Assembly: GCA_963769885.1 (NCBI GenBank)
Contig: CAVYNH010000005.1
Span: forward strand, 119,144 to 183,143
Direction of reading: 5' to 3'
DNA from: Methanobacteriota archaeon
GTDB taxonomy: Archaea; Thermoplasmatota; E2; DHVEG-1
Length of the DNA stretch: 64,000 nt
Shown: piece after piece, positions 1-64,000 of the stretch
Position numbering within the stretch: the stretch's first letter is position 1
Layout of the letters: the number at the start of each line of letters is the position of its first letter
Made by a program: the position numbers and the translations under genes
The notes under the pieces: generated by a model
What the model was told of the DNA's origin: nothing
Database searches by the model: none
The model's input: only the letters and a program-made list of their open reading frames with translations

Positions 1-319
1 AGGGTCGGTGTGGGCGAGGAGGCAGAGGTTGGCGCGGCCTTGGAGGCCGACGCCGAAGAGGCGGTCGTCTCTGGTGTGGTCGCGGATGGCGCGCAGCTCG
101 CGGATGACCTGCTGTTGCTGGGCGTTGGTGCGGGTGGTGTAGATGAGGCGTTTCTTGTGGGCGAGGGCGTACTGGATGCAGGCGCTGAGGGTGCAGATGG
201 TTTTACCTGAGCCGGTGCCGGATTCGAAGATGAAAGGCTGCCGCTGGGTGAGGGACGCGGTGATGGCGTCCATGATGTCGCGCTGGTACGGGCGTAGGTT
301 CGTACGGGAAAAAATCCAT
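1..319 (-). CDS. xpd: XPD/Rad3-family Fe-S DNA helicase, 5' part (runs off the window; apparent +1 frameshift at ~295)
   Basis: Not in the ORF track. Manual translation gives MDFFPYEP/[extra base]/RPYQRDIMDAITASLTQRQPFIFESGTGSGKTICTLSAC...IYTTRTNAQQQQVIRELR...LQGRANLC, i.e. Q motif, Walker A, motif Ia and the first Fe-S Cys. Confidence 0.88.
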
Positions 320-416
320 CCTTGCAGGGGTGAATCCAGTGTGTATTCATGAAGGTTTGGAAAAAGTGTGCGGGGAGAGGGGGTTTTATAGGGGAGGATG
401 GGTTTGTCGGAGATGA

Positions 417-1256
417 ATGCGGAGGACGCCGTATGATGAGATTGTGGCCGTTCTTGCGCCGCGGCTGGGCGCACGCTGTGCGTTGTTGCCGCGGAAGTGG
501 GAGAAGGTCGGCGACGTCCTGATTATTCGGTTTCCTGCGGAGCTTTCGGGGGAATGTGAGACGATTTGCAGGTCGTATGCTGAGATCTTGGGTTGTGCAT
601 CGGTTTTGAATGACGTCGGCGGGATTTCTGGCCAGCATCGAGTTCCGCAAGTTCGCCATCTCTGGGGGCGGCATGAGACTGTGACCGTCCATCAGGAGAA
701 CGGGGTGCGGTACAAATTGGATCCAGCGGTGGTGATGTTTTCATCGGGGAACATGGCGGAACGAACCCGGATGGGACAGGTCGTCAAGTCTGGCGAGACG
801 ATTGTGGACTTGTTCGCTGGCATCGGGTACTTCACGCTGCCGATGGCGGTCTCGAGGAAGCCCGTGCGGGTGTACGCCTGCGAGATCAACCATGTTGCGT
901 TCGGGTTTTTGAATCAGAACATCGTCTTGAATCATGTCACCGAGGTGGTTGTGCCGTTACTGGGAGACAACCACGTAGTGGCGCCGAAGGGGGTCGCTGA
1001 CCGGGTCGTGCTTGGGTATCTGCAGGAGACCGCGCAATATTTCCCCACGGCCGTCGAGTGCCTGCGAGGCCATCAGGGGCTGGTGCACTACCATGAGGCG
1101 GTGCCGACGGAGCTGTGCCCGGATCGCCCACTTAAGGAGTTAGAGAAGAGTGCCAAGCGGTACAACAGACGTGTCCAGCTGCTCTCTTGGAAAGAGATCA
1201 AAACCTATGCCCCCGGGGTCTCGCATGTGGTCCTCGACGTGGAGGTGACGCGGTAG
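417..1256 (+). CDS. taw2: tRNA wyosine-derivative biosynthesis aminocarboxypropyltransferase (Taw2/TYW2, Met-10-like class I SAM protein)
   Basis: HQENG..Y.LD...MFS.GN..ER motif, DLFAGIGYF SAM-binding motif, ADRVVLG, IKTYAPG. Confidence 0.85.
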   Translation: MRRTPYDEIVAVLAPRLGARCALLPRKWEKVGDVLIIRFPAELSGECETICRSYAEILGCASVLNDVGGISGQHRVPQVRHLWGRHETVTVHQENGVRYKLDPAVVMFSSGNMAERTRMGQVVKSGETIVDLFAGIGYFTLPMAVSRKPVRVYACEINHVAFGFLNQNIVLNHVTEVVVPLLGDNHVVAPKGVADRVVLGYLQETAQYFPTAVECLRGHQGLVHYHEAVPTELCPDRPLKELEKSAKRYNRRVQLLSWKEIKTYAPGVSHVVLDVEVTR

Positions 1257-1777
1257 TGGCCGGCGTCCGGTTGGTCGTGGTGCACTGTGCGGAGGATGAC
1301 CCGCGGAAGTGCACGGCGCGGAAGATGCAGCGGTTCGGCCTGACGGCGCTGGTCCCCAGCGTCCGGCAGGTGCCCCATGAGGCAGTGCTGCTCAGCCCGT
1401 TTTCTAAGAAGAGCCTGTCGGCGGAGGATGCGGCGGCGGTACGGCGGTTCGGGCTGGTGGCGATCGACTGCTCCTGGAAGACCGCGGAAGAGTCGTTCGG
1501 CAAGTTGGAGGCGAGGAACCCATCGCGGGCGCTGCCGTTCCTGGTGGCGGCAAACCCGGTGAATTACGGGAAGCCGTTCCAGTTGACGACCCTGGAGGCT
1601 TTCGCCGCCGCGCTGTACATCATCGGAGACATCCCAGGGGCGGAGCGCCTCGTTTCGTTGTATAAGTGGGCGCCGCATTTCCTGGTTTTGAACCGGGAGC
1701 CGCTGGAGGCGTACCGGCGGGCTCGGACGAGCGCAGAGGTCGTCGCAGCGATGCAGGAGTTCCTTCCGGAGCAATGA
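1256..1777 (+). CDS. tsr3: rRNA aminocarboxypropyltransferase Tsr3 (DUF367)
   Basis: DDPRKCT, DCSW, RALPFLVAANPVNYGKP..L..LEA motifs. Start moved to the GTG overlapping the taw2 stop. Confidence 0.92.
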   Translation: MAGVRLVVVHCAEDDPRKCTARKMQRFGLTALVPSVRQVPHEAVLLSPFSKKSLSAEDAAAVRRFGLVAIDCSWKTAEESFGKLEARNPSRALPFLVAANPVNYGKPFQLTTLEAFAAALYIIGDIPGAERLVSLYKWAPHFLVLNREPLEAYRRARTSAEVVAAMQEFLPEQ

Positions 1778-1852
1778 GAGAAAGGCAGTCTACCCTTTTG
1801 CCCATTTTCCCAAGAGAACCTAAATACAGGGTAAAGCATGCCTTGTACTACA

Positions 1853-2050
1853 ATGGGCAAACTATTGGGAAAACCCAGACCATTAGACAGCAGAAACCGC
1901 GTGACACTCCCACCAGAGGTCCTCAGCCTGCTGAAGCTCAAGGCCAACGACGAGGTGTTCTTCCAGATCGAGAACGGGAAGATCACGATGGGTAAGGCCC
2001 TCGTCCGCTACGAGCTCATCGACGAGATACTCGCCGACAAGAAGAAATAA
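1853..2050 (+). CDS. AbrB/MazE/SpoVT-family DNA-binding protein
   Basis: LDSRNRVTLPPEVLSLLKLKANDEVFF swapped-hairpin signature. Confidence 0.8.
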   Translation: MGKLLGKPRPLDSRNRVTLPPEVLSLLKLKANDEVFFQIENGKITMGKALVRYELIDEILADKKK

Positions 2051-2054
2051 GTAC

Positions 2055-2285
2055 TCAGAGGCCCAGTTCACGGCTCATCTGCTGCATCCGCTCGTTCTTC
2101 ACGTACCATAGTACGGTCTTCGTCTGATCGATCACATCAGTCAGGCTCTTCCCTTCGTCCCGGCTCCGCTGCAGCATCACGATGCCGTACTCGAGATAGT
2201 TCTCCAGCACCGCCCGTCGGTGTCGTTCCAGCTTCGGGTCCACTTCCCGGATGTCCAGGATCCCGTAGGTCTCATTCGCTTGCAC
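2055..2285 (-). CDS. small hypothetical protein
   Basis: 76-aa ORF with coding-like composition; GGAGG upstream of the GTG start. Confidence 0.55.
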   Translation of the reverse strand: MQANETYGILDIREVDPKLERHRRAVLENYLEYGIVMLQRSRDEGKSLTDVIDQTKTVLWYVKNERMQQMSRELGL

Positions 2286-2482
2286 GGCTCATATCCCTCC
2301 AAGCCTGACTATCCCATCGAAAATAGATAAAACGGTACGCCCGGGTTTTCCAGCAAAACCACAAAAAAACCGCAAAACCCACTCGTTTGTCGACCTTCCC
2401 CGAGCAGGAAGTCCACCTACTTTACGCAAACGGGAGATAAAAAAAGAAAAAACAAAAAAGAGGGGAGAGGATAGAAGACCCT

Positions 2483-4792
2483 CTAGCGCAACCTAAGGAT
2501 GAACGGCCCGAGCAGGAACCCGCTCGCTGACTTGTAGGCGTCACCGATGTGCGCATTCACGGTCAGCGGGCCGAACCCGACGAGCAATCCGGTCGTCACC
2601 GTCGTCTCATTGCCAGGGCCAAGCGCGGGAATCATCCCGCTCATCCCCTTCATGATGAGCATGAGTGTGGCTTGTGGGTTCACGGTCCAGGTGATGTTGG
2701 TCAGATCAGCGTCAATCATGTTCTTGACCGTGATCTTGAGCTTTATGCCTCCTGTGAACGCCGTGATGTTAATCTTGGGCATATCGTTGATTGTAATCTG
2801 GAGCGGATCCGACCACGCGCTACTGGACCCATTGACATCCTTCGCCATGACCTTGACGTTATAGGTCCCGTACACCGGCCAGGCATGGGATGCGGACACT
2901 GTCTCGCCCGTGTCATAGGGTCCGATGAAGTCACTGGTGTTCCCATCGCCCCAGTCGAACTTCATGAGGATCTGCTGGCCCTCGGGGTCCGAGGGAACCG
3001 TGGCCGAATACGTGTAGGTGACGAACGTGACTCCTTCCGTCGGCCCGGTCGGGGCGTCCGGCGTGTTCGGCGGCAGGTTCGGGTTCGGCGTATCCCGCCA
3101 GACAACCGCGGAGGGGTCCCCGAGCAGGTTGTACTCCTCATAGTAGTATTTCGACATCCCACCGCCGCTGTAGTAGGTGTAGACCTCGTGCAAGCCGTAG
3201 TTGGTCATGCCGCAGATGAACTCGATGTTTTCCACAAACCAGCCCTTGTACATCCCTCGCTCCAAGATATCGTCCTCGTCCCAGTAAGAGTAGTCGGTCG
3301 CGCCCCAGAAGGCGAATCCACCCTTATGAGGGGCACGAGTCCAGGTCTCCCCGAAGCACTCCCCTACTGTGAACTGGTTGGTCAGGCAGGCGTGGCTGGC
3401 GACAAACGAATACATGCCGTCGTTCGTCAGGCTGTTGACGTTACTTTGGCTGAAGGCCGGCCCGCCCCATGACGTCTCAGACCCATGACCGGTGTAACAG
3501 ACGATCCCCCGGCCGGCATTCACCGACGCCAGGACCTGCGCGGTCCCTGCCCCATAGGTATGAGCATAGAGCTTATCAGAGGTGAACCCAGCAGGGTCGA
3601 GATAGGTGGAAATAACGAAATTCTGCGTCCCCTCAGCTAGACTCCAATAGGTTCCATCATCCGAAGCCGTCATCGCCGCCTTCTTAATCCAATCAGTCGA
3701 CGGGAAGTCGCCCGTCTCGTAGTACACCGTCTTGTCGACTATCGTGGTCACCTGCGCTTCCGTCGACGCCGAGAATCGGCCGATGAAGACATCAGGGAAA
3801 TAATCAGACCCAACCAATGTCGTATAATAGAGATCCGTGCACGTCCCGGTTTCCGTACCGGTATAGGTGGGAATCTGCGGCGAATCCCCGACCAGCAGAA
3901 CATAGGTGGGGGGTACCGGCCAGGTGGTATACGCCGTATTGATGTACGCCTTGATGTTCTCCTTTGTGACCCCGCCTGGGATCTGCGACGTCTTCGTCAC
4001 CGTCACGCCATAACCCTGGGTGGTCTTCAAGTCGGCGAACGGCTGGATCTCCTCCACGAACGAGTCGTAGACGATGATGAGGTACCCCTCAGTCTGCCGG
4101 GCCGGAACGCCCTGTTCAAGGGTCCCATAGTTGTCAAAGAAGTTCTGATCAAAGGTATCGAAGGATGGCGAGCAGTACCGCGTAAGGACCGCCCGGGTTT
4201 GGTCCATATCGCTGCCCGGCAGATTGACCGAAATCGAGCAACTGGTCAACAGCCGCACCTCACCGGTCACCGGGTTGTACTGGACCGGGGTGACCTCCAC
4301 CATCACGGCCCGGTGCCCGCGGACTTCGCCGATGACCTGCGCCGAGGCGATGGCCGAGGGTTGGAAACCGTCAGCCGCATACGCCGCCGGGTTCATGGTA
4401 AACTCCGCCGTGGCCCCCGGCAGCTTCACCACTGACGACTGGACCGGGACGACAAGGACTGGGACGCCCTCGGCGGCAAGCGATGTCTGCGTCCAGACCG
4501 CATCCGTAACCGTCACGACCGGCTGCGCCCCAATCGGAATCTCAAAAATGTAGGTAATCATCGGTAGCTTGGGGTCACCGCGCACCACCGTATACCCCGT
4601 CGCCGTGGACGCCTCGATCGTGGCGAACGCCCCCTCCGAGAGCTGTACGCTGCCGAAGGTATACACAGGCTGGTCCACCGTGATGCGGATGCTTGGCTCT
4701 GATACAGGTCGTGCGACCACCGCGGTCGTGCCCGTCAGCAGCAGTATCAGGATGCAGCAAACGAGCTTAGAAAATCCAGATTCACTACTCAT
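2483..4792 (-). CDS. secreted C25 (gingipain-like) cysteine peptidase with propeptide, PKD domain and C-terminal beta domain
   Basis: Signal peptide; propeptide region; YVLLVGD, DLYY, IGRF; catalytic His in YTGHGS and Cys in SHACLT; YNLLGDP; PKD motif FDWGDG. Confidence 0.9.
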   Translation of the reverse strand: MSSESGFSKLVCCILILLLTGTTAVVARPVSEPSIRITVDQPVYTFGSVQLSEGAFATIEASTATGYTVVRGDPKLPMITYIFEIPIGAQPVVTVTDAVWTQTSLAAEGVPVLVVPVQSSVVKLPGATAEFTMNPAAYAADGFQPSAIASAQVIGEVRGHRAVMVEVTPVQYNPVTGEVRLLTSCSISVNLPGSDMDQTRAVLTRYCSPSFDTFDQNFFDNYGTLEQGVPARQTEGYLIIVYDSFVEEIQPFADLKTTQGYGVTVTKTSQIPGGVTKENIKAYINTAYTTWPVPPTYVLLVGDSPQIPTYTGTETGTCTDLYYTTLVGSDYFPDVFIGRFSASTEAQVTTIVDKTVYYETGDFPSTDWIKKAAMTASDDGTYWSLAEGTQNFVISTYLDPAGFTSDKLYAHTYGAGTAQVLASVNAGRGIVCYTGHGSETSWGGPAFSQSNVNSLTNDGMYSFVASHACLTNQFTVGECFGETWTRAPHKGGFAFWGATDYSYWDEDDILERGMYKGWFVENIEFICGMTNYGLHEVYTYYSGGGMSKYYYEEYNLLGDPSAVVWRDTPNPNLPPNTPDAPTGPTEGVTFVTYTYSATVPSDPEGQQILMKFDWGDGNTSDFIGPYDTGETVSASHAWPVYGTYNVKVMAKDVNGSSSAWSDPLQITINDMPKINITAFTGGIKLKITVKNMIDADLTNITWTVNPQATLMLIMKGMSGMIPALGPGNETTVTTGLLVGFGPLTVNAHIGDAYKSASGFLLGPFILRLR

Positions 4793-5246
4793 TAATATCA
4801 ACCCTAGGTATTATAATATAAAGGAGAGCTTTTTATACATATCGCCCTGCCTGACGTAGGCATGGCACAGGGAAAGGCACCGTTCCGACCTTATCCACCT
4901 TAAAAGGAGAGGAAAAACCCTAGAATCCCTTCGGCGACGCCATCCCCAGCGCCACCCTGAAGCCCGCCGGCGGACGCACCAACGCCTCTTTTACGAGCCG
5001 CGTCAGCACCCGGCTCTCAACGACCGGGCCATCAACCCACAAATATCGAAGATGAAGCCGAACCACCGTGATCCCTACTAAGAAACTCATTGTCAAGCCC
5101 ACACACCCGTACACCGATAAACACCCCCCCGGGAGCTGAAAAAAGCGTAACGCACGAACGATTCCAACACAATCCAACACCCCCTTCACTCACTAGATTT
5201 AAGTAACGGAAAACGAATGCATGCCCCCTACCCGGGGACAACGCCC

Positions 5247-6650
5247 ATGACCCAAGACCTCACCACCTTCTTCCAGCCACGCAGCATCGCCGTCGTCGGC
5301 GCCTCCAAAAACCCCACCAAAATCGGCCACGCCTCCCTCAAAAACATTCTCATCTCCGACTACGCCTGCAAACTCTACCCCGTCAACCCCAACGAAAACG
5401 AAATCCTCGGCATGAAATGCTACAAAACTGTCCTCGACATCCCAGGCACCATCGACCTCGTCATCATCGCCGTCCCCGCCCCCATCGTTCCCCGCATCCT
5501 CAAAGACTGCGTGAAAAAAAAGGTCGCCTGGGTCATCATCATCTCCTCAGGATTCAGCGAAATCGGCAACCACCAAGAAGAAGACGAACTCAAACAGATC
5601 ATCGCCGGCAGCACCACCCGTATCCTCGGCCCCAACACCATGGGCTATAAAAACGCCTCCGCCGGCATCGACGCCTCCTTCGTCTTCGGCATGCCCCGCA
5701 AAGGCAACCTCGGCCTCATCAGCCAGAGCGGTGCCCTCGGCATGGGCATGATCTACCTCGCCAACAACGAATACGTCGGCCTCTCCAAAATCATCGGCGT
5801 CGGCAACAAAATCGACATCGACGACGACAACCTCATCACCTACATGGCCCACGACCCCGAAACCGAGGTCATCGGCCTCTACATCGAAGGCATCAAGCAC
5901 GGCAGAGACTTCATGGCTAGCATCAAGGCCTGCGACAAACCCGTCCTCGTCGTCAAAGCCGGCAGGGGCAAGGCCGGCGCCCGCGCCACCGCCTCACACA
6001 CCGGTTCCATGGCCGGCAGTGACGAAATCTACAGCGCAGCCATCACCCAAGCCGGCGGCATCCGCTGCCGCGACCTCGTCGAGCTCTTCGACATGGCACG
6101 AGCGCTCGCAGGCCAGCCACCCGCCCGCGGGAACCGCATCGGGATCATCACCAACGGCGGCGGACTCGGAATCCTCCTAACCGACGCCTGCGAAGCAAAC
6201 GGCCTGGTCGTCCCCCCGCTCTCAAAGCAAACCTACGATCGGATGCGCAAGATTCTACCTTCACTAGTCACCCCGAACAACCCAATCGACCTCGTCGCCG
6301 ATGCAGGGTTCTACCGCTATTGGTCGTCCTCGCTTGCGTTGCTGCAAGACCCGAACATCGACGGGATTATCGTCGCGTCCGTTCACGCCGGGTACGCCAG
6401 ACCCAGGGAATACACGGGCGCGATCCAGAAGATGATCTTCCAGCAGAAGCTGCATCATGAATATCAAAAACCAATCCTGGGCTGTTGGGTTGGCGGCCGG
6501 GAGTTTGAGGACCTCGTCCAGGACCTCAAGGCGGTCGGCGTCCCGATCTATCCATCCTCCTGGCGGGCAGCACGGGCGATGTACGCGCTGGTGAAAGAAG
6601 GCGAGCGGAAAGCGAGAAAGAGCCGGCCGAAGAAAAAGAAACCCTGCTAA
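5247..6650 (+). CDS. acdA: acetate/acyl-CoA ligase (ADP-forming), alpha subunit
   Basis: PRSIAVVGAS, YPVNP, LGPN, ISQSGA, phospho-His in ASHTGS, TNGGG, NPIDL. Confidence 0.88.
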   Translation: MTQDLTTFFQPRSIAVVGASKNPTKIGHASLKNILISDYACKLYPVNPNENEILGMKCYKTVLDIPGTIDLVIIAVPAPIVPRILKDCVKKKVAWVIIISSGFSEIGNHQEEDELKQIIAGSTTRILGPNTMGYKNASAGIDASFVFGMPRKGNLGLISQSGALGMGMIYLANNEYVGLSKIIGVGNKIDIDDDNLITYMAHDPETEVIGLYIEGIKHGRDFMASIKACDKPVLVVKAGRGKAGARATASHTGSMAGSDEIYSAAITQAGGIRCRDLVELFDMARALAGQPPARGNRIGIITNGGGLGILLTDACEANGLVVPPLSKQTYDRMRKILPSLVTPNNPIDLVADAGFYRYWSSSLALLQDPNIDGIIVASVHAGYARPREYTGAIQKMIFQQKLHHEYQKPILGCWVGGREFEDLVQDLKAVGVPIYPSSWRAARAMYALVKEGERKARKSRPKKKKPC

Positions 6651-6958
6651 TCCACCCAGTCGACCCCGAGAATCGACTTCCAGTCAGTTTTTTTGTTCTT
6701 CCATCGCTCGACGGTTTCCTTGGAGAGGCAGTTCTGGCAGAGTCCAATGATGGTGAAGTAACAGGAGGGGCAGGTGGGTTTGCCGCATTTGATGCAGATG
6801 GCGGTAGCCTCGTTGGTGTCACAGACATGACATTTGCCGGTTGGCGGCTGGTTTTTGAGGACGGTGTTAATCTTGGCAGCGATCTTCCCTTGGTCTTTCT
6901 TGGAGATCCACTGCTTAAGGGCATCGTTCATCGTCGCGGTATCTGTCTCCTTCGTCAC
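6647..6958 (-). CDS. small zinc-finger protein with four CxxC pairs
   Basis: CHVC...CIKC...CPSC...CQNC. Confidence 0.75.
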   Translation of the reverse strand: MTKETDTATMNDALKQWISKKDQGKIAAKINTVLKNQPPTGKCHVCDTNEATAICIKCGKPTCPSCYFTIIGLCQNCLSKETVERWKNKKTDWKSILGVDWVD

Positions 6959-7010
6959 CAGGTATCGCCTGTTCCTTCCGTGCGTATAGTGAAAATCTTG
7001 GTTGGTTTGA

Positions 7011-7607
7011 TTAATGTTGTGTCGGCTGCCGGTGCGCCCTTCTCCAGAGGAGGTTTGCGGAGATGTGGATGAAGGGGGTGAGGACGATGAGAATGAGAAG
7101 GTGCCAGATGGTCAGGGTGTCGAGGAACCAGTTGACAGCGGTAGCGCCTGAGAGTTGGAGGATCGTGCTTGCGAGGAGGCTGAAGAGGAGTGCGCCGAGG
7201 AGGAAGTCAAATTGGTCGAAGGGGATCCAGTCGGCACCGCGGGCGATGTTGCAGCGGCGTTTGAAGAAGCTTTCGATGATGTCTCCGAGGAGGGCGCCGA
7301 AGCAGAGGGAGAACAGGATGGGGATCATGAGGGGGAATCCCTCGAAGTTGGTGAGGCTGAGGAAGGCGTAATCGCTGGTGTGGAGGTAGGTGGCGGCGAC
7401 GGCGCAGCCGAAGCCGGCAATCATGCCCAGGAGCGTGCCGACGATGAGACCGTTCCAGGTTTTTCCGTCGCCGAGGATGCGTCGACCGTCGTGCCAGGTG
7501 CGGCCGGCGTCGATAGGTCGTCCGCCGCCGACGAGGACGGCGGTGGCGTTGGCGGTGTAGACGGGGATGATGATCCAAAAGGCTTGGGCCAGGACGGTGG
7601 GGTCCAT
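7011..7607 (-). CDS. carS: CDP-archaeol synthase
   Basis: PVYTAN, PID.G...DGRRILGDGKTWNG, GD...SFFKRR, DQFDF. Confidence 0.92.
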   Translation of the reverse strand: MDPTVLAQAFWIIIPVYTANATAVLVGGGRPIDAGRTWHDGRRILGDGKTWNGLIVGTLLGMIAGFGCAVAATYLHTSDYAFLSLTNFEGFPLMIPILFSLCFGALLGDIIESFFKRRCNIARGADWIPFDQFDFLLGALLFSLLASTILQLSGATAVNWFLDTLTIWHLLILIVLTPFIHISANLLWRRAHRQPTQH

Positions 7608-7631
7608 GGCTTGTGCGAATCCCCTAGTGTT

Positions 7632-8159
7632 TTAAAAGGCCTTTGCCGCGGCGGTGAGGGGGGTGCGGGTGATTTTAAGGCCGGTGTATTGGAAGCGGCT
7701 TGAGCGTTTGACGAGGGCTTTGAGAGCGGTGTTGGAGATATGGAAGTTCTCGGAGACCTTGTTGGCGAAGGTGCCACTATCTCCGATGAAGTCGTAGATC
7801 TTCTCTTCGAGGTTTTCGAAGGATTGGTCGTCAAGGGAGGAGATGTTGAAAATCTCGCTGATCTCATTGACGGGGCAGGAGATGTTGATGTTGAAGAGGG
7901 AGTAGAAGGAGCGGTACATTTTTTGGGGTTTGCCGTTGACGCCTTCTTCCGGGGTGGTCCATTTGGTTTCGGCGAGCTTCATTTTTTCGAAGAATTCCAA
8001 GGCGTCGTGTCCCTCGTCGCCGAAGCGGGTGAGGATCATGCTGGAGGGGATCCAGTCCTTGGAGATTTCCATGAAGACCTCTTTTTTGACTGGAGAGTCG
8101 AAGGCGCGAATGATAGTTACGAGGTCGGTGGAATCGTTAATCACCTTGGTGCGAATCAT
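7632..8159 (-). CDS. archaeal ArsR-like winged-helix transcriptional regulator
   Basis: RTKVIND..DLV, L.FFEKMKL.ETKW..P...KPQK.Y pattern of a conserved euryarchaeal family (recognised from memory). Confidence 0.7.
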   Translation of the reverse strand: MIRTKVINDSTDLVTIIRAFDSPVKKEVFMEISKDWIPSSMILTRFGDEGHDALEFFEKMKLAETKWTTPEEGVNGKPQKMYRSFYSLFNINISCPVNEISEIFNISSLDDQSFENLEEKIYDFIGDSGTFANKVSENFHISNTALKALVKRSSRFQYTGLKITRTPLTAAAKAF

Positions 8160-8339
8160 AGTCCGTCATCTTTTTATAAGAGCCGCCATGAATCGACTTG
8201 TTACCTATTTAAATTTTTTCAATACAACGGTAAACAGAGAATATTTATATATAATAAAAAAAATTTTACCTGGAAGGGGCTCCTCTCCGGCATGATGCAA
8301 CAGGCATCCTCCATCGACAACCAATCAGAAAAACACAGA

Positions 8340-8411
8340 TGGACTCGTCGGGATTTGAACCCGAGGCCTCCCGCATGCCAAGCGGGCGATCTTCCGCTGA
8401 TCTACGAGCCC
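8340..8411 (-). tRNA. tRNA-Ala(GGC)
   Basis: GGGCTCGTAGATCAGCGGAAGATCGCCCGCTTGGCATGCGGGAGGCCTCGGGTTCAAATCCCGACGAGTCCA folds as a cloverleaf with anticodon GGC. Confidence 0.97.
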
Positions 8412-8570
8412 TTCAAGAGAGACCTACAACACCGAAGGGCAAATAAAAGTTACTGGTGAAAAAAAACAAAAACAGAAAATCACGGCGCATCCACCCGACA
8501 ACCGCCATACAAAAAAAACGGCACCCAGCCTTTAATACCGAGCACCCCGATACCGTCGGACACTGATCCC

Positions 8571-9191
8571 GTGAACATCAAGAAAAAAGACCTTGAAATC
8601 TCCCTCCAACAAGTCCCACCACCACCAACCCCGAACCCGCGCCTCGAACAGTACACCACCCCTGCCCCCATCGCCGCGGACATCATCTTCACCGCGTACC
8701 AACTCGGAGACATCCAAGAACGGTCGGTCCTCGACCTCGGCTGCGGCACCGGCCTCTTCGCGGTCGGCGCCGCACTCGCCGGCGCAAAGGACATCGTCGG
8801 CATCGACATCGACCCCACCCTCATCGCCATCGCCAAAGCCTTCAGCACCCGCCATCACCTCAGAATCACGTACCACGTCCAAGACATCAAGACCATCACC
8901 CAAAACGTGGACACCGTCCTCATGAACCCCCCGTTCGGCGCCCAGAAAGCGAACCAGGGCGCCGACCGCCGCTTCCTCGAAAAAGCCACCCAGATCGCCC
9001 CCGTCACCTACTCCCTGCACCTCACCAAGACCCTACCGTTCCTCCACACCCTTATCACGGCCCTCCACGCCGACATCACCCTCGAACGCCCCTACCAATT
9101 CCCCATCCCCGCACAATTCACCTTCCACACCAAACTTAAAGCCACCCAGGACGTCACCCTCCTCCGCATCGTGACACACCATTCAAAGTAA
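8571..9191 (+). CDS. METTL5-family RNA m6A methyltransferase
   Basis: LEQYTTP, DLGCGTG, NPPFG, D..FL, F.FH motifs. Confidence 0.9.
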   Translation: MNIKKKDLEISLQQVPPPPTPNPRLEQYTTPAPIAADIIFTAYQLGDIQERSVLDLGCGTGLFAVGAALAGAKDIVGIDIDPTLIAIAKAFSTRHHLRITYHVQDIKTITQNVDTVLMNPPFGAQKANQGADRRFLEKATQIAPVTYSLHLTKTLPFLHTLITALHADITLERPYQFPIPAQFTFHTKLKATQDVTLLRIVTHHSK

Positions 9192-9258
9192 CCCGAGAAA
9201 ACCCGTCATCCCCTTACTAGAAGTTTTATTAACCCCGACTTATTCTCGGTAACCTAAA

Positions 9259-9326
9259 TCGGAGGCAGACCCACTCGGGAGAAAGAACCCGAAAGGCTAA
9301 TAACGAAGTACAGTATCTGCTTTCGA
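9259..9326 (+). promoter_or_regulatory. candidate structured 5' leader of the rpl15-secY operon
   Basis: 11-bp stem TCGGAGGCAGA/TCTGCTTTCGA enclosing TCGGG/CCCGA; TATA-like TTTTATTA at ~9223. Confidence 0.4.
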
Positions 9327-9364
9327 CTCAACCAGTCAAGCACAAGAAAGGGATAGTGATCACT

Positions 9365-9763
9365 GTGGCACGGACTAGAACCAAACGATTCCGAGGCTCC
9401 ATGACCCATGGCAAGGGCAAAAAGGGCGGCCGCGGCGCCGGTCTCAGAGGAGGCCGAGGCAACGCCGGCCTGCACAAGCACCGCTTCCTCGAGATGCTGA
9501 AATACGACCCCGACCACTTCGGCGTCCACGGGTTCACCCGAGAGCCAAGCCTCGTCAAACGCGACAAAATCATCAACGTCGGCGACATCGAAGAACGATA
9601 CCCCGGCAAAAAACACGTCAACCTCACCGACGAAGGCTACGACAAGCTCCTCGGAGCAGGCCACATCGCTAACGCCTACACGATCACCGTCAAATCCGCT
9701 TCTCCCAAGGCAGTCGAAAAGATCGCGGCCAAAGGCGGAGAAGTCCAACTCCCCAAAGAGTAA
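9365..9763 (+). CDS. rpl15: 50S ribosomal protein uL15
   Basis: RGS.THG.G....RGAG.RGGRGNAG, GYDKLLG.G, A.EKI...GGEV. Confidence 0.96.
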   Translation: MARTRTKRFRGSMTHGKGKKGGRGAGLRGGRGNAGLHKHRFLEMLKYDPDHFGVHGFTREPSLVKRDKIINVGDIEERYPGKKHVNLTDEGYDKLLGAGHIANAYTITVKSASPKAVEKIAAKGGEVQLPKE

Positions 9764-9774
9764 GGTAATCCACT

Positions 9775-11322
9775 ATGGCGGAAGAAAAGAAAAGTCGACT
9801 CTATCTGCTAAAACCACTCGTTGAACGCTGGCCAGCGGTCTCCAAACCCGAAGTCCACGTCAACTTCCGGACAAAAATCCTCTGGACTATCCTCTGTCTA
9901 ATCCTGTTCTTCATACTCACCAACATCATGATCTACGGAGTGAGCGGCACCGTCCTGGACATGTTCGCAAGCTACCGCGCCATCATGTCAGGGGCATCCG
10001 GTTCTATCATGCACCTAGGGATAGGACCCATCGTCACTGCCTCCATTATCCTGCAGCTGTTCGTCGGTGCTAAGATTATTAAGCTTGACCTTACCAAGCA
10101 AGAGGACAAGTCCATCTACCAGGGCACCCAGAAAGTCCTGGTCATCGTCATGATCTTCGTCGAGGCCATCCCACAGGTCTACGGCTACCTGACGCCGAGC
10201 GACGGCCTCATTGGCCTCGTCGGCGGACGAGGCATGGCAGACCTTATCATCATCCTCCAGCTCTTCCTCGGCGCGTACCTCGTCTTCCTTATGGATGAGC
10301 TCATCTCCAAGTGGGGCATCGGCTCTGGAATCTCCCTGTTCATCGCCGCAGGGGTCTCCCAGCAGATTTTCACCGGCGTCTTCAACTGGCTGCCAGCCTA
10401 CGCCACCCAACCAATGAGCCTCTCCAACCCGCCAGCAGGGACCATCCCGGGGACGTACTACATCGCCTCACACATGAGTCTAGGAGATATGGTCGACGGC
10501 GGCTTCCAACTTATCTTCATCGGTCACGGCGGATTCGCCAATGCCATCGTACCGTTGATGGGGACGATCGCGATCTTCTTCATCGTCAGCTATACGGAGT
10601 CCTCGCGCATTGAGCTGCCACTCGCGCACGCCACGGTCCGTGGCGCTCGTGGCCGTTACCCGATACGCCTGATCTACTCCTCCAACATCCCCGTCATCCT
10701 GATGTCGGCTTTGCTTGCAAACGTCAACATGTTCGCCTTGCTGTTTTATACGCATCCGGCGCTTAGTAATCTGCCGCTGTTGGGGAAGCAATGGTGGATA
10801 GGAATCTACGATACCTCGTCAGGATCCACGATGCCCATCGGAGGAGGAGCGTGGTATCTGTCAAGCCTCAATGGCGTCAACACCTGGCTGATGCCGATCC
10901 TTTCCGGAGGGTCGGGTGGTCATGCGCCATGGCAGTTCGCCGCGAAGGCGCTCATCTACATCACCATCATGATCGCCGGCTCCGTCCTGTTCGCCAAGTT
11001 CTGGATCGAGACGACGGACATGGGACCGCAAGCGGTCGCCAAGCAGATCCAGGGCTCCGGGATGGTCATGCCCGGGTTCCGTCGAGACCCCAGGGTCTTG
11101 TCCCGGGTCCTTGAGCGGTACATCCCTGTCGTCACCGTCATCGGAGGTGCAGCGGTCGGTGCGCTGGCCGCGGCCGCGGATGCGGTCGGCACCGTCGGCA
11201 ACGCCAGCGGGACTGGCGTGCTGCTGACGGCAGGCATCATGATTCAGCTCTACGAACAGATCGCCAAGGAGCAGGCTATGGAGATGCATCCGATCTTGCG
11301 TAGCTTCTTCGGCGCTGAGTGA
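9775..11322 (+). CDS. secY: preprotein translocase subunit SecY
   Basis: LGIGPIVTASII.QL, KWGIGSGISLFIAA, SNIPVIL, PGFRRD, GTGVLL. Confidence 0.98.
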   Translation: MAEEKKSRLYLLKPLVERWPAVSKPEVHVNFRTKILWTILCLILFFILTNIMIYGVSGTVLDMFASYRAIMSGASGSIMHLGIGPIVTASIILQLFVGAKIIKLDLTKQEDKSIYQGTQKVLVIVMIFVEAIPQVYGYLTPSDGLIGLVGGRGMADLIIILQLFLGAYLVFLMDELISKWGIGSGISLFIAAGVSQQIFTGVFNWLPAYATQPMSLSNPPAGTIPGTYYIASHMSLGDMVDGGFQLIFIGHGGFANAIVPLMGTIAIFFIVSYTESSRIELPLAHATVRGARGRYPIRLIYSSNIPVILMSALLANVNMFALLFYTHPALSNLPLLGKQWWIGIYDTSSGSTMPIGGGAWYLSSLNGVNTWLMPILSGGSGGHAPWQFAAKALIYITIMIAGSVLFAKFWIETTDMGPQAVAKQIQGSGMVMPGFRRDPRVLSRVLERYIPVVTVIGGAAVGALAAAADAVGTVGNASGTGVLLTAGIMIQLYEQIAKEQAMEMHPILRSFFGAE

Positions 11323-11337
11323 CGAGGTGAGCCAGAA

Positions 11338-11886
11338 TTGGGCGTTATCGTCGTCACCGGCATCCCCGGCGTGGGGAAGACCACGGTCATGAAGCAAGCG
11401 GCCAAAGGCATGGACATCAAGTTCGTGACCTTCGGCACCGTCATGAGCGAGATCGCGCTGGCGCAGAAGCTCGTCAATAACCGCGACGAGATGCGCAAAC
11501 TCACCTTGGCACAGCAGCGTGACCTCCAAATCAAGGCCGCGAAGGAGATCAGCCTGATGGGCAATGTAATCGTGGACACTCATTGTACTATTAAGACGCC
11601 GCAGGGCTACATGCCGGGTCTCCCAGAATGGGTCCTCCGGGAGCTGAAACCGATGTCGATCGTGGTTGTGGAGGCTGACCCCGAGGAGATTCATGGGCGG
11701 CGCGCCCGTGACACCACGCGTAGCCGTGACCCGGACACCAAGGAGCAGATTACAGAGCATCAGTTCGTGAACCGGGCGGTGGCTATGGCGTATGCGGCTT
11801 TGACCGGGGCGACGGTCAAAATCGTGTATAATCATGATAACGGATTGGATGAGGCCGTGAAGCAGGCAGAACCGGTGATCCGATGA
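11338..11886 (+). CDS. adkA: archaeal adenylate kinase
   Basis: GIPGVGKTT, RDEMRKL, DTH, GY.PGLP; directly follows secY. Confidence 0.95.
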   Translation: MGVIVVTGIPGVGKTTVMKQAAKGMDIKFVTFGTVMSEIALAQKLVNNRDEMRKLTLAQQRDLQIKAAKEISLMGNVIVDTHCTIKTPQGYMPGLPEWVLRELKPMSIVVVEADPEEIHGRRARDTTRSRDPDTKEQITEHQFVNRAVAMAYAALTGATVKIVYNHDNGLDEAVKQAEPVIR

Positions 11887-12542
11887 GAAAGATGAATTCA
11901 CAGGGGCAGCAGGCCGGGCAGATGCTGCTTATCATGCTGTTGTTGTTCATATTCATGTTTGTCTTCTGGAGCGCGAGTGTCCGTAACTTCGTCGCCAGTG
12001 GCCTGAATACCGGGCTTGCGCCGCTCATTGGGTTTGGCGGACATAACCCGTTGATGACTATTCTGCTTGCGGGCGTCATCATGGTCTTTCTGTCGTCGCT
12101 GTTGACGCATGTCTTCACGGACTGGAAGGCGATGGGGAAGGCGCAGGAGGTCCAGCGGGCGTTCCAGAAAGAGATGAACAAGGCACGTCGCGAGGGCAAC
12201 ACGAACCGGATGCAGAAGCTGATGAAGATGCAGCCGGAGATAATGAAGATGACGACGTCCGCCTCCGGCGGGACCATGAAGGCGATGGTCTTCCTTTTCC
12301 TGTTCATTGCCCCTATCTTCATCTGGCTGAGCTTTTTCCTTGGCAGTGTGTCGTACCAATATTTCACGACGCCGTGGGCTATTCATGTGTCGTTGTTTGA
12401 TAGGACGGTCGTTATCTCGAACTGGTTCCTCCTGTATCTGGTCTTCTCGTTCCTGGTAAGTTACTTGATCCGTCAGGTGTTGAAGTGGGTGAGCTGGTCG
12501 CAGTGGTGGATGAACCTGCGGCATCCCGTGAAATCCGGATAA
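11883..12542 (+). CDS. DUF106/EMC3-TMCO1 (Oxa1-superfamily) membrane insertase
   Basis: TM, coiled coil, TM, TM layout; W..LY...S motif; conserved position between adk and cmk. Confidence 0.85.
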   Translation: MRKMNSQGQQAGQMLLIMLLLFIFMFVFWSASVRNFVASGLNTGLAPLIGFGGHNPLMTILLAGVIMVFLSSLLTHVFTDWKAMGKAQEVQRAFQKEMNKARREGNTNRMQKLMKMQPEIMKMTTSASGGTMKAMVFLFLFIAPIFIWLSFFLGSVSYQYFTTPWAIHVSLFDRTVVISNWFLLYLVFSFLVSYLIRQVLKWVSWSQWWMNLRHPVKSG

Positions 12543-12571
12543 ATGGTTTTCCGAAAAAGTCGTGAAGCGGC

Positions 12572-13109
12572 ATGACGGTCGTCACCATCAGTGGTCTTCC
12601 GGGTACGGGGAAGACGACGGTTGCCAGGTTACTGCAGAAGAGGCTTCATCTGAAGTACGTGTATGCTGGCAAGATTTTCCGTGAACTCGCCGAGAAGCAT
12701 GGGATGACGCTGGAGCAGTTCGGGGCGCATTGCGAGGAGCATCCGGAGGTCGACCGGGAGTTGGACGACCATCAAGTCAAGTTGTTGAAGCAGGGCAACA
12801 TCCTTTTAGAGGGGCGTATCGCGGGATGGCTGGCGGTGAGAAACCACGTGCCGGCTATGAAGATCTGGCTGAGCGCTGATCCCACAGTCAGGACCGCGCG
12901 GATTGTGAAACGGGAAAGCGGGGACCTGGAAAAACGACGCCAGGAGATCGAGGAGCGGGAGCGCTGCGAGGCGGCACGATACAAAAAGGTACTATGGTAT
13001 CGAGGTGAATGATACGTCGATCTATGATGTGATCGTGGATACTTCAGTGCTGACGCCGGAGCAGATCGTCGACCAAATCTGCGCGTTTATCTCGAAGGAA
13101 TCGACCTAA
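12572..13109 (+). CDS. cmk: cytidylate kinase (apparent +1 frameshift at ~12983-12989)
   Basis: ISGLPGTGKTT, EGRIAGW. Removing one base restores the conserved tail YYGIEVNDTSIYDVIVDTSVLTPEQIVDQI...* ending at 13109. Confidence 0.9.
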
Positions 13110-13167
13110 GTCTTGGTTTTTGCTCATATGCCTACGTTTTTATAAGTGTACTGTTTGAGGGGAGAGG

Positions 13168-14160
13168 ATGACAGAGCATCGGTTGCCGTCGCAGCGCGAA
13201 CGCAAGCGACTCATCAAGGTCATGGCGAAGACCAACCCGCATTACGGGAAGCGGCCTGAGGAACGTAGCGTCCGCGAGTTATTCTCCAACGGATGCATTA
13301 TTCTTGATAAGCCGTGCGGGCCGACATCGCATCAGGTCGACGCCTGGGTCCGGGAGATCCTGCACGTGGACGTGGTCGGGCATCATGGGACGCTGGACCC
13401 CGCGGCTACGGGGGTGCTGCCGATCGCGGTCGGGGACGCGTCCCGCGCCTTGCAGGTCCTGCTCCTCGCCGGCAAAGAGTATGTGGCGTTGATGCGGCTG
13501 CATAAACAGGCTGATTCGGCGCTGATCCGCAAGACCATGGAAGGGTTCGTCGGGGAGGTGACACAGATGCCGCCGGTGCGCTCCGCGGTGAAGCGGGTGA
13601 AGCGGAAACGGCGAATCTATTACCTTGATGTGCAGGAGACACTCAACACCGAGGTCTTATTTACGGTCGGCTGTGAAGCCGGCACCTATATCCGGACGTT
13701 GTGCGTGGACATCGGGCGTTCGCTGGGGATCGGGGCGCAGCTGATGGAATTGCGGCGCACCAAGGTCGGGCATCTCACGGAGGAGTCGACGGTCACGTTG
13801 CAGGAGGTGAAGGACGCGTACGTATTCTGGAGTGAGGAGAAGGATGAGGCGAGAATCCGTGCGGTCCTGAAACCGATGGAGATCCTCTTGGGGAGTGCGC
13901 CGAAGGTGGTGGTGCGGGATTCCGCGGTGGATGCTCTGTGCCATGGGGCGAGCCTGGCGGTGCCTGGCGTCGTCGAGGTGGATTCGGAGATCAAGAAGGG
14001 GGATGTCGCGGCGGCGATGACGTTGAAGGGCGAGGGGATCGCGCTCGTATCGATGCAGATGTCGACCGAGGAGGTCCTGCAGAAGGACCAGGGCATCGCA
14101 GCGAGCCTTGAGCGGGTGCTGATGAATAAGGGGACGTACCCCTCCGTCTGGAAAAAATAA
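13168..14160 (+). CDS. cbf5: H/ACA RNA-guided pseudouridine synthase Cbf5 with PUA domain
   Basis: DKP.GPTSHQV, GTLDP, Q.PP.RSAVKR, GTYIRTLC, C-terminal PUA domain. Confidence 0.96.
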   Translation: MTEHRLPSQRERKRLIKVMAKTNPHYGKRPEERSVRELFSNGCIILDKPCGPTSHQVDAWVREILHVDVVGHHGTLDPAATGVLPIAVGDASRALQVLLLAGKEYVALMRLHKQADSALIRKTMEGFVGEVTQMPPVRSAVKRVKRKRRIYYLDVQETLNTEVLFTVGCEAGTYIRTLCVDIGRSLGIGAQLMELRRTKVGHLTEESTVTLQEVKDAYVFWSEEKDEARIRAVLKPMEILLGSAPKVVVRDSAVDALCHGASLAVPGVVEVDSEIKKGDVAAAMTLKGEGIALVSMQMSTEEVLQKDQGIAASLERVLMNKGTYPSVWKK

Positions 14161-14229
14161 GAGAGACGCGAGGCCCTTCTCATCCGTGACATCGTTTTGT
14201 TAGAAACAGTTCAGCGTTTTTTGAATTGG

Positions 14230-14280
14230 GAGCGGGTGCTCGCGGACCGGGGCTGCTATCCGTCCGTATGGCAAAAATAG
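14230..14280 (+). pseudogene. relic second copy of the cbf5 3' end
   Basis: Encodes ERVLADRGCYPSVWQK* versus ERVLMNKGTYPSVWKK* at 14110-14160. Confidence 0.7.
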
Positions 14281-14315
14281 ATAAGAAGGAGATGGGTACA
14301 ACCCTCTGGTTTTTT

Positions 14316-14401
14316 GCCGAGGTGGCTCAGACCGGTACGGCGCGAGCCTGGAGAGCTCGTGGGGCTTGTTCCTCGCGGGAGTTCAAATCTCCCCCTCGGC
14401 G
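14316..14401 (+). tRNA. tRNA-Ser(GGA)
   Basis: GCCGAGG...CGAGC-CTGGAGA-GCTCG, long variable arm, GTTCAAATC, CCTCGGCG. Confidence 0.96.
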
Positions 14402-14472
14402 TCACCCCTTCTCACCCCGAATAGCTTCTCTCAACCCTGCCTTTAAAAACACCTAGAAAATACTACTCGAGC

Positions 14473-14994
14473 ATGGGCACTATCCAAGACCTCCTCCAAT
14501 CCAAACAAAAACCCAAGGAAAAAACACTACGCATCACCCAGACGATCATCGAAGACCCAAGACTTATCAATGACCTCTTCACCGCCCTTGCAACAGGCAC
14601 TGACCCGCAGAAAGGGACCTGCACTGACGTCATCAAAGAACTCTCAAAGACCGACCCAGATCTACTACTACCCTACCTCGACACCCTCATCCACTACGTC
14701 ACCTACCGCGCCCCTCACGTGACCTGGGGCGTTCAGGAAGCAATAGGAAACCTGGCGCAACACCACCCCGCAGCCGTCGCCGCCCTCCCCCAACTCCTCA
14801 AGAACACCACCCATCCAAGCACCGTGGTCCGCTGGTGTGCCGCCTATGCCATCACCAACATCGCCCTCCACAATCCAACGAAAAAGGACGAGTTAATTCC
14901 GATACTTAAACGGCTGAGCACCAAGGAGACGAACAATGGGGTCAAAAAGGTGTACCTCAAGGCGTTTAAAAACCTCAGCCAGACCATAACGTAA
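14473..14994 (+). CDS. HEAT-repeat protein
   Basis: Helical repeats V.WGVQEAIGNLA and VRWCAAYAITNIA. Confidence 0.7.
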   Translation: MGTIQDLLQSKQKPKEKTLRITQTIIEDPRLINDLFTALATGTDPQKGTCTDVIKELSKTDPDLLLPYLDTLIHYVTYRAPHVTWGVQEAIGNLAQHHPAAVAALPQLLKNTTHPSTVVRWCAAYAITNIALHNPTKKDELIPILKRLSTKETNNGVKKVYLKAFKNLSQTIT

Positions 14995-15075
14995 GATTAC
15001 CACGGTTTTCATTTGCCTATAGACACTAATTATCTTTTTATACAAATAACAAGATTCAAGAATGAGAGGTGATGT

Positions 15076-15372
15076 GTGATGAAGATGGGAATTGAACAGA
15101 CGAACACTATACCGAGAGAAAAAAAGGCAGAGGCTCCTGGGCCCAGCGCTCCCAATAACGGGTTGAAGATCGATACTACGGTGTTCTGTCTGGATACCGG
15201 CTCCGCAAAATACCTATTTACCTCGGAGGATGCCGCCATCGAGTACCTCAAGAAACTCGATAAAAAAGACATCAATCCGGATAATTCACAGATCGCGCAG
15301 GTGCTGGCCACCGGGAACGCCTGGAAGCTGACCCCAGTCCCCTGGTCGCGCATCGCGATCAAACTGCTGTGA
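15076..15372 (+). CDS. hypothetical protein
   Basis: GAGGTGA RBS just upstream; 98-aa ORF. Confidence 0.6.
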   Translation: MMKMGIEQTNTIPREKKAEAPGPSAPNNGLKIDTTVFCLDTGSAKYLFTSEDAAIEYLKKLDKKDINPDNSQIAQVLATGNAWKLTPVPWSRIAIKLL

Positions 15373-15628
15373 AAAAAAATACAGAAATCCACGGGAGCCG
15401 TTCGACGGCAGCCTTGATCTCGGAGCGCTTGGAGTACTATTTATCGGGTTCGCAGTACTAATAAGTCGTGATTCTTCTCCTTAAACTCTGCCTACGAAGA
15501 TGATCCTGTGGCCGCTTTATTGAACGGTTACTGCAATACCTGCTGTTTTACTTAATTTGCACGATTGTTTTTTAAAAATAAATAACAATATAATGATTGC
15601 ATAGCGGGTTAAAAGACGAGCGCATGCC

Positions 15629-16996
15629 TTAAAGGAGGAATTCGATTGCGAGGACGCCGAGGCTGACAAGAAGTGCAAGCGGCGTGACCAAAAGACCATA
15701 CTTAACGAACTCCTTGAACGAGACGCGGACGCCCTTGTCTCGGAGGAGGCTTACCCACATGATCCCCGCTAGCGCACCGATGGGCGTCAGGCAAGCTCCA
15801 AGATTGGAACCAATAACGGTCGCATAGATTGCGGGGAACTGCATACTGGCGCTAGCGGATTGGATGATAGGAGCGAAAGCGACCGTCGCCGGGATATTGT
15901 TGACGACGCTAGATATGAATGCCGAGGCGAAGCCATATAGGAGGATACAGACGGGGGTAGATTGCTGAATGAGGCTGTCGAAAAACCCACCAATCAAAGT
16001 AGTAACGGCAAAGGACCGGAGGGCTTCAACAGTGATGAACATTGCTAATACAAAGGGAATAATCTCAAAGGGCATCCGTTTCATAGTGCGCCATGTCACA
16101 AGGAGGTTGGGGGAGGTCCGACGCAGGCTGATGAGGTCTCGAATAACAAGGAGGAGGAAGAGTGCGGCGCCAAAGATGAAAGCGACGAACCACATCTCGA
16201 GATGGAGGTTCGGGGCGATAGAAAGACCGAAAATACATCCGAACAGGGTGCTGACGCCGATGATAGCACCAGGTTTATCGGTGATGGCTTCCGAAGGTAG
16301 TCGATTATCGTGGTAGATGATTGATATGGTGATCCGCTTGCGGAAAAGTAGGTAGAGAAGTGTAAGATTGATAATACCGGCGGCGAGGGTGGGGAGAACC
16401 ATCCAGCGAAAGTAGGTGAGGAAGTTGAGGTTGAAGGCGGAGGCGAGGACGATGTTGGTGGGATTGCCAACGTAGAGCATGATACTCCAAGTGTTAGCAG
16501 CGAAGAATTCGGCGAAGAGGTATGGGATGGGGTCAATGCCGGTATGTTTAGCGAAGTAGTAGATGAAGGGGGTGATTGTGAGGATGATAACGTCGTTGGA
16601 GGCGAAGATGGTGAGGATGCTGATGACGGCGTAGAAGGCGAGGAAGAGACGACTGCCGCGGCTGTCGGTAATCCGGAGGGCGAGGCGGGCGCAGTATTCG
16701 AAGAAGCCGGTGGTGTCCAGGTAGATGCTCATGAACACCATGGAGAGGAATAGGATGAGGATGCCGAAGGGGTTTAGTCCGCCGGTGCCTCGCAGTCCCT
16801 GAAGGATCTGCTCTGGGGTGAGGAGCCCGAGGCCGGCGATGAGTACGGGGGCGATGAGGGCGCCGAGGAAATACGAGTCAAGATGAAAGGTCCGAGTGCC
16901 AATCCGTAGGGAGAAGGATGATTTGCGGAGGATGAGGAATAGCATGGCTGCTATCGAGAGGAGAAAGATGAGGGTGACCAGGAATGCTCCATCCAC
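15629..16996 (-). CDS. ArsB/NhaD (IT superfamily) anion transporter
   Basis: Many TM segments; SNDVIIL, GNPTNI, NNIPAT, GSNLGA..TPIGALA. Confidence 0.85.
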   Translation of the reverse strand: MDGAFLVTLIFLLSIAAMLFLILRKSSFSLRIGTRTFHLDSYFLGALIAPVLIAGLGLLTPEQILQGLRGTGGLNPFGILILFLSMVFMSIYLDTTGFFEYCARLALRITDSRGSRLFLAFYAVISILTIFASNDVIILTITPFIYYFAKHTGIDPIPYLFAEFFAANTWSIMLYVGNPTNIVLASAFNLNFLTYFRWMVLPTLAAGIINLTLLYLLFRKRITISIIYHDNRLPSEAITDKPGAIIGVSTLFGCIFGLSIAPNLHLEMWFVAFIFGAALFLLLVIRDLISLRRTSPNLLVTWRTMKRMPFEIIPFVLAMFITVEALRSFAVTTLIGGFFDSLIQQSTPVCILLYGFASAFISSVVNNIPATVAFAPIIQSASASMQFPAIYATVIGSNLGACLTPIGALAGIMWVSLLRDKGVRVSFKEFVKYGLLVTPLALLVSLGVLAIEFLL

Positions 16997-17040
16997 GCTG
17001 CCTCGTAATTGGAGGGCTGGGTAAGAAGTTTGTTATGTGC

Positions 17041-17898
17041 TTAGATGTCGCGGCGGCGGAAGAACAGGTAGGCGAGGAGGAGTGGAATGGAGATCCAGAG
17101 GAACATGAAGAATAGCAGGAGGGGGGCGGAGAGGAAGTCTGGGAGCGGCATGGTGAAGCCGAAGGCTTGCTCGACGTTGAAGGCCTTCATGACCGTGGTC
17201 TGGTACAAATCAGAGGGACTTACAGCGAGTGACCACCACATCCAATCGGGTACCGAGATATTGCCGCCCTGCATGATCTGTGTAGGTGAGATGTTGGTGG
17301 TCGCAAGGTAAACAGCGAAGGTGATCATGCCGTAGATTGGTGACCAGAGGAACATGAAGATGCCGCTGCCGATGGCGGTGACGCGCCGTTTCAGCAAGGC
17401 TGAGAAGAAGATCATCGGGCCGAGGTACATGAGGCCGAAAAGGATAGTGAGGCCGATGAAGGCAAGGAATCCGAGAATCTGAGATGCGCCTGCACTAAAG
17501 GCAATCACGATGCCTCCAACCCCGAAGCCGACGAGCGCGGTGAAGGCAAGGATTCCTCCGAGGCCGAGGAATTTTCCGAGGAGTACTTCTGAGCGCCGTA
17601 TGGGGTAGGAGAGAACCAAGGCAAGCGCGCCGCTCTCTGCCTCGCCAGCGATGGTAGCGAAGCCAAGCATGATGGCGATGAGGGGGATGAGGAAAGCGGC
17701 GATGCTTAGGAGGGTCAAGACGGTTTCTTCGGCTCCGCCGAGGGTCTGGTTGTTGAGGGAGCGCTGTCCGGCGAGGAAGGATGCGACCAGGGTTAGCGCG
17801 ATGAAGACGATGATCAGGATGAGGATCCAGCGGTTCCGGATATGGTCGGTGAATTCTTTTTTTGCGACGGTGTACACGGATCTGGCGTTGAAGTTCAT
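17041..17898 (-). CDS. ABC-2/NosY-type permease
   Basis: AKKEF.D..R, IAGE.ESG.L.L.LSYPI.R.EVLLGKFLG, F.RRDI. Confidence 0.88.
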   Translation of the reverse strand: MNFNARSVYTVAKKEFTDHIRNRWILILIIVFIALTLVASFLAGQRSLNNQTLGGAEETVLTLLSIAAFLIPLIAIMLGFATIAGEAESGALALVLSYPIRRSEVLLGKFLGLGGILAFTALVGFGVGGIVIAFSAGASQILGFLAFIGLTILFGLMYLGPMIFFSALLKRRVTAIGSGIFMFLWSPIYGMITFAVYLATTNISPTQIMQGGNISVPDWMWWSLAVSPSDLYQTTVMKAFNVEQAFGFTMPLPDFLSAPLLLFFMFLWISIPLLLAYLFFRRRDI

Positions 17899-18953
17899 TG
17901 GGCGCTGCCTCCGACGAGTTTGATGAAGGCGTCTTCAAGCGACGGCTCGATGGTCTTGATGTTGCCAACGGCGAAGCCTGCTTCTTCGAGCAGGGTGATG
18001 ATTTTGCCGCGAAGGGCGGGGTCGCAGGTGAGAGTGATAACGTCGCCTTTGACGAGGAGGTTGCTGATGCCGTGTATGCCTTGCAGGACTTTGGGCGTCT
18101 TTCCCTGGAGACCCGGGATGGTGATTTCGAGGCGTGGCTTGGTCTGGACGACACTTTGTATCTTTTGTAGGCTGTCTTGGGCGATGAGGTGACCTTTGTC
18201 GATGATGGCGACGCGGTCGCAGAGGCTTTCGACTTCGCTGAGGATGTGGGAGGAGAAGATGACGGTAGCGCCGTTATCGTTGAGGTGCCTGATTTTGTCT
18301 CTGACGACTCTGGTCCAGCGGGGGTCAAGCCCCGAGCTGGGTTCGTCGAAGATGCAGATGGAGGGATGTCCGATGATGGCTTGGGCGATGCCGAGGAGTT
18401 GGATCATTCCTTTGGAGAAGCCGCCGACTTTGCGGTCGCTGGCCTGGTCGAGCCCGACTTCCTTGAGGATTCCGGGGATCTGTACGGGGTCTTCTCCGCG
18501 GAGTTCACAGAAGAACCGCAGGGTCTGTGTCGGAGTGAGGTTGTCGTAGAGTGCAACGCGCTCGGGGAGGTAGGCGATCTGTTTTTTTGCTTGGATGCCG
18601 TCGTGGTAGATGTTGTGGCCGTTAATCGTGATAGTCCCGCCGTCGGTGCGAATCAATCCGAGGATTGCCTTGAGTAACGTGGTTTTTCCTGCGCCGTTGG
18701 GTCCGAGGAAGCCAAAGATTTCACCGGGTCTGACAGAGAAGGAGACGTCGTCAACCGCGGTGGTATCCTTGTAGCGTTTGGTCACATGGGAGACGGTGAT
18801 GACCGCGTTCACTGGGCTTGAAGGCGGGCTAGGAAAGGTGAACTGTCCGGCGGTCTTGCAGGCAGGGCAGGTGACGATGAGCCGTTGTCCCAGGGTGCCC
18901 TGGACCGTGATGCTTGTGCGGCATTTTGGGCAGCGGATTGTCTGGGTGACCAT
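17895..18953 (-). CDS. ABC transporter ATPase with N-terminal zinc ribbon
   Basis: CPKC...CPAC, then GPNGAGKTT, FSKGM, DEP, SSH. Confidence 0.92.
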   Translation of the reverse strand: MVTQTIRCPKCRTSITVQGTLGQRLIVTCPACKTAGQFTFPSPPSSPVNAVITVSHVTKRYKDTTAVDDVSFSVRPGEIFGFLGPNGAGKTTLLKAILGLIRTDGGTITINGHNIYHDGIQAKKQIAYLPERVALYDNLTPTQTLRFFCELRGEDPVQIPGILKEVGLDQASDRKVGGFSKGMIQLLGIAQAIIGHPSICIFDEPSSGLDPRWTRVVRDKIRHLNDNGATVIFSSHILSEVESLCDRVAIIDKGHLIAQDSLQKIQSVVQTKPRLEITIPGLQGKTPKVLQGIHGISNLLVKGDVITLTCDPALRGKIITLLEEAGFAVGNIKTIEPSLEDAFIKLVGGSAQ

Positions 18954-19043
18954 AGGGTGTCTCTCCCTGGCTGGGTCGTGGTATACCGGGTCCTCCTACT
19001 AATAATTTGTCCTGGGCGATTAAAAAGGGAAAGCAGGCAGGGG

Positions 19044-20117
19044 TTATTTCCATTTGGTGAGGATTTCTTCTCTGTTGAAGATGGCTTTGGCGAAGTAGAA
19101 GAGGACAAGGTCGATGCCGAGGTAGACGGCGGTGAAGGCGAGGATGGTGAGGGGCGAGAGGAGGATGAATCCAGAGAGGACGCCGAGCATGAGGACGACG
19201 ACAGGCATGACGATGAATCCGCCGACTTGTTGAGCGGAGCGAACGTCGCTGACCTTGGAGGAGACGATGACGCAGCCGAGGATGCTCATCAGGCAGGCGG
19301 TGGGCGCGAGGATGAGGATAGAGAGGAGCCAGTTGAGGTTGGGGAGGAGGGGGAGGCCGAGCTGGGGGAGGAAGAGGGCATCGAGGAGGATGTTGCCGAG
19401 GCAGAAGGCGAACAGGGTCGAGCCCATAGAGGGGAGGAAGCTGGAGAAGATCTTGCCTGCGAGCAGCTCTCCGTCTGTGATCGGGGTGGCGAGGAGCGGT
19501 TCGAGGCTGCGGTTGTTCTTCTCGCCGACGATGCTATAGGAGGAAATGACGGTGGGCAGGGTGGCGGGGACGATGATGAAGATGATGAGGATGAGGTTGA
19601 GAATCATGGGGAAGATGAGGGTGGTCTCCGAGGGTCTGGTTCTAGTGAAGGTGAGGGCTGCGTGGTCCGTAATGATGTTGCGGCCGGAGAGGTTCGTGCC
19701 CTGGGAGGTGGTGATGATGGTGTTGGTGCAGGTGGTCTGGGATAGGATGCTGAGGGTCACGGTGGTGTTCTCGAGCGTCGAATCGTGGATGTCGCAGGAG
19801 ACGAGGACGCAGTTGATAATGGTCGTATGGGTAAGGCTGGTGTTGGTGATGGTGGTGTTGGCGAGGGCGGTGTTGGTCTGGGTGTGGTTGGTGATGGGGG
19901 CGGTGAAGGTGTCGGGGAGGGCGCCGTGTTCCTGCAGTCCGGTGACGTCCCAGGTGGGGGCGGTGGAGGCGAGGCTGATAAGGGGGTAGAACGTGAAGAG
20001 GGGGAGGATGACGCCGAGGACGATGGGCATGGCGATGATGCTGCCGAGGACGAGTTTTTGGTGGCGGAACTCGGCGAGGTCTTTGCGGGTGAGGGTCCAG
20101 ACGTTGTGCCAGGCCAT
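19044..20117 (-). CDS. ABC-2 permease with pentapeptide-repeat-like extracellular loop
   Basis: KDL.E, SIVGEK...SLEPLLATPI...ELLAGK, F.RE.ILTKWK. Confidence 0.85.
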   Translation of the reverse strand: MAWHNVWTLTRKDLAEFRHQKLVLGSIIAMPIVLGVILPLFTFYPLISLASTAPTWDVTGLQEHGALPDTFTAPITNHTQTNTALANTTITNTSLTHTTIINCVLVSCDIHDSTLENTTVTLSILSQTTCTNTIITTSQGTNLSGRNIITDHAALTFTRTRPSETTLIFPMILNLILIIFIIVPATLPTVISSYSIVGEKNNRSLEPLLATPITDGELLAGKIFSSFLPSMGSTLFAFCLGNILLDALFLPQLGLPLLPNLNWLLSILILAPTACLMSILGCVIVSSKVSDVRSAQQVGGFIVMPVVVLMLGVLSGFILLSPLTILAFTAVYLGIDLVLFYFAKAIFNREEILTKWK

Positions 20118-21050
20118 CTAAAGCCCTCCCTGGGGTGCGGCGATGAGTTTGAGGTAGACGTCCTCGAGGCTATGTTCTTCTTCGGCGACGTATTCGACCT
20201 TGATTCCCTGGGTGATGAGCCACTCGATGATCCTGGGGTTGTCGGTCTCAGGGTCTTTAACCTCGAGGAGGATGCGGGTGCCTTGGATGGCTTTGAGGCG
20301 GGTGTCTGGGAGGGTGGTGAGTTGCTGGGTCAGGGCTGGGGGGATGTGATCGACGGTGATGGCGATGGTGCGGCTGAAGACGCTGCGGGCGAGTTGCTTG
20401 GGGTTGCCGACTCGGATGAGGGTGTTATTGATGAGGGCGACTTGGTCGCAGATGCGTTCCGCTTCGGCGAGGTTGTGGGTGTTGATGACGATGGTGACGC
20501 CGTGGGCTTTGAGGTCGAGGATGTAGTCGCGGACGAGCTTGGAGGCCTGCGGGTCGAGGCTGGCGGTGGGCTCATCTAAGAAAACGTATTTTGGGTTGTG
20601 GATGAAGGCTCTAGCGATCGCGATCTTTTGTTTCATGCCTTTGGAGAAGCCGCCGACGGGTTCCATGCGTCGATCCCAGAGGCCGAGGTTGTCCAGGGTC
20701 CGTTTTATTACCTCTTCGCGTTGGGGCTTGGGGAGGTGGTAGAACTGGGCGTAGTAATCCAAATTCTGATATGCACCGAGGGTTTCGTAGAGGCCCGGGA
20801 CTTCGGGCAGGAAGCCGATCATGCCGCGGATCCGGTGGGCATCACGGGGGTTGGTGATGTCGAGGCCGTCGATGCTGGCAGTCCCGGCGGTTGGTCTGAT
20901 GAGGCAGCAGAGCATCCGCATGGTGGTGGTCTTGCCGGCACCGTTGGGACCGAGGAGGCCGAAGATCTGTCCTGTTGGAATCTCGATGGTAAGGTTGTCG
21001 ATGGCATGAATGGGGCCGAAGTGCTTGGAGAGTCCCGTGCAGGTGATCAT
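20118..21050 (-). CDS. ABC transporter ATPase
   Basis: GPNGAGKTT, FSKGMKQK, LDEPT, NTH. Confidence 0.93.
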   Translation of the reverse strand: MITCTGLSKHFGPIHAIDNLTIEIPTGQIFGLLGPNGAGKTTTMRMLCCLIRPTAGTASIDGLDITNPRDAHRIRGMIGFLPEVPGLYETLGAYQNLDYYAQFYHLPKPQREEVIKRTLDNLGLWDRRMEPVGGFSKGMKQKIAIARAFIHNPKYVFLDEPTASLDPQASKLVRDYILDLKAHGVTIVINTHNLAEAERICDQVALINNTLIRVGNPKQLARSVFSRTIAITVDHIPPALTQQLTTLPDTRLKAIQGTRILLEVKDPETDNPRIIEWLITQGIKVEYVAEEEHSLEDVYLKLIAAPQGGL

Positions 21051-21346
21051 AGGGGGTGTCTCGCCTCTGGTTCTTGTGTATTGTGCGGTGCTATATTAAT
21101 GCGGCAGTCAATGGGGCTGGTATATATATTTTTATGTATATGAGCTGTGGTGATGGGGTTCTGTAACGTTATAGGGTGATGATGTTAGGTAGATTTTCTT
21201 TGTAACAAATCGGGTGATGGCTTCTTTTTTGAACTTGAATGGTCGGATACAGGAGATTGTTTGAGGTTCAAGAAGTTAAAAGTAAAAGCAAAAAACACTG
21301 TATAATTTAACCTTTTACTCGCACCTATTACCCAAGTAAGATTTTT

Positions 21347-22099
21347 TTATTGAAACGTAGCGTGGACGAAGAATCGCCCTAGATAGCCTGTATAGTTATT
21401 TGGTACGACGAAGGTCTGGGAGATTATCAAAAAGTATGGAAAAACCGGATGGCCAGTTAGGGAGAACGCACTGTTTCCTGCATTATCATAGCCGATGACC
21501 ATGGGTATTAACATGTTAAAGCACTTCCCGATTCCGAAACGAATCGGGATTGTGATGTTATTATCAGAGATGATAGGCTTCTTTGTGAATCCAGTAAGCG
21601 TCAATGGTAAGGTGGGTTCAATAACACCATCCCAAGTCCACTGGTAGGGTGCCTCATAATCGGTCCCCTGATAGACTTCGTCTATGTAGAATTCTACATA
21701 GTTCACGCCACTCATTGTATCAGAACAATTCGCTGTGATAATGATATATGTATGTGCAAATGAACACGTTATATTGATGCACGGGGGTGTCGTGTCGATG
21801 TTGATTTGATATTCCTCTGTCCAGTTTGGATTGTAATTATTATCAGTCGCAATTAAAGTGTATCTTCCATCTCCTGGCATCACAAAAGGAAATGTGTAAA
21901 CCATCCAACTCCCATTATTAATTTTATACAGAGCAGGACCATCTATGCTTACGTTGACAGCACTAATATACCATCCATTCAGTCCTTGAGTTCCGCCAAG
22001 GTGAACATGAGGGTCACCTACAGGCATTGAAGCAAAAATTGGGATACTCGAACATATCAAAATTAAAAGGATTCCAATAACCATCCATTTTTTCATCAT
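21347..22099 (-). CDS. secreted protein with Ig-like domains, in an AT-rich segment
   Basis: GGAGG RBS then MMKKWMVIGILLILI signal peptide; GTQGLNGWYIS module; DTTPP...SGVNYVEFYID...PYQW...YDNAGN. Confidence 0.75.
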   Translation of the reverse strand: MMKKWMVIGILLILICSSIPIFASMPVGDPHVHLGGTQGLNGWYISAVNVSIDGPALYKINNGSWMVYTFPFVMPGDGRYTLIATDNNYNPNWTEEYQINIDTTPPCINITCSFAHTYIIITANCSDTMSGVNYVEFYIDEVYQGTDYEAPYQWTWDGVIEPTLPLTLTGFTKKPIISDNNITIPIRFGIGKCFNMLIPMVIGYDNAGNSAFSLTGHPVFPYFLIISQTFVVPNNYTGYLGRFFVHATFQ

Positions 22100-22273
22100 G
22101 GTTATAATTCCTCCGGAGAAAAATATGATGTCAGCTTTATTTAAACTTTTTGAAGAAAAAACATCATATTGTATACAGTGTTTAGTTCCATCAGGATTCG
22201 AAATCACCCGAGAAGTTACAGAACCCGGTGATGGCAAACTATAAGACAGCGTCCTGAATGGAAGGTATTGTCT

Positions 22274-22948
22274 ATGGCAAGCATTGTTCCGCAGATGAGC
22301 CTGTTCCTGGGCATCATCCCCGCGTTGCTGCTCCTGTGGTTCGGGCTGCGGGGCTACGAGGGATACTACAAGGACAAGAATATTTTCCTGATGTTCATCG
22401 TCGGCATCATCCTCGGCTTCATCATCGCGCTCATCGAGCTGTTCACGGCGAGCATCGGCGTCATCTACATCATCCTTTTCCCGATTCTTGAGCAGATGAG
22501 CAAGGTCATCGTCCTGAACCTCGGCCGGTTCCATGAGAAACGGGAGACGGTCATCTATGGGCTGGTGCTGGGGCTTGGCTTCGGCTCGATTTTCACGCCA
22601 GCCTCCCTGCTGGTGCTGGGGACGCAGCTGCAGGACACCCTGACGGTGCTGCTCATCGTCGTCGGCTCCATCGGCATCATCTTCTTCCAAGGGGCATCCG
22701 GCGTCCTCGTCGGCTACGGTGTGTACAGTAGAAAACTAATGCGGTACATCTTCCTAGCCGTCCTGCTGGAGATTCCGTTGACCGCCACGGTCTTCGTCAG
22801 CGAGTACTTGCAGCGGCCGTATCTGCAGAGCCTCATTATCGTCTACGGTGTAATCATCTTCTGGTACGTCGACCGGTACGTCATGCCACGAATCCGCGAA
22901 GACTCGGAGCGTAGAAAACGGACGCTCAAAGAAGAAAAGAAAGCCTAA
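22274..22948 (+). CDS. polytopic membrane protein, degenerate PrsW-like
   Basis: About 7 TM segments; P.LEQMSK and G...GLGFG resemble PrsW motifs. Confidence 0.55.
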   Translation: MASIVPQMSLFLGIIPALLLLWFGLRGYEGYYKDKNIFLMFIVGIILGFIIALIELFTASIGVIYIILFPILEQMSKVIVLNLGRFHEKRETVIYGLVLGLGFGSIFTPASLLVLGTQLQDTLTVLLIVVGSIGIIFFQGASGVLVGYGVYSRKLMRYIFLAVLLEIPLTATVFVSEYLQRPYLQSLIIVYGVIIFWYVDRYVMPRIREDSERRKRTLKEEKKA

Positions 22949-23081
22949 CCTCAACAAGGGGGAAGAACACCACCTCCCAAGGCCTTTCCTTACACGCTTT
23001 TTCCCCGAGTACGAAACCATCGTTCCGGTATTGATAAAAACAAGATAACGATACTTTCACCCGAAGACAAAGGTGCCAGCC

Positions 23082-23525
23082 ATGGACGAACCCACCCCAG
23101 TCCCCGAAGGCTACTACCCCCCAGAAGGACCTCAGGAGTCCTCCGAGCATAAACCCTCCACGTCGCTCCCGGTCATCGCCGGCATCCTCCTCATCATCGC
23201 CGCCCTCTCAGGATTCATAACATGGTCGAACATCCTCGCTTGGGATGCCTCCCAATTCCAGAACTTTCTTCCAAATAACTCACAAATACCCGTACAAACC
23301 TATCAGTCCATACTCCAGACCTGCAGCATCATCGGCGTCGTCTTCTCCGCCCTCGCCCTCATCGGCGGCCTCATGGCCATCCGCAAACGCTCCTGGGGCC
23401 TCAGCATCACCGGCAGCATCCTCGGCCTCTTCACCATCGGCGTCTTCTTCACCGCCAGCGTCTTCTCCCTCATCGCTTTAGTCTTCCTCATCATGACCCG
23501 CCGTGAGTTCACCCCAAAAACCTAG
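23082..23525 (+). CDS. small membrane protein
   Basis: Pro-rich N-terminus followed by 3-4 TM segments. Confidence 0.7.
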   Translation: MDEPTPVPEGYYPPEGPQESSEHKPSTSLPVIAGILLIIAALSGFITWSNILAWDASQFQNFLPNNSQIPVQTYQSILQTCSIIGVVFSALALIGGLMAIRKRSWGLSITGSILGLFTIGVFFTASVFSLIALVFLIMTRREFTPKT

Positions 23526-24115
23526 TCTTCCTTCACCGGCTTTTTCCGCACAACGTCAGCAAACTCAGTGACCAGGATACCAATCCCCAGCCCGCCCACA
23601 ACCCCGGCCAACACCCCGGTCACCAGACGCACCACGTTCGTACTCTCCCACAGTCCCAGCAGCTGCCCGCCCCCATCTACCATCAACGGCAGCAGCCCTA
23701 CCACGAACACCCAGGCCAACCGGGAATCCAGCGGCACCGCCACAAACGCCATCACCACCAACCCCAGGAACAACCCCAGCCAGACTCCCGTGCATCGCGC
23801 ACAGAACGGCAGCTCGTTCCCACCCAGGAAGAACGATCGGTCCGCCCGCTGATGACACAAGCGATCACCCACGCTGTACACCAGCCCCCACGGCTGCGGA
23901 AACCCCGAAAACACATCGGCATTGTCCGAGACGCCGACCGTCCCGGAGAGATCCTGGCACGACCCCGCAGGGACCGCATTCGGACTCACCACAATCAACA
24001 AGAACCACACCAGGAACACCGCAGAGGCGAAAAACACCGACGGCCGGAACCACCACTCCACCCGCTTCACACCCACCACGAACACGCTTCGTCTACGAAT
24101 ACTTTCCCCACCCAC
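23522..24115 (-). CDS. DUF2085-family membrane protein
   Basis: CHQ..DRSF, P.CARCTG, DG..Q, ESTN..R..TG; exact start uncertain. Confidence 0.85.
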   Translation of the reverse strand: MGGESIRRRSVFVVGVKRVEWWFRPSVFFASAVFLVWFLLIVVSPNAVPAGSCQDLSGTVGVSDNADVFSGFPQPWGLVYSVGDRLCHQRADRSFFLGGNELPFCARCTGVWLGLFLGLVVMAFVAVPLDSRLAWVFVVGLLPLMVDGGGQLLGLWESTNVVRLVTGVLAGVVGGLGIGILVTEFADVVRKKPVKED

Positions 24116-24209
24116 ACCACCAAATGTACCTCCATCTTCTCCAGGGGAAACCGGACAGTATGTTTAAATAGGGTATGCCTGTTCACAAGAAAAGAAAGGC
24201 GGTCACCCT

Positions 24210-24359
24210 ATGACGCGATTTCCAGAGGCAGAAAGCCGACTGTTAAACAAAAAAATCTGCATGAAATGCGGGGCATCCAACGCCATCCTCGCCAAACGAT
24301 GCCGCCGCTGCCGATCCACTGAACTGCGCATCAAGGCCAAAGAAGGACGCGGCGCCTAA
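24210..24359 (+). CDS. rpl40e: 50S ribosomal protein eL40
   Basis: Below the ORF-track cutoff: [49 protein letters not shown]. Confidence 0.95.
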
Positions 24360-24402
24360 ACCAAGGGAGCCTCATCTACCGCCAACCCATAGATGACATA
24401 CC

Positions 24403-25821
24403 ATGCCAGCCACCAAAGTCAAAAAAGATGAGGATTTTAACGAATGGTACAACGAAATCGTTGAACTCGCCGACCTCTGCGACAAACGCTACCCCATCAA
24501 AGGCATGAACGTCTGGAAACCCTACGGCTGGACGCTCATGACCAACATCGACGGCCTCATCCGCGACGAGATGCGCGCCACTAACCATAAAGAAGTCCAA
24601 TTCCCCCTCCTCATCCCAGAATCCCTCTTCAAAAAAGAAGAAGAACACATCGAAGGCTTCGGCAAAGAAGTCTTCTGGGTCACCCACGCCGGCCTCACCC
24701 CACTCGAAGAACGCTGGCTCCTCAGACCCACCAGCGAAACCGCGATGTACCCCATCTTCTCCCTCTGGATCCGCTCCCACAACGACCTCCCCCTCAAAAC
24801 CTACCAGATCGTCAACACCTTCCGCTACGAGACCAAACAAACCCGCGCATTCATCAGAGTCCGCGAGATCCACTTCTTCGAAGCCCACACCTGCCACACC
24901 GACTTCCAAGACGCCGAACGCCAAATCAAAGAAGACAAAGACATCGCCACCCGCCTCTTTCACAAACTCTGCCTCCCCTTCATCTTCAACAAACGCCCTG
25001 ACTGGGATAAGTTCGCAGGCGCCTACTACACCATCAGCATCGACGTCCTCATGCCCTCCAACCGCACCCTCCAGATGGGCTCCATCCACCAATACAAAGA
25101 CAACTTCGCCAAACCCTACGAGATCTCCTACGAAACCGAAGACGGCAAACGCGCCTACGCCCACCAGACCACCTACGGCATGAGCGAACGCATCCTCGGC
25201 GCCGTCATCGGCATCCACGGCGACAACAAAGGCCTCGTCCTCCCACCCGAGATCGCCCCGATCCAAGCCGTCATCATCCCCATCATCTTCAAAGGAAAAG
25301 AGACCATCGTCCTCAGCGCCTGCACCCAGCTGCACTCCCGACTCCTCAGCGCCGGCATCCGCAGCCACGTCGACAACCGCGAGATCACCCCTGGCAACAA
25401 ATACTACGACTGGGAACTCAAAGGCGTCCCCCTCCGCATCGAGATCGGCCCCCGCGACCTCGACAACAACGTCGCCACCGTCGTCCGCCGCGACACCAGC
25501 GAAAAGAAAACCATCCCGCTCCCCAGCATCGAAGACGGCCTCAAGACAGAGCTAAAAACCATGGCGGCCGCGATGTACACAAAAGCCGATAAACTCCTCA
25601 AAGACAACATGCACACCGTCTGCTCCGTCGACGAGGCCCAGACCACCACCGGCATCATCACCATGCCCTGGTGCGGCACCAAAGAATGCGCCCTCGAGAT
25701 AGAAAAAGTTTTAGAGGGCAATACGTTAGGGGAACCAATCGAACCGCACAAGTGTACCGAAACCTGCCCCGTATGTGGACAGAAGGCGGAGAAATGGATG
25801 CGGTTCGCACGCTCATACTGA
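24403..25821 (+). CDS. proS: proline--tRNA ligase (archaeal/eukaryotic type)
   Basis: LRPTSET, FRYETK.TR.FIRVRE..FFE.HT, HQTTYG.SER, C-terminal Zn site and ARSY. Confidence 0.98.
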   Translation: MPATKVKKDEDFNEWYNEIVELADLCDKRYPIKGMNVWKPYGWTLMTNIDGLIRDEMRATNHKEVQFPLLIPESLFKKEEEHIEGFGKEVFWVTHAGLTPLEERWLLRPTSETAMYPIFSLWIRSHNDLPLKTYQIVNTFRYETKQTRAFIRVREIHFFEAHTCHTDFQDAERQIKEDKDIATRLFHKLCLPFIFNKRPDWDKFAGAYYTISIDVLMPSNRTLQMGSIHQYKDNFAKPYEISYETEDGKRAYAHQTTYGMSERILGAVIGIHGDNKGLVLPPEIAPIQAVIIPIIFKGKETIVLSACTQLHSRLLSAGIRSHVDNREITPGNKYYDWELKGVPLRIEIGPRDLDNNVATVVRRDTSEKKTIPLPSIEDGLKTELKTMAAAMYTKADKLLKDNMHTVCSVDEAQTTTGIITMPWCGTKECALEIEKVLEGNTLGEPIEPHKCTETCPVCGQKAEKWMRFARSY

Positions 25822-25835
25822 GGTGACCAAGCACA

Positions 25836-26216
25836 ATGGGAAAAATCACCAACTTCCTACGCGAAATCGTCTACCCCTCTAGCATCATCCTGACCATCAT
25901 CGGCATCATCATCCTCATCCTCGAACTCATCTTTTATGCGCACTGGCTCGCGACTGAGCCAGCATTAAAATTCCTCTATGACTTGGGCGCATGGAACGCC
26001 TACGTCCTCATCGTCGGCCTCATCGTCTTCGGCATCGGCGTCTACTACCTCTGGAGCTACCTCTCCAAGAGCCGCTTCGTCAAAAAAGAGCTCAAGACCA
26101 ACAAGCGCTCAGAGATCCAAATCAAGCATGCCGAGCTACGCCGCACCGTCAAGCACCTCCCGAAAAAGTACCAGCGGATGCTCCAGGAAAAAGAAGACGA
26201 GCTCAACATCAAGTGA
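25836..26216 (+). CDS. two-TM membrane protein (DUF3198-like)
   Basis: Two TM segments plus a basic tail with LP.KY; family name from memory. Confidence 0.6.
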   Translation: MGKITNFLREIVYPSSIILTIIGIIILILELIFYAHWLATEPALKFLYDLGAWNAYVLIVGLIVFGIGVYYLWSYLSKSRFVKKELKTNKRSEIQIKHAELRRTVKHLPKKYQRMLQEKEDELNIK

Positions 26217-26241
26217 ACCTGTTTCTAGGGGGCGGGGCCAA

Positions 26242-26952
26242 ATACCTGAAATCGTCGTCGTATTGGTAGAACCGAAGTACAGCGGGAACGTCGGAGCCGT
26301 CGCCCGCTCCATGATGAACTTCGGCGTCCACCGCCTCATTCTCGTCAACCCCGCCTGCCCGCTTGACCAGACCTGTTACGCTCGGGCGATGCATGCCACC
26401 AAGATCCTGGATGAGGCCGCCACCCTCTCGACGTTCTCTGAGGCGGTCAAGCAGCTCGATTTCCTCGCCGCGACCTCCGCCGTCGACGCCGCCAAGGAAA
26501 AATATTATCTCCGGACCCCGATCCCACTGGAGAAATTCGCTGAGGACTGCACGAAGGTCGACGGCACCATCGGGCTGGTGTTCGGCCGTGAGGACTACGG
26601 CCTGTTCAACGAGGAGATCGCGGCCTGCGACGTCATGCTGAAGATCCCGACCAGTGACGAGTACCCCTCATTGAACCTCTCCCATGCGGTGACGCTGGTG
26701 CTTTACGAGCTCTATAAGACGGGGAAGGGGCCTGGTCGGCGCCGGCAGCTGGGGCGGGTGGAGAACGACACGCTTCAGGGGTTCTTCTCTGAGCTGCTGG
26801 ACACGATCGATTACCCGGCGCATAAGAAGGCGCAGACGAAGATCATGTTCCGCCGGTTAATGGGTCGGGCGATGCCTTCGGTCTGGGAATACCATACCTT
26901 CATGGGTGTCATCAGCAAAGCAATTTCACGTGTGAAAAACCCGAGGAAATAA
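26242..26952 (+). CDS. trmJ: TrmJ/LasT-family SPOUT tRNA methyltransferase (start uncertain)
   Basis: VLVEP...GNVGAVAR.M.NFG, VFGRED.GL.NEE, YPSLNLSHAV. The only in-frame candidate at the expected start is ATA. Confidence 0.88.
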   Translation: MPEIVVVLVEPKYSGNVGAVARSMMNFGVHRLILVNPACPLDQTCYARAMHATKILDEAATLSTFSEAVKQLDFLAATSAVDAAKEKYYLRTPIPLEKFAEDCTKVDGTIGLVFGREDYGLFNEEIAACDVMLKIPTSDEYPSLNLSHAVTLVLYELYKTGKGPGRRRQLGRVENDTLQGFFSELLDTIDYPAHKKAQTKIMFRRLMGRAMPSVWEYHTFMGVISKAISRVKNPRK

Positions 26953-26962
26953 GGCTTTTTTC

Positions 26963-27196
26963 CTAGGCAATCGTCTCGATGGTGAAGGAGACGTTGCAGT
27001 GTTTGAGGGCGGAGTGGACTTTGTCGGCGAAGAAGACCAGTTCGTCGATGTCCGCGTGGTCCTTACCCCAATCGAAGACGAAGTCGTAGCTGCCGCGTGC
27101 CGCCTGGAAGCCCATGTTCATGAGCTGGGTCTTGACGTCGGAGGGGCTGGCGCCTTCGCTGTTGAATAGGATATGGAGGTAGGTCTTCATGCCCAT
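26963..27196 (-). CDS. small hypothetical protein
   Basis: 77-aa ORF with TATA-like TTTAAAT ~25 nt upstream. Confidence 0.7.
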   Translation of the reverse strand: MGMKTYLHILFNSEGASPSDVKTQLMNMGFQAARGSYDFVFDWGKDHADIDELVFFADKVHSALKHCNVSFTIETIA

Positions 27197-27262
27197 GGTC
27201 CTAAGAATTCTTCTTACCTATTTAAATCATTGCGAAAAAATTGCCCTCGAATCAAATCAGTA

Positions 27263-28420
27263 TTAGGAAGAAAACGGCACCGGTGCGAAACTGAGGACGA
27301 AGACGAGGAGGATTGCGAGGGCGATAAGGATGTCCCGCCTTCCCAAAGTTGTGATCTCATTGAGCGGTGGTTGGTGCTGGGTGCCGAGGAACAGCAGGAC
27401 GATGAAGGCGAACATGAACCATCCGGTGTAGAACAGCCCAAGGATGATGAGGAGGATGATGATGCCCCAGCTGATGTACCGAGCTTTGTCCTTGAAGACC
27501 GCCCGGGAGACGTGGCCGCCGTCGAGCTGGCCGACGGGCAGGAGGTTGACGGCCGTCAGGAAGATGCCGACCCAGCCGGCGTACAGCGTTGGATGGATGA
27601 GGGCGGTGCTGGGGATGGTGAAGAAGCTGCCGATCCATTGGATGAGCAGCGGGGGGATGAAGTTGATGGTCTCGGTTGTGGATGGTAGGACCACCGGGTT
27701 TTGCTGCATGAGGAAGAAGCCGATGATGACGACCGGGATCGCGGTGAGGAAACCGCAGAGGGGGCCGGCCGCGCCGATGTGCAGGAGCGCTTTGCGGTTG
27801 GGGATGGGGTCGCGAGTGGAAATGACGGCGCCGAAGGTCCCTAAATCCAGATAGCCGGGGATCGGGGGTAATGGGATGAAGAAGGGCAATGAGGCGTCAA
27901 CGCGGTGCTTGCGTGAGGCGAGGTAATGGCCGGTCTCGTGGATGCCGAGGATCGCCATGAGGGGCAGCGAGAAGGTGAGGAAGCCGATGAAGAGGTAGTG
28001 GGGTTGGAAGCCGATGGCGAACATCTCCAGGATTCCGGGGTTGGCGGCGTTGGTCTTGACGAGGTCGAGGATGACCCATTGGAGGCTACCAGCGAGCGTC
28101 GTGGTGAAGATGGTCGCCGCAAGCAAGACGATGTTGACGTAGATGGATCTCGTCTTGCGTTGCTGTTTCTTCATGATGAAGAGGAGGTGTTCTCCCTGAT
28201 GGGTCTGCAGCATCGGGATGTAGTCTTTTTCTTTGAGGGAATGGCGAAGGTCCTCGAACTGGTCCCCTACGGTGGCCTCGTCGATGTGGCAGAAGAAGAC
28301 GACGGCCTGGGGGGTGATCTTCACGTCGTAGAAGGGGAACCGCTGGCCGACTTGTTGTTGGAGGTATGGGATGTCCACAGGTTCGTTGGTGGTAGCGGTA
28401 GGGTCCTCTGTGGCCGGCAT
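27263..28420 (-). CDS. site-2 (M50) intramembrane metalloprotease
   Basis: HETGH, GTFGA.I, AGPL.G, NLLPVGQLDGGH. Confidence 0.92.
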   Translation of the reverse strand: MPATEDPTATTNEPVDIPYLQQQVGQRFPFYDVKITPQAVVFFCHIDEATVGDQFEDLRHSLKEKDYIPMLQTHQGEHLLFIMKKQQRKTRSIYVNIVLLAATIFTTTLAGSLQWVILDLVKTNAANPGILEMFAIGFQPHYLFIGFLTFSLPLMAILGIHETGHYLASRKHRVDASLPFFIPLPPIPGYLDLGTFGAVISTRDPIPNRKALLHIGAAGPLCGFLTAIPVVIIGFFLMQQNPVVLPSTTETINFIPPLLIQWIGSFFTIPSTALIHPTLYAGWVGIFLTAVNLLPVGQLDGGHVSRAVFKDKARYISWGIIILLIILGLFYTGWFMFAFIVLLFLGTQHQPPLNEITTLGRRDILIALAILLVFVLSFAPVPFSS

Positions 28421-28604
28421 TGTTGTCGGCGTGAATGCGGGCCTCCTTTTAAATATCCTTCGGAGTGTTCAGCAGAACCTATATATATATCTGAATATAT
28501 ACTTAGGTCACGGATGGGGTAATGCACCGACGCGGTTTGCCTGCGAGAGCATGGACTAGCGTTCACTGGGTCAGCCGTGGGCTTATCGAGGGAGGTGGTG
28601 CCGA

Positions 28605-30317
28605 TTGAAGCTGACCCTGAAGGTTCTCATCGGCAACCTCTTGTTCATTGCGGTCTTTTTCCTCATCATTGCGAGGATTTTTTCCGTCGTCTCTGGCGCC
28701 GTGTTCCCGGTCGATATTGTGACCTCGGATTCCATGAGTCCGTCGCTGATAACGGGGGATCTGGTCACCTGGTCGCCCGCGTCCATTCAGGACGTTAAGG
28801 TCGGGGATATCGTCGTCTATAAGAGCTGGCTGCACTGGCCTGACACGAAGTTCATCGTGCACCGCGTCATCGAGGTCCGCGAGGACTTCGGCAAGATCGC
28901 GCTGGTCACCAAGGGAGACGCGAACCGGTGGACCGACCAGGCTGGGCCGCATGCGCCCGAGCCGTACGTGACCGAGAAGAACTTCGTCGGTAAGGCGATC
29001 ATGCTCGGCCCTGTGCCCTTGAAGATCCCGTTGGTCGGCTACGTTGGCATCCTGGTCAACGAAGGTTTCCGATTGTTGACGCAGTCCTCGGCGGCGAAAG
29101 GGACCTCGACGACGATCTGGGTCTTCACGCCCCTGACCGTGTCCGTCATCCTCCTGGTCATCGCCATCTTCCTGGTCCCTGAACGCCGGAAGACCATCCA
29201 AGAGAAAATCAGGTACTACATCCTGAGTTCACGGTCCTTGAACCTGAAGAAAACCGCCGTGTTCTTCTTCCTCCTGTTCACCGCCTTCTTCTTCATCATC
29301 CATCTGTTCGCGTATGATACGGTGACGGGGGCGGTCGGCGTCGGCGAATTCGCCTCAAAGAATGGCATGGACCTTGGGGCACTGGAGCCGGGGCAGACCG
29401 GGTTCCCTCGGGAGATCTCCGTTGTCAATCCTAGCGTTTTCCCTGTCAAAGGCATTATCTTCGGGAGGCAAGGCATGGAGCCGCTCCTCAATCACGTCGT
29501 CTTCACGGTGGGAGCAGGTAAGATCAAGCCACAGAACATCTCCGCCTCCGTCCCAAACGGGACCGCGAACGGCTCGTACGTCGGCGACATCGCCATCTAC
29601 TCCTCCCCTCTCTGGCTGCTCTTCCCAGACGAGGTCCTACTCACGGTGTCGCAAGCAGACCCCAGCCTCGTGGTTATTATTCTGGATCTCATCAGTGCCG
29701 CGATCCTCACGGCGGTCACACTCCTGATCATCCTTGCCGCTGCCCTACTCGAGGAGACGGCCTACGTTCTCCAGGTCAATCTCTCCTGGCACTATGCCCC
29801 ACGGCCGATGCTGAAAACCCGATGGAGAGCGCGGATTGCCCATGCGCGCCTCCGATTTCGCCGCGGACTGGCGAGGAACGTCCTCTGGGTAAGCCAGGTA
29901 AACCTCGCGTCGCTGCAGGCGCGGCCGTTCCTGATCGGCGGCCTCATCGCCGTCCCCTTCTTCTTCCTCATGCAAAGCACGCTTACAGCTTTGGTGGTCG
30001 CCGCGGTCCTCGCCGGGCTGGTCGCCTACCTCTTTCGCTGCCGGCTGCGGGAAAAGATCGTCCTTGCGGTCGTCATGTCCCTGTGTGTCTCCCTGTGTCT
30101 GCTCATGGGCAAGATCGGCTTCGACATCCTCACCGCCTCCCGCTCGGTCATAGAGACCCTCGGGCTGGTCATGGGCGCGCTCGGGATTTATCTGCTCGTC
30201 GTCGCGTTCCTGCTCGTTCCTGTGGTCCTGACGTCGTGGGGGCTAACGCACCTCTGCCGAAATGTTAAAGAACAGCGTGACCCATTACTGGCCCTGGAGG
30301 GTGGATGCGACCTCTAA
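28605..30317 (+). CDS. signal peptidase I (S26) fused to a long multi-TM C-terminal region
   Basis: SDSMSP (Ser), GDIVVY, IVHRV (His), TKGDAN in the first ~160 aa, then ~400 extra aa. Confidence 0.82.
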   Translation: MKLTLKVLIGNLLFIAVFFLIIARIFSVVSGAVFPVDIVTSDSMSPSLITGDLVTWSPASIQDVKVGDIVVYKSWLHWPDTKFIVHRVIEVREDFGKIALVTKGDANRWTDQAGPHAPEPYVTEKNFVGKAIMLGPVPLKIPLVGYVGILVNEGFRLLTQSSAAKGTSTTIWVFTPLTVSVILLVIAIFLVPERRKTIQEKIRYYILSSRSLNLKKTAVFFFLLFTAFFFIIHLFAYDTVTGAVGVGEFASKNGMDLGALEPGQTGFPREISVVNPSVFPVKGIIFGRQGMEPLLNHVVFTVGAGKIKPQNISASVPNGTANGSYVGDIAIYSSPLWLLFPDEVLLTVSQADPSLVVIILDLISAAILTAVTLLIILAAALLEETAYVLQVNLSWHYAPRPMLKTRWRARIAHARLRFRRGLARNVLWVSQVNLASLQARPFLIGGLIAVPFFFLMQSTLTALVVAAVLAGLVAYLFRCRLREKIVLAVVMSLCVSLCLLMGKIGFDILTASRSVIETLGLVMGALGIYLLVVAFLLVPVVLTSWGLTHLCRNVKEQRDPLLALEGGCDL

Positions 30318-30338
30318 CGGTGAGGGTGATGCAGTAAA

Positions 30339-31361
30339 ATGCCTCTTTTAAAGCGAAAGACTGTCCCCGCATCGCCCGTCTCATCCGACTCGCCTGCACT
30401 CTCGAATCAGTTGTCTCGATTTCAGCGTCGAAAGCCCTCCGCGACCCCGCAGGAGCCGCAGACGCCCAACGAGACGACCTCGTCTGATGCCTACTCATTC
30501 CTTGACTCCGAGCAGCCTGACCAGAACGCCTTTGAGGACCTCGGAGACCTACCAACGACCACGGCGCCGAAGCGGCCGGCCTACTGGCAGAAGGAGATGG
30601 CCGGCAAACCCGTGTTCCTCGAAGACACCGGGGAGCGGCTCGGCGAGGTCGCGGACCCCATCCTCGACGCGGAACAGCACCTCATCGGCTACCGGATCAA
30701 GGACAACAAGTCCGACGCCGTCCTCAGATTCCCCCTCGAGCAGTTCGACGAAGACAAGAACGGCCTCATCTTCGTCCCCAGCTGGTACAGCAAAGGTGTC
30801 AAGACCGTGGAGAAGCTGGAGTTCAAAGACCGTATCACCCCGGAGCTCATGTGGCTGATCACGGACAACACCGTCCCGATGCAGGACCTGTACCGCGTCT
30901 TCGTCCGCCATGACGATACTATCACAGGGTACTTGGAGGAGGCCGGTAGCCTCCGCGAACTGCTCACCCAGCGCCTCCGGATTCTGGAAAAAGAGCGGCT
31001 GTCGCTCAAAGAAAGCCTCATGGACCTCACCGAGAAACGCCTCATCAAGGACATCGACCGCAGGGAGTTCTCCGACATCATCATCGAGCACCGCCGCAAG
31101 GTCAACGTCCTCGATAACAACATGAAGAAATGCAGCGACCTGCTCGCCCGTCTCCAAAAAACGTCCTTCGGCATGCTCAGCCTCGCACTCCACGCCGCCA
31201 CCGCACCCTCACCAGGTCCTCACACGGACCGCGACCCGACCACAGACCAGGCCTACCAAGAGAAATACAACCAGCTCAAACAACAGTACGCCAAACTGCA
31301 CGAGGGCTACGAAGAACTGAAGACCGCCGTGGAACGCCTCCTGACCAGCACCGACGTCTAA
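30339..31361 (+). CDS. PRC-barrel plus coiled-coil protein
   Basis: MAGKPVFLEDTGERLGEVAD.......IGYRI PRC pattern followed by heptad helices. Confidence 0.7.
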   Translation: MPLLKRKTVPASPVSSDSPALSNQLSRFQRRKPSATPQEPQTPNETTSSDAYSFLDSEQPDQNAFEDLGDLPTTTAPKRPAYWQKEMAGKPVFLEDTGERLGEVADPILDAEQHLIGYRIKDNKSDAVLRFPLEQFDEDKNGLIFVPSWYSKGVKTVEKLEFKDRITPELMWLITDNTVPMQDLYRVFVRHDDTITGYLEEAGSLRELLTQRLRILEKERLSLKESLMDLTEKRLIKDIDRREFSDIIIEHRRKVNVLDNNMKKCSDLLARLQKTSFGMLSLALHAATAPSPGPHTDRDPTTDQAYQEKYNQLKQQYAKLHEGYEELKTAVERLLTSTDV

Positions 31362-31454
31362 TCCCCAGTCCATTTCCAAAAGGTAATAAGCAAAGAACCG
31401 CATTTCCTTTAAGTAGACAACACCGAGTGGGATACCCTGGGGTGAGGAAGAATC

Positions 31455-34400
31455 ATGTCGGACGATTTTCATACAGAAGCCAAGGAAAAACCGACCACCG
31501 GCCAGGACACCGCGCACTTCATCCTCAACAGCCGTGGCGAACTCCTCGACGCCAGCGACGCCTTCTGCCGCCTGGCCGGCAGACGCCGCGATGCCCTCAT
31601 CGGCACCACCCTGGAAGACGCTGGACTTCTCACCGACATCTCCGCCAAGGCGCTCCGCCGCCGCCACGTCTCTGTTCTCATCGGCAAAGCACCTCACACC
31701 TACACCCTCGAAGTCCGCGCCAAAGACGGCGGCATCTCCCTCCTCCACATCGACTCCATCCCCTACCTCAAAGACGGCAGACTCATCGGCGAGCTCGCCA
31801 CCGTCCACAGCATCACCCCCCAACCCCCATCCACCGACCAACCACTCACGACCATGACGACTGAGCCGCGCCCAGGCACCGACCCCACCGCGATCCTCCA
31901 AGACCGCCTCGAAGACCAACACCACAAACTCCACCAGACCCAACAGAAACTCCGCAAGGCACTTCTCGACCTCGAAACCAAGACCTCACACATCCAAGGG
32001 CTCCAAGACGAGCTCGACGACACCGAACAGCAGCTCCGCCAACGCCTCCACGACCTCGACGACGCCACCAAACAACTCAGACAACGCCAATTCCTCCTCG
32101 ACCAAAAAGATCAAGAACTCACCCGCCTCCGCGACGACCTCACCGCCGAGACCAGCCAACACCAAACCAAGAACATGGAACTTGAACACCTCAACGCCAG
32201 GCTTCAAGACGCCCTCACCACCGCCGAAAACCTCGGCGAAGACCTCACAGAGGCCCAGCGACTCCTCCTCCAGAAGACCCATGACGCCGACCAAAAGGCC
32301 GCCGAGATCAAAAACCTCACCGGCCTCCTCGAGGACACCCGTCAGACCCTCGCCGCCCTCCAAGCCGAGCAAGAAGGCATCATCGAAACAAACCAGGCGC
32401 TCACCAGCCAACTGACTCAAACTCGGCAGGACGCCGAGACCACCGCTGACACGCTCCGGCAGACCCAACAGCAGCTCCAAACCAAAGACCAAGACCTCGC
32501 CGCCGTCCAGGCCGCGCTCCACGCTAAAACCCAAGCACTCGCCGAGCAAACCATCCACTTCACCGAACTCCAAGAAGCCGTCCGAAGCCTCCAGGAGACC
32601 ATCGCCGAACTCCGTCAAGCCCACACCGACAACGAAACCGCCCTCGCCGGCCTCACCCAACGCCTCACCGAAAAAGACCAAGTCCTCCAACAAGCAGCCC
32701 AGGACCTCGACCGCACCCACGCCGAAACCCACACCCTCCTCGGCAAACTCGACAGCAGAGAAAAATACATCAGCTACCAAAACAACCAGCTTGACCGCTA
32801 CGTCCACCAACAAAACATACTCACACAACAACTCAACGACCTCACTGCAGCCCTAGAAAAACAGACCGCGGACCACCACGCCACTGTCCTCGCCCTCGAC
32901 CACAGCCACGATGAAACCGATCTTCGCACCGCCGAGATCCGCCGACTGTCCCGCCTCCTCGCCGACGCCCGACGCCACGCCGACGCCATCACCATCGATC
33001 TCGCCGACACCAAGACCCACGCCCTCGAAACCACGGCACAGCTCCAAGACCGACTCACCGAACTCCACGCCCTCCAAACACAGCACCACGACCAGGAGGA
33101 CGCCATCACCCGCCTCCGAAGTCAGATCACCGAACGGAACACCATCATCCAACAACTCACCGACCAGGTTGAAAACCTTCACCAGGCCGCGGCAGCCGCC
33201 GCCCACGACCACGACAGCCTCGCCACCGCCCTCACCGACACGAAAGACGAGACCAACCGCCTCCAGGACGCCCTCACCCAAAAAGAAGGCGACCTCCGAG
33301 ACAAAGACGCTGAAATCACCGACCTGCGGACAGCGCTGCGGACCGCAGAACACCACCTCAAGACCATTACCCAGACCGCCACCTGCCTTGAACAAGAACT
33401 CCAGAAAAAAGACGCAGTCCTCGAACAAAAAACCGACCTCATCAACACCCTCCAATCCGACCTCGAAGACCAACACCGAGACCTCCAAGAACACCTTCGC
33501 CATGCAACCCACCTCCACACTGAGTTCACCGATACCCAACACCTCCTCGCCGACCTCCAAAAAGAGATAGCCGAAACCACCGCCGTCAGCGCACTCCTCC
33601 AAGAGCAACTCACCGCCACAACTGAGGACCGTGACCACCACGCCCAACTCCTCACTCAGACTACCCAAGACCTCCAAACCCGAACCCACCTCCTCGACAC
33701 ACAGACTGAGGAACTCACCCGCCTCAAGGCCGACCTCGCCAAATACACCCAAGACCTCGACCACAGCCATCAACGCATCATCGAACTCGAAACCGAGCTT
33801 GAAGAAAAAACGACGGCCCTCGACGACACCACCCGACTCCTCACCCAAGCCACACAAGAAGCCCAGGCACGCACCCAAGAGGTCAGCGAACTCACCGCCG
33901 GCCTCAACGCCCGCAACCGCGAACTCGACCAACAACTCCAACTCATCGCCACCTTCAAACAAGAATCATTCGATAACCACCTCAGCCTCACCGGACTCAA
34001 CGAAGAACTCGCCGCCCGCCAGCACGAGCTCCAAACACAGACCGCAGCCCTCACCCAACTCCAAGAAACACTCACCGCACTCCAGAAAGACAACGCAGAC
34101 CACACCGCCCTCATCGCCATCCTCAAAACCGAACAAGCCACCAAACAAGCCCTCCTCGAACAACAGACCGAGGCCCTCACCAGACAACGCCACGAGCTCA
34201 CCCACCTCCACGACAACCTCGACGCTCAAAAACACCTCCGAGAAGAAACAGACCAAAGACTCCACGAGACCCTCACCCAACTCCAAACCCACAAAGACCA
34301 CATCTCCAAACTCTCCACTGAGCTTCTCGCCAAAAACCAACAACTCCAAACCATCGAACAGACCCTCCAGCAGCACCAACACGACCTCCAAGAAAAAACA

Positions 34401-37400
34401 CAGCTCATCCAACACACCCACCACCAACTCGCAGACCTCGAAAAAGAACTCCACAGCCACCACCAAGAAATCAACGACCTCCACCACTCCCTTGACGAAC
34501 GCAACCAAATCATCGCCGACCTCACCGGCCAACTCACCGACACCCAAAGCAGCCTGCTCCAAGAGGCCAAGGCCGCCGACACTCTCAACGACAACCTCAC
34601 CAACACCAGAACCCTCCTCACCCAGACCCAAGCAGAGCTGGAAACTAGCCACCACCAGCTTCACCAGGCCAAGAGCGACTGTGAACGCCTCACCGAACAG
34701 CACACCGCCCTCACCGCCGAACTCCAACGAATCACCACAGAGCTCGCCGCGCAACACCTGGCATCCCAAAAACAAAAAACCGAACTCAAAGACCTTCAAA
34801 CCGAGATCCACACCCGAGACTTCCTGATCTCCGACCTCACTCATCAACTCACCAAAGAACAGACCACAATCACCCAAAAAACCCAAGAAAACCAGACGTT
34901 AACCGAGGAGCTCGCCCGCACATCCGAACTCCTCCTCCAAGGTCAAGAATCCCTCACCGCCAAACAAAATGAACTAACAGAGGCCACGCAGACACTCGAC
35001 GAGCTCACCACCACCATCCAATCACTTAAAGAAGAGATAGAAACCCGGGACATCATCATCAGCGACCTCACCCAACAGGCCAGTGAAGAACAATCAAAAC
35101 TCGTCACCACCGCAACCCAGATCGAAGACCTCACCAGAGAACTTACCGAAACCCAAGACAGGCTACACGGCAGCCAAACCGCAGGCCTTGCACAGGAAGC
35201 CGAGCTCACCCGACTTAAGGAAGAACTCCACGACCGCCTCCAGGACCTCGCCTACCGCAACAACGATCTCAACGACCATAAGGCTCGAATCAACCAGCTC
35301 AGCACACAAATCGAGACCCAAGCCCAGGCCCTCCAGCAGGATCAAGCAGAACTCGCACGCCTGAACCAACTCAACCGCCAACAAGCTCTCGACCTCAAAC
35401 AGGCGCGCGAGGAGACTGAAAAACAATGGATGGAATTAGTCCTCAAGAACATCGACATCCAGGATAAAAGCGAACTTATCACCGAACTCAACGAAAAAAT
35501 CACCCAAGACCAACAGATCATCACTATAGCAGAGAGCGACTTCCAGACCAAGACCACGCATCTCTCAAGCCAAATCCAGGACCTCCAGAGTACACTGCAA
35601 AACACCCGGACCATGCTCGAACAATCCACCGACGAAATCCAAAGCCTCAACCAAGAGATCATCGGAAAGGACCGGCTCCTCCAAGACCTCAGCCGACAAC
35701 TCAGCGACGAACAGACCTCCCTCATCGAGACTGTCTCAAAAAAACACCAGCTCGAATCGGAAGTCGAGGTACAACGACAGCACAATGAGACGCTGCAGGG
35801 AACGCTCCGTGACAAAGAACAACACCTCCACCAAATCGAGGAGGCTCTCAAGTCCAGCGAGCTTCAACTCACGGACCTACAACGGGAACTCACGGGTAAA
35901 ACTCGAGACCTCGAGATCGCCACAACCGAGTTGACCGCCAGGGAGGACCATCTCGAGAAACTGCAAGCCTCCCATACTTCACTTCTCCAAGATGACGAGA
36001 GACTGAAAAAGCAACTCGAGGACCTCACACTGGAGAAGCAGAACCTGCGATCATTGCTCGACAGCATCGAACAAGGAAGCGCCTCCTCCATCATCATGAC
36101 CGATGCCAAAGGCATCATCACCTCGTGGAACCCGCGCGCCGAGCAGCTGTTCAACATGCCCGTCACCTCCGCAATCGGACGACAGCTTACAGACCTTCCA
36201 TTCCTCAAAGACGCCCTCTCAAATACCGTGAACATCCTCACAAAGACCTCTGAACATTCGATCATCATCAAGAACCAGCGGAACGAGGAGCTCCTCACGG
36301 ATATCTCACGGATTCCTCTGCTCAACGACGTCGGAGAAGGTTATGGGTCTCTCATCATCATCGATGATGTTACACCGATGGCTGGGTTGCATGCAGAACT
36401 CTGTAAAAACAAGGCGGATCTTGAGGCGCTCAGCAATCGCTATCAACAATCCTTCAGAAAAATGGCGATTGCCGAGAAGGAGCTACAGGAGAACGAAACC
36501 GAGTTGCGTGTTAAAAAGCAGGCTCTTGCTGAACAAGCCCAGGAGATTTCGGGGCTTCAGAAGGAACTCGAGCGTCATTTTGAGGTGGTGAAAACCAAGA
36601 ATTCGCAGTTGGAGCAAGTGGTTAGAACCCTTCAAGAACGAGACTCGGAACTCGATGAGTTGCGTCAGAAGACCACCAATGGCCAAGACGAGCTCCTGCA
36701 TGCCAAGAACCTTATTGCGAATCTGGAAAACGAGCATCATCGAACGGTCGATGAGCTGCATGATGTTTCGACAAAGTTGAAGGAAGCACAAAAGGAAATC
36801 ATAAGATCCGAGGATCTATGCCAGAGGTTCCAGGCGCACCTCCTCAAGCAACAATGCGAGGTGAGCCAAAAGGAGCTTGAGATTAAGACCCTGGGGGATA
36901 GCGCTGAGAATCGGACGAGGGAACTGGAGATTGTCACGAAGCGGCTTGAGGACAGCACGCTGCAGCTGTCGGCCTCTACAATCAGGATTGAGAGAGCGGA
37001 GAAGGATTTGAAGAAACGAGAGGAGGAAGCATTGCTTCTCCGCCAGCAGGTAAAAGAAAGGCAGACCGTACTTCTCAGGGTCACTGATGAGAGAGACAAC
37101 ATCGTGCAACAATGTGAAACCCTGAAGACCGACCTTGTTTCTGCTCGGAAGGACATGGAGGAGCTCTCGAGTGAATTAAAGGCGAATAAGGCATCGGTGC
37201 TTTGGTTCAAGACGGAACTTGAGGGGACGAAGGAAACCTTGCGGCTCAAGGAGAACGATGTGCATGTGAGACTTGCAGAAGCGGAGGATCTGCGAAAACA
37301 AATCGGTGAGCTTAAGATTGCTCTTCTTGAAAGGAACCATGACGTAGAACACGTACGGGAGGAGGTCGAGGGCCGGCAACAGCAGATAGGCATCCAGGAG

Positions 37401-38432
37401 CAGATTGTGCAGGAGTTAAAGAAACAGCTTGCGGCACGGCAGGTCCAGGTGAAGCAACGAGAGGATGAGCTGTGGCAAAAGACCCAGCTCATCGAGAATT
37501 TAAAAGGCGAGCTTGAACGTTATCAGCAGCGAATCTCGGACCTTGAGAGTTCCTCGCTGGAGCAGGAAAAGGAGGCGGCGCAACGCAGCTCGGTGCCGGC
37601 GCTGAAGACCCAGGAGATCAGCGTTTTACAGGAAGAACTGGAGAAAATCACCGAGAAGCTCCGGGAAAGGGACGGGGAAATGCTCGAGGTTCGGAAACAG
37701 TTGGAGGCTGCTCGCTTGGAGGCAAACAAGAGGAAACTGGAGGTTGAGGATCTCAGCCTCAAGTGCCGTCTAATTCAAAACGAGATTCCTTCATCTGTGA
37801 TCATGGTGGATGAGAAGAATCAGATCGCAGCGTGGAACAAGAGGGCGGAGATGCTGTTGGGTGTGGAGGCGAAGAAGGCGATTGGTTGCGACTTGTTCAA
37901 TTTGTCGTTCATGGAGCGGGAGCGGCTGCGGGAGGGCTACGCCCAGAGTGTCTCGAACCGAAGGGATGTGACAATCAAGGCGATCATCTTTCCCTCGTCG
38001 AATGAGGAGAAGGCCTTGGTGGATGTCACCATCCATCCGGTATTTGGTGAGGCAGGAAATCCTATGGGTGCACTATTGGTCATGGATGATGTGACGAGCC
38101 GGGTGGCGGTCGAGGCGGAGCTTCATCGGAAGGAGGCTGAGGTCGGTGAGTTGAATCAGCGGTTGGCGGATTCGTTTAAGAAGAATGTGTTGTCGGCGTT
38201 GGAGGGGGATGCGTCGAAGCGTCAGGCGGTGGGTGAGGTGGCGCGGCCGGCGTTCGAGGATCGGACGGTGATTGCGGGGGATTTGTCGGTGGTGGCGTCG
38301 CGGCGGCCGGCTGAGGAGGGGCCGGTGGATGAAGCGTGGCAGGAGCGTGTGCGGGTGTGCGGGGAGATCGAGCGTCGGTTGGATGAGGCGGGGGTGGTGA
38401 AGGTGAAGAAGGAAAAGGAGGAGGGGAAGTAG
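31455..38432 (+). CDS. giant (2325 aa) coiled-coil protein with three PAS domains
   Basis: PAS-like segments at the N-terminus, ~36040-36375 (IIMTDAKGIITSWNPRAEQLF...DDVT) and ~37770-38096 (IMVDEKNQIAAWNKRAEMLLG...DDVT), separated by long heptad repeats. Confidence 0.85.
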   Translation: MSDDFHTEAKEKPTTGQDTAHFILNSRGELLDASDAFCRLAGRRRDALIGTTLEDAGLLTDISAKALRRRHVSVLIGKAPHTYTLEVRAKDGGISLLHIDSIPYLKDGRLIGELATVHSITPQPPSTDQPLTTMTTEPRPGTDPTAILQDRLEDQHHKLHQTQQKLRKALLDLETKTSHIQGLQDELDDTEQQLRQRLHDLDDATKQLRQRQFLLDQKDQELTRLRDDLTAETSQHQTKNMELEHLNARLQDALTTAENLGEDLTEAQRLLLQKTHDADQKAAEIKNLTGLLEDTRQTLAALQAEQEGIIETNQALTSQLTQTRQDAETTADTLRQTQQQLQTKDQDLAAVQAALHAKTQALAEQTIHFTELQEAVRSLQETIAELRQAHTDNETALAGLTQRLTEKDQVLQQAAQDLDRTHAETHTLLGKLDSREKYISYQNNQLDRYVHQQNILTQQLNDLTAALEKQTADHHATVLALDHSHDETDLRTAEIRRLSRLLADARRHADAITIDLADTKTHALETTAQLQDRLTELHALQTQHHDQEDAITRLRSQITERNTIIQQLTDQVENLHQAAAAAAHDHDSLATALTDTKDETNRLQDALTQKEGDLRDKDAEITDLRTALRTAEHHLKTITQTATCLEQELQKKDAVLEQKTDLINTLQSDLEDQHRDLQEHLRHATHLHTEFTDTQHLLADLQKEIAETTAVSALLQEQLTATTEDRDHHAQLLTQTTQDLQTRTHLLDTQTEELTRLKADLAKYTQDLDHSHQRIIELETELEEKTTALDDTTRLLTQATQEAQARTQEVSELTAGLNARNRELDQQLQLIATFKQESFDNHLSLTGLNEELAARQHELQTQTAALTQLQETLTALQKDNADHTALIAILKTEQATKQALLEQQTEALTRQRHELTHLHDNLDAQKHLREETDQRLHETLTQLQTHKDHISKLSTELLAKNQQLQTIEQTLQQHQHDLQEKTQLIQHTHHQLADLEKELHSHHQEINDLHHSLDERNQIIADLTGQLTDTQSSLLQEAKAADTLNDNLTNTRTLLTQTQAELETSHHQLHQAKSDCERLTEQHTALTAELQRITTELAAQHLASQKQKTELKDLQTEIHTRDFLISDLTHQLTKEQTTITQKTQENQTLTEELARTSELLLQGQESLTAKQNELTEATQTLDELTTTIQSLKEEIETRDIIISDLTQQASEEQSKLVTTATQIEDLTRELTETQDRLHGSQTAGLAQEAELTRLKEELHDRLQDLAYRNNDLNDHKARINQLSTQIETQAQALQQDQAELARLNQLNRQQALDLKQAREETEKQWMELVLKNIDIQDKSELITELNEKITQDQQIITIAESDFQTKTTHLSSQIQDLQSTLQNTRTMLEQSTDEIQSLNQEIIGKDRLLQDLSRQLSDEQTSLIETVSKKHQLESEVEVQRQHNETLQGTLRDKEQHLHQIEEALKSSELQLTDLQRELTGKTRDLEIATTELTAREDHLEKLQASHTSLLQDDERLKKQLEDLTLEKQNLRSLLDSIEQGSASSIIMTDAKGIITSWNPRAEQLFNMPVTSAIGRQLTDLPFLKDALSNTVNILTKTSEHSIIIKNQRNEELLTDISRIPLLNDVGEGYGSLIIIDDVTPMAGLHAELCKNKADLEALSNRYQQSFRKMAIAEKELQENETELRVKKQALAEQAQEISGLQKELERHFEVVKTKNSQLEQVVRTLQERDSELDELRQKTTNGQDELLHAKNLIANLENEHHRTVDELHDVSTKLKEAQKEIIRSEDLCQRFQAHLLKQQCEVSQKELEIKTLGDSAENRTRELEIVTKRLEDSTLQLSASTIRIERAEKDLKKREEEALLLRQQVKERQTVLLRVTDERDNIVQQCETLKTDLVSARKDMEELSSELKANKASVLWFKTELEGTKETLRLKENDVHVRLAEAEDLRKQIGELKIALLERNHDVEHVREEVEGRQQQIGIQEQIVQELKKQLAARQVQVKQREDELWQKTQLIENLKGELERYQQRISDLESSSLEQEKEAAQRSSVPALKTQEISVLQEELEKITEKLRERDGEMLEVRKQLEAARLEANKRKLEVEDLSLKCRLIQNEIPSSVIMVDEKNQIAAWNKRAEMLLGVEAKKAIGCDLFNLSFMERERLREGYAQSVSNRRDVTIKAIIFPSSNEEKALVDVTIHPVFGEAGNPMGALLVMDDVTSRVAVEAELHRKEAEVGELNQRLADSFKKNVLSALEGDASKRQAVGEVARPAFEDRTVIAGDLSVVASRRPAEEGPVDEAWQERVRVCGEIERRLDEAGVVKVKKEKEEGK

Positions 38433-38441
38433 GGGCTGGGT

Positions 38442-39053
38442 TTAAGGGTAGAGGGTGACGAGGCTGTTGGTGGTGTAGGGGACGTCGAAGGTGAAGGTTT
38501 GTTGTTGTCCGGGGGTGGGGGTGATGGTGAGTTGGAGGGTGTCGTAGGGTCGTAGGTAGGTTTGTTCTGGGAGTTTGACGAGGAGGAAGCCGGCGTCTGT
38601 GTTTTTGTTGAGGGTGTGAGCGGCGAGGGCGGAGCCGTCGTCGTCCGTGATCATTTGGATGGTGAATGACCCAGGTTTGAATTGGTCCCAGGCGGGGTTG
38701 TGGAAGAGGGCATTGGTGGGCTCGTCTTTGGGGACGTCTCGGTAGGGGAGGATGAAGGCGTCGTCGGGGAGGGTGAGTTGGAGTTGTATTTTGGTGAGGT
38801 CGATGGTGCCGGTGATGAGGGGGCGGATGTGGATGGCGAGGCGTTGGATGCCGTTTGGGGTGTCGTATTTGCCGATGATTTGGTCGATTTTGAGGTAGGT
38901 GGTGAGGTCGTTGGTGATGTCGGTGACGGCTTGGTCGAGGGCGTTGTTGGCAGTGGTTTGGTTCTTGATGAAGATGGAGCCGGCGGTGGCGCCGATGGCG
39001 ATGACGGAGGTGATGAGGACGATGGGGAGGAGGCCGAGGGTTGCGTCTGACAT
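38442..39053 (-). CDS. divergent archaellin-like protein
   Basis: Hydrophobic N-helix; LAIHIRP...IDL and I.DDDGS...LN match the neighbouring archaellins; lacks the GIG motif. Confidence 0.7.
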   Translation of the reverse strand: MSDATLGLLPIVLITSVIAIGATAGSIFIKNQTTANNALDQAVTDITNDLTTYLKIDQIIGKYDTPNGIQRLAIHIRPLITGTIDLTKIQLQLTLPDDAFILPYRDVPKDEPTNALFHNPAWDQFKPGSFTIQMITDDDGSALAAHTLNKNTDAGFLLVKLPEQTYLRPYDTLQLTITPTPGQQQTFTFDVPYTTNSLVTLYP

Positions 39054-39278
39054 AGGTGCTCTGGGTGTTGGGGTTGGCGGGCGGCTTTATATGTCTTATT
39101 GAACAGTTGGTACCGAGGGTAGGGGGCTTCTCCTGGTTTTTCAGTGGTTTCGGTTTTTTTTGGTTTTGGGATTTTTCCGCCATACGATTAAATAATTGGC
39201 CGTGTGAAACATTTCCACGATAGTCCTTGTCCTGGCATCAGGTCGCAAGGATAACGAAAGAACAGAAGGTGAAAGGAA

Positions 39279-40136
39279 ATGGAAAAACGGTATATGGAAA
39301 GGCTGGTAGGCAGGTACTGTAAAATCGTGACCAAGGAACCTGGCGAAGACCGCGCCAGTGTCGTCACAGGTGTTCTCGAAGATGTTGACTACAAAGACGG
39401 GTTCCTCATAATCGATTCCTCCCAGGGCCTCGGTTGCCTGCGCATGGACACGGTGATTGCCATTAAACCAGGAACCAAGCGCCAACCCGAGAGGAAGCCC
39501 CTGAAAAAAAATGCCCAGGCCGAGGTCGGTATCGGCACCCTCATTGTGTTCATCGCATTAGTCCTCGTCGCAGCGATAGCGGCAAGCGTCATCATGCAGA
39601 CTGCTGAGACCCTGCAGCAGCGGGCCTATGCAGTCGGTAAACAAACCATCCGTGATGTATCCAGCGGTATTCGAATTATTGGTGTCACTGGATACACAGA
39701 CGTCAACAAGACCAAGGTTGATTACCTTGCCCTCGCAATCACTCCCCGCGCTGGATCGTACGATATCGATCTGAACAAGACTCTCCTCTATCTCCAACTC
39801 GACAATTTTACTATCCTAAGCCTGAACCCGAATGCCAAAGCAGGCACGGTCGCGCAAGGCGGGGTGTTCTCGACCCTCAACCTCTCCCAACTGAACGCCA
39901 CGAACTATGGGCTCATCTCTATTCATGACTCCGATAATTCAATTATGAATAGCAACGGTATTAGCACTTCGGATCAGGCAATGCTCATTGTGAACCTCAC
40001 GGCGGCCCTCCCGATGACTCAGGGTCTGAGAGCAGGGGACACCCTGGAAGGTAAAATCGTCCCCGAAGTGGGGGTTAGCGGTATCTTTGTAGTTAACGCG
40101 CCCAATGCCTTTAAATACCGCGTGGTCGAGGTTTAA
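39279..40136 (+). CDS. flaB: archaellin with N-terminal Sm/Hfq-like domain (copy 1)
   Basis: 81-aa leader, then QA|EVGIGTLIVFIALVLVAAIAASV and PRAGS..IDL. Confidence 0.88.
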   Translation: MEKRYMERLVGRYCKIVTKEPGEDRASVVTGVLEDVDYKDGFLIIDSSQGLGCLRMDTVIAIKPGTKRQPERKPLKKNAQAEVGIGTLIVFIALVLVAAIAASVIMQTAETLQQRAYAVGKQTIRDVSSGIRIIGVTGYTDVNKTKVDYLALAITPRAGSYDIDLNKTLLYLQLDNFTILSLNPNAKAGTVAQGGVFSTLNLSQLNATNYGLISIHDSDNSIMNSNGISTSDQAMLIVNLTAALPMTQGLRAGDTLEGKIVPEVGVSGIFVVNAPNAFKYRVVEV

Positions 40137-40155
40137 GGAAGAACTCATACGACAA

Positions 40156-40192
40156 GAGGCGGAATTTCGCCTCCCCTTCTCTTTCTTTTTTT
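40156..40192 (+). terminator. hairpin plus pyrimidine/T tract after archaellin copy 1
   Basis: GAGGCG...CGCCTC followed by CCCTTCTCTTTCTTTTTTT. Confidence 0.5.
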
Positions 40193-40324
40193 CTCCAGAA
40201 AAGCATCCTCTCAATTTGACAGAATGCCGTTTTGCTGTTCAACCCGAGCATCTATAAATACATTCACCAGCGAACCATACTTGCTACATGCTGGCAAACA
40301 GCATGGGAACGAAGGTGAACGAAA

Positions 40325-41179
40325 ATGGAACGCAAGAACATGGAAAGGCTCATCGGAAACTATTGCAAAATCGTAACTAAAGAACCCGGAGACAACCGCG
40401 CCAGCGTCATCACCGGCTATGTCGAGGATGTCGACTACAAAAACGGGTTTATCCTCGTCAACTCAGCCCAAGGACTCGGGTGTCTACGCATCAACACCGT
40501 CGTCGCTATAAAACCTGGGACGATGCGACCGGATAAAAAGAAAATTTTCATCAATTCACAGGCCGAGGTCGGCATCGGCACCCTGATTGTCTTCATCGCC
40601 TTAGTCCTAGTCGCAGCCATTGCTGCGAGCGTTATAATGCAGACTGCAGAAACCCTTCAACAACGGGCGTACGCGGTCGGAAAACAAACTATCCGGGACG
40701 TCTCTAGCGGAATCCGAATCATCGGCGTCACCGGATACACGGACACTAACAAGACCAAGATCGATTACCTTGCCATCGCCATTACTCCCCGCGCCGGATC
40801 CTACGATATCGATCTGAATAAGACCCTCCTCTACCTCCAACTCGACAACTTCACCATCCTTAGCTTGAACCCGAATGCCAAAGCAAGCACGGTCGCGCAA
40901 AGCGGGGTGTTCTCGACCCTGAACCTCTCCTTGCTGAACTCGACGAACTTCGGGGTGATTGCCATCCATGACTCAGATCAATCCATCAACAAAAGCAACG
41001 GCATAAGCACCTCGGATCAGGCAATGCTCATTGTGAACCTCACGGCGGCTCTCCCGATGACCCAGGGACTGAGAGCAGGGGAAATCCTGGAGGGGAAGAT
41101 TGTCCCCGAAGTCGGCGTCAGCGGCGTCTTCGTGCTCAATGCACCCAATGCATTCAAATACCGCGTTCAAGAATTATAA
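40325..41179 (+). CDS. flaB: archaellin with N-terminal Sm/Hfq-like domain (copy 2)
   Basis: Close paralog of 39279-40136 with an 80-aa leader and the same cleavage motif. Confidence 0.88.
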   Translation: MERKNMERLIGNYCKIVTKEPGDNRASVITGYVEDVDYKNGFILVNSAQGLGCLRINTVVAIKPGTMRPDKKKIFINSQAEVGIGTLIVFIALVLVAAIAASVIMQTAETLQQRAYAVGKQTIRDVSSGIRIIGVTGYTDTNKTKIDYLAIAITPRAGSYDIDLNKTLLYLQLDNFTILSLNPNAKASTVAQSGVFSTLNLSLLNSTNFGVIAIHDSDQSINKSNGISTSDQAMLIVNLTAALPMTQGLRAGEILEGKIVPEVGVSGVFVLNAPNAFKYRVQEL

Positions 41180-41223
41180 CCATATCTGGGATTGAAGGAA
41201 CATGTCCTTCTCCCCCCCTTTTT

Positions 41224-42546
41224 TTACGACGTTACTGATTCTACAATAAGCATTTCCGCTTTTTCCCCATTAAAACGAGTAGATTTAATCCGCACATTGA
41301 TAGGAATATGATTGTTTGTTTTTGTGGCAAGAATCGTCGAATACCCATCTATCTTGTCACCCTTGAGACGATCCAGATAATACTTCTCTATTTTACCTAA
41401 GCCGTCGAGTGCGATGAAATCGTACAGACTGTGTTCAAGAAGCTCGTCTCCCGCGTAACCGATGAGTGAATCAAAGCCCGAATTGGTTTGTTTAATGATT
41501 CCTCGTTGCACGACAACGGCGCACTCCTTGATTTCACCCAGCGGTTGAAGATCGTCGATCTTATCAGTCTCGTTCGTCTGACCGAGAAGAACCGAATTGA
41601 TATTTTCGCGAGAAGCTTCCGATTGGGTGCGGCGTCGCTCGATCTCTTCCTCAACTGACTTTAATTTTTCTTTCCATACACAGAATTCATCTAATCGAAG
41701 TTCTAACTGCTGTGCCTTGCTGAGAAGGTACTCCTCTTTTTGATTGAGTTCGAGCTTCCGTTGGTCCAACTGTGCAGTGAAGTCAACGAGTTGTTTTTTC
41801 TTGGAGTGAATTCCAAATAGATTTCGTAGAGAAAATGCGCCTGGTTTCAAGAGCCGCTTTTGTTGCGTTGGAACTATCCGAAGCTGCGTGATGCCCTTAG
41901 AGATACTCTGCAGCTCGGCGGATAGCTGCGCAAGCATGGTGTAGGTAGAATTCGTTGTGGTAGTGAGAGTTTGCAGGAGATCGCCAAGCGAGGAGATCTT
42001 CTCACTGAGGTCATGGAGGTCCAATAGAATTGCTTCTAACGTCTTGGCTGATCCCTGGAGTTCGTTGGGCTGCTTTAGAATCTGATCCGGAGCGAAAATC
42101 GGATCGCCCTGAACGTGCTCAACCAGCTCGGAGTGAGCTTGGGTTTCAGAGGCATGTCCAGGTTGGGGAGTTTCAGAGGAGGACGATGGTTTCTGAGCCT
42201 CGCCTATAAGACAAACGCTTAGGAACCCATCAGCTGCGTCAGGGACTACGAACCCATTCCACACGACAGGGATTTGGCGGTTTGATTTCGTCTGAAGCGG
42301 TAGGGTAAACGAAGTAATATGTAATAACTCCTGCATATGAGAAAAGATTGTGGCCCAGTCTTCGCGAACATCTGCGGGGAGGATCTGGGTGAAGTCATGG
42401 TTTATGACGTCAATCCGTGAAAAACCTGTGAGATGTTCACACTCAGGGTTGAATTGAATCACGGATCCGTCTCGGGCGAGGCTGAGAATTAACTTTGCTT
42501 CCTCGTACGAACTCTGAGGTTGCCCTGCGATTCGGTCGGACACCAT
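41224..42546 (-). CDS. PAS/coiled-coil/PAS protein
   Basis: N-terminal LARDGSVIQFNPECEHLTGFS and C-terminal VVQRGIIKQTNSGFDSLIGY PAS patterns flank a coiled coil. Confidence 0.8.
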   Translation of the reverse strand: MVSDRIAGQPQSSYEEAKLILSLARDGSVIQFNPECEHLTGFSRIDVINHDFTQILPADVREDWATIFSHMQELLHITSFTLPLQTKSNRQIPVVWNGFVVPDAADGFLSVCLIGEAQKPSSSSETPQPGHASETQAHSELVEHVQGDPIFAPDQILKQPNELQGSAKTLEAILLDLHDLSEKISSLGDLLQTLTTTTNSTYTMLAQLSAELQSISKGITQLRIVPTQQKRLLKPGAFSLRNLFGIHSKKKQLVDFTAQLDQRKLELNQKEEYLLSKAQQLELRLDEFCVWKEKLKSVEEEIERRRTQSEASRENINSVLLGQTNETDKIDDLQPLGEIKECAVVVQRGIIKQTNSGFDSLIGYAGDELLEHSLYDFIALDGLGKIEKYYLDRLKGDKIDGYSTILATKTNNHIPINVRIKSTRFNGEKAEMLIVESVTS

Positions 42547-42813
42547 CTCTTCATCCAGAATGACCCAAGGTCTTCGCGGTACTATCTCGTACGGATTTTA
42601 AAAGGTTTTGTCTATAACTAAATTGCGCCTATTCAGTTTTATTCATGGGCGCTGCTTTTTGCAGACCATAGAAGTTCATCTACATTTTTCAAATATATCG
42701 AGAGACATAAAAGTATAAATATACGATTTCGGTTGATATGAGTGGGATCACCCAACAGGTTGGAATATGGAGGGGTACGCATAAAGTTAAAACTTGGGAA
42801 AGATGAGCCAGTG

Positions 42814-43641
42814 ATGTCTCAAGATACGACGACATCTGGTAAACCTCCCAAACCGCCCAGCCTCCCAAAACAAGAAGGAGAAAAACCGGAGAACGTCGAT
42901 AACCTCAGGAAAATTATCAAGTTTGATACCGCCCAGCCCGCCTCCGAGACTCAAAAAAAATCAGAACCCCCTATCCCCAAAGAAACACAAATAAAGGAAC
43001 AGCCGTCCCCACAAAAACCGGATTCCGCAGCGGTTCTCTCCGAGAGGGCACCTTCAGCTGAAGCTTCGCACGAAGATCTCGAGCAACGACGGGCCATGCT
43101 TCAGAATATGAAGGACTTTGATTTTCAGATTAAAAAAAACAAAGAAGATATCGTCAAAGTCATCGATAAAGTAGATGGCCTTTCCAAAGATCTCGACGAT
43201 TTGGTGAGCCTCTACGAAATCGTTTCTGAACAGATGAACCCGTTCGTAGGACTATCGAAGGTTACCAAAAAACGCCTCGACGCCCTGGAAAACATCACGG
43301 CAGATGTCGACACCTTAAAAACTAAGATTGGGGAAATTGAATCTCTCGTAGAAAACTGCGTATCAACTTCGGCCACGCTTCCAAAGGTAGAGCCGCTCAA
43401 GCCTCTAGAGAAGAAAACAGCCACCACCGCGGGGGAGCAACAGATGACCCAATTCCCGAATATGACGCCCGCAACCCCAAGCATCAATACCACCATACAA
43501 GCCACAAACTCAAATCAACCCCTGGCGACGTACCTTCCGGATGCAGAATTGGACAACCTATTGTCAAAAGCCCTGGAATCCTATTTATTCGAACAAAAAA
43601 TCGATACCCTGATAGATGAATTCTTCCGAAATATAAAATAA
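42814..43641 (+). CDS. flaC: archaellum accessory protein ArlC/FlaC-like
   Basis: Coiled coil ending LVSLYEIVSEQMNPFVG; first gene of the arl core; start uncertain. Confidence 0.78.
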   Translation: MSQDTTTSGKPPKPPSLPKQEGEKPENVDNLRKIIKFDTAQPASETQKKSEPPIPKETQIKEQPSPQKPDSAAVLSERAPSAEASHEDLEQRRAMLQNMKDFDFQIKKNKEDIVKVIDKVDGLSKDLDDLVSLYEIVSEQMNPFVGLSKVTKKRLDALENITADVDTLKTKIGEIESLVENCVSTSATLPKVEPLKPLEKKTATTAGEQQMTQFPNMTPATPSINTTIQATNSNQPLATYLPDAELDNLLSKALESYLFEQKIDTLIDEFFRNIK

Positions 43642-43676
43642 GAAATACCTTATACAGAGTGAGGAGAGAGCCAGGA

Positions 43677-44492
43677 ATGGTTGAAGCAACAGAAAACCAA
43701 AACGCTGAGCAGCCTCTCGACGAGACCGCACTTCAAACAGAGCTTGCTGTTCTCGTCGAACGCAATCAGCTCCCTCAACGAATCGCCCAGAGGATTAGCG
43801 AGAAGTTAAAGAAGAACCATCTCGCCCTCACCCGTGAACAACTCTCCCTTCTCGTCGAACGCATCCAAACCGCGCTCCGCTCTCTTCAACAACCTCATGA
43901 CGTCGAAGACGAAAAAAACCAAGTTAAGACCAAGCCAAACCAGATCCCTGCCGCTGAAGACATGAAACATCTCTACGACGAGGTCGCCGACCTCAAAGAC
44001 CGCCTCCAAGTCATTGAACTCAACTCCCTCGAAGGAATCCGAGGGACAGCCGGACGACTCGTGAAAACACGGGAGATTCAGAATCAATCCCACATCGAAG
44101 TAGGGCAGGACGCCCTCCAGTCTCTTGAGGCAATTCCCAACGACCCAGAAAGCATCGTCATCGTCATGAAATGGCTCTCCTTCATGGTCGAACGAATCGG
44201 GAAGCACGGCCTCCCTGACGTCCTCGGGTACTACGTAGACATTGGATGGATCTCCGACGACGTTCGCCTTGACTTGATAAACTATTCCAAGGGCATTATC
44301 GAGGACCTGAGCCACTCAGACAACCAGAGGGAGACCGCTTATCTTCCGACGAAAGACCACCTCCAGTCGCTCCTCTTCATCCAGAAACTCAAAGGAATTC
44401 ATCTCGACGAACGATTCCTCAACAGGATTGACAGAGAAATGGAGAAGATGACCAAGAGCCTGGAAAACACGCCAACCAAACCCCCACTTTAA
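43677..44492 (+). CDS. flaD: archaellum protein ArlD/E
   Basis: WLSFMVER.G...LGYYVDIGWIS...DHLQSLLFIQKL. Confidence 0.88.
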   Translation: MVEATENQNAEQPLDETALQTELAVLVERNQLPQRIAQRISEKLKKNHLALTREQLSLLVERIQTALRSLQQPHDVEDEKNQVKTKPNQIPAAEDMKHLYDEVADLKDRLQVIELNSLEGIRGTAGRLVKTREIQNQSHIEVGQDALQSLEAIPNDPESIVIVMKWLSFMVERIGKHGLPDVLGYYVDIGWISDDVRLDLINYSKGIIEDLSHSDNQRETAYLPTKDHLQSLLFIQKLKGIHLDERFLNRIDREMEKMTKSLENTPTKPPL

Positions 44493-44581
44493 GGGAATAA
44501 CTTTATCTATTTTATTTTGTATTACACCTACGGAAAAGGGAATCAAGGGTTGCACACTCTACAATTAGGAGGGTAAAGGAC

Positions 44582-45007
44582 ATGGGATTCTCACTGATAG
44601 CATCAGCCGTGGTTCTCAGCATTGCCATCGCGATGGCTATCGAGATCTTCACGGGAGACATCTTTCCGACAATTGATCGCATCAACACAGCCTATGAAGG
44701 CCTTAAAGGACGAATCGATACCCAGGCTCATGCTAATATCAATATCACCTCGATTTCCCGCGTATCCTATGGGTTGAACTACAACTATACTATCACAGTT
44801 CACAATACTGGTAGTGTGACGCTGCCGACAGCGACTGCAACAATCCTGTTCAACGGAACCAAAGAACCGTTCAACGCCTCTGCACCTTACCTCTATCCTG
44901 ACGCAACCGTGACATTCTCTATTATCGGAATACCAGATATGAGTGGGAAACGAGTCAAAGTGATAACAGAAAACGCAATCGCCGACTATCGCACATTTAC
45001 TCCTTGA
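44582..45007 (+). CDS. flaF: archaellum stator protein ArlF
   Basis: MGFS plus TM helix, V.NTGS..L, LYP, RVKVITEN; gene order. Confidence 0.8.
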   Translation: MGFSLIASAVVLSIAIAMAIEIFTGDIFPTIDRINTAYEGLKGRIDTQAHANINITSISRVSYGLNYNYTITVHNTGSVTLPTATATILFNGTKEPFNASAPYLYPDATVTFSIIGIPDMSGKRVKVITENAIADYRTFTP

Positions 45008-45019
45008 GAGGAAAGAACC

Positions 45020-45460
45020 ATGGGATTTAGCCTAACAGGAGCACATGTCATCTTTTTCATCGCTGCTGTTATCGCCGCAGGCGCTGTTTCAGGAATTCTT
45101 ATCGCAGTAACCACAAACATCAGCTCAAGCCTCTCCGAGCGAGGCAGCCGCGTTGTCGAACAGCTAGACACGGAGTTCGCTGTAATAAACGATCCAAACA
45201 CCATCCCTATCCAGGGTGACTACTACGTATTCTATCTTAAAAATATCGGGGCAAAAAAATTTGAGACCACAAACGACACCTTCACGGTGTTCATCGACGG
45301 CAATATCCTCACAAAACAGGACTTCTATTTCACTAATTCGACCCTCTCCCCAGACGCCGTCACGGAACTCTACGCACACACTACACTCTCTACCGGAGAT
45401 CACACCCTTCGTATCGTCGGCCTCCTCGCCACCGAGGATGAATTCCACTTTCAAATCTGA
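45020..45460 (+). CDS. flaG: archaellum stator protein ArlG
   Basis: HVIFFIAAVIAAG, INDP, YLKNIG, VFIDG; gene order. Confidence 0.85.
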   Translation: MGFSLTGAHVIFFIAAVIAAGAVSGILIAVTTNISSSLSERGSRVVEQLDTEFAVINDPNTIPIQGDYYVFYLKNIGAKKFETTNDTFTVFIDGNILTKQDFYFTNSTLSPDAVTELYAHTTLSTGDHTLRIVGLLATEDEFHFQI

Positions 45461-45471
45461 GATGAACCACC

Positions 45472-46185
45472 ATGCAAGGCTTTAAATCAATCATCCTTGA
45501 ACGAAAAGGAGAAAACGACGGGTTTGCAGACCGATTCGGAAAGATCATCCCAGACGGATCACTCATCTTCATCGAAGGAAAAGAAGGCACTGGGAAAAGC
45601 ATCTTCTGCCAGCGATTCTGCTTCAGCCTCCTGAAAAACGAAAACACCTGTTCCTACGTCTCCACCCAATTCACGATCAAAAGCTTCCTCCGCCAAACCG
45701 CATCCGTTGGCTACGATGTCCGAAAATATCTCATGACCGGGAAATTCTTCTTCATCTCCACCGAAGTCACCCTCGCTGAAACCCTCCCACGACAGACATT
45801 CCTGGAAGGACTAATCACCTGCCGCAAGCTTTTCGAGCCAGACATCATCTTCATCGATTCCCTCTCCACCCTCCTCAAAGACAGCCTTAACTCCCAAAAT
45901 CTCACGGAATTGACCAGTTTCTTCAATCGTCTTACCGGCTCAGGGAAAATCATCTTTTGCACTGCAAACCCGCTCGAATGGACTGAAGAAATTCACAACA
46001 CCTTCCGGATGATTACCAACATTCATTTTCGAACATCTCGAGAAACTGCTCCAGGGATCGGGATTGTATACAACATCTATTTAGAGAAGTTCAACGGGGC
46101 TCGCTTTAAGTACGAGCCAGTAACTCGATTCTCCGTCCGCCCGGGAGTCGGACTGACCATTGAATCCAGTGGCGTCGCATTCTAG
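45472..46185 (+). CDS. flaH: archaellum KaiC-like ATP-binding protein ArlH
   Basis: G..GTGKS..CQRF, IDSLS, F.VRPGVGL.IE. Confidence 0.9.
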   Translation: MQGFKSIILERKGENDGFADRFGKIIPDGSLIFIEGKEGTGKSIFCQRFCFSLLKNENTCSYVSTQFTIKSFLRQTASVGYDVRKYLMTGKFFFISTEVTLAETLPRQTFLEGLITCRKLFEPDIIFIDSLSTLLKDSLNSQNLTELTSFFNRLTGSGKIIFCTANPLEWTEEIHNTFRMITNIHFRTSRETAPGIGIVYNIYLEKFNGARFKYEPVTRFSVRPGVGLTIESSGVAF

Positions 46186-46211
46186 CATGGGAGGGGAAGA
46201 CCATCACCAAG

Positions 46212-47831
46212 ATGGACCCAACTGAAGAAAAAAAAATTATCATGGAAAACCCCCACCTCCAACGATACCTGGAGGAAGTGCAGCAGAAGATGGGGCGACC
46301 TGAGTTCTATAGCAAACTCCCACGAGACCTCCGCGACCAAAAATATCCAAATGTTGTCTATCCTACAAAAGGTTCCGTGTTTATCCACATCTTCCGCACC
46401 AAGGATATGGAAGGTAAAGAATACCATGCCATTGAACCCCTACTCAGCGAAGCACAAAAAATGAAACGAGACCAGATTCTCGAAATAATCTACGAGAAAG
46501 CACCCTTCCACGATCCTGTAAAAACCGATAACGAAGTCAAACAAGCCATCAAAAACCTACTCAATGAAATCACCATTTCTGACGAGCACGCATCACCCAC
46601 TGATAAAATCAAGCACGGAAAGATCCATGTGACGCATGCAGAAAAAATGGCGATCGAATACGACATCACGAAAAATATCATCGGCGGGGGACCTCTCGAG
46701 CCGTTCATGAGAGATCCATATCTAGAAGATATCCACATTATCACCGGGGAAAACGTCCATCTCATCCACAAGGTCTTTGAAATGATCAAGACCAACATCC
46801 ATATCGACCAGGCTTGGGCGAGCACATTTTCCCAAGAGTTCAGTGAAAAAATCGGCAGCCCCGTTAGCGAAGGTCAGCCGATTGCAGACGGAACCCTACC
46901 AGACGGAAGCCGCGTCAATATCATCCATAGCAAGGACGTCAGCTTGAAAGGTCCGACCATGACGATCCGTAAGTTCAGCGAGACCCCGATCAGCGTCACG
47001 CAGCTCATAAACTGGGGGACGTTCGATATCGGCGTCGGAGCATACCTCTGGCTCTGCCTCCAATATGGACGGAGTCTCTTCGTCTGCGGAGAGACTGCAT
47101 CGGGGAAAACTACGACCGCGAATGCTATTATCCCTTTCATCCCTCCAGAAAAAAAGATTTTTTCTGTAGAAAACACCCCGGAAGTCCAAGTTCCGCATGC
47201 GGTCTGGCAGCAGCTCCTGACTAAATCGACGGGGCCAAAGGAAGGCCATATCGAGCTTGAGGATCTTCTCCGTGCGGGACTACGATCGAGACCTGATTAC
47301 ATCATTCCGGGAGAGACCAGAGGCATTGAGGGCCGTGTCGTGTTCCAAGCAATGCAAACAGGTCATCCAGTGATTACGACGTTTCATGCGGGGAGCGTGA
47401 CCAAAGTCATCCAACGATTCACGGGTCATCCTATTAACATCCCGAAGCCGTTCATGGACAACCTCGACATCGTCCTTATCCAGATGGCGGTCGAACGCAA
47501 AGGGAAACGAATTCGCCGCGTGCTCTCGGTGGACGAAATCGAGGGGTACAACAAGGAAGTCGACGGGATCATGTCTCGAAAAGCTTTTGAGTGGAACCCT
47601 GTCGACGACACACATGTCTTCAAGGCGAACCGGAACAGTTACATCCTAGAGTCCCGCATCGCGAAGATGGCAGGCCTCACGGATCCGATGATGATTTATG
47701 AAGAATATGATAAACGCAAGCATATACTCGAGCGTATGATTCAGGAGAAAATTTTTGATTATTACGAAGTAGTCCAGTTCATCTGGACGTATTATCGAGA
47801 AGGGGAAAAGGGATTGCCGATTTCTATATAG
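46212..47831 (+). CDS. flaI: archaellum ATPase ArlI (copy 1)
   Basis: NPHL..Y, YP....FIHI, GETASGKTT, LRSRPDYII.GE.RG, FQAMQTGH..TTFHA. Confidence 0.93.
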   Translation: MDPTEEKKIIMENPHLQRYLEEVQQKMGRPEFYSKLPRDLRDQKYPNVVYPTKGSVFIHIFRTKDMEGKEYHAIEPLLSEAQKMKRDQILEIIYEKAPFHDPVKTDNEVKQAIKNLLNEITISDEHASPTDKIKHGKIHVTHAEKMAIEYDITKNIIGGGPLEPFMRDPYLEDIHIITGENVHLIHKVFEMIKTNIHIDQAWASTFSQEFSEKIGSPVSEGQPIADGTLPDGSRVNIIHSKDVSLKGPTMTIRKFSETPISVTQLINWGTFDIGVGAYLWLCLQYGRSLFVCGETASGKTTTANAIIPFIPPEKKIFSVENTPEVQVPHAVWQQLLTKSTGPKEGHIELEDLLRAGLRSRPDYIIPGETRGIEGRVVFQAMQTGHPVITTFHAGSVTKVIQRFTGHPINIPKPFMDNLDIVLIQMAVERKGKRIRRVLSVDEIEGYNKEVDGIMSRKAFEWNPVDDTHVFKANRNSYILESRIAKMAGLTDPMMIYEEYDKRKHILERMIQEKIFDYYEVVQFIWTYYREGEKGLPISI

Positions 47832-47857
47832 GAGGTGAAAACACGGACAAGGGAACA

Positions 47858-49489
47858 ATGTCTCCAGAGAATCAGCAGCAACTTATCAAGGATAATCCTC
47901 ACCTCCAAACATATCTCGATAGTATCAAGGATACAATTGGGGAACCTGTGTTTTATAACCAAGTACCGCGTGAAGTACGCGATGAACTCTATCCGAACTT
48001 CGTCTATCCGACCAAAGGTGTTGTCTTTATCCATATCTATCGGACCCAGGATATGGACGAACCAGAATACCATGTTGTCGAACCAAACCTCGATGATAAT
48101 ACCTCGGCAAAAAAGGATTTTATTCTGAAAAAAATCATCCAGAAAGCGCCGACGAAAAAAAGCGTTATTTCGGACAACGAACTCCGAGACGTACTCAAAG
48201 AAATTATTGACGAAAGCAGCGTCCTTGACGAATATGCCATAAGCGTAGTGAAACAAAAAAAAGGTAAGCTCCCTGAAAAAGTACGAATGACGAGTTATCA
48301 AAAGGACGTCATTCAGTACTACATCATTAAGAACATCGTCGGCGGCGGTCCACTTGAGGCATTCATGCGAGATCCTTACCTTGAGGACATCCATTTCGTC
48401 GCAGGAAAAAAAATCCATCTTTTCCATAAGATTTATGGAATGATCAAAACCAATATCGTTGTAAATGAGAAGGAAGCGCCGATTCTCACCCGCGCAATTA
48501 GCGAGAAAATGGGAGCTCCGGTCAGTGAAGGTCGACCGATTGTCGACGGTGTCCTCCCAGACGGTAGTCGCGGGAATATCATCTACAGTTCCGCAGTCAG
48601 CATTAAAGGGCCAAGCATGACCATCAGACGTTTTACAGAGACACCCATTAGCATCACTCAACTCATCAAATGGGGAACATTGAATGCCAGCGTTGCTGCC
48701 TATCTATGGTTGTGCCTGCAATACGGGAGAAGCTTTTTCCTCTGCGGTGGTACTGCTTGCGGGAAAACCACGACGATGAACGCAATTATACCCTTTATCC
48801 CTCCTGAAAAAAAGATCTATACCGCGGAGGGTACGCCTGAACTCCAAGTCCCTCATACGGTCTGGCAGCGGCTTCTGACGAAAACTACAGGGCCAAAGGA
48901 AGGCCAAGTGGATCTTTTCGATTTATTGAAGGCTGCATTGCGGTCACGGCCCGACTATATTATCCCTGGCGAGGTCCGTGGTGCGGAAGGAAACATCGTA
49001 TTCCAGGCGATGCAAACTGGGCATCCTTGCATGACAACGTTTCATGCAGGAAGCGTAACCCAGGTCATTCAGCGGTTCACCGGCGATCCCATTAACGTTC
49101 CGAAGACATTCATGGACAACCTTGATTTTGTACTTATCCAACTGGCTATTGAGCGCGGTGGGAAGCTCATCCGACGGTTGACCTCTCTGGATGAAATCGA
49201 GGGATACAACCGGGAAGTAGATGGAATTATGGCACGCACCGCCTTCACCTGGAAGGCCGATGAAGATATTCATCAATTCAAAGCGAACCGTAATAGTTTC
49301 ATTCTTGAGGAAAAGATAGCCAAGAATGCGGGATATGCTGATAAGACGGAGATTTACACAGAGCATGAACGGCGCAAACACATCCTGGAACGAATGGTCG
49401 AGGAAGATATTATGGATTATTACGAGGTAGTGCAGTGCGTTTGGGGTTTCTATCGAGAAGGCGAAAAGGGACTGCCCATAACCGTATAG
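47858..49489 (+). CDS. flaI: archaellum ATPase ArlI (copy 2)
   Basis: Full-length paralog with GGTACGKTT, LRSRPDYIIPGEVRG, FQAMQTGH. Confidence 0.92.
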   Translation: MSPENQQQLIKDNPHLQTYLDSIKDTIGEPVFYNQVPREVRDELYPNFVYPTKGVVFIHIYRTQDMDEPEYHVVEPNLDDNTSAKKDFILKKIIQKAPTKKSVISDNELRDVLKEIIDESSVLDEYAISVVKQKKGKLPEKVRMTSYQKDVIQYYIIKNIVGGGPLEAFMRDPYLEDIHFVAGKKIHLFHKIYGMIKTNIVVNEKEAPILTRAISEKMGAPVSEGRPIVDGVLPDGSRGNIIYSSAVSIKGPSMTIRRFTETPISITQLIKWGTLNASVAAYLWLCLQYGRSFFLCGGTACGKTTTMNAIIPFIPPEKKIYTAEGTPELQVPHTVWQRLLTKTTGPKEGQVDLFDLLKAALRSRPDYIIPGEVRGAEGNIVFQAMQTGHPCMTTFHAGSVTQVIQRFTGDPINVPKTFMDNLDFVLIQLAIERGGKLIRRLTSLDEIEGYNREVDGIMARTAFTWKADEDIHQFKANRNSFILEEKIAKNAGYADKTEIYTEHERRKHILERMVEEDIMDYYEVVQCVWGFYREGEKGLPITV

Positions 49490-49498
49490 GTTAGACGA

Positions 49499-51274
49499 AT
49501 GACAACTGAAGAAAAAGAACAGGAAAAGACAGCCCGAAAGCAGGAGAGGAAAATAAAGAAAGATTCGTTGAAGACCCTGAAATATTCCTACCGGACGCTT
49601 GAGAATCGAGGGAAGTACGTTCGATCCGTGCTCCTCCCCTGCATCCTGCTAGGAGCCCTTGTCATGGGCATGCCGTTTGTCCTGCGCCTTCTGGTTTCAA
49701 GCACGCTTGAGTTCAATACTACGATATTCATCCTTGGCGGGATTATCCCTGTTCTCTTAGGTGTTTTGTACCCTTACATCTCTTGGAAGAACAAAGAGTC
49801 GTCTATCAACGGGAAGATGCATTTCTTCATCACCCATCTTAGGGTCCTAGCTATCTCCGATCTTTCGTTAAAGGATATTATCAACGTCATCGGGGGAAAC
49901 AAAGCGTACAAGAGTCTTGGAGAAGAACTGCGTAAGATCAGCGTCCTATCTGATCAATGGCGCATGCCGCTCTCGAAGAGCTTCCGGTTCATCTCAGAGC
50001 GGACTCCAAGTAAGATCTTCCGGGATTTCTTGGACCGGTTCTCGCAAAGCCTTGACAGCGGTGTTGAACATCGGGAATTCATCGAGACTGAACAGAGCGC
50101 GGTGCTTGAAGAATACAAGACCATGTACGAGGCGAGCAACAACAATATCACGATTCTCAGTGAAATCTACGTCAGCCTCTTGATTGCCATCATCTTCGTC
50201 ATGTCTTTAGGCATCGTCCTCCCCATGATTATGGGTTCGAAGGATATGAACTCCTTTATCTTTCTCGCCTCGTTCATGCTCATCGCCTCCGAAGGCCTCC
50301 TCCTCTACTTGCTTCGTGCGATGATCCCGCCCGACGAGATGTGGCATTGCACAGGAGAAAAAGGTAATATCGAACGCTCGCTATATCGGTTGTTTAAACT
50401 TTCCTTAGGGATGGTCTTTGGGCTAGGATTCTTTTTCTTCCTTTCAAAGACCATACTTGGGCTGTTCCCATTCACCATAATTCCCTATGAATTGCTTGTG
50501 GCACTCGCCGTAACCCCACTCATCCTCCCAGGAATAATAGTATTGAGAGAAGAGGACCGCATGATGCGTAAAGAGAGGAATTTTTTAGGGTTTCTCCCAG
50601 CACTTGGTTCTATCTCAACCATGCGAGGCGGCCGTATTAATGATTCCGTGTATTATTTGAGCGAAAAGGATTATGGTGTGCTCACGGGCCACATCCGGGA
50701 TTTATATCGCCGGCTTCGTACCCGCATTGACGACGATGCCTCATGGGAATGGTTTGGGGTCGATACAGGTAGCAACTACATTCAACGGTCCTGCGAAATG
50801 TTCCGACAGTCAACGGCTGCTGCCGCGAACCCTCGGACGGTTTCCCGGATGATCACCGAGAATATCCGAAAGATTCGGGACCTCCGGGTTAAAAAGATGG
50901 CGATCGTGAAGACATCCGCGGCCCTTTTGGCAGGCATTACCTTCGGAATAACGTTTGCCATTTACTGCTCGTTGGTCGTCGCCCGGCATTTGAATACGAT
51001 TCTTGCGGCGGGTACGGCCGGGAATCCATTTGAAGGGACCACGATTGATATTGGAACGATATTAACCACGGTCCCCCCTCAGGTTTTTACAAATAACTTT
51101 ATCCTCATCTTTACAGTGCTTCTCATCCACTGCATCCTTATGTCCATTACAATCCGTTCACTACGAGGAAGCCACATTATCGTCTCCTGCTACTATTTCG
51201 TCGTCTTTACTTGGATTGTGTCCGTGACCGCCGTCCTTGTTGATTTCACCTTACGCGGGTATCTTGGTATCTAG
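49499..51274 (+). CDS. flaJ: archaellum membrane platform protein ArlJ
   Basis: Multi-TM T2SSF-type protein; TPSK.F.DFLDRF..SLDSG, W..F..DTGS. Confidence 0.9.
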   Translation: MTTEEKEQEKTARKQERKIKKDSLKTLKYSYRTLENRGKYVRSVLLPCILLGALVMGMPFVLRLLVSSTLEFNTTIFILGGIIPVLLGVLYPYISWKNKESSINGKMHFFITHLRVLAISDLSLKDIINVIGGNKAYKSLGEELRKISVLSDQWRMPLSKSFRFISERTPSKIFRDFLDRFSQSLDSGVEHREFIETEQSAVLEEYKTMYEASNNNITILSEIYVSLLIAIIFVMSLGIVLPMIMGSKDMNSFIFLASFMLIASEGLLLYLLRAMIPPDEMWHCTGEKGNIERSLYRLFKLSLGMVFGLGFFFFLSKTILGLFPFTIIPYELLVALAVTPLILPGIIVLREEDRMMRKERNFLGFLPALGSISTMRGGRINDSVYYLSEKDYGVLTGHIRDLYRRLRTRIDDDASWEWFGVDTGSNYIQRSCEMFRQSTAAAANPRTVSRMITENIRKIRDLRVKKMAIVKTSAALLAGITFGITFAIYCSLVVARHLNTILAAGTAGNPFEGTTIDIGTILTTVPPQVFTNNFILIFTVLLIHCILMSITIRSLRGSHIIVSCYYFVVFTWIVSVTAVLVDFTLRGYLGI

Positions 51275-51298
51275 AAGTCGGCTTTCCACAAGATTACC

Positions 51299-51968
51299 TT
51301 AAGGTTGTAGGTCGAGAATCGAGTCTATGAGGCTACTTGGAGTCGTAAAATCAATAAGGCCAGGGGTCCCGTATTCGCTGTAAATACTCCCGGAGACTTC
51401 AACGCGACTACCAAGGCCGCTTGTGAAACATTTGGAGGTATTTACCAGGAGGACGGCGAGGTCCTGACCATTGAGGATTGGGGTCTGCTGTAGGCACGAC
51501 CCATCCGTATCACGGATGACCATAAGCCCGAAGGTCGTAGCATTCAGTTGACTTGCATTCAGCGTCCCAAATAAGCCGTTGGAGGAGCTTCCACTGTAGC
51601 AGGCATTATCATATTTAAGAAGGACTTTTGAGGACGTGTCAGAAAGGGCGATGACCACCGTTGATAAATCAACGGGTTCAGAGGCCGTCGTGGTCTGCAG
51701 GAATATAGCTAATTGCGTTATTTTTGTTCCATTGGAAAACCCGCTGATATGGGTTACCTTTATCCCTGAGGATACCTCGCGGAGCGTTTCCTGACCGGTT
51801 TTCAACGCCTGCTGTTGAAGGGTGTTCATGGTCTGCATGAGAACAGAGGCGGCGATTCCGGCGGCGAGAATTAGGGCAATAAAAATTATGAGAGATCCGA
51901 CTCCCATCTCAGCGGATGAATAGCTTCTTTGGCTTCTTCGAATGATGGTAAACAGTTTTTACCCCCAT
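51299..51968 (-). CDS. flaB: archaellin (leader start uncertain: CTG at 51955, or ATG at 51968 with a +1 frameshift)
   Basis: RRSQRSYSSA|[24 protein letters not shown]; IRDTDGS; FTTP. Confidence 0.82.
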
Positions 51969-52057
51969 CCCGGTGAAGGATAACTAGTAAACCCCTCCAC
52001 ACCCATGGGATGAATCCTGTATGGGGATAAAAAAGTAATGGCTGAACGAAGTGAAGG

Positions 52058-52099
52058 AGGAATAAAAAGAAAAAAGAGGTGTGTGGCCAGATACCACAC
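52058..52099 (-). terminator. hairpin plus T tract after the archaellin triplet
   Basis: GTGTGG...CCACAC followed on the minus strand by CTCTTTTTTCTTTTT. Confidence 0.45.
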
Positions 52100-52113
52100 G
52101 GTATTTTACAGGC

Positions 52114-52797
52114 TTAGTAGAGATCGAATATTGTTCCGGCCAGCGAAGACGGAGTCCTGATGGCGAAAATCCCTGGAGCTCCTTGTTCTGGGATAATCAT
52201 TCCCCAGATATCTTCTGAGGGACCCCATCCACCAAAGGATTTACCTGGGCATATGGTGATAAGGACGTGGTCTCCTCTGTTGATGACCGGACTGGCCGTA
52301 GAGTCGGCTGATCCATCTACATCCTTTAAGACCATGACTCCAAACGAGGTCGCGCCTTGACCAAAGGCTGATACTGAGTCGTCAAAGATACCTGCGCCCC
52401 CGATACCGGTGTAGTTGAAGAAAAAGGAGCTGTTATACTTCATCACGATCTTAGTGACAGAATCACTGACTTCAACGGTTGTTTTACTCAAATCGATATC
52501 CTTTGAGCCTGCTCTCGGTGAGACAGAAATGGTTACGTTGAGTATCTTATCAGTGATTGCTCCGCCGCCATAATCGTACGTTCCTTTCGCAGCACAAATA
52601 TCGTCAACGCCTATTCCCGTGGCGACTTCATTAGTAGTCTCTGCGCCTGTCGCCATAGCCTGATTCTCTAATTTGTTTGCGGTTTGTACCAAGACCGAGG
52701 CTGCAATCCCAGCAACAAGGACCATGGCAATGAACACAATCATTGCCCCGATTCCCATGTCCCCTGCCTTGCTCCTTACAAATCTCATGTGTCTCAT
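52114..52797 (-). CDS. flaB: archaellin
   Basis: KAG|[33 protein letters not shown]. Confidence 0.93.
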
Positions 52798-52813
52798 TTT
52801 TCATCCTCCTCAG
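52672..52813. repeat. 142-bp exact direct repeat, copy A (archaellin RBS and 5' end)
   Basis: Identical to 53353-53494 by manual alignment. Confidence 0.9.
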
Positions 52814-53478
52814 TACAAATCATAGACAGTATCCGAAAGCGAGGAAGGAACCCGGAATGCAAAAATCCCTGGTGCTCCGATTTCCGGAATGACTTGTCCC
52901 ATGATGTCGTCACGAGGGTCAAGACCTGTGGTAAAGCATGCACTGGTGCTAATCTTCAGCATGACGATATCTCCTGTGTTGATGACGGGCGAAGATGCAG
53001 AACTCATCGAGCTATCGGCATCATTCAGAACAATGATACCAAACTCGTCGTTGGTGAGCGTCCAATTTCCAGTTCCAAAGACACTCCCAGTAGTATCATC
53101 GACTGCAGTGCTGTAATCGTCCGTGTCAGTTGCATCGTAGTGGAGGAGCACCTTCGTGTCGCCGTCGGTTAATTCGATGATCGTTTGATTTAGGTCAATG
53201 GCTCCTGATCCCGATCTGGTTTTTATTGTAATAGTCAGGTTAACAATCGTATGTGAGGTGGTGTTTGTCTTTCCTCCAATATCAAACACGCCAAGGCCTG
53301 ATGCGACTTCTTTTGTCGTCTGTTGCCCTGTTATCATTGCTCGAATCTCTAGTTTGTTTGCGGTTTGTACCAAGACCGAGGCTGCAATCCCAGCAACAAG
53401 GACCATGGCAATGAACACAATCATTGCCCCGATTCCCATGTCCCCTGCCTTGCTCCTTACAAATCTCATGTGTCTCAT
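52810..53478 (-). CDS. flaB: archaellin
   Basis: Same N-terminus as 52114-52797; GGAGG RBS. Confidence 0.93.
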   Translation of the reverse strand: MRHMRFVRSKAGDMGIGAMIVFIAMVLVAGIAASVLVQTANKLEIRAMITGQQTTKEVASGLGVFDIGGKTNTTSHTIVNLTITIKTRSGSGAIDLNQTIIELTDGDTKVLLHYDATDTDDYSTAVDDTTGSVFGTGNWTLTNDEFGIIVLNDADSSMSSASSPVINTGDIVMLKISTSACFTTGLDPRDDIMGQVIPEIGAPGIFAFRVPSSLSDTVYDLY

Positions 53479-53494
53479 TTTTCATCCTCCTCAG
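53353..53494. repeat. 142-bp exact direct repeat, copy B
   Basis: Identical to 52672-52813. Confidence 0.9.
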
Positions 53495-54160
53495 GTACAA
53501 ACCAAAAACCGTGCCTCCAGCAAAGGAAGCCGGCGTGGTAAAGGCAAAAGCACCAGCTGAGCCTTCTTCCGGTTGGACAAGCCCCCACACATCTACCCGA
53601 ACATCGAGCCCGGCTCCGAAGCATTGGGTTGCATCGAACGTCAAAGCAACCTTATCCCCAAGGTTTGCAACAGGCGTTGTGTTCGTCACCGATCCATCGG
53701 CGTCCTCCAGGACCATGACCCCAAAATCTTTGGCGCCTAGTGTGTAGGCAGTGCCGGCAGGGTTGAACATATCTCCGCCGACTTGGCTTCTCGTTGTATA
53801 ACCCCCGGCGTAGGTTAAGACGCATTTCTGCACTGAGTTCGAAATCTCTATGTAGGCGTTCGACAGATCAATGTCCCCAGCGCCTGCTCGGGGTTCCACG
53901 GTAATGTAGCCGAGGTCAAGTGTGGTTCCGCTCTTATGCCCAGCGATACTGGAGACTTTTAACCCTGTGGCTACCTGGTTAATGGTCTGATCTCCCGTCG
54001 TCATCGCTTGTATTTCCAGCTTGTTGGCCGTCTGTACGAGGACGGACGCAGCGATACCGGCGACAAGGACCATGGCGATGAACACAATCATGGCGCCAAT
54101 TCCCATGTCAGCGATATCGCTTTTTTTCAGAAGTTGCTTTATTTTTCCCATCTGGCACAC
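53491..54160 (-). CDS. flaB: archaellin (natural stop put out of frame by one extra base at 53494/53495)
   Basis: KKSDIA|[13 protein letters not shown]; ends ...GLY-c-TGA where the neighbouring paralog has DLY-TGA in the same context. Confidence 0.88.
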
Positions 54161-54458
54161 ATCCCTCCTATTGAAGGTGCTTATACAACCCGCTTAGGAC
54201 TGTACAAATTCAACCTTTAGAGTGCTTAGACTTGAAAATAAACCGTTTCCTTAAATAGATTGTCTGCAGACGGAGGAGCAGTTGCGTATGCAGGTAGGAG
54301 GGCAGTCAATGGGAGGCATCACGAGAGCTCTCACGAAGAGAACGGGGCTTTTGAAGCAAAAAGTCTAATAATTAATTTATATAATATTGATAATATTGGA
54401 AAACTGAGAAGGGATGCGATTGCCTCGCATCGGCCTCCTCTATCAAGACCCACGCGGT

Positions 54459-57248
54459 TTAGGAGGCGTGGTGCCCCGGAGAATGTTCGATGATCCACTC
54501 AAGCAGCTGCCAGAGCCATGAGGCGCCGTGGGCCGGCTGATTCACCGGAAGGGCGACATGCACGAAGATGGTGTCCTCGTACATATTCCCGGCCACATCG
54601 TACACCTGCGCCAAGATATACTTGAACTGCAGCGCCGTGAAGTCCCGGTTGCAATACCATTTATAGTTGCCAGACCCAGGCGGGTCATCAGAGGTCACGG
54701 TAACGGGGTTTGCATACGGCATCCCAACGTCGAAGACCATACAATCGATCCCTGACCCGTTGTCGGTCGCGGTCACCTGCACCCAGAACCCGCCATGTTT
54801 GGGGATAGTGGCACCATCGGACGGCATCCAGATGGAGCAATACGGCTGGATCTTATCGATAGAGATCTTGACTGGGCCTTGCGGGCTTTCGACGTTCCCG
54901 GCGTAATCCACAGACCAGAACCGGATATTCCAACTCCCAAACAAGGTGTTCGGATCCCCCGTCGCATCCTGTGGCAACCGAATCCCAGAAGCGGCGTCGT
55001 ACTCCTTTATCGCTCCCTGGTCGATACGGAAGTAGGTGTGATTTACTCCAGAGCCGTATTGGCCGTCCGTCGCACTCAGCGTTACCCGCACGTTGCTGAT
55101 GTACCACCCGTGTTGGCCGAGGGTGCCGGAGATGTCGTCGACGATGGTCTCCGGCGGGTCGTCATCGCTGCCGACGTACACGATGGACCAGGAATCAAGG
55201 AGGGGTGTATAGGATGGGTTCGCACGGCTCAACGTCGCCTGGGCGCGGATACCTGGATGGAGGACCGGGTCAATGCCGGAGAGATCCTCCCCGTTGCTTG
55301 CTCCTGCAATGAGCGTGCTTCCGTTCTCGGAAAGGATATTAAAGCTCAGGCTGCCTGAGTAGTCCACATTGAACTCATGCCAAGAGACGAGGTTGAACGG
55401 CGCCAGCGTCTTCGACGTGACTTGGGCGGTGAGAACCTCTTGTTTCTCCGGCCCGATGACTGCCGTCACATCGGAGCTCCCCGGGATGTTCAACTGCCAG
55501 ATGTTGCCGAAGACATCAGGCATATCGTTCCACGGGTAGGGGTAGTCGATTCGTATATCCTCCCAGGCGATGAAAACGTGGCCGTCGCCGACCGTCATCT
55601 CCGCCCAGTCCGCAACCGAGGAGTTGCTAGCCGACATCTGGATATCATAGGGAAACACGGTGCCGTTGAAGGTGACCATCTTCCCCCAGATATCCCCGCT
55701 GCTGTCGAAGCTGACGAGAAACGTCGAGGGAAGGTACGGGGTGATGTCGGTCCGGATGAAGTTCCCTGGCTTGAGGATGAAATTGTTCTTGATGATGTTT
55801 CCGGAGGTGTCAATGACCCTCGCCCAGATATTTCCGTACCAATCACCATCGCTGATGTCCCCGTCGTTCCAGGCGACCAGGAATCGCTGCATGAGCTCAC
55901 AGTAGCCGACCGCAGGGAAATTATAGTCAGTCTCCGACAATCCTGTCGCAAAAGTCATCGTCGTCCCGACGGGGTCCAGGTTCTGGTTGAAGAACCCGCC
56001 CTTGATGCTGAAGGGACCCGTGTCTGCGGTGAGGCCTTCCTCATAGACAATTAGGTACTGCTGATGCTGTGGGTCGTAGGCGGCCCAGGGTTCGCATTGA
56101 TTGTTCGCCGCGCTACTAATCGTCTTCTCCGAGCCAATAGGGTTCCCTGCGGTGTCATACAGGCGGCCGTAGACATTGTAGTTGGTGACGCCGTTACGGC
56201 CATCCTCCCAGAGGACGCAGAAGCGATGATTCACAGAATCGTAGGTGACGAAGGCGTCGGCCTGGCAGCTGGCCGCGCTGCACACGGTCTGGACCGTGCC
56301 GAGGATGAAGTTGCCGCCCTGTCGCGAGATCGTCCGGGCTTTGATATCTTCAGTGGCCGCGCTGGGATTCGCGGTGGTGTCATAGTGCTCCCAGGCGACG
56401 AAATAGGTATTGTCCCCAAAGGCGGCAGAGGGGTTCTCGTTTCGGTAGTAGAGGGTATTGTCGTTGAAGATGCAGGTATCGAGCATGATAGGGGCGCCGT
56501 CAAGGCCGTAGAGTGAGCCGCGGATTTCCTGTTTGAACCCAAAGGTGTGAGGTGAGAAATAGGCCTGGCCCTCTTCCCAGAGGACGAGGAATTCGCCAAT
56601 GCCATATTCAACCTCGGGGTCCCAGGCGCCCTCGCTGTTGGTATGGTAGGTGACTCGTTCATCGTTTGGCCAGTTGTTGTGCCAGGTGGTGAATACGCTG
56701 TAGTAGTCGCTTTGGCTTTGGGCCGCGGGGTTCCCGTAGAAGAGGTAGAGCATGCTGTTCCCTGTGGGGATGGTGGGGATTCGGATCCAGACACTGGCGG
56801 AGGCGTTGTTGTAAGCCTCGACCCAGTAGTCAAGCCAGGTAGTTGTGAAGTCCTGATATTTGAAGCGGATGTCGCCATAGTCTGCCCGCATTGCCGACTC
56901 TTTTGCGATAGTCAGGTGGACGGCATAGCTGGTAAGGGGTGCGCCTACGGTGTTTGTCAGGGTGATGGGCTTAAGGCGGGTCCATGCGGGGTCGGTCCAG
57001 ACGGCGTAGGTGTTTTTGATGCCGACGGTCCCGTCTTTAACCTCATAATCATGAGAGAGAGCGGGGTCGATGTGTTCTTCGGTGTCGAATTGGTCTTCCC
57101 AGGTGAAGTACGGATCAACGAGCGGGCGTGGAGCGTAGGATGGGGGTGATGAGGTCTTCTCTAGGGCCTGCGTTGGGATGACCGCGAGCAGCATCCCAAG
57201 CAGGATGAACGCGACTAGCTTTTGGGCGAGTAATGAAGTGTTTTTCAT
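54459..57248 (-). CDS. large secreted protein: DUF2341-like domain, beta-repeat region and Ig-like domains
   Basis: Signal peptide MKNTSLL...; DYGDIRF...DYWVE...VWIRIP...YGNP; repeated P...Y....FLV.W[ED]; GWYISNV.V.L.ATD. Confidence 0.78.
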   Translation of the reverse strand: MKNTSLLAQKLVAFILLGMLLAVIPTQALEKTSSPPSYAPRPLVDPYFTWEDQFDTEEHIDPALSHDYEVKDGTVGIKNTYAVWTDPAWTRLKPITLTNTVGAPLTSYAVHLTIAKESAMRADYGDIRFKYQDFTTTWLDYWVEAYNNASASVWIRIPTIPTGNSMLYLFYGNPAAQSQSDYYSVFTTWHNNWPNDERVTYHTNSEGAWDPEVEYGIGEFLVLWEEGQAYFSPHTFGFKQEIRGSLYGLDGAPIMLDTCIFNDNTLYYRNENPSAAFGDNTYFVAWEHYDTTANPSAATEDIKARTISRQGGNFILGTVQTVCSAASCQADAFVTYDSVNHRFCVLWEDGRNGVTNYNVYGRLYDTAGNPIGSEKTISSAANNQCEPWAAYDPQHQQYLIVYEEGLTADTGPFSIKGGFFNQNLDPVGTTMTFATGLSETDYNFPAVGYCELMQRFLVAWNDGDISDGDWYGNIWARVIDTSGNIIKNNFILKPGNFIRTDITPYLPSTFLVSFDSSGDIWGKMVTFNGTVFPYDIQMSASNSSVADWAEMTVGDGHVFIAWEDIRIDYPYPWNDMPDVFGNIWQLNIPGSSDVTAVIGPEKQEVLTAQVTSKTLAPFNLVSWHEFNVDYSGSLSFNILSENGSTLIAGASNGEDLSGIDPVLHPGIRAQATLSRANPSYTPLLDSWSIVYVGSDDDPPETIVDDISGTLGQHGWYISNVRVTLSATDGQYGSGVNHTYFRIDQGAIKEYDAASGIRLPQDATGDPNTLFGSWNIRFWSVDYAGNVESPQGPVKISIDKIQPYCSIWMPSDGATIPKHGGFWVQVTATDNGSGIDCMVFDVGMPYANPVTVTSDDPPGSGNYKWYCNRDFTALQFKYILAQVYDVAGNMYEDTIFVHVALPVNQPAHGASWLWQLLEWIIEHSPGHHAS

Positions 57249-57261
57249 ACTTCCTCCTGGC

Positions 57262-60021
57262 TCACAGGCCGTCCTCCACATGGTAATGCCATGTGCCGGC
57301 TAAGAGCAAGTTAAAATCGAGGTTGCCGGTGACGCTGAACACCGGCCAGATGTACAAGTGGAGGTTCTGCCAGTACCATTCCACGCAGACGTAGAGGGCG
57401 ACGCCGGAAAGGGTCACGTTCGCGCCCCATTGATCGCCGTAGGTGAAGTAGAGGTTGATGGCCTGGAGGTTGGGGTGGCTGCAGTTCTGGTTAATCCTGA
57501 AGTAGGAGGGGTCGGTGTAGGAGCCTTGGTCCCACCGCCAGCTCATGTCGAAGTGCAGGGTGCTGGCGAGGGTGAGGCCGCCGTGGAAGTCGATGTCCTG
57601 GATGGCGTCGTCGAGGTTGAAACCGAGGTGGATCGGATGGGTCTGGGTGAAGTCGAGGTTAACGGAGCCGGTGTCCCCGAGGGACCAGTTCCCGGTGAAG
57701 TCAAGTTGGTCGCCGTTGTATTCTAAGGCGACGTGGAAGTCGTCAAAGGCATTGAGATGACCGGAAAGATCCAGGGTCTGTATCTGGGGCTGCGGTCCGG
57801 TGACGTTCAGAACCCAGTCGGCGGCAAAATCCGTGGCGGAGACGGTTCCGGCCTCAATCATGAGTGCCTTGCCTGTTGCTAGGTTCTTAATCTCGAACCG
57901 GTCATCGAGCATGTCGTTGGTTGTATCAAGGGAGAAAAACCCGTCCGTGGCGATCAGTCCTTGGACGTCGATCGCGCCGTTGCCGATGCGCAGCTCGTCG
58001 CTGATGCTAAGGTTGTCGAAGGTGAGGCTAAGCTTGATGGGGTCCGGGTTGCCGGCTGAGGATCGCTCGGCATAGAGGTGTCCCTGGGGCTGGTTCCACC
58101 AGAACTGTCCGCTGCCGTAGGCATTTGACGGGACGTCATCGACCGTCAGCATCGGTTCCTCGACACCGGGGAGGTACATCGCTGCCTCGCCGAAGTTGGA
58201 GCTGGCGGTGCGGTCCGCGAAGGCGGAGAGGTAGTTGTCCGGGTTCACCCAGAAGTTGTCAGGGTCGGGATCGACGTAGAGGGTCCCGGACACCTGGATC
58301 TGGCCTGATCCCGCGAGGCTGCCGGCAGGGATGGAGACGAAGGGCATATCAGGGTCGGAGCCAGGGTCCGGTTTCGGGTAGTACATGGTGACAGCGCCTA
58401 AGGAACTGCTCATGCTATGGCCGACGAAGCCGTCGACCGTAAGGATGAGCATGGAGCTGTTGGTAATGAGCAGGGATGCCCCGGCGTCGATGCGCCGGGA
58501 GCTGGGGATAGCATTGATCGTCAGCCAGGCCACGTCCGGGGTTTGCGTGTCGTTCTTCGGGTAGTAGACCGCGATCTGGTCGAGGTTGTCGTCCATCTGC
58601 GTGTTGATGAACCCGAGGGTTTCCACCTCAAATAATTTGCCTTGGGCAACATGGAAGCTGGCATTGAGCGCCCAGGTGAGGTCCGCCTGGGTGGGGATGC
58701 CGTTCAGCTGAAGTTTTTCTTTGAACCATGGCGAGCTGAGGATCATGCCGACGTTGAACTTGGTGCTGGCCCGATAGGAGAAGCTACCGTCGAACGGGCT
58801 AAGGTCCCCGCGGCGATTGAGGTCGAAGCTCATCCATTTCCCGGGTCCGACGAGGCTGAGGGGGACGCTAGCGAGGCTGAGGGTGAAGGTGAACGTGGCG
58901 TTCTCCTGTTCCGCGGTGGTTCCGCCGGCGAGGAGGTTAGAGTAGAACGTGATGTTCGTCGGCTCGTCGGAGGCGGTATGGTAGTAGAAGAAGGTCTTGC
59001 CGGAGAGCGGCGTCAGCTGGGTGACGACGTTGCAGGCGGGGTCGAAGTTCACCGCGAACTCCACATTGTAGGCGGGGTCGGTCTGGCCTGCTTTGTAGGA
59101 CTGGAAGCCGAACAGGAAGTCGTTGCTGGCGGTCCCGATGATGTCGTTGGAGTCCATCTCATGCTGGAAGATGGCGGGATGGAAGAGGTTCTCTTTGCTG
59201 ACTGCGAACGTCTTTTCGATGTGGACCGGGATTTTCTCTCCAGCAGGGGACCGGTACCCGACACGGAGGACGATGTAGTCTTGGGAGGCTTGCCCCGGCT
59301 CCAGGGTAACGGGTTGGGCGAGGGAATCCTCGATCTTCTCCAGGAGGGGTAAGCTGGGGTGGTTCAGCCGCTCTTGCAGGCGCAGGAGGATATTCGTCAG
59401 GATTGCTTTAAGGAGTGTGAAGGGGCCTAGTGAGGTGATCAGGTGAAGGTTGACGTGGAACTCTTGCCAGACCTCGAGCTCCGTCGTCTGGTTCGCAAGC
59501 CCGTTGTTAATCTGTCTGAAGTCGAAGCTCGTGGCCCAGGCCTTGTGGTTGACAGTGCCGGAGTCGGTGATCTCGTCAATGCCGTAGCGATAGAATCCGA
59601 AGCCGGTTTCGACGTCATCAGCTGGGTCGTCGTCCAGGTTGAACCGGATGGGGGTGCGGTAGTTCGGGTCCCCGAGTTTTCCCAGAATCATCCAGCGCTT
59701 GATGTCGATTTTCTGGGAGACCTCTTTACCGTTATAGCGAATCGTGACCCACAGGCCGAAAATCTCGTTGCCGCCGAGCAGTGGGTCTGAGAAGAGATGC
59801 CGGCTGGACTGGTATTGTGCCGGCGTATACCGAGAGACGTCCATGGTCAGGTATTTGTTGACCAAGGCGGAGACCGACTGCATCGAGTCGGTCGGGTATT
59901 GTGCCTGAGCGGCTTGAGTTAACGAGGCTTTGGGCTCGTGGCCCGTGACAACCCCAGATAATGTCATGCTTACACATAGCAGCCCTGTGAAGAGGGTTTG
60001 CACGCCTCTGCTCATCTTCAT
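57262..60021 (-). CDS. large secreted beta-rich hypothetical protein
   Basis: 919-aa ORF with signal peptide and GAGGTG RBS; no family recognised. Confidence 0.75.
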   Translation of the reverse strand: MKMSRGVQTLFTGLLCVSMTLSGVVTGHEPKASLTQAAQAQYPTDSMQSVSALVNKYLTMDVSRYTPAQYQSSRHLFSDPLLGGNEIFGLWVTIRYNGKEVSQKIDIKRWMILGKLGDPNYRTPIRFNLDDDPADDVETGFGFYRYGIDEITDSGTVNHKAWATSFDFRQINNGLANQTTELEVWQEFHVNLHLITSLGPFTLLKAILTNILLRLQERLNHPSLPLLEKIEDSLAQPVTLEPGQASQDYIVLRVGYRSPAGEKIPVHIEKTFAVSKENLFHPAIFQHEMDSNDIIGTASNDFLFGFQSYKAGQTDPAYNVEFAVNFDPACNVVTQLTPLSGKTFFYYHTASDEPTNITFYSNLLAGGTTAEQENATFTFTLSLASVPLSLVGPGKWMSFDLNRRGDLSPFDGSFSYRASTKFNVGMILSSPWFKEKLQLNGIPTQADLTWALNASFHVAQGKLFEVETLGFINTQMDDNLDQIAVYYPKNDTQTPDVAWLTINAIPSSRRIDAGASLLITNSSMLILTVDGFVGHSMSSSLGAVTMYYPKPDPGSDPDMPFVSIPAGSLAGSGQIQVSGTLYVDPDPDNFWVNPDNYLSAFADRTASSNFGEAAMYLPGVEEPMLTVDDVPSNAYGSGQFWWNQPQGHLYAERSSAGNPDPIKLSLTFDNLSISDELRIGNGAIDVQGLIATDGFFSLDTTNDMLDDRFEIKNLATGKALMIEAGTVSATDFAADWVLNVTGPQPQIQTLDLSGHLNAFDDFHVALEYNGDQLDFTGNWSLGDTGSVNLDFTQTHPIHLGFNLDDAIQDIDFHGGLTLASTLHFDMSWRWDQGSYTDPSYFRINQNCSHPNLQAINLYFTYGDQWGANVTLSGVALYVCVEWYWQNLHLYIWPVFSVTGNLDFNLLLAGTWHYHVEDGL

Positions 60022-60190
60022 ACACCTCTCGCCCTTACCAGGTGTACAAACTCAGGGACGCCTTTTAAATGTTTCTAGAACCTTTTTATACGAAACACAG
60101 GAAAAAAGACAGGAAAAAATCAGAATGACAGGGTTTACCCCTAACACCATTGATGATCGAAGAAATAAAAGGAAAGGGAAAATGTAAGGT

Positions 60191-60420
60191 GGCTTGACAG
60201 CGTACCAGGGGCCTCTAGGTTTCAAGCAGTGGAGCTTACCCCAAAAGAGTCCCGAAGGACTCAACTGAGGCTCTCCACCTAGCCTAAAGGTCCCAGCCCT
60301 CTTGCGAGGGTAATCTTCCCATGGGCTCGCGCACCATAGTACCGAAGATTACGCAGGTAAGCTTAACTGCCGGGTTCGGAATGAGACCGGGTGTTTCCCT
60401 ACCGCTTTGACCGTCAAACC
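60191..60420 (-). rRNA. rrf: 5S rRNA with ~105-nt expansion segment
   Basis: CACCCGGTCTCATTCCGAACCCGGCAGTTAAG core; helix I closes only between GGTTTGACGG and CTGTCAAGCC, 230 nt apart. Confidence 0.9.
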
Positions 60421-60461
60421 ACCGTTACCATGAACGTGCGTACGTAATCTGTATAACGATT

Positions 60462-63652
<3,191 letters not shown>

Positions 63653-63811
63653 AATATTCGTCCAGATTACGTATGCACACCACTACACAGCATAAGCTAA
63701 TACGGACATGATGTAGTGGAGACGATCATCGACCCCAGAAGGTCTACGTCCTCACCACCGAATCTCTCGCGACACTCGGTGGCGCTTGTTCGTTGAAATC
63801 GGAAGAACCAA

Positions 63812-63883
63812 TGGACCGGACGGGATTTGAACCCGCGGCCTCCTGCTTGCAAAGCAGGCGATCTTCCGCTGATCTACCGGCCC
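63812..63883 (-). tRNA. tRNA-Ala(TGC), upstream of the 23S gene
   Basis: GGGCCGGTAGATCAGCGGAAGATCGCCTGCTTTGCAAGCAGGAGGCCGCGGGTTCAAATCCCGTCCGGTCCA. Confidence 0.97.
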
Positions 63884-64000
63884 CCAACGAACCAGGGACC
63901 GACAGCAATTCAATATTTCTTAATATACTTTGTGTATTGAATCATCACTTGTGATCAACGCAACTCTCTAGTGTTTGATCCACCCTTTTGTGTTGTTAAC

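Follow-up and report, generated by a model that had tools for sequence, protein, structure and literature searches.

Alternation of G/T-rich and C/A-rich strand domains on a scale of about 5 kb in an uncultured sediment archaeon

The DNA of an uncultured sediment archaeon (Thermoplasmata) alternates between G/T- and C/A-rich strands in blocks of about 5 kb. This alternation is genome-wide, with approximately 184 switch pairs in 2.09 Mb (i.e. about 370 polarity changes on one chromosome). Since the skew is strongest at fourfold-degenerate sites, it is mutational and does not reflect codon choice. Our best reading, tentative and of a little under even probability, is that of a pressure acting along the direction of transcription, which starts at transcription-unit starts and spills into neighbouring genes.

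Results

Within the window (the whole 64,000-nt stretch of DNA analysed), the standard deviation of 1-kb GC skew was 0.221, against 0.043 in shuffled sequences. An initial annotation, made by eye, had listed 13 tracts of alternating composition. The alternation is real and the sign was correct for all 13, with GC skews of +0.19 to +0.52 in the G-rich tracts and, in the C/A-rich tracts, GC skews of −0.21 to −0.39 accompanied by AT skews of +0.16 to +0.47. Two 60-mers that had been counted within a giant gene indeed contained exactly 8 G/24 C and 34 G/7 C. Far from vanishing at fourfold sites, the skew was amplified there, reaching a GC4 skew of −0.98 at 5–6 kb and +0.95 at 38–39 kb. The saw-tooth shape ascribed to the pattern was evident at three switches of the window but is only weak genome-wide. 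Three G-to-C switches in the window were sharp (8257, 14357 and 39457; widths of 400–500 bp) and three were gradual (1.9–5.2, 21.8 and 28.9 kb), while a single C-to-G switch was sharp (6507). Across the genome, the median switch width was 950 bp for G-to-C and 1050 bp for C-to-G, and switches of 400 bp or less made up 9% of the former and 3% of the latter. Blocks of low GC3 and weak skew were present at 21–22.5 kb and 39–54 kb.

The pattern had also been described as independent of gene direction. This was overstated, as gene strand accounts for 35–40% of the variance; the R2 of GC3 skew on gene strand was 0.40 in the window, and 0.69 for 39.2–60 kb. Nor do strand and position in the transcription unit together explain everything (R2 0.35–0.40). 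The sense strand was C-rich (the usual polarity) in 31 of the 48 window genes of at least 100 aa, weakly skewed in 11 and reversed in 6, namely Taw2, Tsr3, EMC3-like, CMK, Cbf5 and DUF2085. The 'wrong' polarity that had been noticed in Taw2 (plus strand) and DUF2085 (minus strand) is present, and both genes are Pfam-verified. Genome-wide, GC3 skew was below −0.3 in 51% of genes and above +0.3 in 12%, and Pfam verified nine of the ten reversed genes tested, including RtcB, PcrB, L14, L24, L30 and S2. The domains of the window are as follows.

1–1800: plus-strand G/T-rich domain; GC4 skew +0.35 to +0.87
ending at 273, minus strand: 5' end of a gene of usual polarity
417–1256, plus strand: Taw2, reversed (G-rich sense); TRM5-TYW2, 1.7e-53; GC3 skew +0.29
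1187–1777, plus strand: Tsr3-like gene, reversed (G-rich sense); Ribo_biogen_C, 3.2e-42; GC3 skew +0.36
1857–5200: gradual zone of weak skew, G-to-C over about 3.5 kb; switch width 3500 bp
2483–4801, minus strand: C25 peptidase gene; Peptidase_C25, 1e-69; GC3 skew +0.02
5217–6650, plus strand: C/A-rich domain, CoA-ligase gene; GC4 skew −0.98
about 6507: sharp C-to-G switch at a convergent junction; width 550 bp
6650–8250: plus-strand G-rich domain over minus-strand genes of usual polarity; GC4 skew +0.84
7011–7607, minus strand: CarS (Pfam match)
7632–8159, minus strand: ArsR-like gene (Pfam match)
8160–8570: divergent spacer with the sharp G-to-C switch at 8257; width 450 bp; 1-kb jump, D = −0.67
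8340–8411, minus strand: tRNA gene in this spacer
8571–14160, plus strand: co-directional run of MTase, L15, SecY, Adk, EMC3-like, CMK and Cbf5 genes (Pfam)
14316–14401, plus strand: tRNA-Ser gene at the sharp G-to-C switch at 14357, co-directional genes on either side
15629–21050, minus strand: CitMHS transporter and four ABC-transporter genes (Pfam), usual polarity, plus strand G-rich; GC4 skew +0.66 to +0.83
22900–26650: C/A-rich domain over plus-strand genes; GC4 skew −0.76 to −0.95
23522–24115, minus strand: DUF2085, embedded and reversed; 7.4e-28; plus-strand GC4 skew −0.62 to −0.87
24403–25821, plus strand: ProRS, in the C/A-rich domain
26657: C-to-G switch within the SpoU gene
26950–28450: plus strand G-rich over minus-strand genes including an M50 peptidase; beyond it, the skew passes gradually from G to C (28.5–31.4 kb)
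31455–38432, plus strand: giant PAS-domain gene, 2325 aa; PAS matches at aa 1545–1640 and 2105–2213
38442–39053, minus strand: archaellin-like gene; Arch_flagellin, 2.4e-9; sense-strand GC3 skew −0.92, the strongest usual polarity in the window
39054–39330: divergent spacer before the archaellum cluster, with a sharp G-to-C switch (about 39310–39457); D = −0.65; width 400 bp
39279–54160: archaellum gene cluster; low GC3 (0.5–0.6), weak skew following gene strand
54459–60021, minus strand: two large genes downstream of the rRNA operon, moderate usual polarity; GC4 skew +0.26 to +0.59

In the co-directional run at 8571–14160, GC3 skew on the sense strand drifts, from −0.68 at first to +0.31 at the end, passing zero within the run at about 11457. 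The sister species G001 has the same polarity here, and DUF2085 is likewise reversed in it. The first 5 kb of the giant gene are C/A-rich (GC3 skew about −0.7) and Thr/Gln/His-rich; the sign flips at about 36457, leaving the last 2 kb or so reversed, and the final 1.3 kb, which contains the second PAS domain, is G-rich (+0.57) and Glu/Val/Arg-rich. A shift in this protein had been remarked upon at the outset, and we see it as a change from L/T/Q/A/H-rich to E/L/V/A/K/R-rich. The plus-strand G-rich domain of the archaellin-like gene runs on into the convergent giant gene, covering about 2 kb of its 3' end. The CitMHS and ABC-transporter genes had no match between Cbf5 and the next shared gene in G002 and G015.

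Transcription-unit starts set the polarity, and the change is sharpest at divergent promoter spacers. The sense-strand skew is already −0.4 from 75 nt past the start codon, and units longer than 3 kb have a plateau of about −0.5 from the unit start, which is held for 3–6 kb and followed by a rise to about 0 over the last 2 kb or so (final 500 bp, −0.17 to +0.11); 3' reversal is complete in some genes, among them the giant gene and Cbf5. Often the polarity carries past gene ends into opposite or downstream genes, which are then reversed. Within 500 bp of a divergent junction lay 57% of G-to-C switches (15% at random), and within 500 bp of a convergent junction 42% of C-to-G switches (16% at random). 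At least 5 kb inside co-directional runs of at least 12 kb, the mean sense-strand GC3 skew was −0.29; 55% of the windows in the interior of such runs had a C-rich sense strand (skew below −0.3) and 10% a G-rich one (above +0.3). The mean skew was −0.13 to −0.18 upstream of co-directional promoters.

Convergent junctions predicted C-to-G switches with a median error of 648 bp, compared with 1300 bp for the midpoints between G-to-C switches, and the C-to-G switches were shifted from the junctions toward these midpoints (regression slope 0.42). Flanks of the same polarity were found at 52 divergent and 21 convergent junctions. The strand running toward tRNA gene starts was G-rich for about 2.5 kb upstream, also in co-directional genes, and the divergent spacers themselves, small in number, were nearly unskewed. 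Along the co-directional ribosomal-protein cluster, presumably one of high expression, the sense-strand GC3 skew swings from −0.79 to +0.26, −0.69 and +0.73; the ribosomal proteins compared for codon bias ranged from −0.79 to +0.41. EF1A, EF2 and thermosome genes were only moderately skewed, and amplitude therefore does not track expected expression. A search for a motif at the switch points found none marking them. Means of GC3 skew over 25 kb stayed within about ±0.3, with no replichore-wide sign or trend, and followed net gene orientation (r −0.57 to −0.83).

A strand-asymmetric mutational process had been proposed as the cause, and is supported by the fourfold maximum, the non-coding skew, the mirror symmetry of the two polarities and the amino-acid shift. 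Composition was measured in 300-nt chunks sorted by a strongly C-rich or G-rich sense strand. In C-rich-sense chunks, fourfold sites were A.09, C.81, G.06 and T.04, and at two-fold sites Y was 93% C and R 28% G. The G-rich-sense chunks were the exact complement (G.78, T.12, C.08 and A.03; 23% C and 95% G), so that the two polarities are mirror-symmetric. A model of symmetric transversions with T>C raised 7.4-fold and G>A 4.6-fold on one strand reproduced the fourfold composition; i.e. the composition follows once A>G and C>T are in 5–7-fold excess on one of the strands, both deamination-type transitions being raised by similar factors. Non-coding DNA tracked the polarity at about half the amplitude (r = 0.76, slope 0.46), amino-acid usage moved with the skew, and GC3 was about 0.8 against an intergenic GC of about 0.46.

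The sister species shares the pattern, a few genera show it weakly, and most of the AT-rich relatives lack it. Per-gene polarity in G000 and G001 was correlated across the ribosomal cluster (r = 0.86) and matched over 11.9–30.3 kb of the window. The switch sites, which had been taken to be fixed, are conserved in position between two species of the genus. Most relatives have a GC content of 0.28–0.40 and positively correlated GC and AT skews; the keto/amino regime was found in three MAGs, namely G000, G001 and one more. The family has kept its gene order, and the skew varies among genera that share it: G014, with identical gene order, has the opposite shift over L4–L2, and the SpoU/M50 boundary lies elsewhere in G014 and G015. 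The strong skew would thus appear to be a derived, lineage-specific trait, in which GC3 was probably raised from about 0.2 to 0.8.

Discussion

On the G/T-rich (K) strand, A>G and C>T exceed their reverses about 5–7 times more than on the complementary C/A-rich (M) strand, and consequently silent sites move to C (81%) and A on the M strand, which is usually the sense strand, and to G and T on the K strand. In the transcription-direction reading, this very strong pressure may be tied to the travel of RNA polymerase through an asymmetry of damage or repair between template and non-template strands; it would resemble the 5' C-skew and 3' G-skew of fungal genes, but with a strength like that of mitochondria. 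Within a family that is otherwise AT-rich, the pressure would have originated in this genus and, in weaker form, in a few related genera. Several findings speak against this reading: the roughly 12% of reversed genes, the skew wave within the ribosomal-protein cluster, an amplitude that does not track expected expression, the boundaries that differ in G014 and G015 despite the same gene order, the displacement of C-to-G switches toward midpoints, and the commoner same-polarity flanks at divergent junctions. The observed sign is also the opposite of that of classical deamination of an exposed non-template strand, which counts against this reading.

Many of the same observations favour an outward 5'→3' DNA transaction reaching 2–6 kb on both sides from about 180 promoter-proximal sites, the main alternative, which we consider possible if doubtful. 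Gene direction would then correlate with skew merely through the location of these sites at divergent promoters, and reversed genes would obey their neighbourhood rather than their own strand, as they do; the ribosomal waves, the boundaries varying between genera, the midpoint-ward drift and the G-rich strand ahead of tRNA genes fit as well, as does the spacer upstream of cdc6/orc1 (C6:261631–262032), which has a G-to-C switch and a reversed gene at its right. One candidate for the transaction is replication initiation, dispersed or dependent on recombination, with a leading strand like that of yeast, which is A/C-rich (PMC3459929). Another is recurrent breaks and 5'→3' resection leaving a single-stranded 3' tail open to C>U and A>Hx deamination, in which case ordinary single-strand chemistry gives the observed sign and raises both transitions similarly. 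However, the 55% versus 10% bias inside long co-directional runs is not predicted by symmetric dispersed origins, which should give a mean near zero. Moreover, the mean skew remains negative upstream of co-directional promoters, convergent junctions outperform midpoints, and the switches have no motif, the divergent spacers (few in number) little skew and the cdc6 origin no replichore-scale skew. The initial proposal of dispersed replication initiation or a translocating repair activity is no more than possible; its strand asymmetry and stable switches stood, but its gene-direction independence did not, and neither a motif nor replichore skew accompanies it. That opening, copying or resection from about 180 promoter-proximal sites is a routine event on this chromosome, with the skew domains as fossils of these tracts, seems to us rather unlikely; if true, it would imply origin-independent or recombination-dependent replication, or recurrent breakage and resection.

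Selection, whether a translational preference for C-ending codons or for unstructured C/A-rich mRNA, is a very improbable explanation. It would account for C-rich third positions on the sense strand of most genes and for GC3 far above intergenic GC, and third-position skew in Haloferax likewise opposes gene-strand bias (PMC12999951). As a sole cause it is contradicted by verified genes and gene halves that use mirror codons (G- and T-ending), by the same polarity in non-coding DNA and by flips within single genes; furthermore, the most skewed genes are not those for ribosomal proteins, elongation factors or the thermosome. A misassembled MAG, or a mosaic with foreign patches of other composition, would fit the low-GC3 blocks of weak skew but is scarcely credible, as switches fall within intact, Pfam-supported ORFs, an independently assembled sister MAG from a different site matches in polarity at the level of single genes, and gene order is conserved family-wide.

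Returning to the pressure itself, the 5–7-fold transition asymmetry is strong enough to have lifted GC3 to 0.8, starting at about 0.2, and to have altered the composition of proteins over the length of single genes. Because relatives with the same gene order vary (no skew, weak skew or other boundaries), the family is a natural experiment for the enzyme or process responsible, and could test for eukaryote-like (fungal or yeast) footprints of archaeal transcription, repair or replication restart. In practice, gene calling for these MAGs suffers from the skew (through long antisense ORFs), as do phylogeny, binning by composition and the recognition of transferred DNA.

Among known systems, bacterial-type replication skew, which has a single origin and a G/T-rich leading strand, was rejected, as polarity is not constant over a replichore and the cdc6/orc1 spacer changes G-to-C (+0.72 left, −0.25 right) rather than C-to-G. 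Translational codon bias fails on the mirror codon sets of reversed genes and the range among ribosomal proteins, and GRINS on the fact that the skewed tracts are unique genes and not repeated copies; repeats in 40 kb amounted to a single short tandem array and weak repeats at 462-nt spacing inside the giant gene. In vertebrate mitochondria, the H strand becomes G/T-rich through C>T and A>G while single-stranded. As here, the same strand sees a rise in both deamination-type transitions, proteins shift too and fourfold sites are nearly stripped of one base pair's partner, but there one polarity and one replication mode serve the whole genome, compared with about 370 polarity changes here.

This genus is a clear exception to the statement of a recent survey that archaea are largely without strong one-strand mutation pressure. 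In Haloferax, GC skew at third positions and in non-coding DNA is opposite to the gene-strand bias, and one origin lies at a local maximum of that cumulative skew (Paravel et al, 2026; PMC12999951). The sign relative to gene strand is the same as here; however, the 5–7-fold transition asymmetry and the reversed genes make gene-strand bias alone insufficient. Budding yeasts have a replication-associated skew with an A/C-rich leading strand (Marsolier-Kergoat, 2012; PMC3459929). Yeast origins likewise have the A/C-rich strand running 5'→3' away from the jump, with many jumps per chromosome, and the one cdc6-adjacent spacer here bears such a jump. Unlike yeast origins and human N-domains, the domains here are about 9 kb long and extremely skewed, and their sign stays with gene direction deep in co-directional runs, where a sign set by position only fails. 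An abrupt jump with a near-linear return would be expected of such domains; here, narrow switches make up a larger share of G-to-C than of C-to-G changes, and unit profiles form a plateau with a late rise and not a straight line.

Fungal genes, with 5' C-skew and 3' G-skew that have been interpreted as tied to phases of transcription, resemble the present case in that a C bias of the sense strand begins at the unit start, with a shift toward G at the 3' end, and in that the skew reaches fourfold sites, amino-acid usage and flanking non-coding DNA. The skew appears far stronger here (GC4 up to 0.98), and it occurs in an archaeon over multi-gene units of 3–10 kb. Furthermore, the 3' end here averages only about zero, yet reversal is complete in about 12% of genes, and waves run through the ribosomal operons.

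Kilobase-scale strand polarity

The window (G000:C5:119144-183143, where G000 is the source genome and C5 one of its contigs) lies in an assembly of 2.09 Mb and seven contigs, whose nearest public relatives are Thermoplasmata/Thermoplasmatales MAGs of sediment origin, including SG8-52-3 and SM1-50. The sign of skew recorded in the initial annotation was recovered for every G-rich and C-rich tract that it had listed, and its base counts for two 60-mers match exactly. The standard deviation of 1-kb GC skew is 0.221 in the window, compared with 0.043 for shuffled sequence, and 0.24 genome-wide. Over the genome, GC skew falls as AT skew rises (r = -0.78), so that the contrast is one of C+A against G+T; no replichore-scale trend in skew was found genome-wide. 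Genes on both strands were fixed by Pfam scans and RNA genes by Rfam, the latter being:

8340-8411, minus strand, tRNA
14316-14401, plus strand, tRNA
60.3-63.9 kb, 23S (with group I intron)/5S/tRNA unit

In the last of these, a group I intron (RF00028, 77 bits) at 61469-61682 on the minus strand splits the 23S rRNA gene (60458-63656), which is flanked by 5S (60299-60418) and tRNA (63812-63883) genes. No 16S gene was found in this unit before the contig end.

Polarity is mutational in origin

The cause of the polarity is mutation, not codon choice, and both selection and artefact are largely excluded as explanations. A loss of skew at fourfold-degenerate sites had been named as contrary evidence; the opposite was seen, with amplification to -0.98 between 5 and 6 kb and to +0.95 between 38 and 39 kb. 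When all genes were cut into 300-nt chunks and sorted by sense-strand GC3 (third-position) skew, fourfold sites in strongly C-rich chunks had the composition A.09, C.81, G.06, T.04; C occupied 93% of the two-fold pyrimidine sites and G 28% of the two-fold purine sites. Strongly G-rich chunks were the exact complement (fourfold G.78, T.12, C.08, A.03; 23% C and 95% G at the two-fold pyrimidine and purine sites, respectively). Amino-acid usage tracks polarity, passing from Thr/His/Asn/Ile in C-rich to Val/Arg/Glu/Gly in G-rich chunks, and the shift within the giant PAS gene (31455-38432, plus strand) is as originally described. The polarity extends to non-coding DNA (A.32, C.30, G.16, T.22), where its amplitude is roughly halved (r = 0.76, slope 0.46).

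A rate model that keeps transversions equal on both strands but raises T>C 7.4-fold and G>A 4.6-fold on one of them (factors taken from two-fold sites) recovers the fourfold composition of neutral and strong chunks and nearly matches that of intermediate ones. Since this fit is nearly saturated, sufficiency is all that it shows: a single asymmetry, with deamination-type transitions (A>G, C>T) favoured five to seven times on the G/T-rich strand, is enough. Polarising the substitution spectrum from G000 and its congener G001 was abandoned, as fourfold sites are near saturation (57% identity versus about 47% expected); the pair matrix shows just that the C-rich strand holds fewer G in G000.

Gene direction explains part of the polarity

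The skew had been described as independent of gene direction. As a general rule this fails: regressing 1-kb GC3 skew on gene orientation gives an R2 of 0.36 genome-wide and 0.40 in the window. It does hold for a real minority, since 12% of all called genes genome-wide have a sense-strand GC3 skew above +0.3 (51% lie below -0.3). Among the 48 window genes of at least 100 amino acids, the sense strand is C-rich in 31, weakly skewed in 11 and reversed in six, namely Taw2, Tsr3-like, EMC3-like, CMK, Cbf5 and DUF2085; Taw2 and DUF2085 had already been singled out as following position and not coding strand. The terminal 2 kb of the giant PAS gene is also reversed. Pfam confirmed nine of ten strongly reversed genes tested, including RtcB (7.5e-177) and PcrB (1.5e-53). 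Smoothing gene orientation over 0.5-4 kb did not yield a better predictor (R2 at most 0.36; native windows 0.40).

On both strands of the window, T-poor and A-poor strands give rise to long spurious ORFs antisense to real genes (e.g. 7740-8459, plus strand, over ArsR; 32853-33962, minus strand, within the giant gene), so that longest-ORF gene calling fails here, a greedy version having mis-called ArsR. Genes were called with a skew-stratified codon model and interval scheduling, and a few calls are imperfect (the SpoU start, the Big_7 gene). Claims on single reversed genes use Pfam-verified genes only; genome-wide percentages use all called genes.

Anatomy of the switches

Switches in plus-strand polarity were called from third-position and non-coding skew in 600-bp windows with a hysteresis of ±0.3, giving 184 G-to-C and 182 C-to-G switches genome-wide and a median G-to-C spacing of 9.2 kb. 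Divergent junctions lie within 500 bp of 57% of G-to-C switches (random, 15%) and convergent junctions within 500 bp of 42% of C-to-G switches (random, 16%), 65% of the latter being intragenic. The proposed saw-tooth asymmetry of abrupt G-to-C and gradual C-to-G changes is weak genome-wide, because transition widths are similar (950 and 1050 bp). Among the largest steps G-to-C predominates: 1-kb jumps beyond 0.6 at sampled positions number 29 G-to-C versus 11 C-to-G.

Along transcription units, sense-strand skew is about -0.5 from +75 nt on and climbs toward zero just in the last 2 kb or so, regardless of unit length and of the downstream neighbour's orientation. C-to-G switches are shifted off the convergent junction toward the midpoint of the flanking G-to-C switches (slope 0.42; 72-81% of cases). 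Within divergent spacers skew is weak (±0.1-0.2), with too few cases (n = 22) to separate one switch point from two transcription starts. A search for 6-8-mers in 86 sharp G-to-C spacers against 785 other promoter spacers gave no motif significant after multiple testing (best p = 4e-4 in 1215 tests). tRNA genes do not qualify as a distinct class of switch site: on the tRNA strand, skew is toward G upstream (mean +0.28) but not consistent downstream.

Polarity in relatives

In most members of the family the genome is AT-rich (GC 0.28-0.40) and GC skew correlates positively with AT skew, the pattern of ordinary purine loading. The strong keto/amino regime (G+T against C+A strands) is limited to three genomes, G000, G001 and one further MAG (Prado234); a weaker form occurs in G014, G015 (other genera of the family) and a few others. 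G001, a separately assembled MAG (AlinenSediments bin-5223), is fully syntenic over window positions 11.9-30.3 kb and agrees in polarity gene by gene, the Cbf5 block and DUF2085 being reversed there too, in agreement with the suggestion that switch positions are fixed; over 30 genes of the ribosomal cluster the per-gene correlation is 0.86. At L4-L2, where gene order is unchanged, the G014 shift is opposite and G015 retains C-rich polarity; around ProRS, G015 polarity runs unbroken through two minus-strand genes after SpoU. In these comparisons the AT-rich G008 is flat. The process is thus a derived one that has stayed stable in the genus and that gene order alone does not set.

Individual loci

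The giant gene encodes 2325 amino acids, with two PAS domains in the C-terminal third and a long N-terminal part giving coiled-coil-like matches (Crescentin rod, ATG16); no other family matches were found for the protein. The N-terminal part also carries degenerate repeats at 462-nt spacing (33227, 33689, 34151). The spc ribosomal operon is divided: L30 closes the cluster on contig C4 (G000:C4:271868-284091), and L15-SecY-Adk-EMC3-like-CMK-Cbf5 lies at window positions 9356-14160, downstream of a methyltransferase gene. The L15-to-Cbf5 block also occurs in G002, a related genome.

In G000 and G001, the stretch from Cbf5 to the next conserved gene holds a block (14316-22200 in the window) of tRNA-Ser, a HEAT-repeat protein, a CitMHS transporter, four ABC-transporter genes and a low-GC (0.41) Ig-domain gene. 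The corresponding interval of G002 and of G015 gave no match to any of them; the block was either inserted in the genus or lost outside it. The archaellum cluster (39279-54160) comprises at least seven archaellin-family genes on both strands (counting 38442-39053), FlaC, FlaD/E, a KaiC-like gene, two FlaI-like T2SSE ATPases and FlaJ. Its GC3 is just 0.5-0.6 and its skew weak, as if it were younger in G000 than its surroundings.

Repair and polymerase genes

Two loci are of note:

G000:C3:58752-61211 (L135:1753-4212, plus strand), family-B polymerase-like gene with 'DIR' and 'IDSLW' motifs
G000:C4:163426-164301, minus strand, Endonuclease V and O6-alkylguanine transferase (DNA_binding_1) in a single 430-aa open frame

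Repair-gene loss was rejected, since EndoV, UDG and Ogt are found in G000, G001 and unskewed kin alike. The PolB-like gene likewise occurs in skewed and unskewed genomes; its Pfam match seemed weaker in G000 and G001, but the aligned motifs, though unusual, are identical in G000, G001, G008 and G015, and the lead was dropped for want of any difference between skewed and unskewed genomes. The motifs suggest an inactivated PolB paralogue, 'DIR' standing at what we take to be the exonuclease I motif and 'IDSLW' at the presumed motif C 'DTD'. The EndoV/O6-alkylguanine transferase pairing also occurs in G001, G008, G014 and G015. Ferroplasma likewise has a bifunctional protein of this type.

Transcription or outward DNA synthesis as possible sources

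A reading that we hold tentatively, at a little short of an even chance, is that the skew reflects a pressure tied to RNA polymerase direction. Such a pressure would follow polymerase travel from unit starts and spill into neighbouring genes. Deep inside co-directional runs of at least 12 kb (counting windows 5 kb or more past the run start and 3 kb or more short of its end), mean sense-strand skew is -0.29, with 55% of windows below -0.3 and 10% above +0.3. Two-way symmetric initiation at internal sites predicts a mean near zero, and the result thus favours a link to transcription. Several observations nevertheless count against plain sense transcription. In the S10-spc ribosomal cluster (C4:271868-288218) the sign swings on a single strand (L3 -0.79, L14 +0.26, L24 +0.24, L6 -0.67, L19e -0.69, L30 +0.41, S2 +0.35), and EF1A, EF2 and the thermosome are moderately skewed at most. 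Over some 2.5 kb before tRNA gene starts, the strand leading toward them is rich in G, even with co-directional upstream genes; the spacer upstream of cdc6/orc1 holds a G-to-C switch, with the gene to its right reversed; and junctions with same-polarity flanks are more often divergent than convergent (52 versus 21).

The main alternative, which we think less likely, is that DNA is synthesised or resected outward, 5'->3', from sites close to promoters. It copes better with the ribosomal-cluster wave and with the shifts between genera, and its resection form gives the right sign from ordinary single-strand deamination, but it copes worse with the result from co-directional runs. Its polarity is common to yeast leading strands (PMC3459929). 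A literature search found no account of kilobase polarity domains this strong in archaea. The transcription-linked pressure proposed here would be the equivalent in archaea, in extreme form, of the 5' C-skew and 3' G-skew of fungi (PMC3315797).

Follow-up and report, generated by a model that had tools for sequence, protein, structure and literature searches.

How is an archaellum controlled when its genes are interspersed with PAS/coiled-coil proteins and stand apart from any chemotaxis genes? Positions 28605 to 54160 of the window, a 64,000-nucleotide stretch of DNA from an uncultured sediment archaeon (Thermoplasmatota; own genome, G000, 92% complete), raise this question. An earlier note on this DNA had proposed that the PAS proteins feed redox or ligand sensing directly to the motor or polar cap, as a Che-independent control system. 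All of the genomes compared here are MAGs, and the organisms are all uncultured.

Archaellum genes and the two ArlI ATPases

Domain calls for the window ORFs with Pfam and NCBIfam profiles confirm the previously described content of arl and PAS genes: arlC, arlD/E, arlF, arlG, arlH, arlJ, and arlI, the last in two full copies. They are accompanied by genes for four plain archaellins, two archaellins that start with a conserved Sm-fold domain, and a divergent archaellin-like protein (orf203). Two further genes encode PAS/coiled-coil proteins, one of 440 aa with a PAS-coil-PAS layout (PAS440) and one of 2325 aa, and the remaining two encode a signal peptidase I with an extension and a protein that weakly resembles a PRC barrel with a coiled coil. 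The cluster is a familiar machine in a new form. Like the euryarchaeal archaellum operon (arlB-arlC-D/E-F-G-H-I-J) of Pyrococcus furiosus, Methanococcus maripaludis, and the Thermoplasmatales archaeon O. meridianum (PMC12448462, PMC8978795), it has every core family in the usual order. Unlike that operon, it has two tandem ArlI genes, archaellins bearing an Sm-fold leader domain, an added archaellin-like gene, the PAS-coil-PAS gene, and a giant PAS/coiled-coil gene that only part of the family has.

The core genes are all on the forward strand. ArlC (42742..43641; FlaC_arch, PF05377, E = 2.6e-10) and ArlD/E (43659..44492; Arch_fla_DE, PF04659, E = 1.2e-25) are both above cut-off and are present rather than ArlX; an alignment shows the ArlC core (residues 115 to 186) to be near-invariant across seven genera. 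The ArlF-like stator protein (44582..45007) has a sub-cut-off match to NF052590 (48 bits versus 110; E = 1.1e-12), and ArlG (45020..45460; Arch_flagellin, E = 2.2e-17) is recognised through PF01917 alone; both genes keep their positions in all relatives. Orthologues are 71 to 77% identical for the KaiC-like ATP-binding protein ArlH (45472..46185; PF06745, E = 6e-15) and 61 to 69% identical for the platform protein ArlJ (49499..51274), which matches the T2SSF domain (PF00482). A prepilin/pre-archaellin peptidase of the A24 type is encoded elsewhere in the genome (C5:103160-103510; PF01478, 34.4 bits versus a cut-off of 26.5).

ArlI1 (46212..47831, 675 bits) and ArlI2 (47858..49489, 659 bits) both exceed the NF058587 equivalog cut-off of 550 bits, are 62% identical to each other, and have intact catalytic motifs. 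The Walker A sequences are GETASGKT in ArlI1, which also has an intact Walker B and His box, and GGTACGKT in ArlI2. The phylogenetic tree places them in separate orthologous clades, each spanning families f1 and f2 (support of 98 for ArlI1 and 96 for ArlI2), so that the double arlI is a conserved feature; families f6 and f9 have parallel tandem ArlI pairs. One ATPase per operon has been stated for all known archaella (PMC12448462), a rule that is broken by this pair. Two secretion-type ATPases side by side in a single filament operon are also found in other type IV filament systems, such as bacterial PilB/PilT and CdiPE1/CdiPE2 of the Cuniculiplasma divulgatum pilus (PMC12448462). In contrast to those systems, ArlI1 and ArlI2 are both full ArlI equivalogs and not an extension/retraction pair from different families.

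Chemotaxis genes in this genome and in its relatives

The absence of cheA, cheW, cheY, cheF, and MCP genes noted earlier for the window holds and extends to the whole genome for CheF, CheW, CheA, and MCP, for which PF04283, PF01584, PF00015, and PF02895 are unmatched in this 92% complete genome. CheY is left out of this statement because single receivers are generic. Searches (tblastn) of this genome with the ten Che proteins of a congener (G001) returned only generic receiver/HATPase similarity, and where the congener has its che island of 28 kb, the sequence of this genome is contiguous and carries no island.

The congener has a complete CheA/B/C/D/F/R/W/MCP island, and CheW/CheA are found in 16 of 67 family genomes. 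Since the family CheA is 58 to 70% identical across nine genera, che looks ancestral and lost here; sequence conservation of this kind suggests vertical descent followed by loss. In Haloferax volcanii, ArlCDE, CheF, and CheY form the switch (PMC7534055). Like that system, this genome has conserved ArlC and ArlD/E, and the congener and other relatives have the che set; unlike it, CheF, CheW, CheA, and MCP are missing here while ArlC and ArlD/E are conserved, so their role in this archaeon is not Che coupling.

The PAS-coil-PAS protein beside arlC

PAS440 (41224..42546, reverse strand; PAS_9) is divergent from arlC, and the AT-rich intergenic region between them (42547..42741) has TATA-like stretches facing both genes, a reading of the sequence that points to putative divergent promoters. 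Among 41 relatives, PAS440 and ArlC have an identical phyletic pattern, with both present in 25 and neither in 16, a raw tally over related, non-independent genomes rather than a count of co-losses on a species tree. In all clusters mapped among the relatives, in f1 and f2, PAS440 is the neighbour of arlC and lies on the side of the Sm-archaellin. Where the cluster is split (G008 and G022), one PAS440-type gene is with arlC and a second is with the Sm-archaellin. One relative (G003) has lost its arl genes and has no PAS440, although a truncated giant gene remains beside a pseudogenised Sm-archaellin. The synteny and co-occurrence that the earlier note wished to see examined thus tie this gene to arl (25/25 and 16/16, with a fixed position beside arlC), and PAS440 is a true archaellum companion.

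The AF2 model of PAS440 contains a PAS domain (residues 18 to 117), a disordered segment (123 to 164), long helices (165 to 223 and 246 to 323), and a second PAS domain (342 to 437), and it is confident for the two PAS domains as well as the helices. Conservation is strong in the C-terminal PAS, which includes the invariant motif EKYYLDRLKG. The family, which is restricted to this lineage, comprises about 129 clusters, each labelled merely "PAS domain S-box" with no named member, and no sequence-level match was found among solved chains. PAS440 shares the PAS fold with the heme proteins DosP and FixL, with LOV proteins, and with PpsR (PDB 9cmf, 8js5, 6ph4, and 4hh2), and, with two PAS domains in tandem around a helix, it is laid out much as PpsR and LOV-PAS constructs are. 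Unlike all of these, it lacks a conserved His or Cys ligand and a kinase, phosphodiesterase, or DNA-binding output. Neither PAS domain has an invariant His or Cys among the 24 homologues aligned; neither the proximal His of heme ligation nor the LOV Cys (NCRFL) is conserved. Pfam likewise detected no output domain in PAS440 or in the giant protein, so the effect of PAS440 could equally be structural.

Candidate roles for the PAS proteins

That the PAS/coil proteins provide a self-contained redox or ligand input to ArlC/D/E or the polar cap, replacing Che, would agree with the lack of che in this genome and of CheW in most family genomes searched, with the PAS gene being bound to arlC, and with the heme oxygen sensors DosP and FixL being the nearest Foldseek neighbours of the PAS440 PAS domains. 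We nevertheless consider this quite unlikely. All six che-positive genomes examined (G001, G041, G049, G061, G076, and G158), including the congener with CheF, retain PAS440, and in all five of those tested from the 67-genome survey it lies within the arl cluster. Furthermore, no PAS440 homologue was found in archaellate f6 or f9 genomes, che-less ones of f6 included; che appears to be ancestral in the family, and the ligand residues of heme and LOV proteins are not conserved. The earlier note's proposal, read as a replacement of Che by the PAS proteins, is therefore not supported, since they coexist with che in relatives.

It is also unlikely, albeit to a lesser degree, that PAS440 belongs to a module for handling Sm-archaellins and not to the switch, where it would bind the Sm pro-domain or released domain and either gate processing and incorporation or couple assembly to a downstream response. 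Sm-archaellin 1 (39279..40136, forward strand) consists of an Sm-fold domain (residues 1 to 65), a basic linker, a class III signal-like site (A|EVGIGTLIVF), and the archaellin body (Arch_flagellin from residue 81); a tandem paralogue, Sm-archaellin 2, follows (40325..41179, forward strand; Arch_flagellin). Pfam LSM had no match in the window ORFs at E <= 0.01. The predicted Sm domain (AF2 pLDDT of 91; a helix at residues 3 to 9 and five strands) has Sm/LSm proteins as its best Foldseek matches, with SmAP/LSm dominating, at TM scores of 0.65 to 0.74 and weak E-values (4e-3 to 2e-2). On the opposite strand, orf203 (38442..39053; NF006325 flagellin, E = 1e-12) has an N-terminal hydrophobic helix without the GIGTLIVF motif and is conserved next to the Sm-archaellin gene in f1 and f2. 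In favour of such a module, the Sm-fold domain, orf203, and PAS440 are all restricted to f1 and f2, PAS440 always adjoins an Sm-archaellin gene, in split clusters a PAS440-like paralogue stays with the Sm-archaellin, and the Sm N-domain is more conserved between genera than the filament body (75 to 84% versus about 50% identity). However, split clusters also keep a PAS440 copy with arlC, and stand-alone Sm-like paralogues remain in genomes without PAS440.

A purely structural role, in which the PAS/coil proteins are polar-cap-like or motor-anchoring scaffolds and the PAS domains are interaction modules without signal input, we regard as similarly doubtful. The giant protein (31455..38432, forward strand) has three PAS domains (Pfam PAS_9/PAS/PAS_4; at about residues 20 to 120, 1545 to 1640, and 2105 to 2217), is about 80% coiled coil, and is conserved only at its PAS ends, which, with the lack of output domains and conserved cofactor ligands in both proteins, speaks for a scaffold. 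Also in its favour, the euryarchaeal polar cap has been described as probably proteinaceous, with its link to the motor unresolved (PMC8978795). Orthologues of the giant protein (1000 to 2400 aa) occupy the same position in G002, G005, G008, G014, G015, G017, G020, and G023, but none turned up in family f2, and in G004 the site is occupied by a 274-aa coiled-coil ORF. Many archaellate relatives thus lack or have replaced it, and it is not essential. For PAS440, the strongly conserved polar residues of the C-terminal PAS are about as compatible with a pocket as with a specific interface. In the bacterium Myxococcus, FrzS and AglZ, which regulate motility machines, combine a receiver-like domain with a long coiled coil. 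They are comparable to the PAS/coil proteins in layout, that is, a small signalling-type domain on a long coiled coil, encoded by motility-linked genes, but differ in domain type (receiver, not PAS), organism, and machine.

That the PAS genes have no relation to the arl cluster and stay beside it through phylogenetic inertia is extremely unlikely. The relatives all come from one order, and gene order could be partly inherited; however, each sampled relative without arlC also lacks the PAS gene, the adjacency outlasts cluster splitting and inversion, and loose neighbours such as the peptidase/PRC pair distribute independently by contrast.

We consider it probable, instead, that this is an order-specific extended euryarchaeal archaellum cluster of two families, in which PAS440 is an accessory subunit or a regulator that acts in the cytoplasm and is dedicated to this archaellum. 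The lineage has fixed several extras around a standard motor: the ArlI pair, one or two Sm-archaellins, the divergent archaellin-like protein, and PAS440 back-to-back with arlC. PAS440 most likely dimerises through its coiled coil, and its PAS modules may dock on or modulate a cytoplasmic archaellum component, which could be the ring of ArlC/D/E, ArlH, and ArlI or else the Sm pro-domain that pre-archaellins carry; any sensing, like any effect on rotation or assembly, is conjectural. PAS440 would work on top of Che signalling wherever Che exists. With the family che island apparently lost from this genome, swimming here must be under Che-independent inputs of this kind, or under no control at all.

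Going beyond this accessory role, it is very unlikely that the archaellum has been rebuilt as a self-sensing organelle. In such an organelle, ArlI1 and ArlI2 would form a hetero-oligomeric motor with assembly and rotation split between the ATPases, processing of Sm-archaellins would free a small Sm-like protein into the cytoplasm that reports filament assembly, and the PAS-coil-PAS protein (plus the giant scaffold in some genera) would pick up a metabolic signal directly at the base of the motor. If true, many Che-lacking members would control swimming without two-component signalling.

Loosely linked genes and plain archaellins

Linkage to the arl cluster is only loose for the peptidase/PRC pair, as it is for the giant protein. 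The extended signal peptidase reported earlier is borne out: SPase570 (28605..30317, forward strand) is an archaeal-type signal peptidase I that scores 78 bits against TIGR02228 (cut-off of 51.85) and has the Ser motif SDSMSP in its translation, and its multi-pass C-terminal extension of about 420 aa, with many hydrophobic spans, lies outside that family model. The adjacent gene, PRC340 (30339..31361, forward strand), does match a PRC barrel as proposed, but weakly and below cut-off (PF05239, 20.1 bits versus 21.2, E = 6.6e-4), as does its CdvA-like coil (PF18822, 19.8 bits versus 30, E = 8.1e-4); a PDB profile search with it returned no match. PRC340 orthologues are 50 to 58% identical. SPase570 is always accompanied by a PRC340 gene and is found in only about 10 or 11 of the archaellate family genomes searched, as well as in the non-archaellate G039.

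The Arch_flagellin domain (PF01917) is found in seven ORFs (starting at 39279, 40325, 45020, 51299, 52114, 52810, and 53282), namely, six filament-type ORFs and arlG, and the archaellin translations have a class III signal-type N terminus with the motif [A/G]|xxGIG..IVF. Seven archaellin-like genes in four orientation blocks had been described; that block count hinges on the inclusion of arlG and orf203. The four plain archaellins are on the reverse strand: ArlB_a (51299..51907, E = 1.6e-24), ArlB_b (52114..52797, E = 2.8e-28), ArlB_c (52810..53478, E = 1.3e-30), and ArlB_d (53282..54160, E = 2.7e-27 over residues 18 to 206). The ArlB_d ORF overlaps the next gene by about 200 nt in another frame, and its translated tail looks out of frame.

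Gene content and linkage of the archaellum cluster

Open reading frame (ORF) listing and scans with Pfam and NCBIfam define the content of the block and bear out the set of genes that an earlier note had claimed for it. The window (C5:119144-183143 of genome G000) comes from an assembly of 2.09 Mb in 7 contigs, rated 92.4% complete, and the block is bounded by apparently unrelated genes, which encode ProRS, a SpoU methylase, and an M50 peptidase to its left and putative DUF2341/Ig surface proteins to its right. It contains genes for an archaeal signal peptidase I extended by a long polytopic region (window positions 28605-30317), a weakly PRC-barrel/CdvA-like coiled-coil protein (PRC340; 30339-31361), and a giant coiled-coil protein of 2325 aa that has three PAS domains (31455-38432). 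These are followed by orf203, which encodes a divergent archaellin-like protein (38442-39053, minus strand); tandem Sm-archaellins (39279-40136 and 40325-41179), in which the Arch_flagellin match starts only at residue 81; and the gene for PAS440, a PAS-coil-PAS protein of 440 aa (41224-42546, minus strand). Next are arlC, arlD/E, arlF, arlG, arlH, two arlI genes, and arlJ (42742-51274), and then four plain archaellins (51299-54160, minus strand). The gene for the PRC-barrel protein of the earlier note is present, but the domain assignment is tentative, being below the Pfam cutoff, and the PRC340 profile retrieved nothing usable from the PDB. A search against Rfam gave no match within the cluster.

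Mapping by tblastn recovered the same gene order in 20-odd loci, whose genera belong to two families (f1 and f2), namely, (peptidase-PRC-giant)-orf203-Sm-archaellin(s)-PAS440, arlC-D/E-F-G-H-I1-I2-J, and one to five copies of arlB. The synteny suggested for checking holds for PAS440, the Sm-archaellins, and the two arlI genes, which keep their arl order in both families. The proposed association of PAS proteins with arl genes stands for PAS440, whose distribution is identical to that of ArlC (present in exactly those 25 of 41 relatives with ArlC and in 0 of the 16 without it), but is looser for the giant protein; nine archaellate genera were found to have this protein, no copy was detected in f2, and in G004 a coiled-coil ORF of 274 aa stands in for it. 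The peptidase and PRC genes are inseparable from each other, although only about 10 to 11 archaellate genomes of the family have the pair, which is missing from six other archaellate family genomes and from f2; they form a separable two-gene module. Because the tightness of linkage to the arl genes is unequal, orf203, Sm-archaellin, and PAS440 are the firm accessory core, and the peptidase, PRC, and giant genes are facultative neighbors.

Several other features were observed in or near such loci. An adjacent peptidase and PRC/coiled-coil pair is also found in a nonarchaellate genome of another family (G039:C9:5623-7868). G003, a single-contig genome without arl genes, retains only a truncated giant gene adjoining a pseudogenized Sm-archaellin with an open frame of only 94 aa (L056, G003:C1:360000-379999; positions 8015-13312), apparently what is left of a cluster in decay. 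In the window, the interior of the giant gene (32001-36000) has an extreme strand composition, with a GC skew of about -0.4 and an AT skew of about +0.52. In the ORF of the fourth plain archaellin, the expected stop codon is missing, and translation would continue for approximately 200 nt (53282-53478) across the beginning of the adjacent archaellin gene in another frame, giving a Cys/His/Arg-rich tail; this overrun may reflect a lost stop codon, an error in the sequence, or a genuine overlap. Directly adjoining the archaellin genes are two ORFs that encode large products, 940 and 919 aa in length (54459-60021, minus strand), the first with DUF2341 and an Ig-like domain and the second without a family match, which may encode surface proteins. 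A 5S rRNA gene (60299-60418), an archaeal 23S rRNA gene (60458-63656, minus strand) with a group I catalytic intron (61469-61682; RF00028, 77 bits), and a tRNA gene (63812-63883) lie beyond them.

Chemotaxis genes in the genome and its relatives

The lack of che genes that had been noted for the window extends to the whole genome, as judged from profiles, tblastn, and the syntenic site. Profiles for CheF, CheW, the MCP signaling domain, and CheA dimerization had no match in G000, although they do match control genomes, and tblastn with ten Che proteins of G001, a second species of the same genus, returned only generic receiver/HATPase similarity. G001 itself has a complete archaeal che island encoding CheR, CheD, three CheC proteins, CheA, CheB, CheF, CheW, and one MCP. 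Its flanks are syntenic with C4:299035-307523 and C4:309639-312986 of G000, and the gap between them is approximately 2 kb in G000 versus approximately 28 kb in G001, which indicates that the absence of che reflects a clean difference in genome structure rather than a gap in the assembly. At this site, G000 encodes a receiver-PAS-DUF835 protein of 496 aa, the tail of which has a weak match to a winged helix (C4:307881-309371, minus strand; L058:1382-2872). A CheY remnant was considered here and rejected, since the receiver match is part of this protein.

CheW/CheA was found in 16 of 67 genomes of the family, across nine genera, and in several relatives (e.g., G076, G061, and G158) the che genes and the arl cluster are on one contig. 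The CheA of G001 is 58 to 70% identical to that of eight other genera of the family versus only 29 to 37% identical to that of families f7 and f9, a pattern which fits vertical descent with repeated loss. In the archaellate genomes of another family, f6, CheW was not found (0 of 32).

PAS440 and its possible role

An AF2 model of PAS440 (24 homologues) has a confident N-terminal PAS domain (residues 18 to 117), a disordered linker, two long helices (165 to 223 and 246 to 323), and a confident C-terminal PAS domain (342 to 437), which is the most conserved part of the protein and carries an invariant motif, EKYYLDRLKG, with flanking polar residues. The sequence has no match in the PDB at the sequence level. 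About 129 sequence clusters, all unnamed, represent the family among 5.8 billion proteins. PAS440 adds at least one previously undescribed family to the proteins linked to the archaellum. Recent paralogy with the giant protein was rejected, as BLASTP similarity is confined to the coiled coil and does not extend to the PAS domains.

At its core, the motor is that of a standard euryarchaeal archaellum. PAS440 would most simply be a cytoplasmic, probably dimeric accessory protein that contacts some cytoplasmic archaellum component and that modulates assembly or rotation or helps to organize the motor. Complex prediction for ArlC(105-299), ArlD/E, and PAS440 with custom alignments scored 0.04 against a mark of 0.32, which is not evidence either way. 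In the earlier note, the PAS proteins were proposed to give a Che-independent control system; read as a substitute for Che, this proposal is not supported in the form given. The domains of PAS440 do find heme PAS sensors (DosP and FixL), LOV-PAS, and PpsR as their nearest Foldseek matches. However, its orthologue is retained within the arl cluster in 5/5 che-positive genomes tested, and likewise in G001, and is absent from che-less archaellate f6 genomes. Thus, PAS440 is a lineage marker of the archaellum of this order, independent of Che status, and we regard a sensor replacing Che as quite improbable; PAS440 has no invariant His or Cys.

A pure scaffold, with which the lack of any output domain in PAS440 is compatible, seems unlikely. 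The same low probability is given to an interaction of PAS440 with the Sm pro-domain; in G008 and G022, whose clusters are split, one PAS440-type gene lies beside Sm-archaellin and another beside arlC. Mere neighborhood by inheritance, which would also leave PAS440 next to arl genes, is disfavored and very improbable. ArlC and ArlD/E are both strongly conserved in che-less genomes and so must serve a structural function in addition to docking CheF.

The construction, anchoring, and control of the archaellum motor in the cytoplasm are not yet resolved, and the stoichiometry and position of ArlC/D/E and the makeup of the polar cap are unsettled (PMC8978795). This lineage offers natural variants bearing on these questions: a new protein family with the phyletic pattern of arlC in the relatives searched, ArlC/D/E retained without any Che system, and one genus with che-positive and che-negative species that can be compared directly. 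All members are uncultured metagenome-assembled genomes (MAGs), so tests are limited to heterologous or in situ approaches. We found no literature on PAS genes in arl clusters, Sm-fold archaellin leaders, or tandem arlI; in the Thermoprofundales paper, fla genes are merely listed.

Tandem ArlI ATPases and Sm-archaellins

ArlI1 and ArlI2 are both above the NCBIfam equivalog cutoff, are 62% identical to each other, and keep the Walker A, Walker B, and His box motifs. The ArlI tree separates them into two orthologous clades, each spanning f1 and f2 (support of 98 and 96), and their gene order is fixed. Separate first and second clades are present in families f6 and f9, so that tandem duplication either occurred twice independently or occurred once, long ago, and was followed by homogenization; the tree is rooted by a single long branch. 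In-frame ArlI1-ArlI2 fusions, suggested by open frames of approximately 1100 aa, were rejected: loci L053 and L054 have a stop between the genes, and the long ORF of L055, from a GC-rich genome, results from an overlap that is not in frame. The tandem pair contradicts current generalizations, in which all known archaella have a single ATPase per operon (PMC12448462). How a single ATPase can serve both assembly and rotation of the filament is an open question (PMC8978795), which two conserved paralogues make biochemically testable.

Residues 1 to 65 of the Sm-archaellins are 75 to 84% identical across genera versus approximately 50% for the filament body. The model of this domain (pLDDT of 91) has one helix and five strands and aligns with Sm/LSm proteins at TM scores of 0.65 to 0.74, with weak E values; the [A/G]|xVGIGTLIVF site that follows is the same as in plain archaellins. 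Close relatives of the Sm-archaellin are from MAGs labeled Thermoplasmata or Thermoplasmatota from lake sediment, soil, and similar sources. Assignment of the lineage to Lutacidiplasmatales was rejected, as these are reported without archaella. The Sm-like leader is limited to f1 (62/67) and f2 (4/4). Many stand-alone paralogues of 65 to 100 aa also exist and persist in nonarchaellate genomes, so the domain is used in contexts other than the archaellum as well. They are expanded in some of the genomes G162, G159, G153, and G151, with up to 13 matches in G162.

Follow-up and report, generated by a model that had tools for sequence, protein, structure and literature searches.

A giant PAS and coiled-coil protein conserved in the archaellum gene cluster of a family of Thermoplasmata: a possible cytoplasmic tether or scaffold

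A giant gene beside an archaellum operon encodes a protein with three PAS domains and two very long coils, best read as a cytoplasmic, parallel two-stranded coiled-coil rod that would span ~0.27-0.3 micrometre. We propose, tentatively and with slightly less than even confidence, that this protein is an accessory dimeric tether or scaffold in the cytoplasm, which connects the archaellum machinery with a CdvA-like assembly and carries its in-line PAS domains as regulators. Docking at both ends is suggested by gene order and conserved motifs. The window is the whole stretch of DNA that was analysed (64,000 nucleotides), and the coordinates of the giant gene and its neighbours are window positions, 1-based from the first letter. 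The giant ORF starts with the ATG at 31455, which is preceded by a GGTGA Shine-Dalgarno-like site at 8-9 nt, and runs in an uninterrupted frame to the stop at 38430-38432. Its parts are as follows:

31455..38432, + strand: giant PAS-coil-PAS-coil-PAS gene; single open frame, 2325 aa, 265 kDa, pI 5.1
31506..31817, + strand: PAS1 (aa 18-121); family-specific PAS type and marker of the giant family
31818..31883, + strand: Pro/Thr-rich flexible linker (aa 122-143); pLDDT <50 at 127-140
31884..36059, + strand: coil 1 (~aa 144-1535); almost perfect heptad repeat with a high content of Q, T, H, L and D
36060..36374, + strand: PAS2 (aa 1536-1640); in-line between helices, ends in DDVT, a D-I-T-like PAS-to-helix junction
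36375..37766, + strand: post-PAS2 helix and coil 2 (~aa 1641-2104); rich in E, K and R, heptad register unbroken
37767..38114, + strand: PAS3 (aa 2105-2220); paralogue of PAS2, ends in DDVT
38115..38336, + strand: helix after PAS3, modelled as a dimer up to ~aa 2244, followed by a low-confidence segment that varies
38337..38429, + strand: C-terminal peptide (aa 2295-2325), WQERVRVCGEIERRLDEAGVVKVKKEKEEGK; conserved across genera

The sequence-only reading had described a 2325-aa protein with this order of domains, and the intact ORF, the three PAS domains and the ~1390 and ~455 residues of heptad repeat between them bear this out. Scanned separately, all three PAS regions scored above the Pfam gathering score: PAS1 as PAS_4 (27.0 bits vs 23.1), the PAS2 region (~1535-1640) as PAS (36.0 bits vs 22.6), and the PAS3 region (~2105-2220) as PAS (42.3 bits vs 22.6). 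The PAS cores were modelled by AF2 with pLDDT of ~85-95 as five-stranded antiparallel β-sheets with flanking helices, and Foldseek matched these models to PAS and LOV structures (E 1e-9 to 1e-5). The N-terminus was modelled as PAS1, a disordered linker and a helix (pLDDT 83.5); the low pLDDT of the linker indicates a flexible rather than in-line connection between PAS1 and the rod. The C-terminal module was modelled as helix-PAS-helix (pLDDT 78), and its top PDB matches are LOV/PAS kinases with coiled-coil linkers. The identity of PAS2 and PAS3 is ~30%, with the following helix included. PAS1 has the invariant residues R70, S73, L75, G77, K78, and Y83; the His71 position is occupied by H, N, Q, R or Y. 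The alignments of PAS1 and PAS3 contain no invariant Cys or His column, such as the LOV flavin-adduct Cys (NCRFLQ) or the F-alpha heme His. The earlier description of the protein as sensor-bearing holds only in part, given this lack of conserved LOV or heme ligands and the existence of full-length orthologues that have no internal PAS domains.

The hydrophobic 3.5-residue periodicity is more than 10x background over aa 113-1510 and 1625-2070, and the a/d positions are mostly Leu and Ile, which is the pattern of a long coiled-coil rod. No proline occurs in any 112-residue segment starting between aa 169 and 1401. Register tracking gave 1216 unbroken residues and one break (aa 1361) in coil 1, vs ~32 breaks in shuffled sequence, and zero breaks in coil 2, in agreement with the heptad repeat seen in the first reading. 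A continuous coiled coil is thus supported by the periodicity, the lack of proline and the length of the unbroken register. To our knowledge, this heptad repeat is among the longest nearly uninterrupted ones in a prokaryote. The estimate of ~200 nm for the first coil also holds, as ~1390 aa at 0.1485 nm per residue give ~206 nm. Coil 1 contains 76 His and five copies of R[DN]xxIxDLxxQL (aa 561, 1016, 1121, 1198, and 1405).

A homodimer model of the C-terminal 280 aa scored 0.64 vs 0.01 for the best control; of the proteins solved as one-chain pairs, 20 of 30 attained that mark, as did 1 of 23 solved as single chains. As similar PAS-coiled-coil dimers (4gcz) have been solved, the score may partly reflect memory of them. 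The runs shared at least 98% of contacts, with a partner pLDDT of at least 73. On either side of PAS3 the contacts follow an a/d pattern and pair each residue i with its counterpart i in the other chain, so the C-terminal region is predicted to pair in parallel and in register.

The first reading had listed no TM segment, kinase H-box, GGDEF, receiver or SMC Walker motif, and the hydropathy, motif and Pfam searches agree with it. The protein is considered to lack a TM segment because its maximum 19-residue hydropathy is only 1.05. Walker A, H-box, and GGDEF motifs were not found by motif search, and the Pfam scan returned no domain besides PAS; neither search revealed a conventional catalytic output domain. 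There is no DHp H-box or HATPase_c by Pfam and motif search, nor in the orthologues, and MCPsignal (PF00015) is absent from the protein and from the whole genome. Pfam also found no receiver domain, which sets the protein apart from FrzS/AglZ-type members. No homology to any named Arl protein was detected with Pfam or NCBIfam.

The giant gene is flanked by the following genes:

28605..30317, + strand: S26-like protein related to signal peptidases, 570 aa; opens the conserved trio (S26-like, CdvA-like, giant)
30339..31361, + strand: CdvA-like protein, 340 aa; PRC barrel and helical domain, directly upstream of the giant gene
38442..39053, - strand: archaellin-like gene, 203 aa; convergent with the giant gene, 9 nt between the stops, a conserved arrangement
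39279..41179, + strand: two archaellins with long N-terminal extensions (Sm-archaellins)
41224..42546, - strand: 440-aa PAS-coil-PAS protein; divergent from arlC
42742..51274, + strand: archaellum motor operon (arlC, arlD/E, arlF-like, arlG-like, arlH, two arlI, and arlJ)

The archaellum operon downstream of the giant gene is complete. Relatives share the gene order S26-like, CdvA-like, giant, convergent archaellin-like, Sm-archaellins, 440-aa PAS-coil protein, arlC, and arlD/E, which is identical in every fetched locus long enough to show the downstream genes (~25 genera). The block from S26-like to arlC persists at loci that lack the ProRS-SpoU-M50 upstream context. The connection with the neighbouring archaellum therefore exceeds adjacency, and the position conserved in arl clusters across genera marks the giant operationally as an archaellum-cluster component.

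CdvA proteins bind membrane and polymerise. The profile of the CdvA-like protein matched the solved crenarchaeal CdvA (PDB 9s9g) with E = 8.5e-7 over 195 residues, which span the PRC barrel and the helical domain; however, the CdvA-like gene is tied here to the giant gene and not to cdvB/C. Among the genomes searched, all 31 strong CdvA-like matches fell in PAS1-positive genomes, and the gene lies directly upstream of PAS1 wherever both coordinates were listed or the locus was fetched. Eight PAS1-positive genomes, including the single-contig genome G003, have no CdvA-like gene. ESCRT-III was not found in the genome by a low-sensitivity search, and two FtsZ genes are present; cell division in the host is probably FtsZ-based.

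The host lineage is one family of uncultured sediment Thermoplasmata. The family-specific PAS1 was found in 40 of 108 genomes of this GTDB family, an undercount caused by contig breaks within the giant gene, and in none of 89 genomes in the rest of the class. As ArlC was found in 82 of the 108 family genomes, the giant is accessory. Across the family, the protein has a PAS1 head, a flexible linker and a long coil, in-line PAS modules that may be absent, and the conserved peptide at its C-terminus. The first reading had suggested a molecular ruler and a comparison of coil length across homologues. The ruler fits poorly, since coil 1 ranges from ~310 to ~1920 aa between genera (six-fold) while the motor genes stay conserved. 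Length is under some constraint all the same, as members of one genus have coils of similar length and coil 2 measures exactly 408 aa in four loci.

The tail peptide has the family consensus W-K-x-K-L-K-I-x-D-E-I-D-K-x-L, followed by 5-6 residues, L-K-T-K-K, and an acidic tail, in which E, I, L, and KK do not vary between genera. It is kept even in split and PAS-less variants. In G003 the giant is split, and the C-terminal half with the tail peptide still adjoins the archaellin gene; in G018 the position of the giant is taken by a 956-aa coil that has no PAS domain but carries the same tail peptide. An invariant W..KL...E..I..R motif in the centre of the 440-aa PAS-coil protein resembles this peptide, which is a candidate docking or output element. 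The tail peptide and the CdvA-like partner, both overlooked in the first reading, are the best clues to the roles of the two ends of the giant.

In the proposed tether, the N-terminal end would work with the CdvA-like protein, and the tail peptide might dock on a cytoplasmic part of the archaellum, either the ArlC/D/E ring, which lacks a membrane anchor, or the 440-aa PAS-coil protein. Linked in this way, the rod would keep the motors in place, or position them, against a support inside the cell; relatives of these cells lack an S-layer. PAS2 and PAS3, which join the helices via D-V-T junctions as in signalling PAS dimers, may alter the tail's conformation or its availability on an intracellular cue. 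A more speculative extension, which we consider improbable, is that the giant and its dedicated CdvA-like partner are a structural element of an as yet unnamed cytoplasmic apparatus that anchors and organises archaella in S-layer-less Thermoplasmata. The problem of the polar cap or stator support would thereby be solved in another way, and in-line PAS domains would attach, release or reposition motors by internal state without Che.

Several points weigh against the tether. Within a single family, conserved gene order may reflect inheritance rather than function, the giant occurs in fewer genomes than ArlC, and the CdvA-like gene is missing from the eight PAS1-positive genomes noted above. With a net charge of ~-111 and few Lys/Arg, coil 1 would make an unusual stable dimer. 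The single Thermoplasmatales species imaged, a distant relative, showed no polar cap (PMC12448462). Alternatively, the giant might be a sensory transducer rather than a scaffold: its PAS domains would sense an intracellular signal (redox, metabolite or energy state) and, with the 440-aa PAS-coil protein, pass it directly to the ArlC/D/E switch, giving taxis without Che. This seems unlikely, although it deserves serious weight. The 92%-complete genome showed no MCP signalling domain, CheF or CheW/CheA while arlC and arlD/E are present, 36 of the 40 PAS1-positive genomes have no CheW match, and two PAS-coil proteins are conserved within the archaellum cluster. PAS2 and PAS3 also resemble signalling PAS modules in their in-line position, D-V-T junctions, and flanking helices that are dimeric in the model. 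However, a conformational signal along 200 nm of coil is implausible, PAS1 sits on a disordered linker, and a conserved cofactor-ligating Cys or His is lacking. Three orthologues of one genus (L043, L044, and L052) keep PAS1 and a coil of ~2000 aa with a degenerate tail and no internal PAS. A Che system coexists with the giant in at least five genomes, so the giant is not simply a Che replacement, and a very large, variable rod would be left without a reason.

It is less probable still that the giant and the CdvA-like protein form a general cytoskeletal, cell-shape or division element, with the archaellum adjacency being an inherited gene order. Long coiled-coil proteins commonly build bacterial cytoskeletons, the tightest genetic link of the giant is the CdvA-like gene, and only about half of archaellated genomes have the giant. 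PRC-barrel and CdvA proteins act in archaeal cell division (10.1101/2023.03.28.534520; PMC5840170). However, where the giant is split (G003) or truncated (G018), the tail-bearing part adjoins the archaellin genes and not the CdvA-like gene, and the trio-plus-arl block is retained at loci with another upstream context. A core part in division is also hard to square with a distribution limited to 31-40 of 108 genomes for the giant and the CdvA-like gene; for division the genome has two FtsZ genes. An SMC/Rad50-like chromosome organiser, or a misassembled or decaying ORF, is a very remote prospect. The NCBIfam models for SMC, Rad50, and ASRP do match the coils, and many MAG contigs end within giant orthologues. 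However, these matches are below threshold and cover the coil alone (SMC_prok_B, 183 bits vs a cut-off of 567), and the protein has no Walker A, head domain, hinge or proline/glycine break. The gene is intact with its domain order kept in more than 15 independent assemblies, and proteins of this architecture, 976-2823 aa long, are encoded in independent Thermoplasmata MAGs. It also contains no long DNA repeat that could cause a collapse or chimera, so the misassembly considered in the first reading is unlikely. The tests of head, hinge, Walker A, score, and assembly effectively refute this identity.

The giant family bears on the bracing of a rotary motor whose ArlC/D/E ring is not anchored in the membrane, and on the composition of the cytoplasmic organising structures of archaella. 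It offers testable proteins, namely a lineage-specific giant rod with two distinct ends and a dedicated CdvA-like partner. The short conserved tail peptide is directly usable in binding screens, and the natural coil 1 variants (~310 to ~1920 residues) are a ready series for asking if rod length matters.

Four kinds of known systems were compared with the giant. The PAS/coiled-coil modules of sensor histidine kinases (YF1, PDB 4gcz; NifL PAS) are the best PDB matches, and share with PAS2 and PAS3 the fold, the in-line helices (a parallel dimer in the model), and the D-(I/V)-T junction. However, the giant has no DHp/H-box, HATPase or other effector, and its helices run for hundreds to >1000 residues, whereas the kinase linkers have 20-40. 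Crescentin, Scy/FilP, and the SMC/Rad50 arms are likewise very long heptad-repeat rods; the coil-only match to Rod_CreS (crescentin/IF-like) is weak (18.9 bits vs a cut-off of 100), the giant has no ATPase heads, hinge or IF-like segmentation, and PAS is absent from those families. FrzS/AglZ of Myxococcus xanthus also carry an output-less signalling-type N-terminal domain on a long enzyme-free coiled coil, and FrzS is a positional beacon or scaffold for a machine of the type-IV-filament superfamily, to which the archaellum belongs (PMC9811614, PMC1974792). FrzS differs in being bacterial and several-fold shorter, with one sensor domain instead of three, a pseudo-receiver and not a PAS. No sequence homology between the two was detected, and the likeness concerns a possible mode of action rather than membership. 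The euryarchaeal polar cap is cytoplasmic and probably proteinaceous, and is proposed to anchor and organise motors with an anchor-less ArlC/D/E ring (PMC8978795, PMC5517150). It is a sheet or cone in Thermococcales and haloarchaea, groups without the giant gene family. For ArlC/D/E, which are not anchored in the membrane, an anchor in the cytoplasm has been proposed (PMC8978795); Thermoplasmatales lack the S-layer that is thought to hold the stators (PMC12448462). As no protein was named for the polar cap in those studies (PMC8978795, PMC5517150), a conserved scaffold of the archaellum cluster is the kind of candidate sought.

The giant gene is a single ORF of 2325 codons (window:31455-38432(+)), with a ribosome-binding-like site (GGTGA) 8-9 nt 5' of its ATG. 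The encoded protein has a mass of 265 kDa and a pI of 5.1. Three regions (PAS1, aa 18-121; PAS2, aa ~1535-1640; PAS3, aa ~2105-2220) each exceed the Pfam gathering score when scanned separately, and no domain type except PAS was returned by Pfam. In the NCBIfam scan, the SMC, Rad50, and ASRP models aligned to the coil only, far under their cut-offs. Walker A, H-box, and GGDEF motifs were not found in the sequence. The peak 19-residue hydropathy window is 1.05; therefore, the giant has no TM segment or signal peptide. The sequence-only reading had claimed three PAS domains and no TM segment, kinase H-box, GGDEF, or SMC Walker motif, and had proposed an InterPro-type check. The motif, hydropathy, and Pfam/NCBIfam scans agree with it on all these points, adding only the sub-cut-off coil matches.

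The stretches between the PAS domains (coil 1 and coil 2) are true heptad repeats, as that reading had also held. A 3.5-residue hydrophobic periodicity of more than 10 times background covers aa 113-1510 and 1625-2070, and proline is absent from every 112-residue window that starts at aa 169-1401. A register-tracking script followed 1216 consecutive residues of coil 1 in a single register, with a sole break at aa 1361 (a shuffled sequence gave ~32 breaks), and coil 2 without a break. Coil 1 has an unusually high content of Gln, Thr, and His and a net charge of about -111; coil 2 has a conventional E/K/R-rich composition. At the coiled-coil rise of 0.1485 nm per residue, the computed spans are ~206 nm for coil 1, matching the ~200 nm estimated earlier, and ~68 nm for coil 2. 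The entire molecule would be roughly 0.27-0.3 micrometre long.

The coding strand of the coil 1 DNA (window 32001-36000) is strongly A+C-rich (GC skew ~-0.4, AT skew ~+0.52) because of the Gln, Thr, and His codons; the His share is up to 13% in aa 901-1000. This Q/T-rich style is common only to the giant and the orthologues of two relatives (G014 and G015), and most orthologues use Glu/Lys instead. The b, c, and f positions of the coil appear free to drift with composition. A motif, (E/D)I..L..EI..R[DN]..I.DL..QL.(D/E)EQ..L, recurs in coil 1 (window 33135-35750; aa 561, 1016, 1121, 1198, and 1405). There are five copies in the giant and one to eight in most orthologues, and the spacings are mostly multiples of 7 (105, 77, 126, 42, and so on). 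The copies may stem from ancestral repeat units of ~77-126 aa, or be periodic binding sites.

AF2 modelling of the N-terminal 280 aa (pLDDT 83.5) gave PAS1, a disordered linker (aa 127-140), and a continuous helix. The PAS1 model resembles PAS folds in general (Aer, hERG, and FixL among them). For the C-terminal 280 aa (pLDDT 78), the model runs from a long helix through PAS3 into another helix; a segment of low confidence follows, and a short helix at the end covers the conserved C-terminal peptide (tail peptide). Among PDB structures, this module is closest to LOV/PAS kinases whose linkers are coiled coils (4gcz), to NifL, and to short LOV proteins. Both PAS2 and PAS3 end in DDVT, which we take to be the D-I-T junction of signalling PAS domains. 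Orthologue alignments showed no conserved Cys or His in the three PAS domains. The two-copy model of the C-terminal module scored 0.64 (best control, 0.01), although complexes of this kind are already solved and the score may in part reflect those structures. Of 30 proteins solved as one-chain pairs, 20 attained this level, against 1 of 23 structures solved with a single chain. At least 98% of contacts were common to the runs, with a partner pLDDT of at least 73. Contacts join like-numbered residues of the two chains (i with i), with an a/d pattern to either side of PAS3, so the module is predicted to be a parallel, in-register dimer.

The giant lies between the following genes:

28605-30317 (+), S26-like peptidase gene, upstream
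30339-31361 (+), 340-aa PRC/CdvA-like gene, upstream
31455-38432 (+), giant gene
downstream, archaellin-like gene, convergent with the giant (stop codons 9 nt apart)
downstream, two long-leader archaellin genes
41224-42546 (-), 440-aa PAS-coil-PAS gene, divergent from arlC
downstream, arlC, arlD/E, arlF/G-like, arlH, two arlI, and arlJ

A complete archaellum cluster is present downstream; the sequence-only reading had spoken of a neighbouring archaellum. Loci of relatives were located with the CdvA-like alignment as query. The entire order from the S26-like gene to arlD/E is kept in every relative with a long enough contig, and it also persists at loci without the ProRS-SpoU-M50 genes that precede the block in the window. 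The single ArlJ is preceded by two full-length ArlI-type ATPases in tandem (539 and 543 aa; window 46212-49489).

Contigs of the relatives contain large open frames that match all three PAS regions, and for orthologues of 2235, 2435, and 1422 aa Pfam gives PAS-coil-PAS-coil-PAS and nothing else. There are no long DNA repeats inside the giant gene. Since independent assemblies carry a matching gene of equal architecture and long repeats are absent, the giant is a real gene and not an assembly artefact, which speaks against the misassembly that had been considered at the outset. A recent tandem duplication within the gene was ruled out, as no such DNA repeat exists. Internal protein repeats are weak; the sole clear similarity is between PAS2 and PAS3 (~30% identity, with the helix after each included). 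At the locus of the closest relative (L026:10960-17524), synteny is complete from ProRS to the archaellins, but the giant is broken into pieces of 297, 186, and 1757 aa in three reading frames. A run of 20 N also lies in this locus, and the break is probably a scaffolding or sequencing error, not a pseudogene.

PAS1 forms a subtype of its own, in which R70, S73, L75, G77, K78, and Y83 are invariant. Its profile scores are bimodal: orthologues have at least 100 bits, and other PAS domains at most 80. One GTDB family of uncultured Thermoplasmata has PAS1 orthologues in 40 of its 108 genomes (25 genera), an undercount, as many MAG contigs stop within the gene; the profile search found none in any of the 89 genomes from the ten other families of the class. 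Each carrier genome has one copy, and the open frames span 976-2823 aa. In one genome of the same genus (G001), the seeming absence coincides with a contig break in the archaellin gene. By record title, the carriers are uncultured Thermoplasmata MAGs, and the names of several refer to sediment sites (Guaymas and Lac Pavin, for example). When the PAS1 profile was searched against 1.84 billion representative proteins, multi-PAS proteins dominated, and the true members were mainly short N-terminal fragments. In a set of 5.8 billion proteins the exact sequence was not found, and the full-length query gave one weak PAS-kinase match among the matches listed, the search being swamped by coil words. 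The Atlas feature search returned generic bacterial PAS clusters only. Full-text searches of the literature, a 2026 survey of archaeal type-IV-filament systems included, gave no account of a PAS/coiled-coil giant within archaellum clusters.

The architectures of the orthologues were assigned by local HMMs. Ten loci have PAS1-coil-PAS-coil-PAS; two complete loci and the first piece of a split gene (G002) have PAS1-coil-PAS; five complete ORFs, four from one genus (one of these split in two), have PAS1-coil with no internal PAS. All forms end in the tail peptide, with the consensus W-K-x-K-L-K-I-x-D-E-I-D-K-x-L, 5-6 residues, L-K-T-K-K, and an acidic tail, in which E, I, L, and KK are invariant; it is degenerate in the forms without internal PAS. 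PAS1, the long rod, and the tail peptide are therefore constant, and the internal PAS domains are optional. The comparison of coil lengths across homologues gave a divided answer. Giant lengths are similar inside a genus (e.g., 2444 and 2428 aa; 1425 and 1470 aa), whereas coil 1 varies from ~310 to ~1920 aa. This six-fold range disfavours a precise ruler role; a molecular ruler for the archaellum was among the earlier suggestions. The length of coil 2 is exactly 408 aa at four loci; other loci have 314, 434, 461, or ~640 aa.

In one single-contig genome (G003), the giant is split into a PAS1-coil half (694 aa; L015:5892-9710) and a PAS-coil-PAS-tail half (~1030 aa; L016:7816-9897), ~450 kb apart. 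The latter adjoins an archaellin gene; the former does not. Neither ArlC nor the CdvA-like gene turned up in G003 with the queries used. In another relative (G018, L023:5589-8456), a 956-aa PAS-less coil ending in the tail peptide fills the slot beside an archaellin-like gene, and PAS1 and both upstream genes (S26-like and CdvA-like) are absent; other species of its genus have the full version. In G013 (L021:2681-2899), only the first ~70 residues (leader domain) of the long-leader archaellin match, beside a 1313-aa PAS1-coil gene; the match may come from a leader-domain gene that stands alone or from a fragment.

At the centre of the 440-aa protein is an invariant motif, W(K/R)EKL..LE.EIE.R (aa 288-305), which resembles the tail peptide (window 38337-38390). 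A loose pattern, drafted after both motifs had been seen, matches only these two proteins among 10,087 genome ORFs. Homology of the two motifs is weak (hhalign P = 0.011, probability 4%) and is kept as a lead only. A special paralogy between the PAS domains of the 440-aa protein and PAS1 or PAS3 was not found, every pair being at the generic PAS level.

The CdvA-like protein is 47-61% identical between genera. Its profile matches the solved CdvA (9s9g) over 195 residues (E = 8.5e-7), and six of eight members match the PRC-barrel model; by sequence, it is a true distant CdvA relative. Within the 108-genome family, all 31 strong matches are in PAS1-positive genomes, with the gene directly upstream of PAS1 wherever both coordinates were listed or the locus was fetched; eight PAS1-positive genomes have no such gene. 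Two FtsZ genes are present in the source genome, where a search that a control shows to be of low sensitivity detected no ESCRT-III. A less likely rival reading is that the giant is a general cytoskeletal or division element. Because its strong matches occur only in PAS1-positive genomes and upstream of PAS1, and FtsZ is present, the CdvA-like protein looks to be a partner dedicated to the giant rather than a core division protein.

The giant might also be a Che-independent sensory transducer. In other archaea, arlC and arlD/E link the motor to the Che system. In the source genome (92% complete, 7 contigs), MCPsignal, CheF, and CheW/CheA were not detected, though arlC and arlD/E are present. 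CheW occurs in 17 of the 108 family genomes, and 4-5 of these 17 also carry the giant. An anticorrelation of Che and the giant as a rule was thus rejected, and the giant is not a simple Che substitute. With ArlC found in 82 of the 108 genomes, nearly the whole family has an archaellum, to which the giant is an accessory. An SMC-like protein, to which only the coil shows any likeness and which the absent Walker A contradicts, is effectively excluded, as is an artefact.

The best-supported reading is that the giant is a cytoplasmic parallel-dimer rod that would tie the archaellum machinery to a CdvA-like assembly; we infer every binding step. The tail peptide would be a docking element at the motor end, with PAS1 on its flexible linker as the opposite head. 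Regulation would fall to PAS2 and PAS3, as in-line nodes of the rod. ArlC/D/E have no membrane anchor, and a cytoplasmic structure has been proposed to brace the motor (PMC8978795). In the S-layer-less Thermoplasmatales, the anchoring of the stator is an open question (PMC12448462). A tether of this kind would fit all three. The closest functional analogue is FrzS of Myxococcus, which joins a degenerate receiver to a coiled coil and serves type IV pili as a polar beacon (PMC9811614, PMC1974792).

Follow-up and report, generated by a model that had tools for sequence, protein, structure and literature searches.

A 108-nt expansion segment in the 5S rRNA gene of uncultured Thermoplasmatota and its likeness to the Halococcus insert

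The 5S rRNA gene in the 64,000-nt stretch of DNA analysed here (the window) is 231 nt long (60190-60420, minus strand), as established from its sequence, from RNAfold and from an alignment with 39 other full-length expanded genes (227-232 nt). It consists of a 108-nt core, a 108-nt insert and a 15-nt 3' end. This is a real 108-nt expansion of 5S rRNA, family-wide in the GTDB family of the source genome and patchily phylum-wide, and it is a variant of the sole kind known from archaea. The sequence of the gene, its fold, the covariation, its presence as a single copy and its distribution were observed directly. We consider it probable that the 108 nt represent a genuine, selected expansion segment, a module set in the 3' strand of helix V that keeps the normal 5S fold and would be retained in the mature RNA.

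The expanded gene and its fold

The core of the gene (60313-60420, 108 nt, minus strand) starts at G60420 and comprises the 5' strand of helix I, helices II and III, loop C, helices IV and V, and loop E. It aligned well with RF00001 over model positions of about 10-110, and its helices were recovered by both RNAfold and RNAalifold. The core can be followed to ...GGGAAGAUUAC (60320-60310), where, in place of the 3' strand of helix I, the sequence continues with CCCUC-GCAA-GAGGG. The 5' end, GGUUUGACGG, has its perfect partner in the distal strand UAC-GCUGUCAAGCC (60191-60204, minus strand). In this strand, UAC (60204-60202) is the end of the original 3' strand of helix V and GCUGUCAAGCC (60201-60191) is the 3' strand of helix I, which pairs with 60420-60410. 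Helix I formed in this way has 11-13 bp, can be extended to 60188-60422, and tolerates one-sided changes in relatives as G-U pairs. The same far strand is found, directly after ...GGUUC, in the normal 5S of sister families (GCUGUCAAGCC). A T-rich tract (60159-60189, minus strand), likely an archaeal termination signal, lies directly past the distal helix I strand, and not after the 3' end called by Rfam; its placement is the same in relatives. A scan of the window 5S locus for bacterial-type promoters and terminators gave nothing, as expected for an archaeon.

The preliminary description of this DNA had predicted that standard annotation would probably truncate the gene, and this is what happened with Rfam. 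RF00001 called a shortened '5S' at 60299-60418 (minus strand) with 78.8 bits, against a gathering score of 38, and covered nothing beyond these positions. In this call helix I is forced onto CCCUCGCAAGAG, with non-standard pairs marked. The conserved core of RF00001 (helices II-V, loops B, C, D, and E, and the sequence blocks) was present, and a helix I made from both ends of the molecule was found with 60201-60191, not with the Rfam-called 3' end. The 5S genes of these metagenome-assembled genomes (MAGs) are thus systematically mis-annotated as being 120 nt long.

The gene lies in its normal place, 37 nt after the 23S rRNA gene (60458-63656, minus strand), in an rRNA operon at the end of the window that also contains tRNA-Ala(UGC) (63883-63812, minus strand). 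The source genome (2.09 Mb, 7 contigs, 92% complete) gave no other match to RF00001, and R1, the covariance model (CM) of the arm, detected the arm once in it. With a single match, a single copy of the arm and a T-rich tract after the distal strand, the window 5S is the working gene of this genome. In the same operon, the 23S match spans 3199 nt, compared with 2987 positions in the model, and the 23S gene contains a group I intron (RF00028, 77.2 bits; 61469-61682, minus strand), which at only 214 nt is too short for a homing endonuclease.

Folding of 60188-60422 with RNAfold left the 5S core intact, closed helix I (13 bp) with the far strand, and gave two extra arms, a short hairpin and a long one. 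The folding energy was -112.3 kcal/mol, as compared with -82.7 +/- 4.9 kcal/mol for 200 dinucleotide shuffles (z = -6.0). The expansion segment itself occupies 60205-60312 or, equivalently, 60202-60309 (minus strand), with UAC at both ends, and scored 128.9 bits with R1. Its length had been put at about 105 nt; we found 105-108 nt, depending on the flanking copy of UAC that is counted. It opens with hairpin 'a', CCCUC-GCAA-GAGGG (60297-60310, minus strand), followed by the long arm (60205-60296, minus strand), which includes GGUGGAG/CUCCAC and is backed by both the fold and covariation. The long arm begins with a basal stem and an 8-bp stem; after an asymmetric internal loop (3 nt on one side, 8 nt on the other) come two 7-bp stems, separated by a 1 by 3 loop, and finally a capped hairpin, GAGUCC-UUCG-GGACUC (60247-60262, minus strand). 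These are exactly the CCCTC-GCAA-GAGGG hairpin and the TTCG-capped long arm that had been read from the sequence beforehand. The two sides of the asymmetric loop are conserved: on the 5' side, the unpaired or edge motif CUAGG (60278-60282, minus strand) corresponds to columns T33, A34, G35, and G36 of alignment A3, all invariant, and on the 3' side CUGCUUGAAA (60220-60229, minus strand) corresponds to columns 85-94, which are invariant or nearly so.

Covariation was analysed in 40 distinct full-length sequences of the family (227-232 nt), which were aligned with MAFFT almost without gaps. In this alignment 96.8% of the cells were paired, and double-sided changes were found in 18 of the 33 pairs; none of 500 shuffles was as good, and slid registers were only 32-53% paired. 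The pair formed by columns 7 and 14, in hairpin 'a', switches from C-G to U-A in 15 of the 40 sequences, and that formed by columns 54 and 65, in the distal hairpin, shows double changes in 27 of 40, with a UUCG loop that is invariant in all 40. A cross-family alignment of 19 sequences from 10 families, which was fitted with a CM and so leans to the structure, was 91% paired, with double-sided changes in 28 of the 33 pairs and again no shuffle out of 500 as good. The compensatory changes indicate that the arm is under purifying selection. Within the family, 40 of the 112 positions of the insert are invariant, many of them unpaired (in CUAGG, GAGAGC, UUCG, GGUAA, and CUGCUUGAAA), a pattern to be expected of a contact surface and not of a spacer. 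The mean column identity of the core was 87% in the 40 sequences. The earlier proposal, that of a 5S rRNA nearly doubled by a structured and selected insert, agrees with both the z-score of the fold and the covariation, and the near doubling itself was confirmed almost to the base.

Searched alone against the Rfam families, including group I and group II introns, the insert gave a best E value of 0.066, far below the gathering scores. We also considered a mobile repeat as the identity of the arm and rejected it on finding, with R1, one copy per genome.

Distribution and turnover in Thermoplasmatota

In the GTDB family of the window genome (f1), R1 detected the arm in 58 of 108 genomes, four of which are single-contig assemblies. 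RF00001 matched in 56 genomes, all of them among these 58, and the arm directly abuts the core. No member with a normal 5S was found among the 56 genomes with a 5S match, the rest being without an assembled 5S. All exact-pattern matches in named genomes were to uncultured Thermoplasmata or Thermoplasmatota MAGs (one labelled just 'bacterium'), and the nearest relative, from the same genus, matched a lake-sediment MAG. The family alignment also includes the expanded 5S genes of MAGs SM1-50 and 3300003432D, which Zhou et al. (PMC6461988) list as Thermoprofundales (MBG-D).

To cover the phylum we used an even sample of 151 genomes, 120 of them with a 5S. Besides f1, R1 found matches in families f9, f41, and f43, and inspection of the low-scoring 5S matches disclosed that f19, f22, f23, f32, f36, and f37 likewise have 100-112 nt inserted at this place. 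The scores of R1 on the arms of these nine families ranged from 94 down to 15 bits, those of the last six (30 to 15 bits) being obtained with filters off. R2, an iterated model, gave 51-68 bits with inserts of the f19/f22/f23/f32/f36/f37 type and 36.5 bits (E 5.5e-7) with a held-out f23 sequence. R3, built solely from four sequences of f22, f32, f36, and f37 and none of f1, found the arm of the window with 74.3 bits (E 7.9e-17). This indicates that the Thermoplasmatota inserts form one RNA family, with at least three subtypes. Altogether the 5S was inspected in 40 families, with the arm found in 10 and a normal 5S of about 122 nt in 30, among which is a sister family of the same order that lacks the insert; all the genomes are MAGs, in which rRNA contigs are prone to mis-binning, and this could inflate the patchiness. 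The preliminary description had remarked that an independent case in this lineage would be notable. The expansion does occur in this lineage, but it extends to nine further families, and it may not be independent of the Halococcus insert, with which it coincides in site, size, plan and first hairpin.

Several other 5S genes of the phylum were unusual. In G158 (f32, L135) the 5S is about 162 nt long, with a 40-nt insert at the same site that consists of two small hairpins, CCUGGCUUGCCAGG and GUCCGCAAGGAC; this may be an arm that has been reduced, or one at an early stage. G245 (f9) contains, about 2.5 kb downstream of its real gene (L100:2838-2965), a second, truncated copy of the 3' portion of its expanded 5S, which runs from helix IV 3' onward through the whole arm and the helix I strand into the same downstream flank and stands directly after a protein-coding region. 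In G259 (L142) and G182 (L161) a bacterial-looking 5S (UCGGUGGCGAUGGCGGAGGGG...) accompanies the archaeal one and is likely due to contamination of the bins. In G155 (f10, L158) RF00001 matched over only 88 nt, twice in the genome, and downstream of this match neither the return of helix IV/V nor a helix I strand could be recognised; this 5S may be truncated or otherwise aberrant.

The insertion site could be defined by comparing close relatives with and without the arm. Family f23 has two genera that each contain one arm-bearing and one arm-less species, with near-identical cores. In one of them, the normal 5S of G183 reads ...GGGAAUUUUGGAUC up to helix I (GCUGUCC), versus ...UUUUGG, the insert and AUC up to the same GCUGUCC in the expanded 5S of G188; G171 and G140 show the same plus/minus difference, and a further such pair was found in f19 (G133 versus G143). 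According to these pairs, the insert interrupts helix V in its 3' strand, with 3-4 nt left before helix I begins. This rules out the three-way junction (loop A), where helix V meets helix I, as its site, and the structure is predicted to be a four-way junction rather than an enlarged loop A.

The near-identity of cores with and without the arm indicates recent gain or clean loss; the simplest route would be a recombination in which one 5S allele replaces another. Mis-binned rRNA contigs could contribute to the plus/minus pattern, but the matching cores argue against this. In f1, UAC is present at both borders of the insert (60310-60312 and 60202-60204, minus strand), and the 5' GUA of helix V finds a compatible partner in each copy (37-38 of 40 sequences); the sequence L058 has changed in all three triplets jointly (GUG/CAC/CAC). 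The double UAC may reflect a 3-bp junction capable of branch migration, or it may be a vestige of the arrival of the insert.

Comparison with the Halococcus insert and other expanded 5S rRNAs

The only systematic survey, that of Stepanov and Fox (2021; PMC7812874), searched RefSeq genomes, with MAG-only lineages outside its scope, and reported 89 expanded 5S genes. Its archaeal cases are confined to Halobacteriales, with the Halococcus-type insert in Halococcus, Halalkalicoccus, Halomarina, and Halodesulfurarchaeum; the window gene lies outside this group, in Thermoplasmatota. A search of PMC and bioRxiv, which is not proof of absence, found no prior report of an expanded 5S in Thermoplasmata. 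These archaeal cases are all of a single type, described in the survey as 108 nt inserted between positions 104.1 and 105 and forming an 'asymmetric V', that is, a short hairpin and a long arm (PMC7812874); a supplement caption places it between C108 and G109 in Haloarcula numbering. The 231-nt 5S of Halococcus morrhuae was sequenced as RNA (Luehrsen 1981, as cited in PMC7812874), and in the cryo-EM structure of this ribosome (PMC7530397) the insert forms a four-way junction, leaves the 5S core undisturbed and waves into solvent. The preliminary description was right about an insertion of similar size in this part of the Halococcus 5S (108 nt; PMC7812874, PMC7530397).

The two inserts are alike in many respects. 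Both occur in the 3' strand of helix V, between loop E and the three-helix junction, at sites that agree within about 1 nt. In the published supplementary FASTA, the H. morrhuae sequence reads ...GGGAAAACUG, then the insert (CCUCGCAAGAGGG GCCAAG...CUAGUG), then GUUC and helix I (GCCGCC), which puts the insert 4 nt before helix I. The insertion point is thus ...UG-insert-GUUC in Halococcus, and ...UG-insert-GAUC or ...GG-insert-AUC in f23. Counted from GGGAA to where helix I ends, the stretch measures 129-133 nt in haloarchaea and 122-136 nt in Thermoplasmatota, and in both the total length is about 231 nt, with an insert of about 108 nt. Both have the shape of an asymmetric V, in which a short hairpin comes first and a long arm, unbranched and composed of stems and internal loops, comes second, and both open with the identical 13-mer hairpin CCUCGCAAGAGGG (CCUC-GCAA-GAGGG). 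The layout of the arm is also common to the two: a basal stem, a stem, a loop of 2-3 by 8 nt, a 6-7-bp stem, a 3-nt bulge on the 3' side, and distal helices. In both, the expanded 5S is the only type of 5S of the cell.

There are also differences. The lineage of the window belongs to Thermoplasmatota, not to Halobacteriota, and comes from non-halophilic sediment and groundwater. The distal halves show no likeness, with UUCG-capped helices in Thermoplasmatota and a conserved GUACACGCAGGGUCCGUCCCGGUGGA element in haloarchaea. Moreover, Halococcus is the one of the two for which retention in the RNA and position in the ribosome have been demonstrated. We know of no function even for the Halococcus insert.

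Homology searches between the two groups gave no statistical backing for a common origin. A profile of 17 Thermoplasmatota inserts matched none of 3 haloarchaeal inserts with nhmmer, and 35 of 3000 shuffles gave weak matches. For the covariance models, 7 halo-type loci were retrieved from metagenomes by means of a pattern taken from the conserved haloarchaeal distal element. R2 gave one match at the correct place in these loci, with 8.9 bits and an E value of 4.5 over 41.6 kb, or 0.029 if the search is restricted to the 271-nt 5S region; the insert was aligned end to end, helix for helix. R3, which represents the subtype closest to the haloarchaeal one by eye, gave no match with the 7 loci.

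The arm thus appears to be built, and presumably to work, like the Halococcus type, and the odds of a common origin are roughly even. One possibility, to which we give slightly less than an even chance, is that the Thermoplasmatota arm and the Halococcus insert are a single, self-contained 108-nt rRNA module, ancient or laterally moving, which would have been transferred, or inherited and repeatedly lost in a clean manner, in two phyla, and which would bind a partner at the central protuberance. About as plausible is an independent origin, with the shared site, size and V shape being imposed by steric constraints. The lack of a significant link between the groups with sequence and covariance models is consistent with independence, as are the unrelated distal halves and the statement by Stepanov and Fox that the site 'allows unhindered sequence expansion' in archaea (PMC7812874). 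Agreement of the insertion points within about 1 nt, with a similar span from GGGAA to helix I, the same order of elements in the arm, down to the loop of 2-3 nt by 8 nt, the 6-7-bp stem and the 3-nt 3' bulge, the identity of the opening hairpin CCUCGCAAGAGGG, and the end-to-end alignment by R2 at 8.9 bits all argue in the opposite direction.

Expanded 5S genes are also found in bacteria (Thermoanaerobacterales, Clostridiales, Halanaerobiales, and Alteromonadales; Stepanov and Fox 2021), where they are likewise structured, have an intact core fold and are often missed by annotation. They differ from the present case, in which the expanded gene is the only copy of the genome.

Retention in the ribosome and significance

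As we picture it, the module would form a four-way junction with two extra arms, the short GNRA-capped hairpin and the long arm. It would stay in the mature 5S RNA, of about 231 nt, and extend into the solvent at the side of the central protuberance, as in the H. morrhuae ribosome. The conserved loop nucleotides CUAGG, GGUAA, CUGCUUGAAA, and UUCG may provide a docking surface for a protein or another rRNA element. The RNA family would owe its patchy occurrence over uncultured Thermoplasmatota to repeated gain or clean loss, probably via recombination between 5S alleles; its architecture is of the Halococcus type, with which it may share its origin.

It is alternatively conceivable, if rather unlikely, that the 108 nt are an intervening sequence, either a spliced intron or a spacer whose excision leaves a fragmented 5S, and that the ribosome contains a 5S of normal size. 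Like archaeal rRNA introns (bulge-helix-bulge or group I), the segment is an insert in an rRNA gene that is patchy among close relatives, and its presence or absence between congeneric species resembles the behaviour of an intron or a mobile intervening sequence. The operon does contain a group I intron in its 23S gene, and precise removal between the two UAC copies would yield a plausible 5S of 123 nt. Yet the insert differs from these introns in having neither a bulge-helix-bulge motif nor a group I or group II core, and in its structure and length being conserved by selection. By inspection, no bulge-helix-bulge could be drawn: the start of the insert, UACCCUCGCAAG, has no 4-nt complement in UACGCUGUC, past the 3' border, and the borders of the insert lie in a multi-helix junction rather than in two 3-nt bulges separated by a 4-bp helix. 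No intron or other family of Rfam matched the insert, whose 108 nt would not accommodate a group I or group II intron. At least 10 families share its length, its helices, which covary, and its unpaired motifs; excision alone would not require such conservation and is thereby disfavoured. Finally, the Halococcus insert, of the same size and at the same site, is retained in the mature RNA (PMC7812874, PMC7530397). The absence of a bulge-helix-bulge motif and of an intron core, and the conservation of structure and length, point to a segment that would be retained rather than to an intron. It is even more improbable, and in our opinion highly so, that we are dealing with a decaying or non-ribosomal 5S copy, or with an artefact of assembly or binning. 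All the data come from MAGs, and some expanded 5S genes of bacteria have been suggested to be pseudogenising (Stepanov and Fox, PMC7812874). Against this stand the facts that the gene is the only 5S gene of its genome and has the usual position, 37 nt past the 23S, that it has the same form in 58 independent assemblies of the family, four of them single-contig, and that the core is conserved (mean column identity 87%) and the arm shows compensatory changes.

Large expansion segments are seen as a eukaryotic trait. The present gene shows a 5S of double length to be the rule in Thermoprofundales/MBG-D, which rank among the most common archaea of sediments, and about one in four of the Thermoplasmatota families inspected for 5S have related arms. 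The large set of sequences with covariation and the close plus/minus pairs make it possible to address the function of the arm and the gain and loss of an rRNA domain. The origin of the Halococcus insert, be it by transfer, common descent or convergence, also becomes testable.
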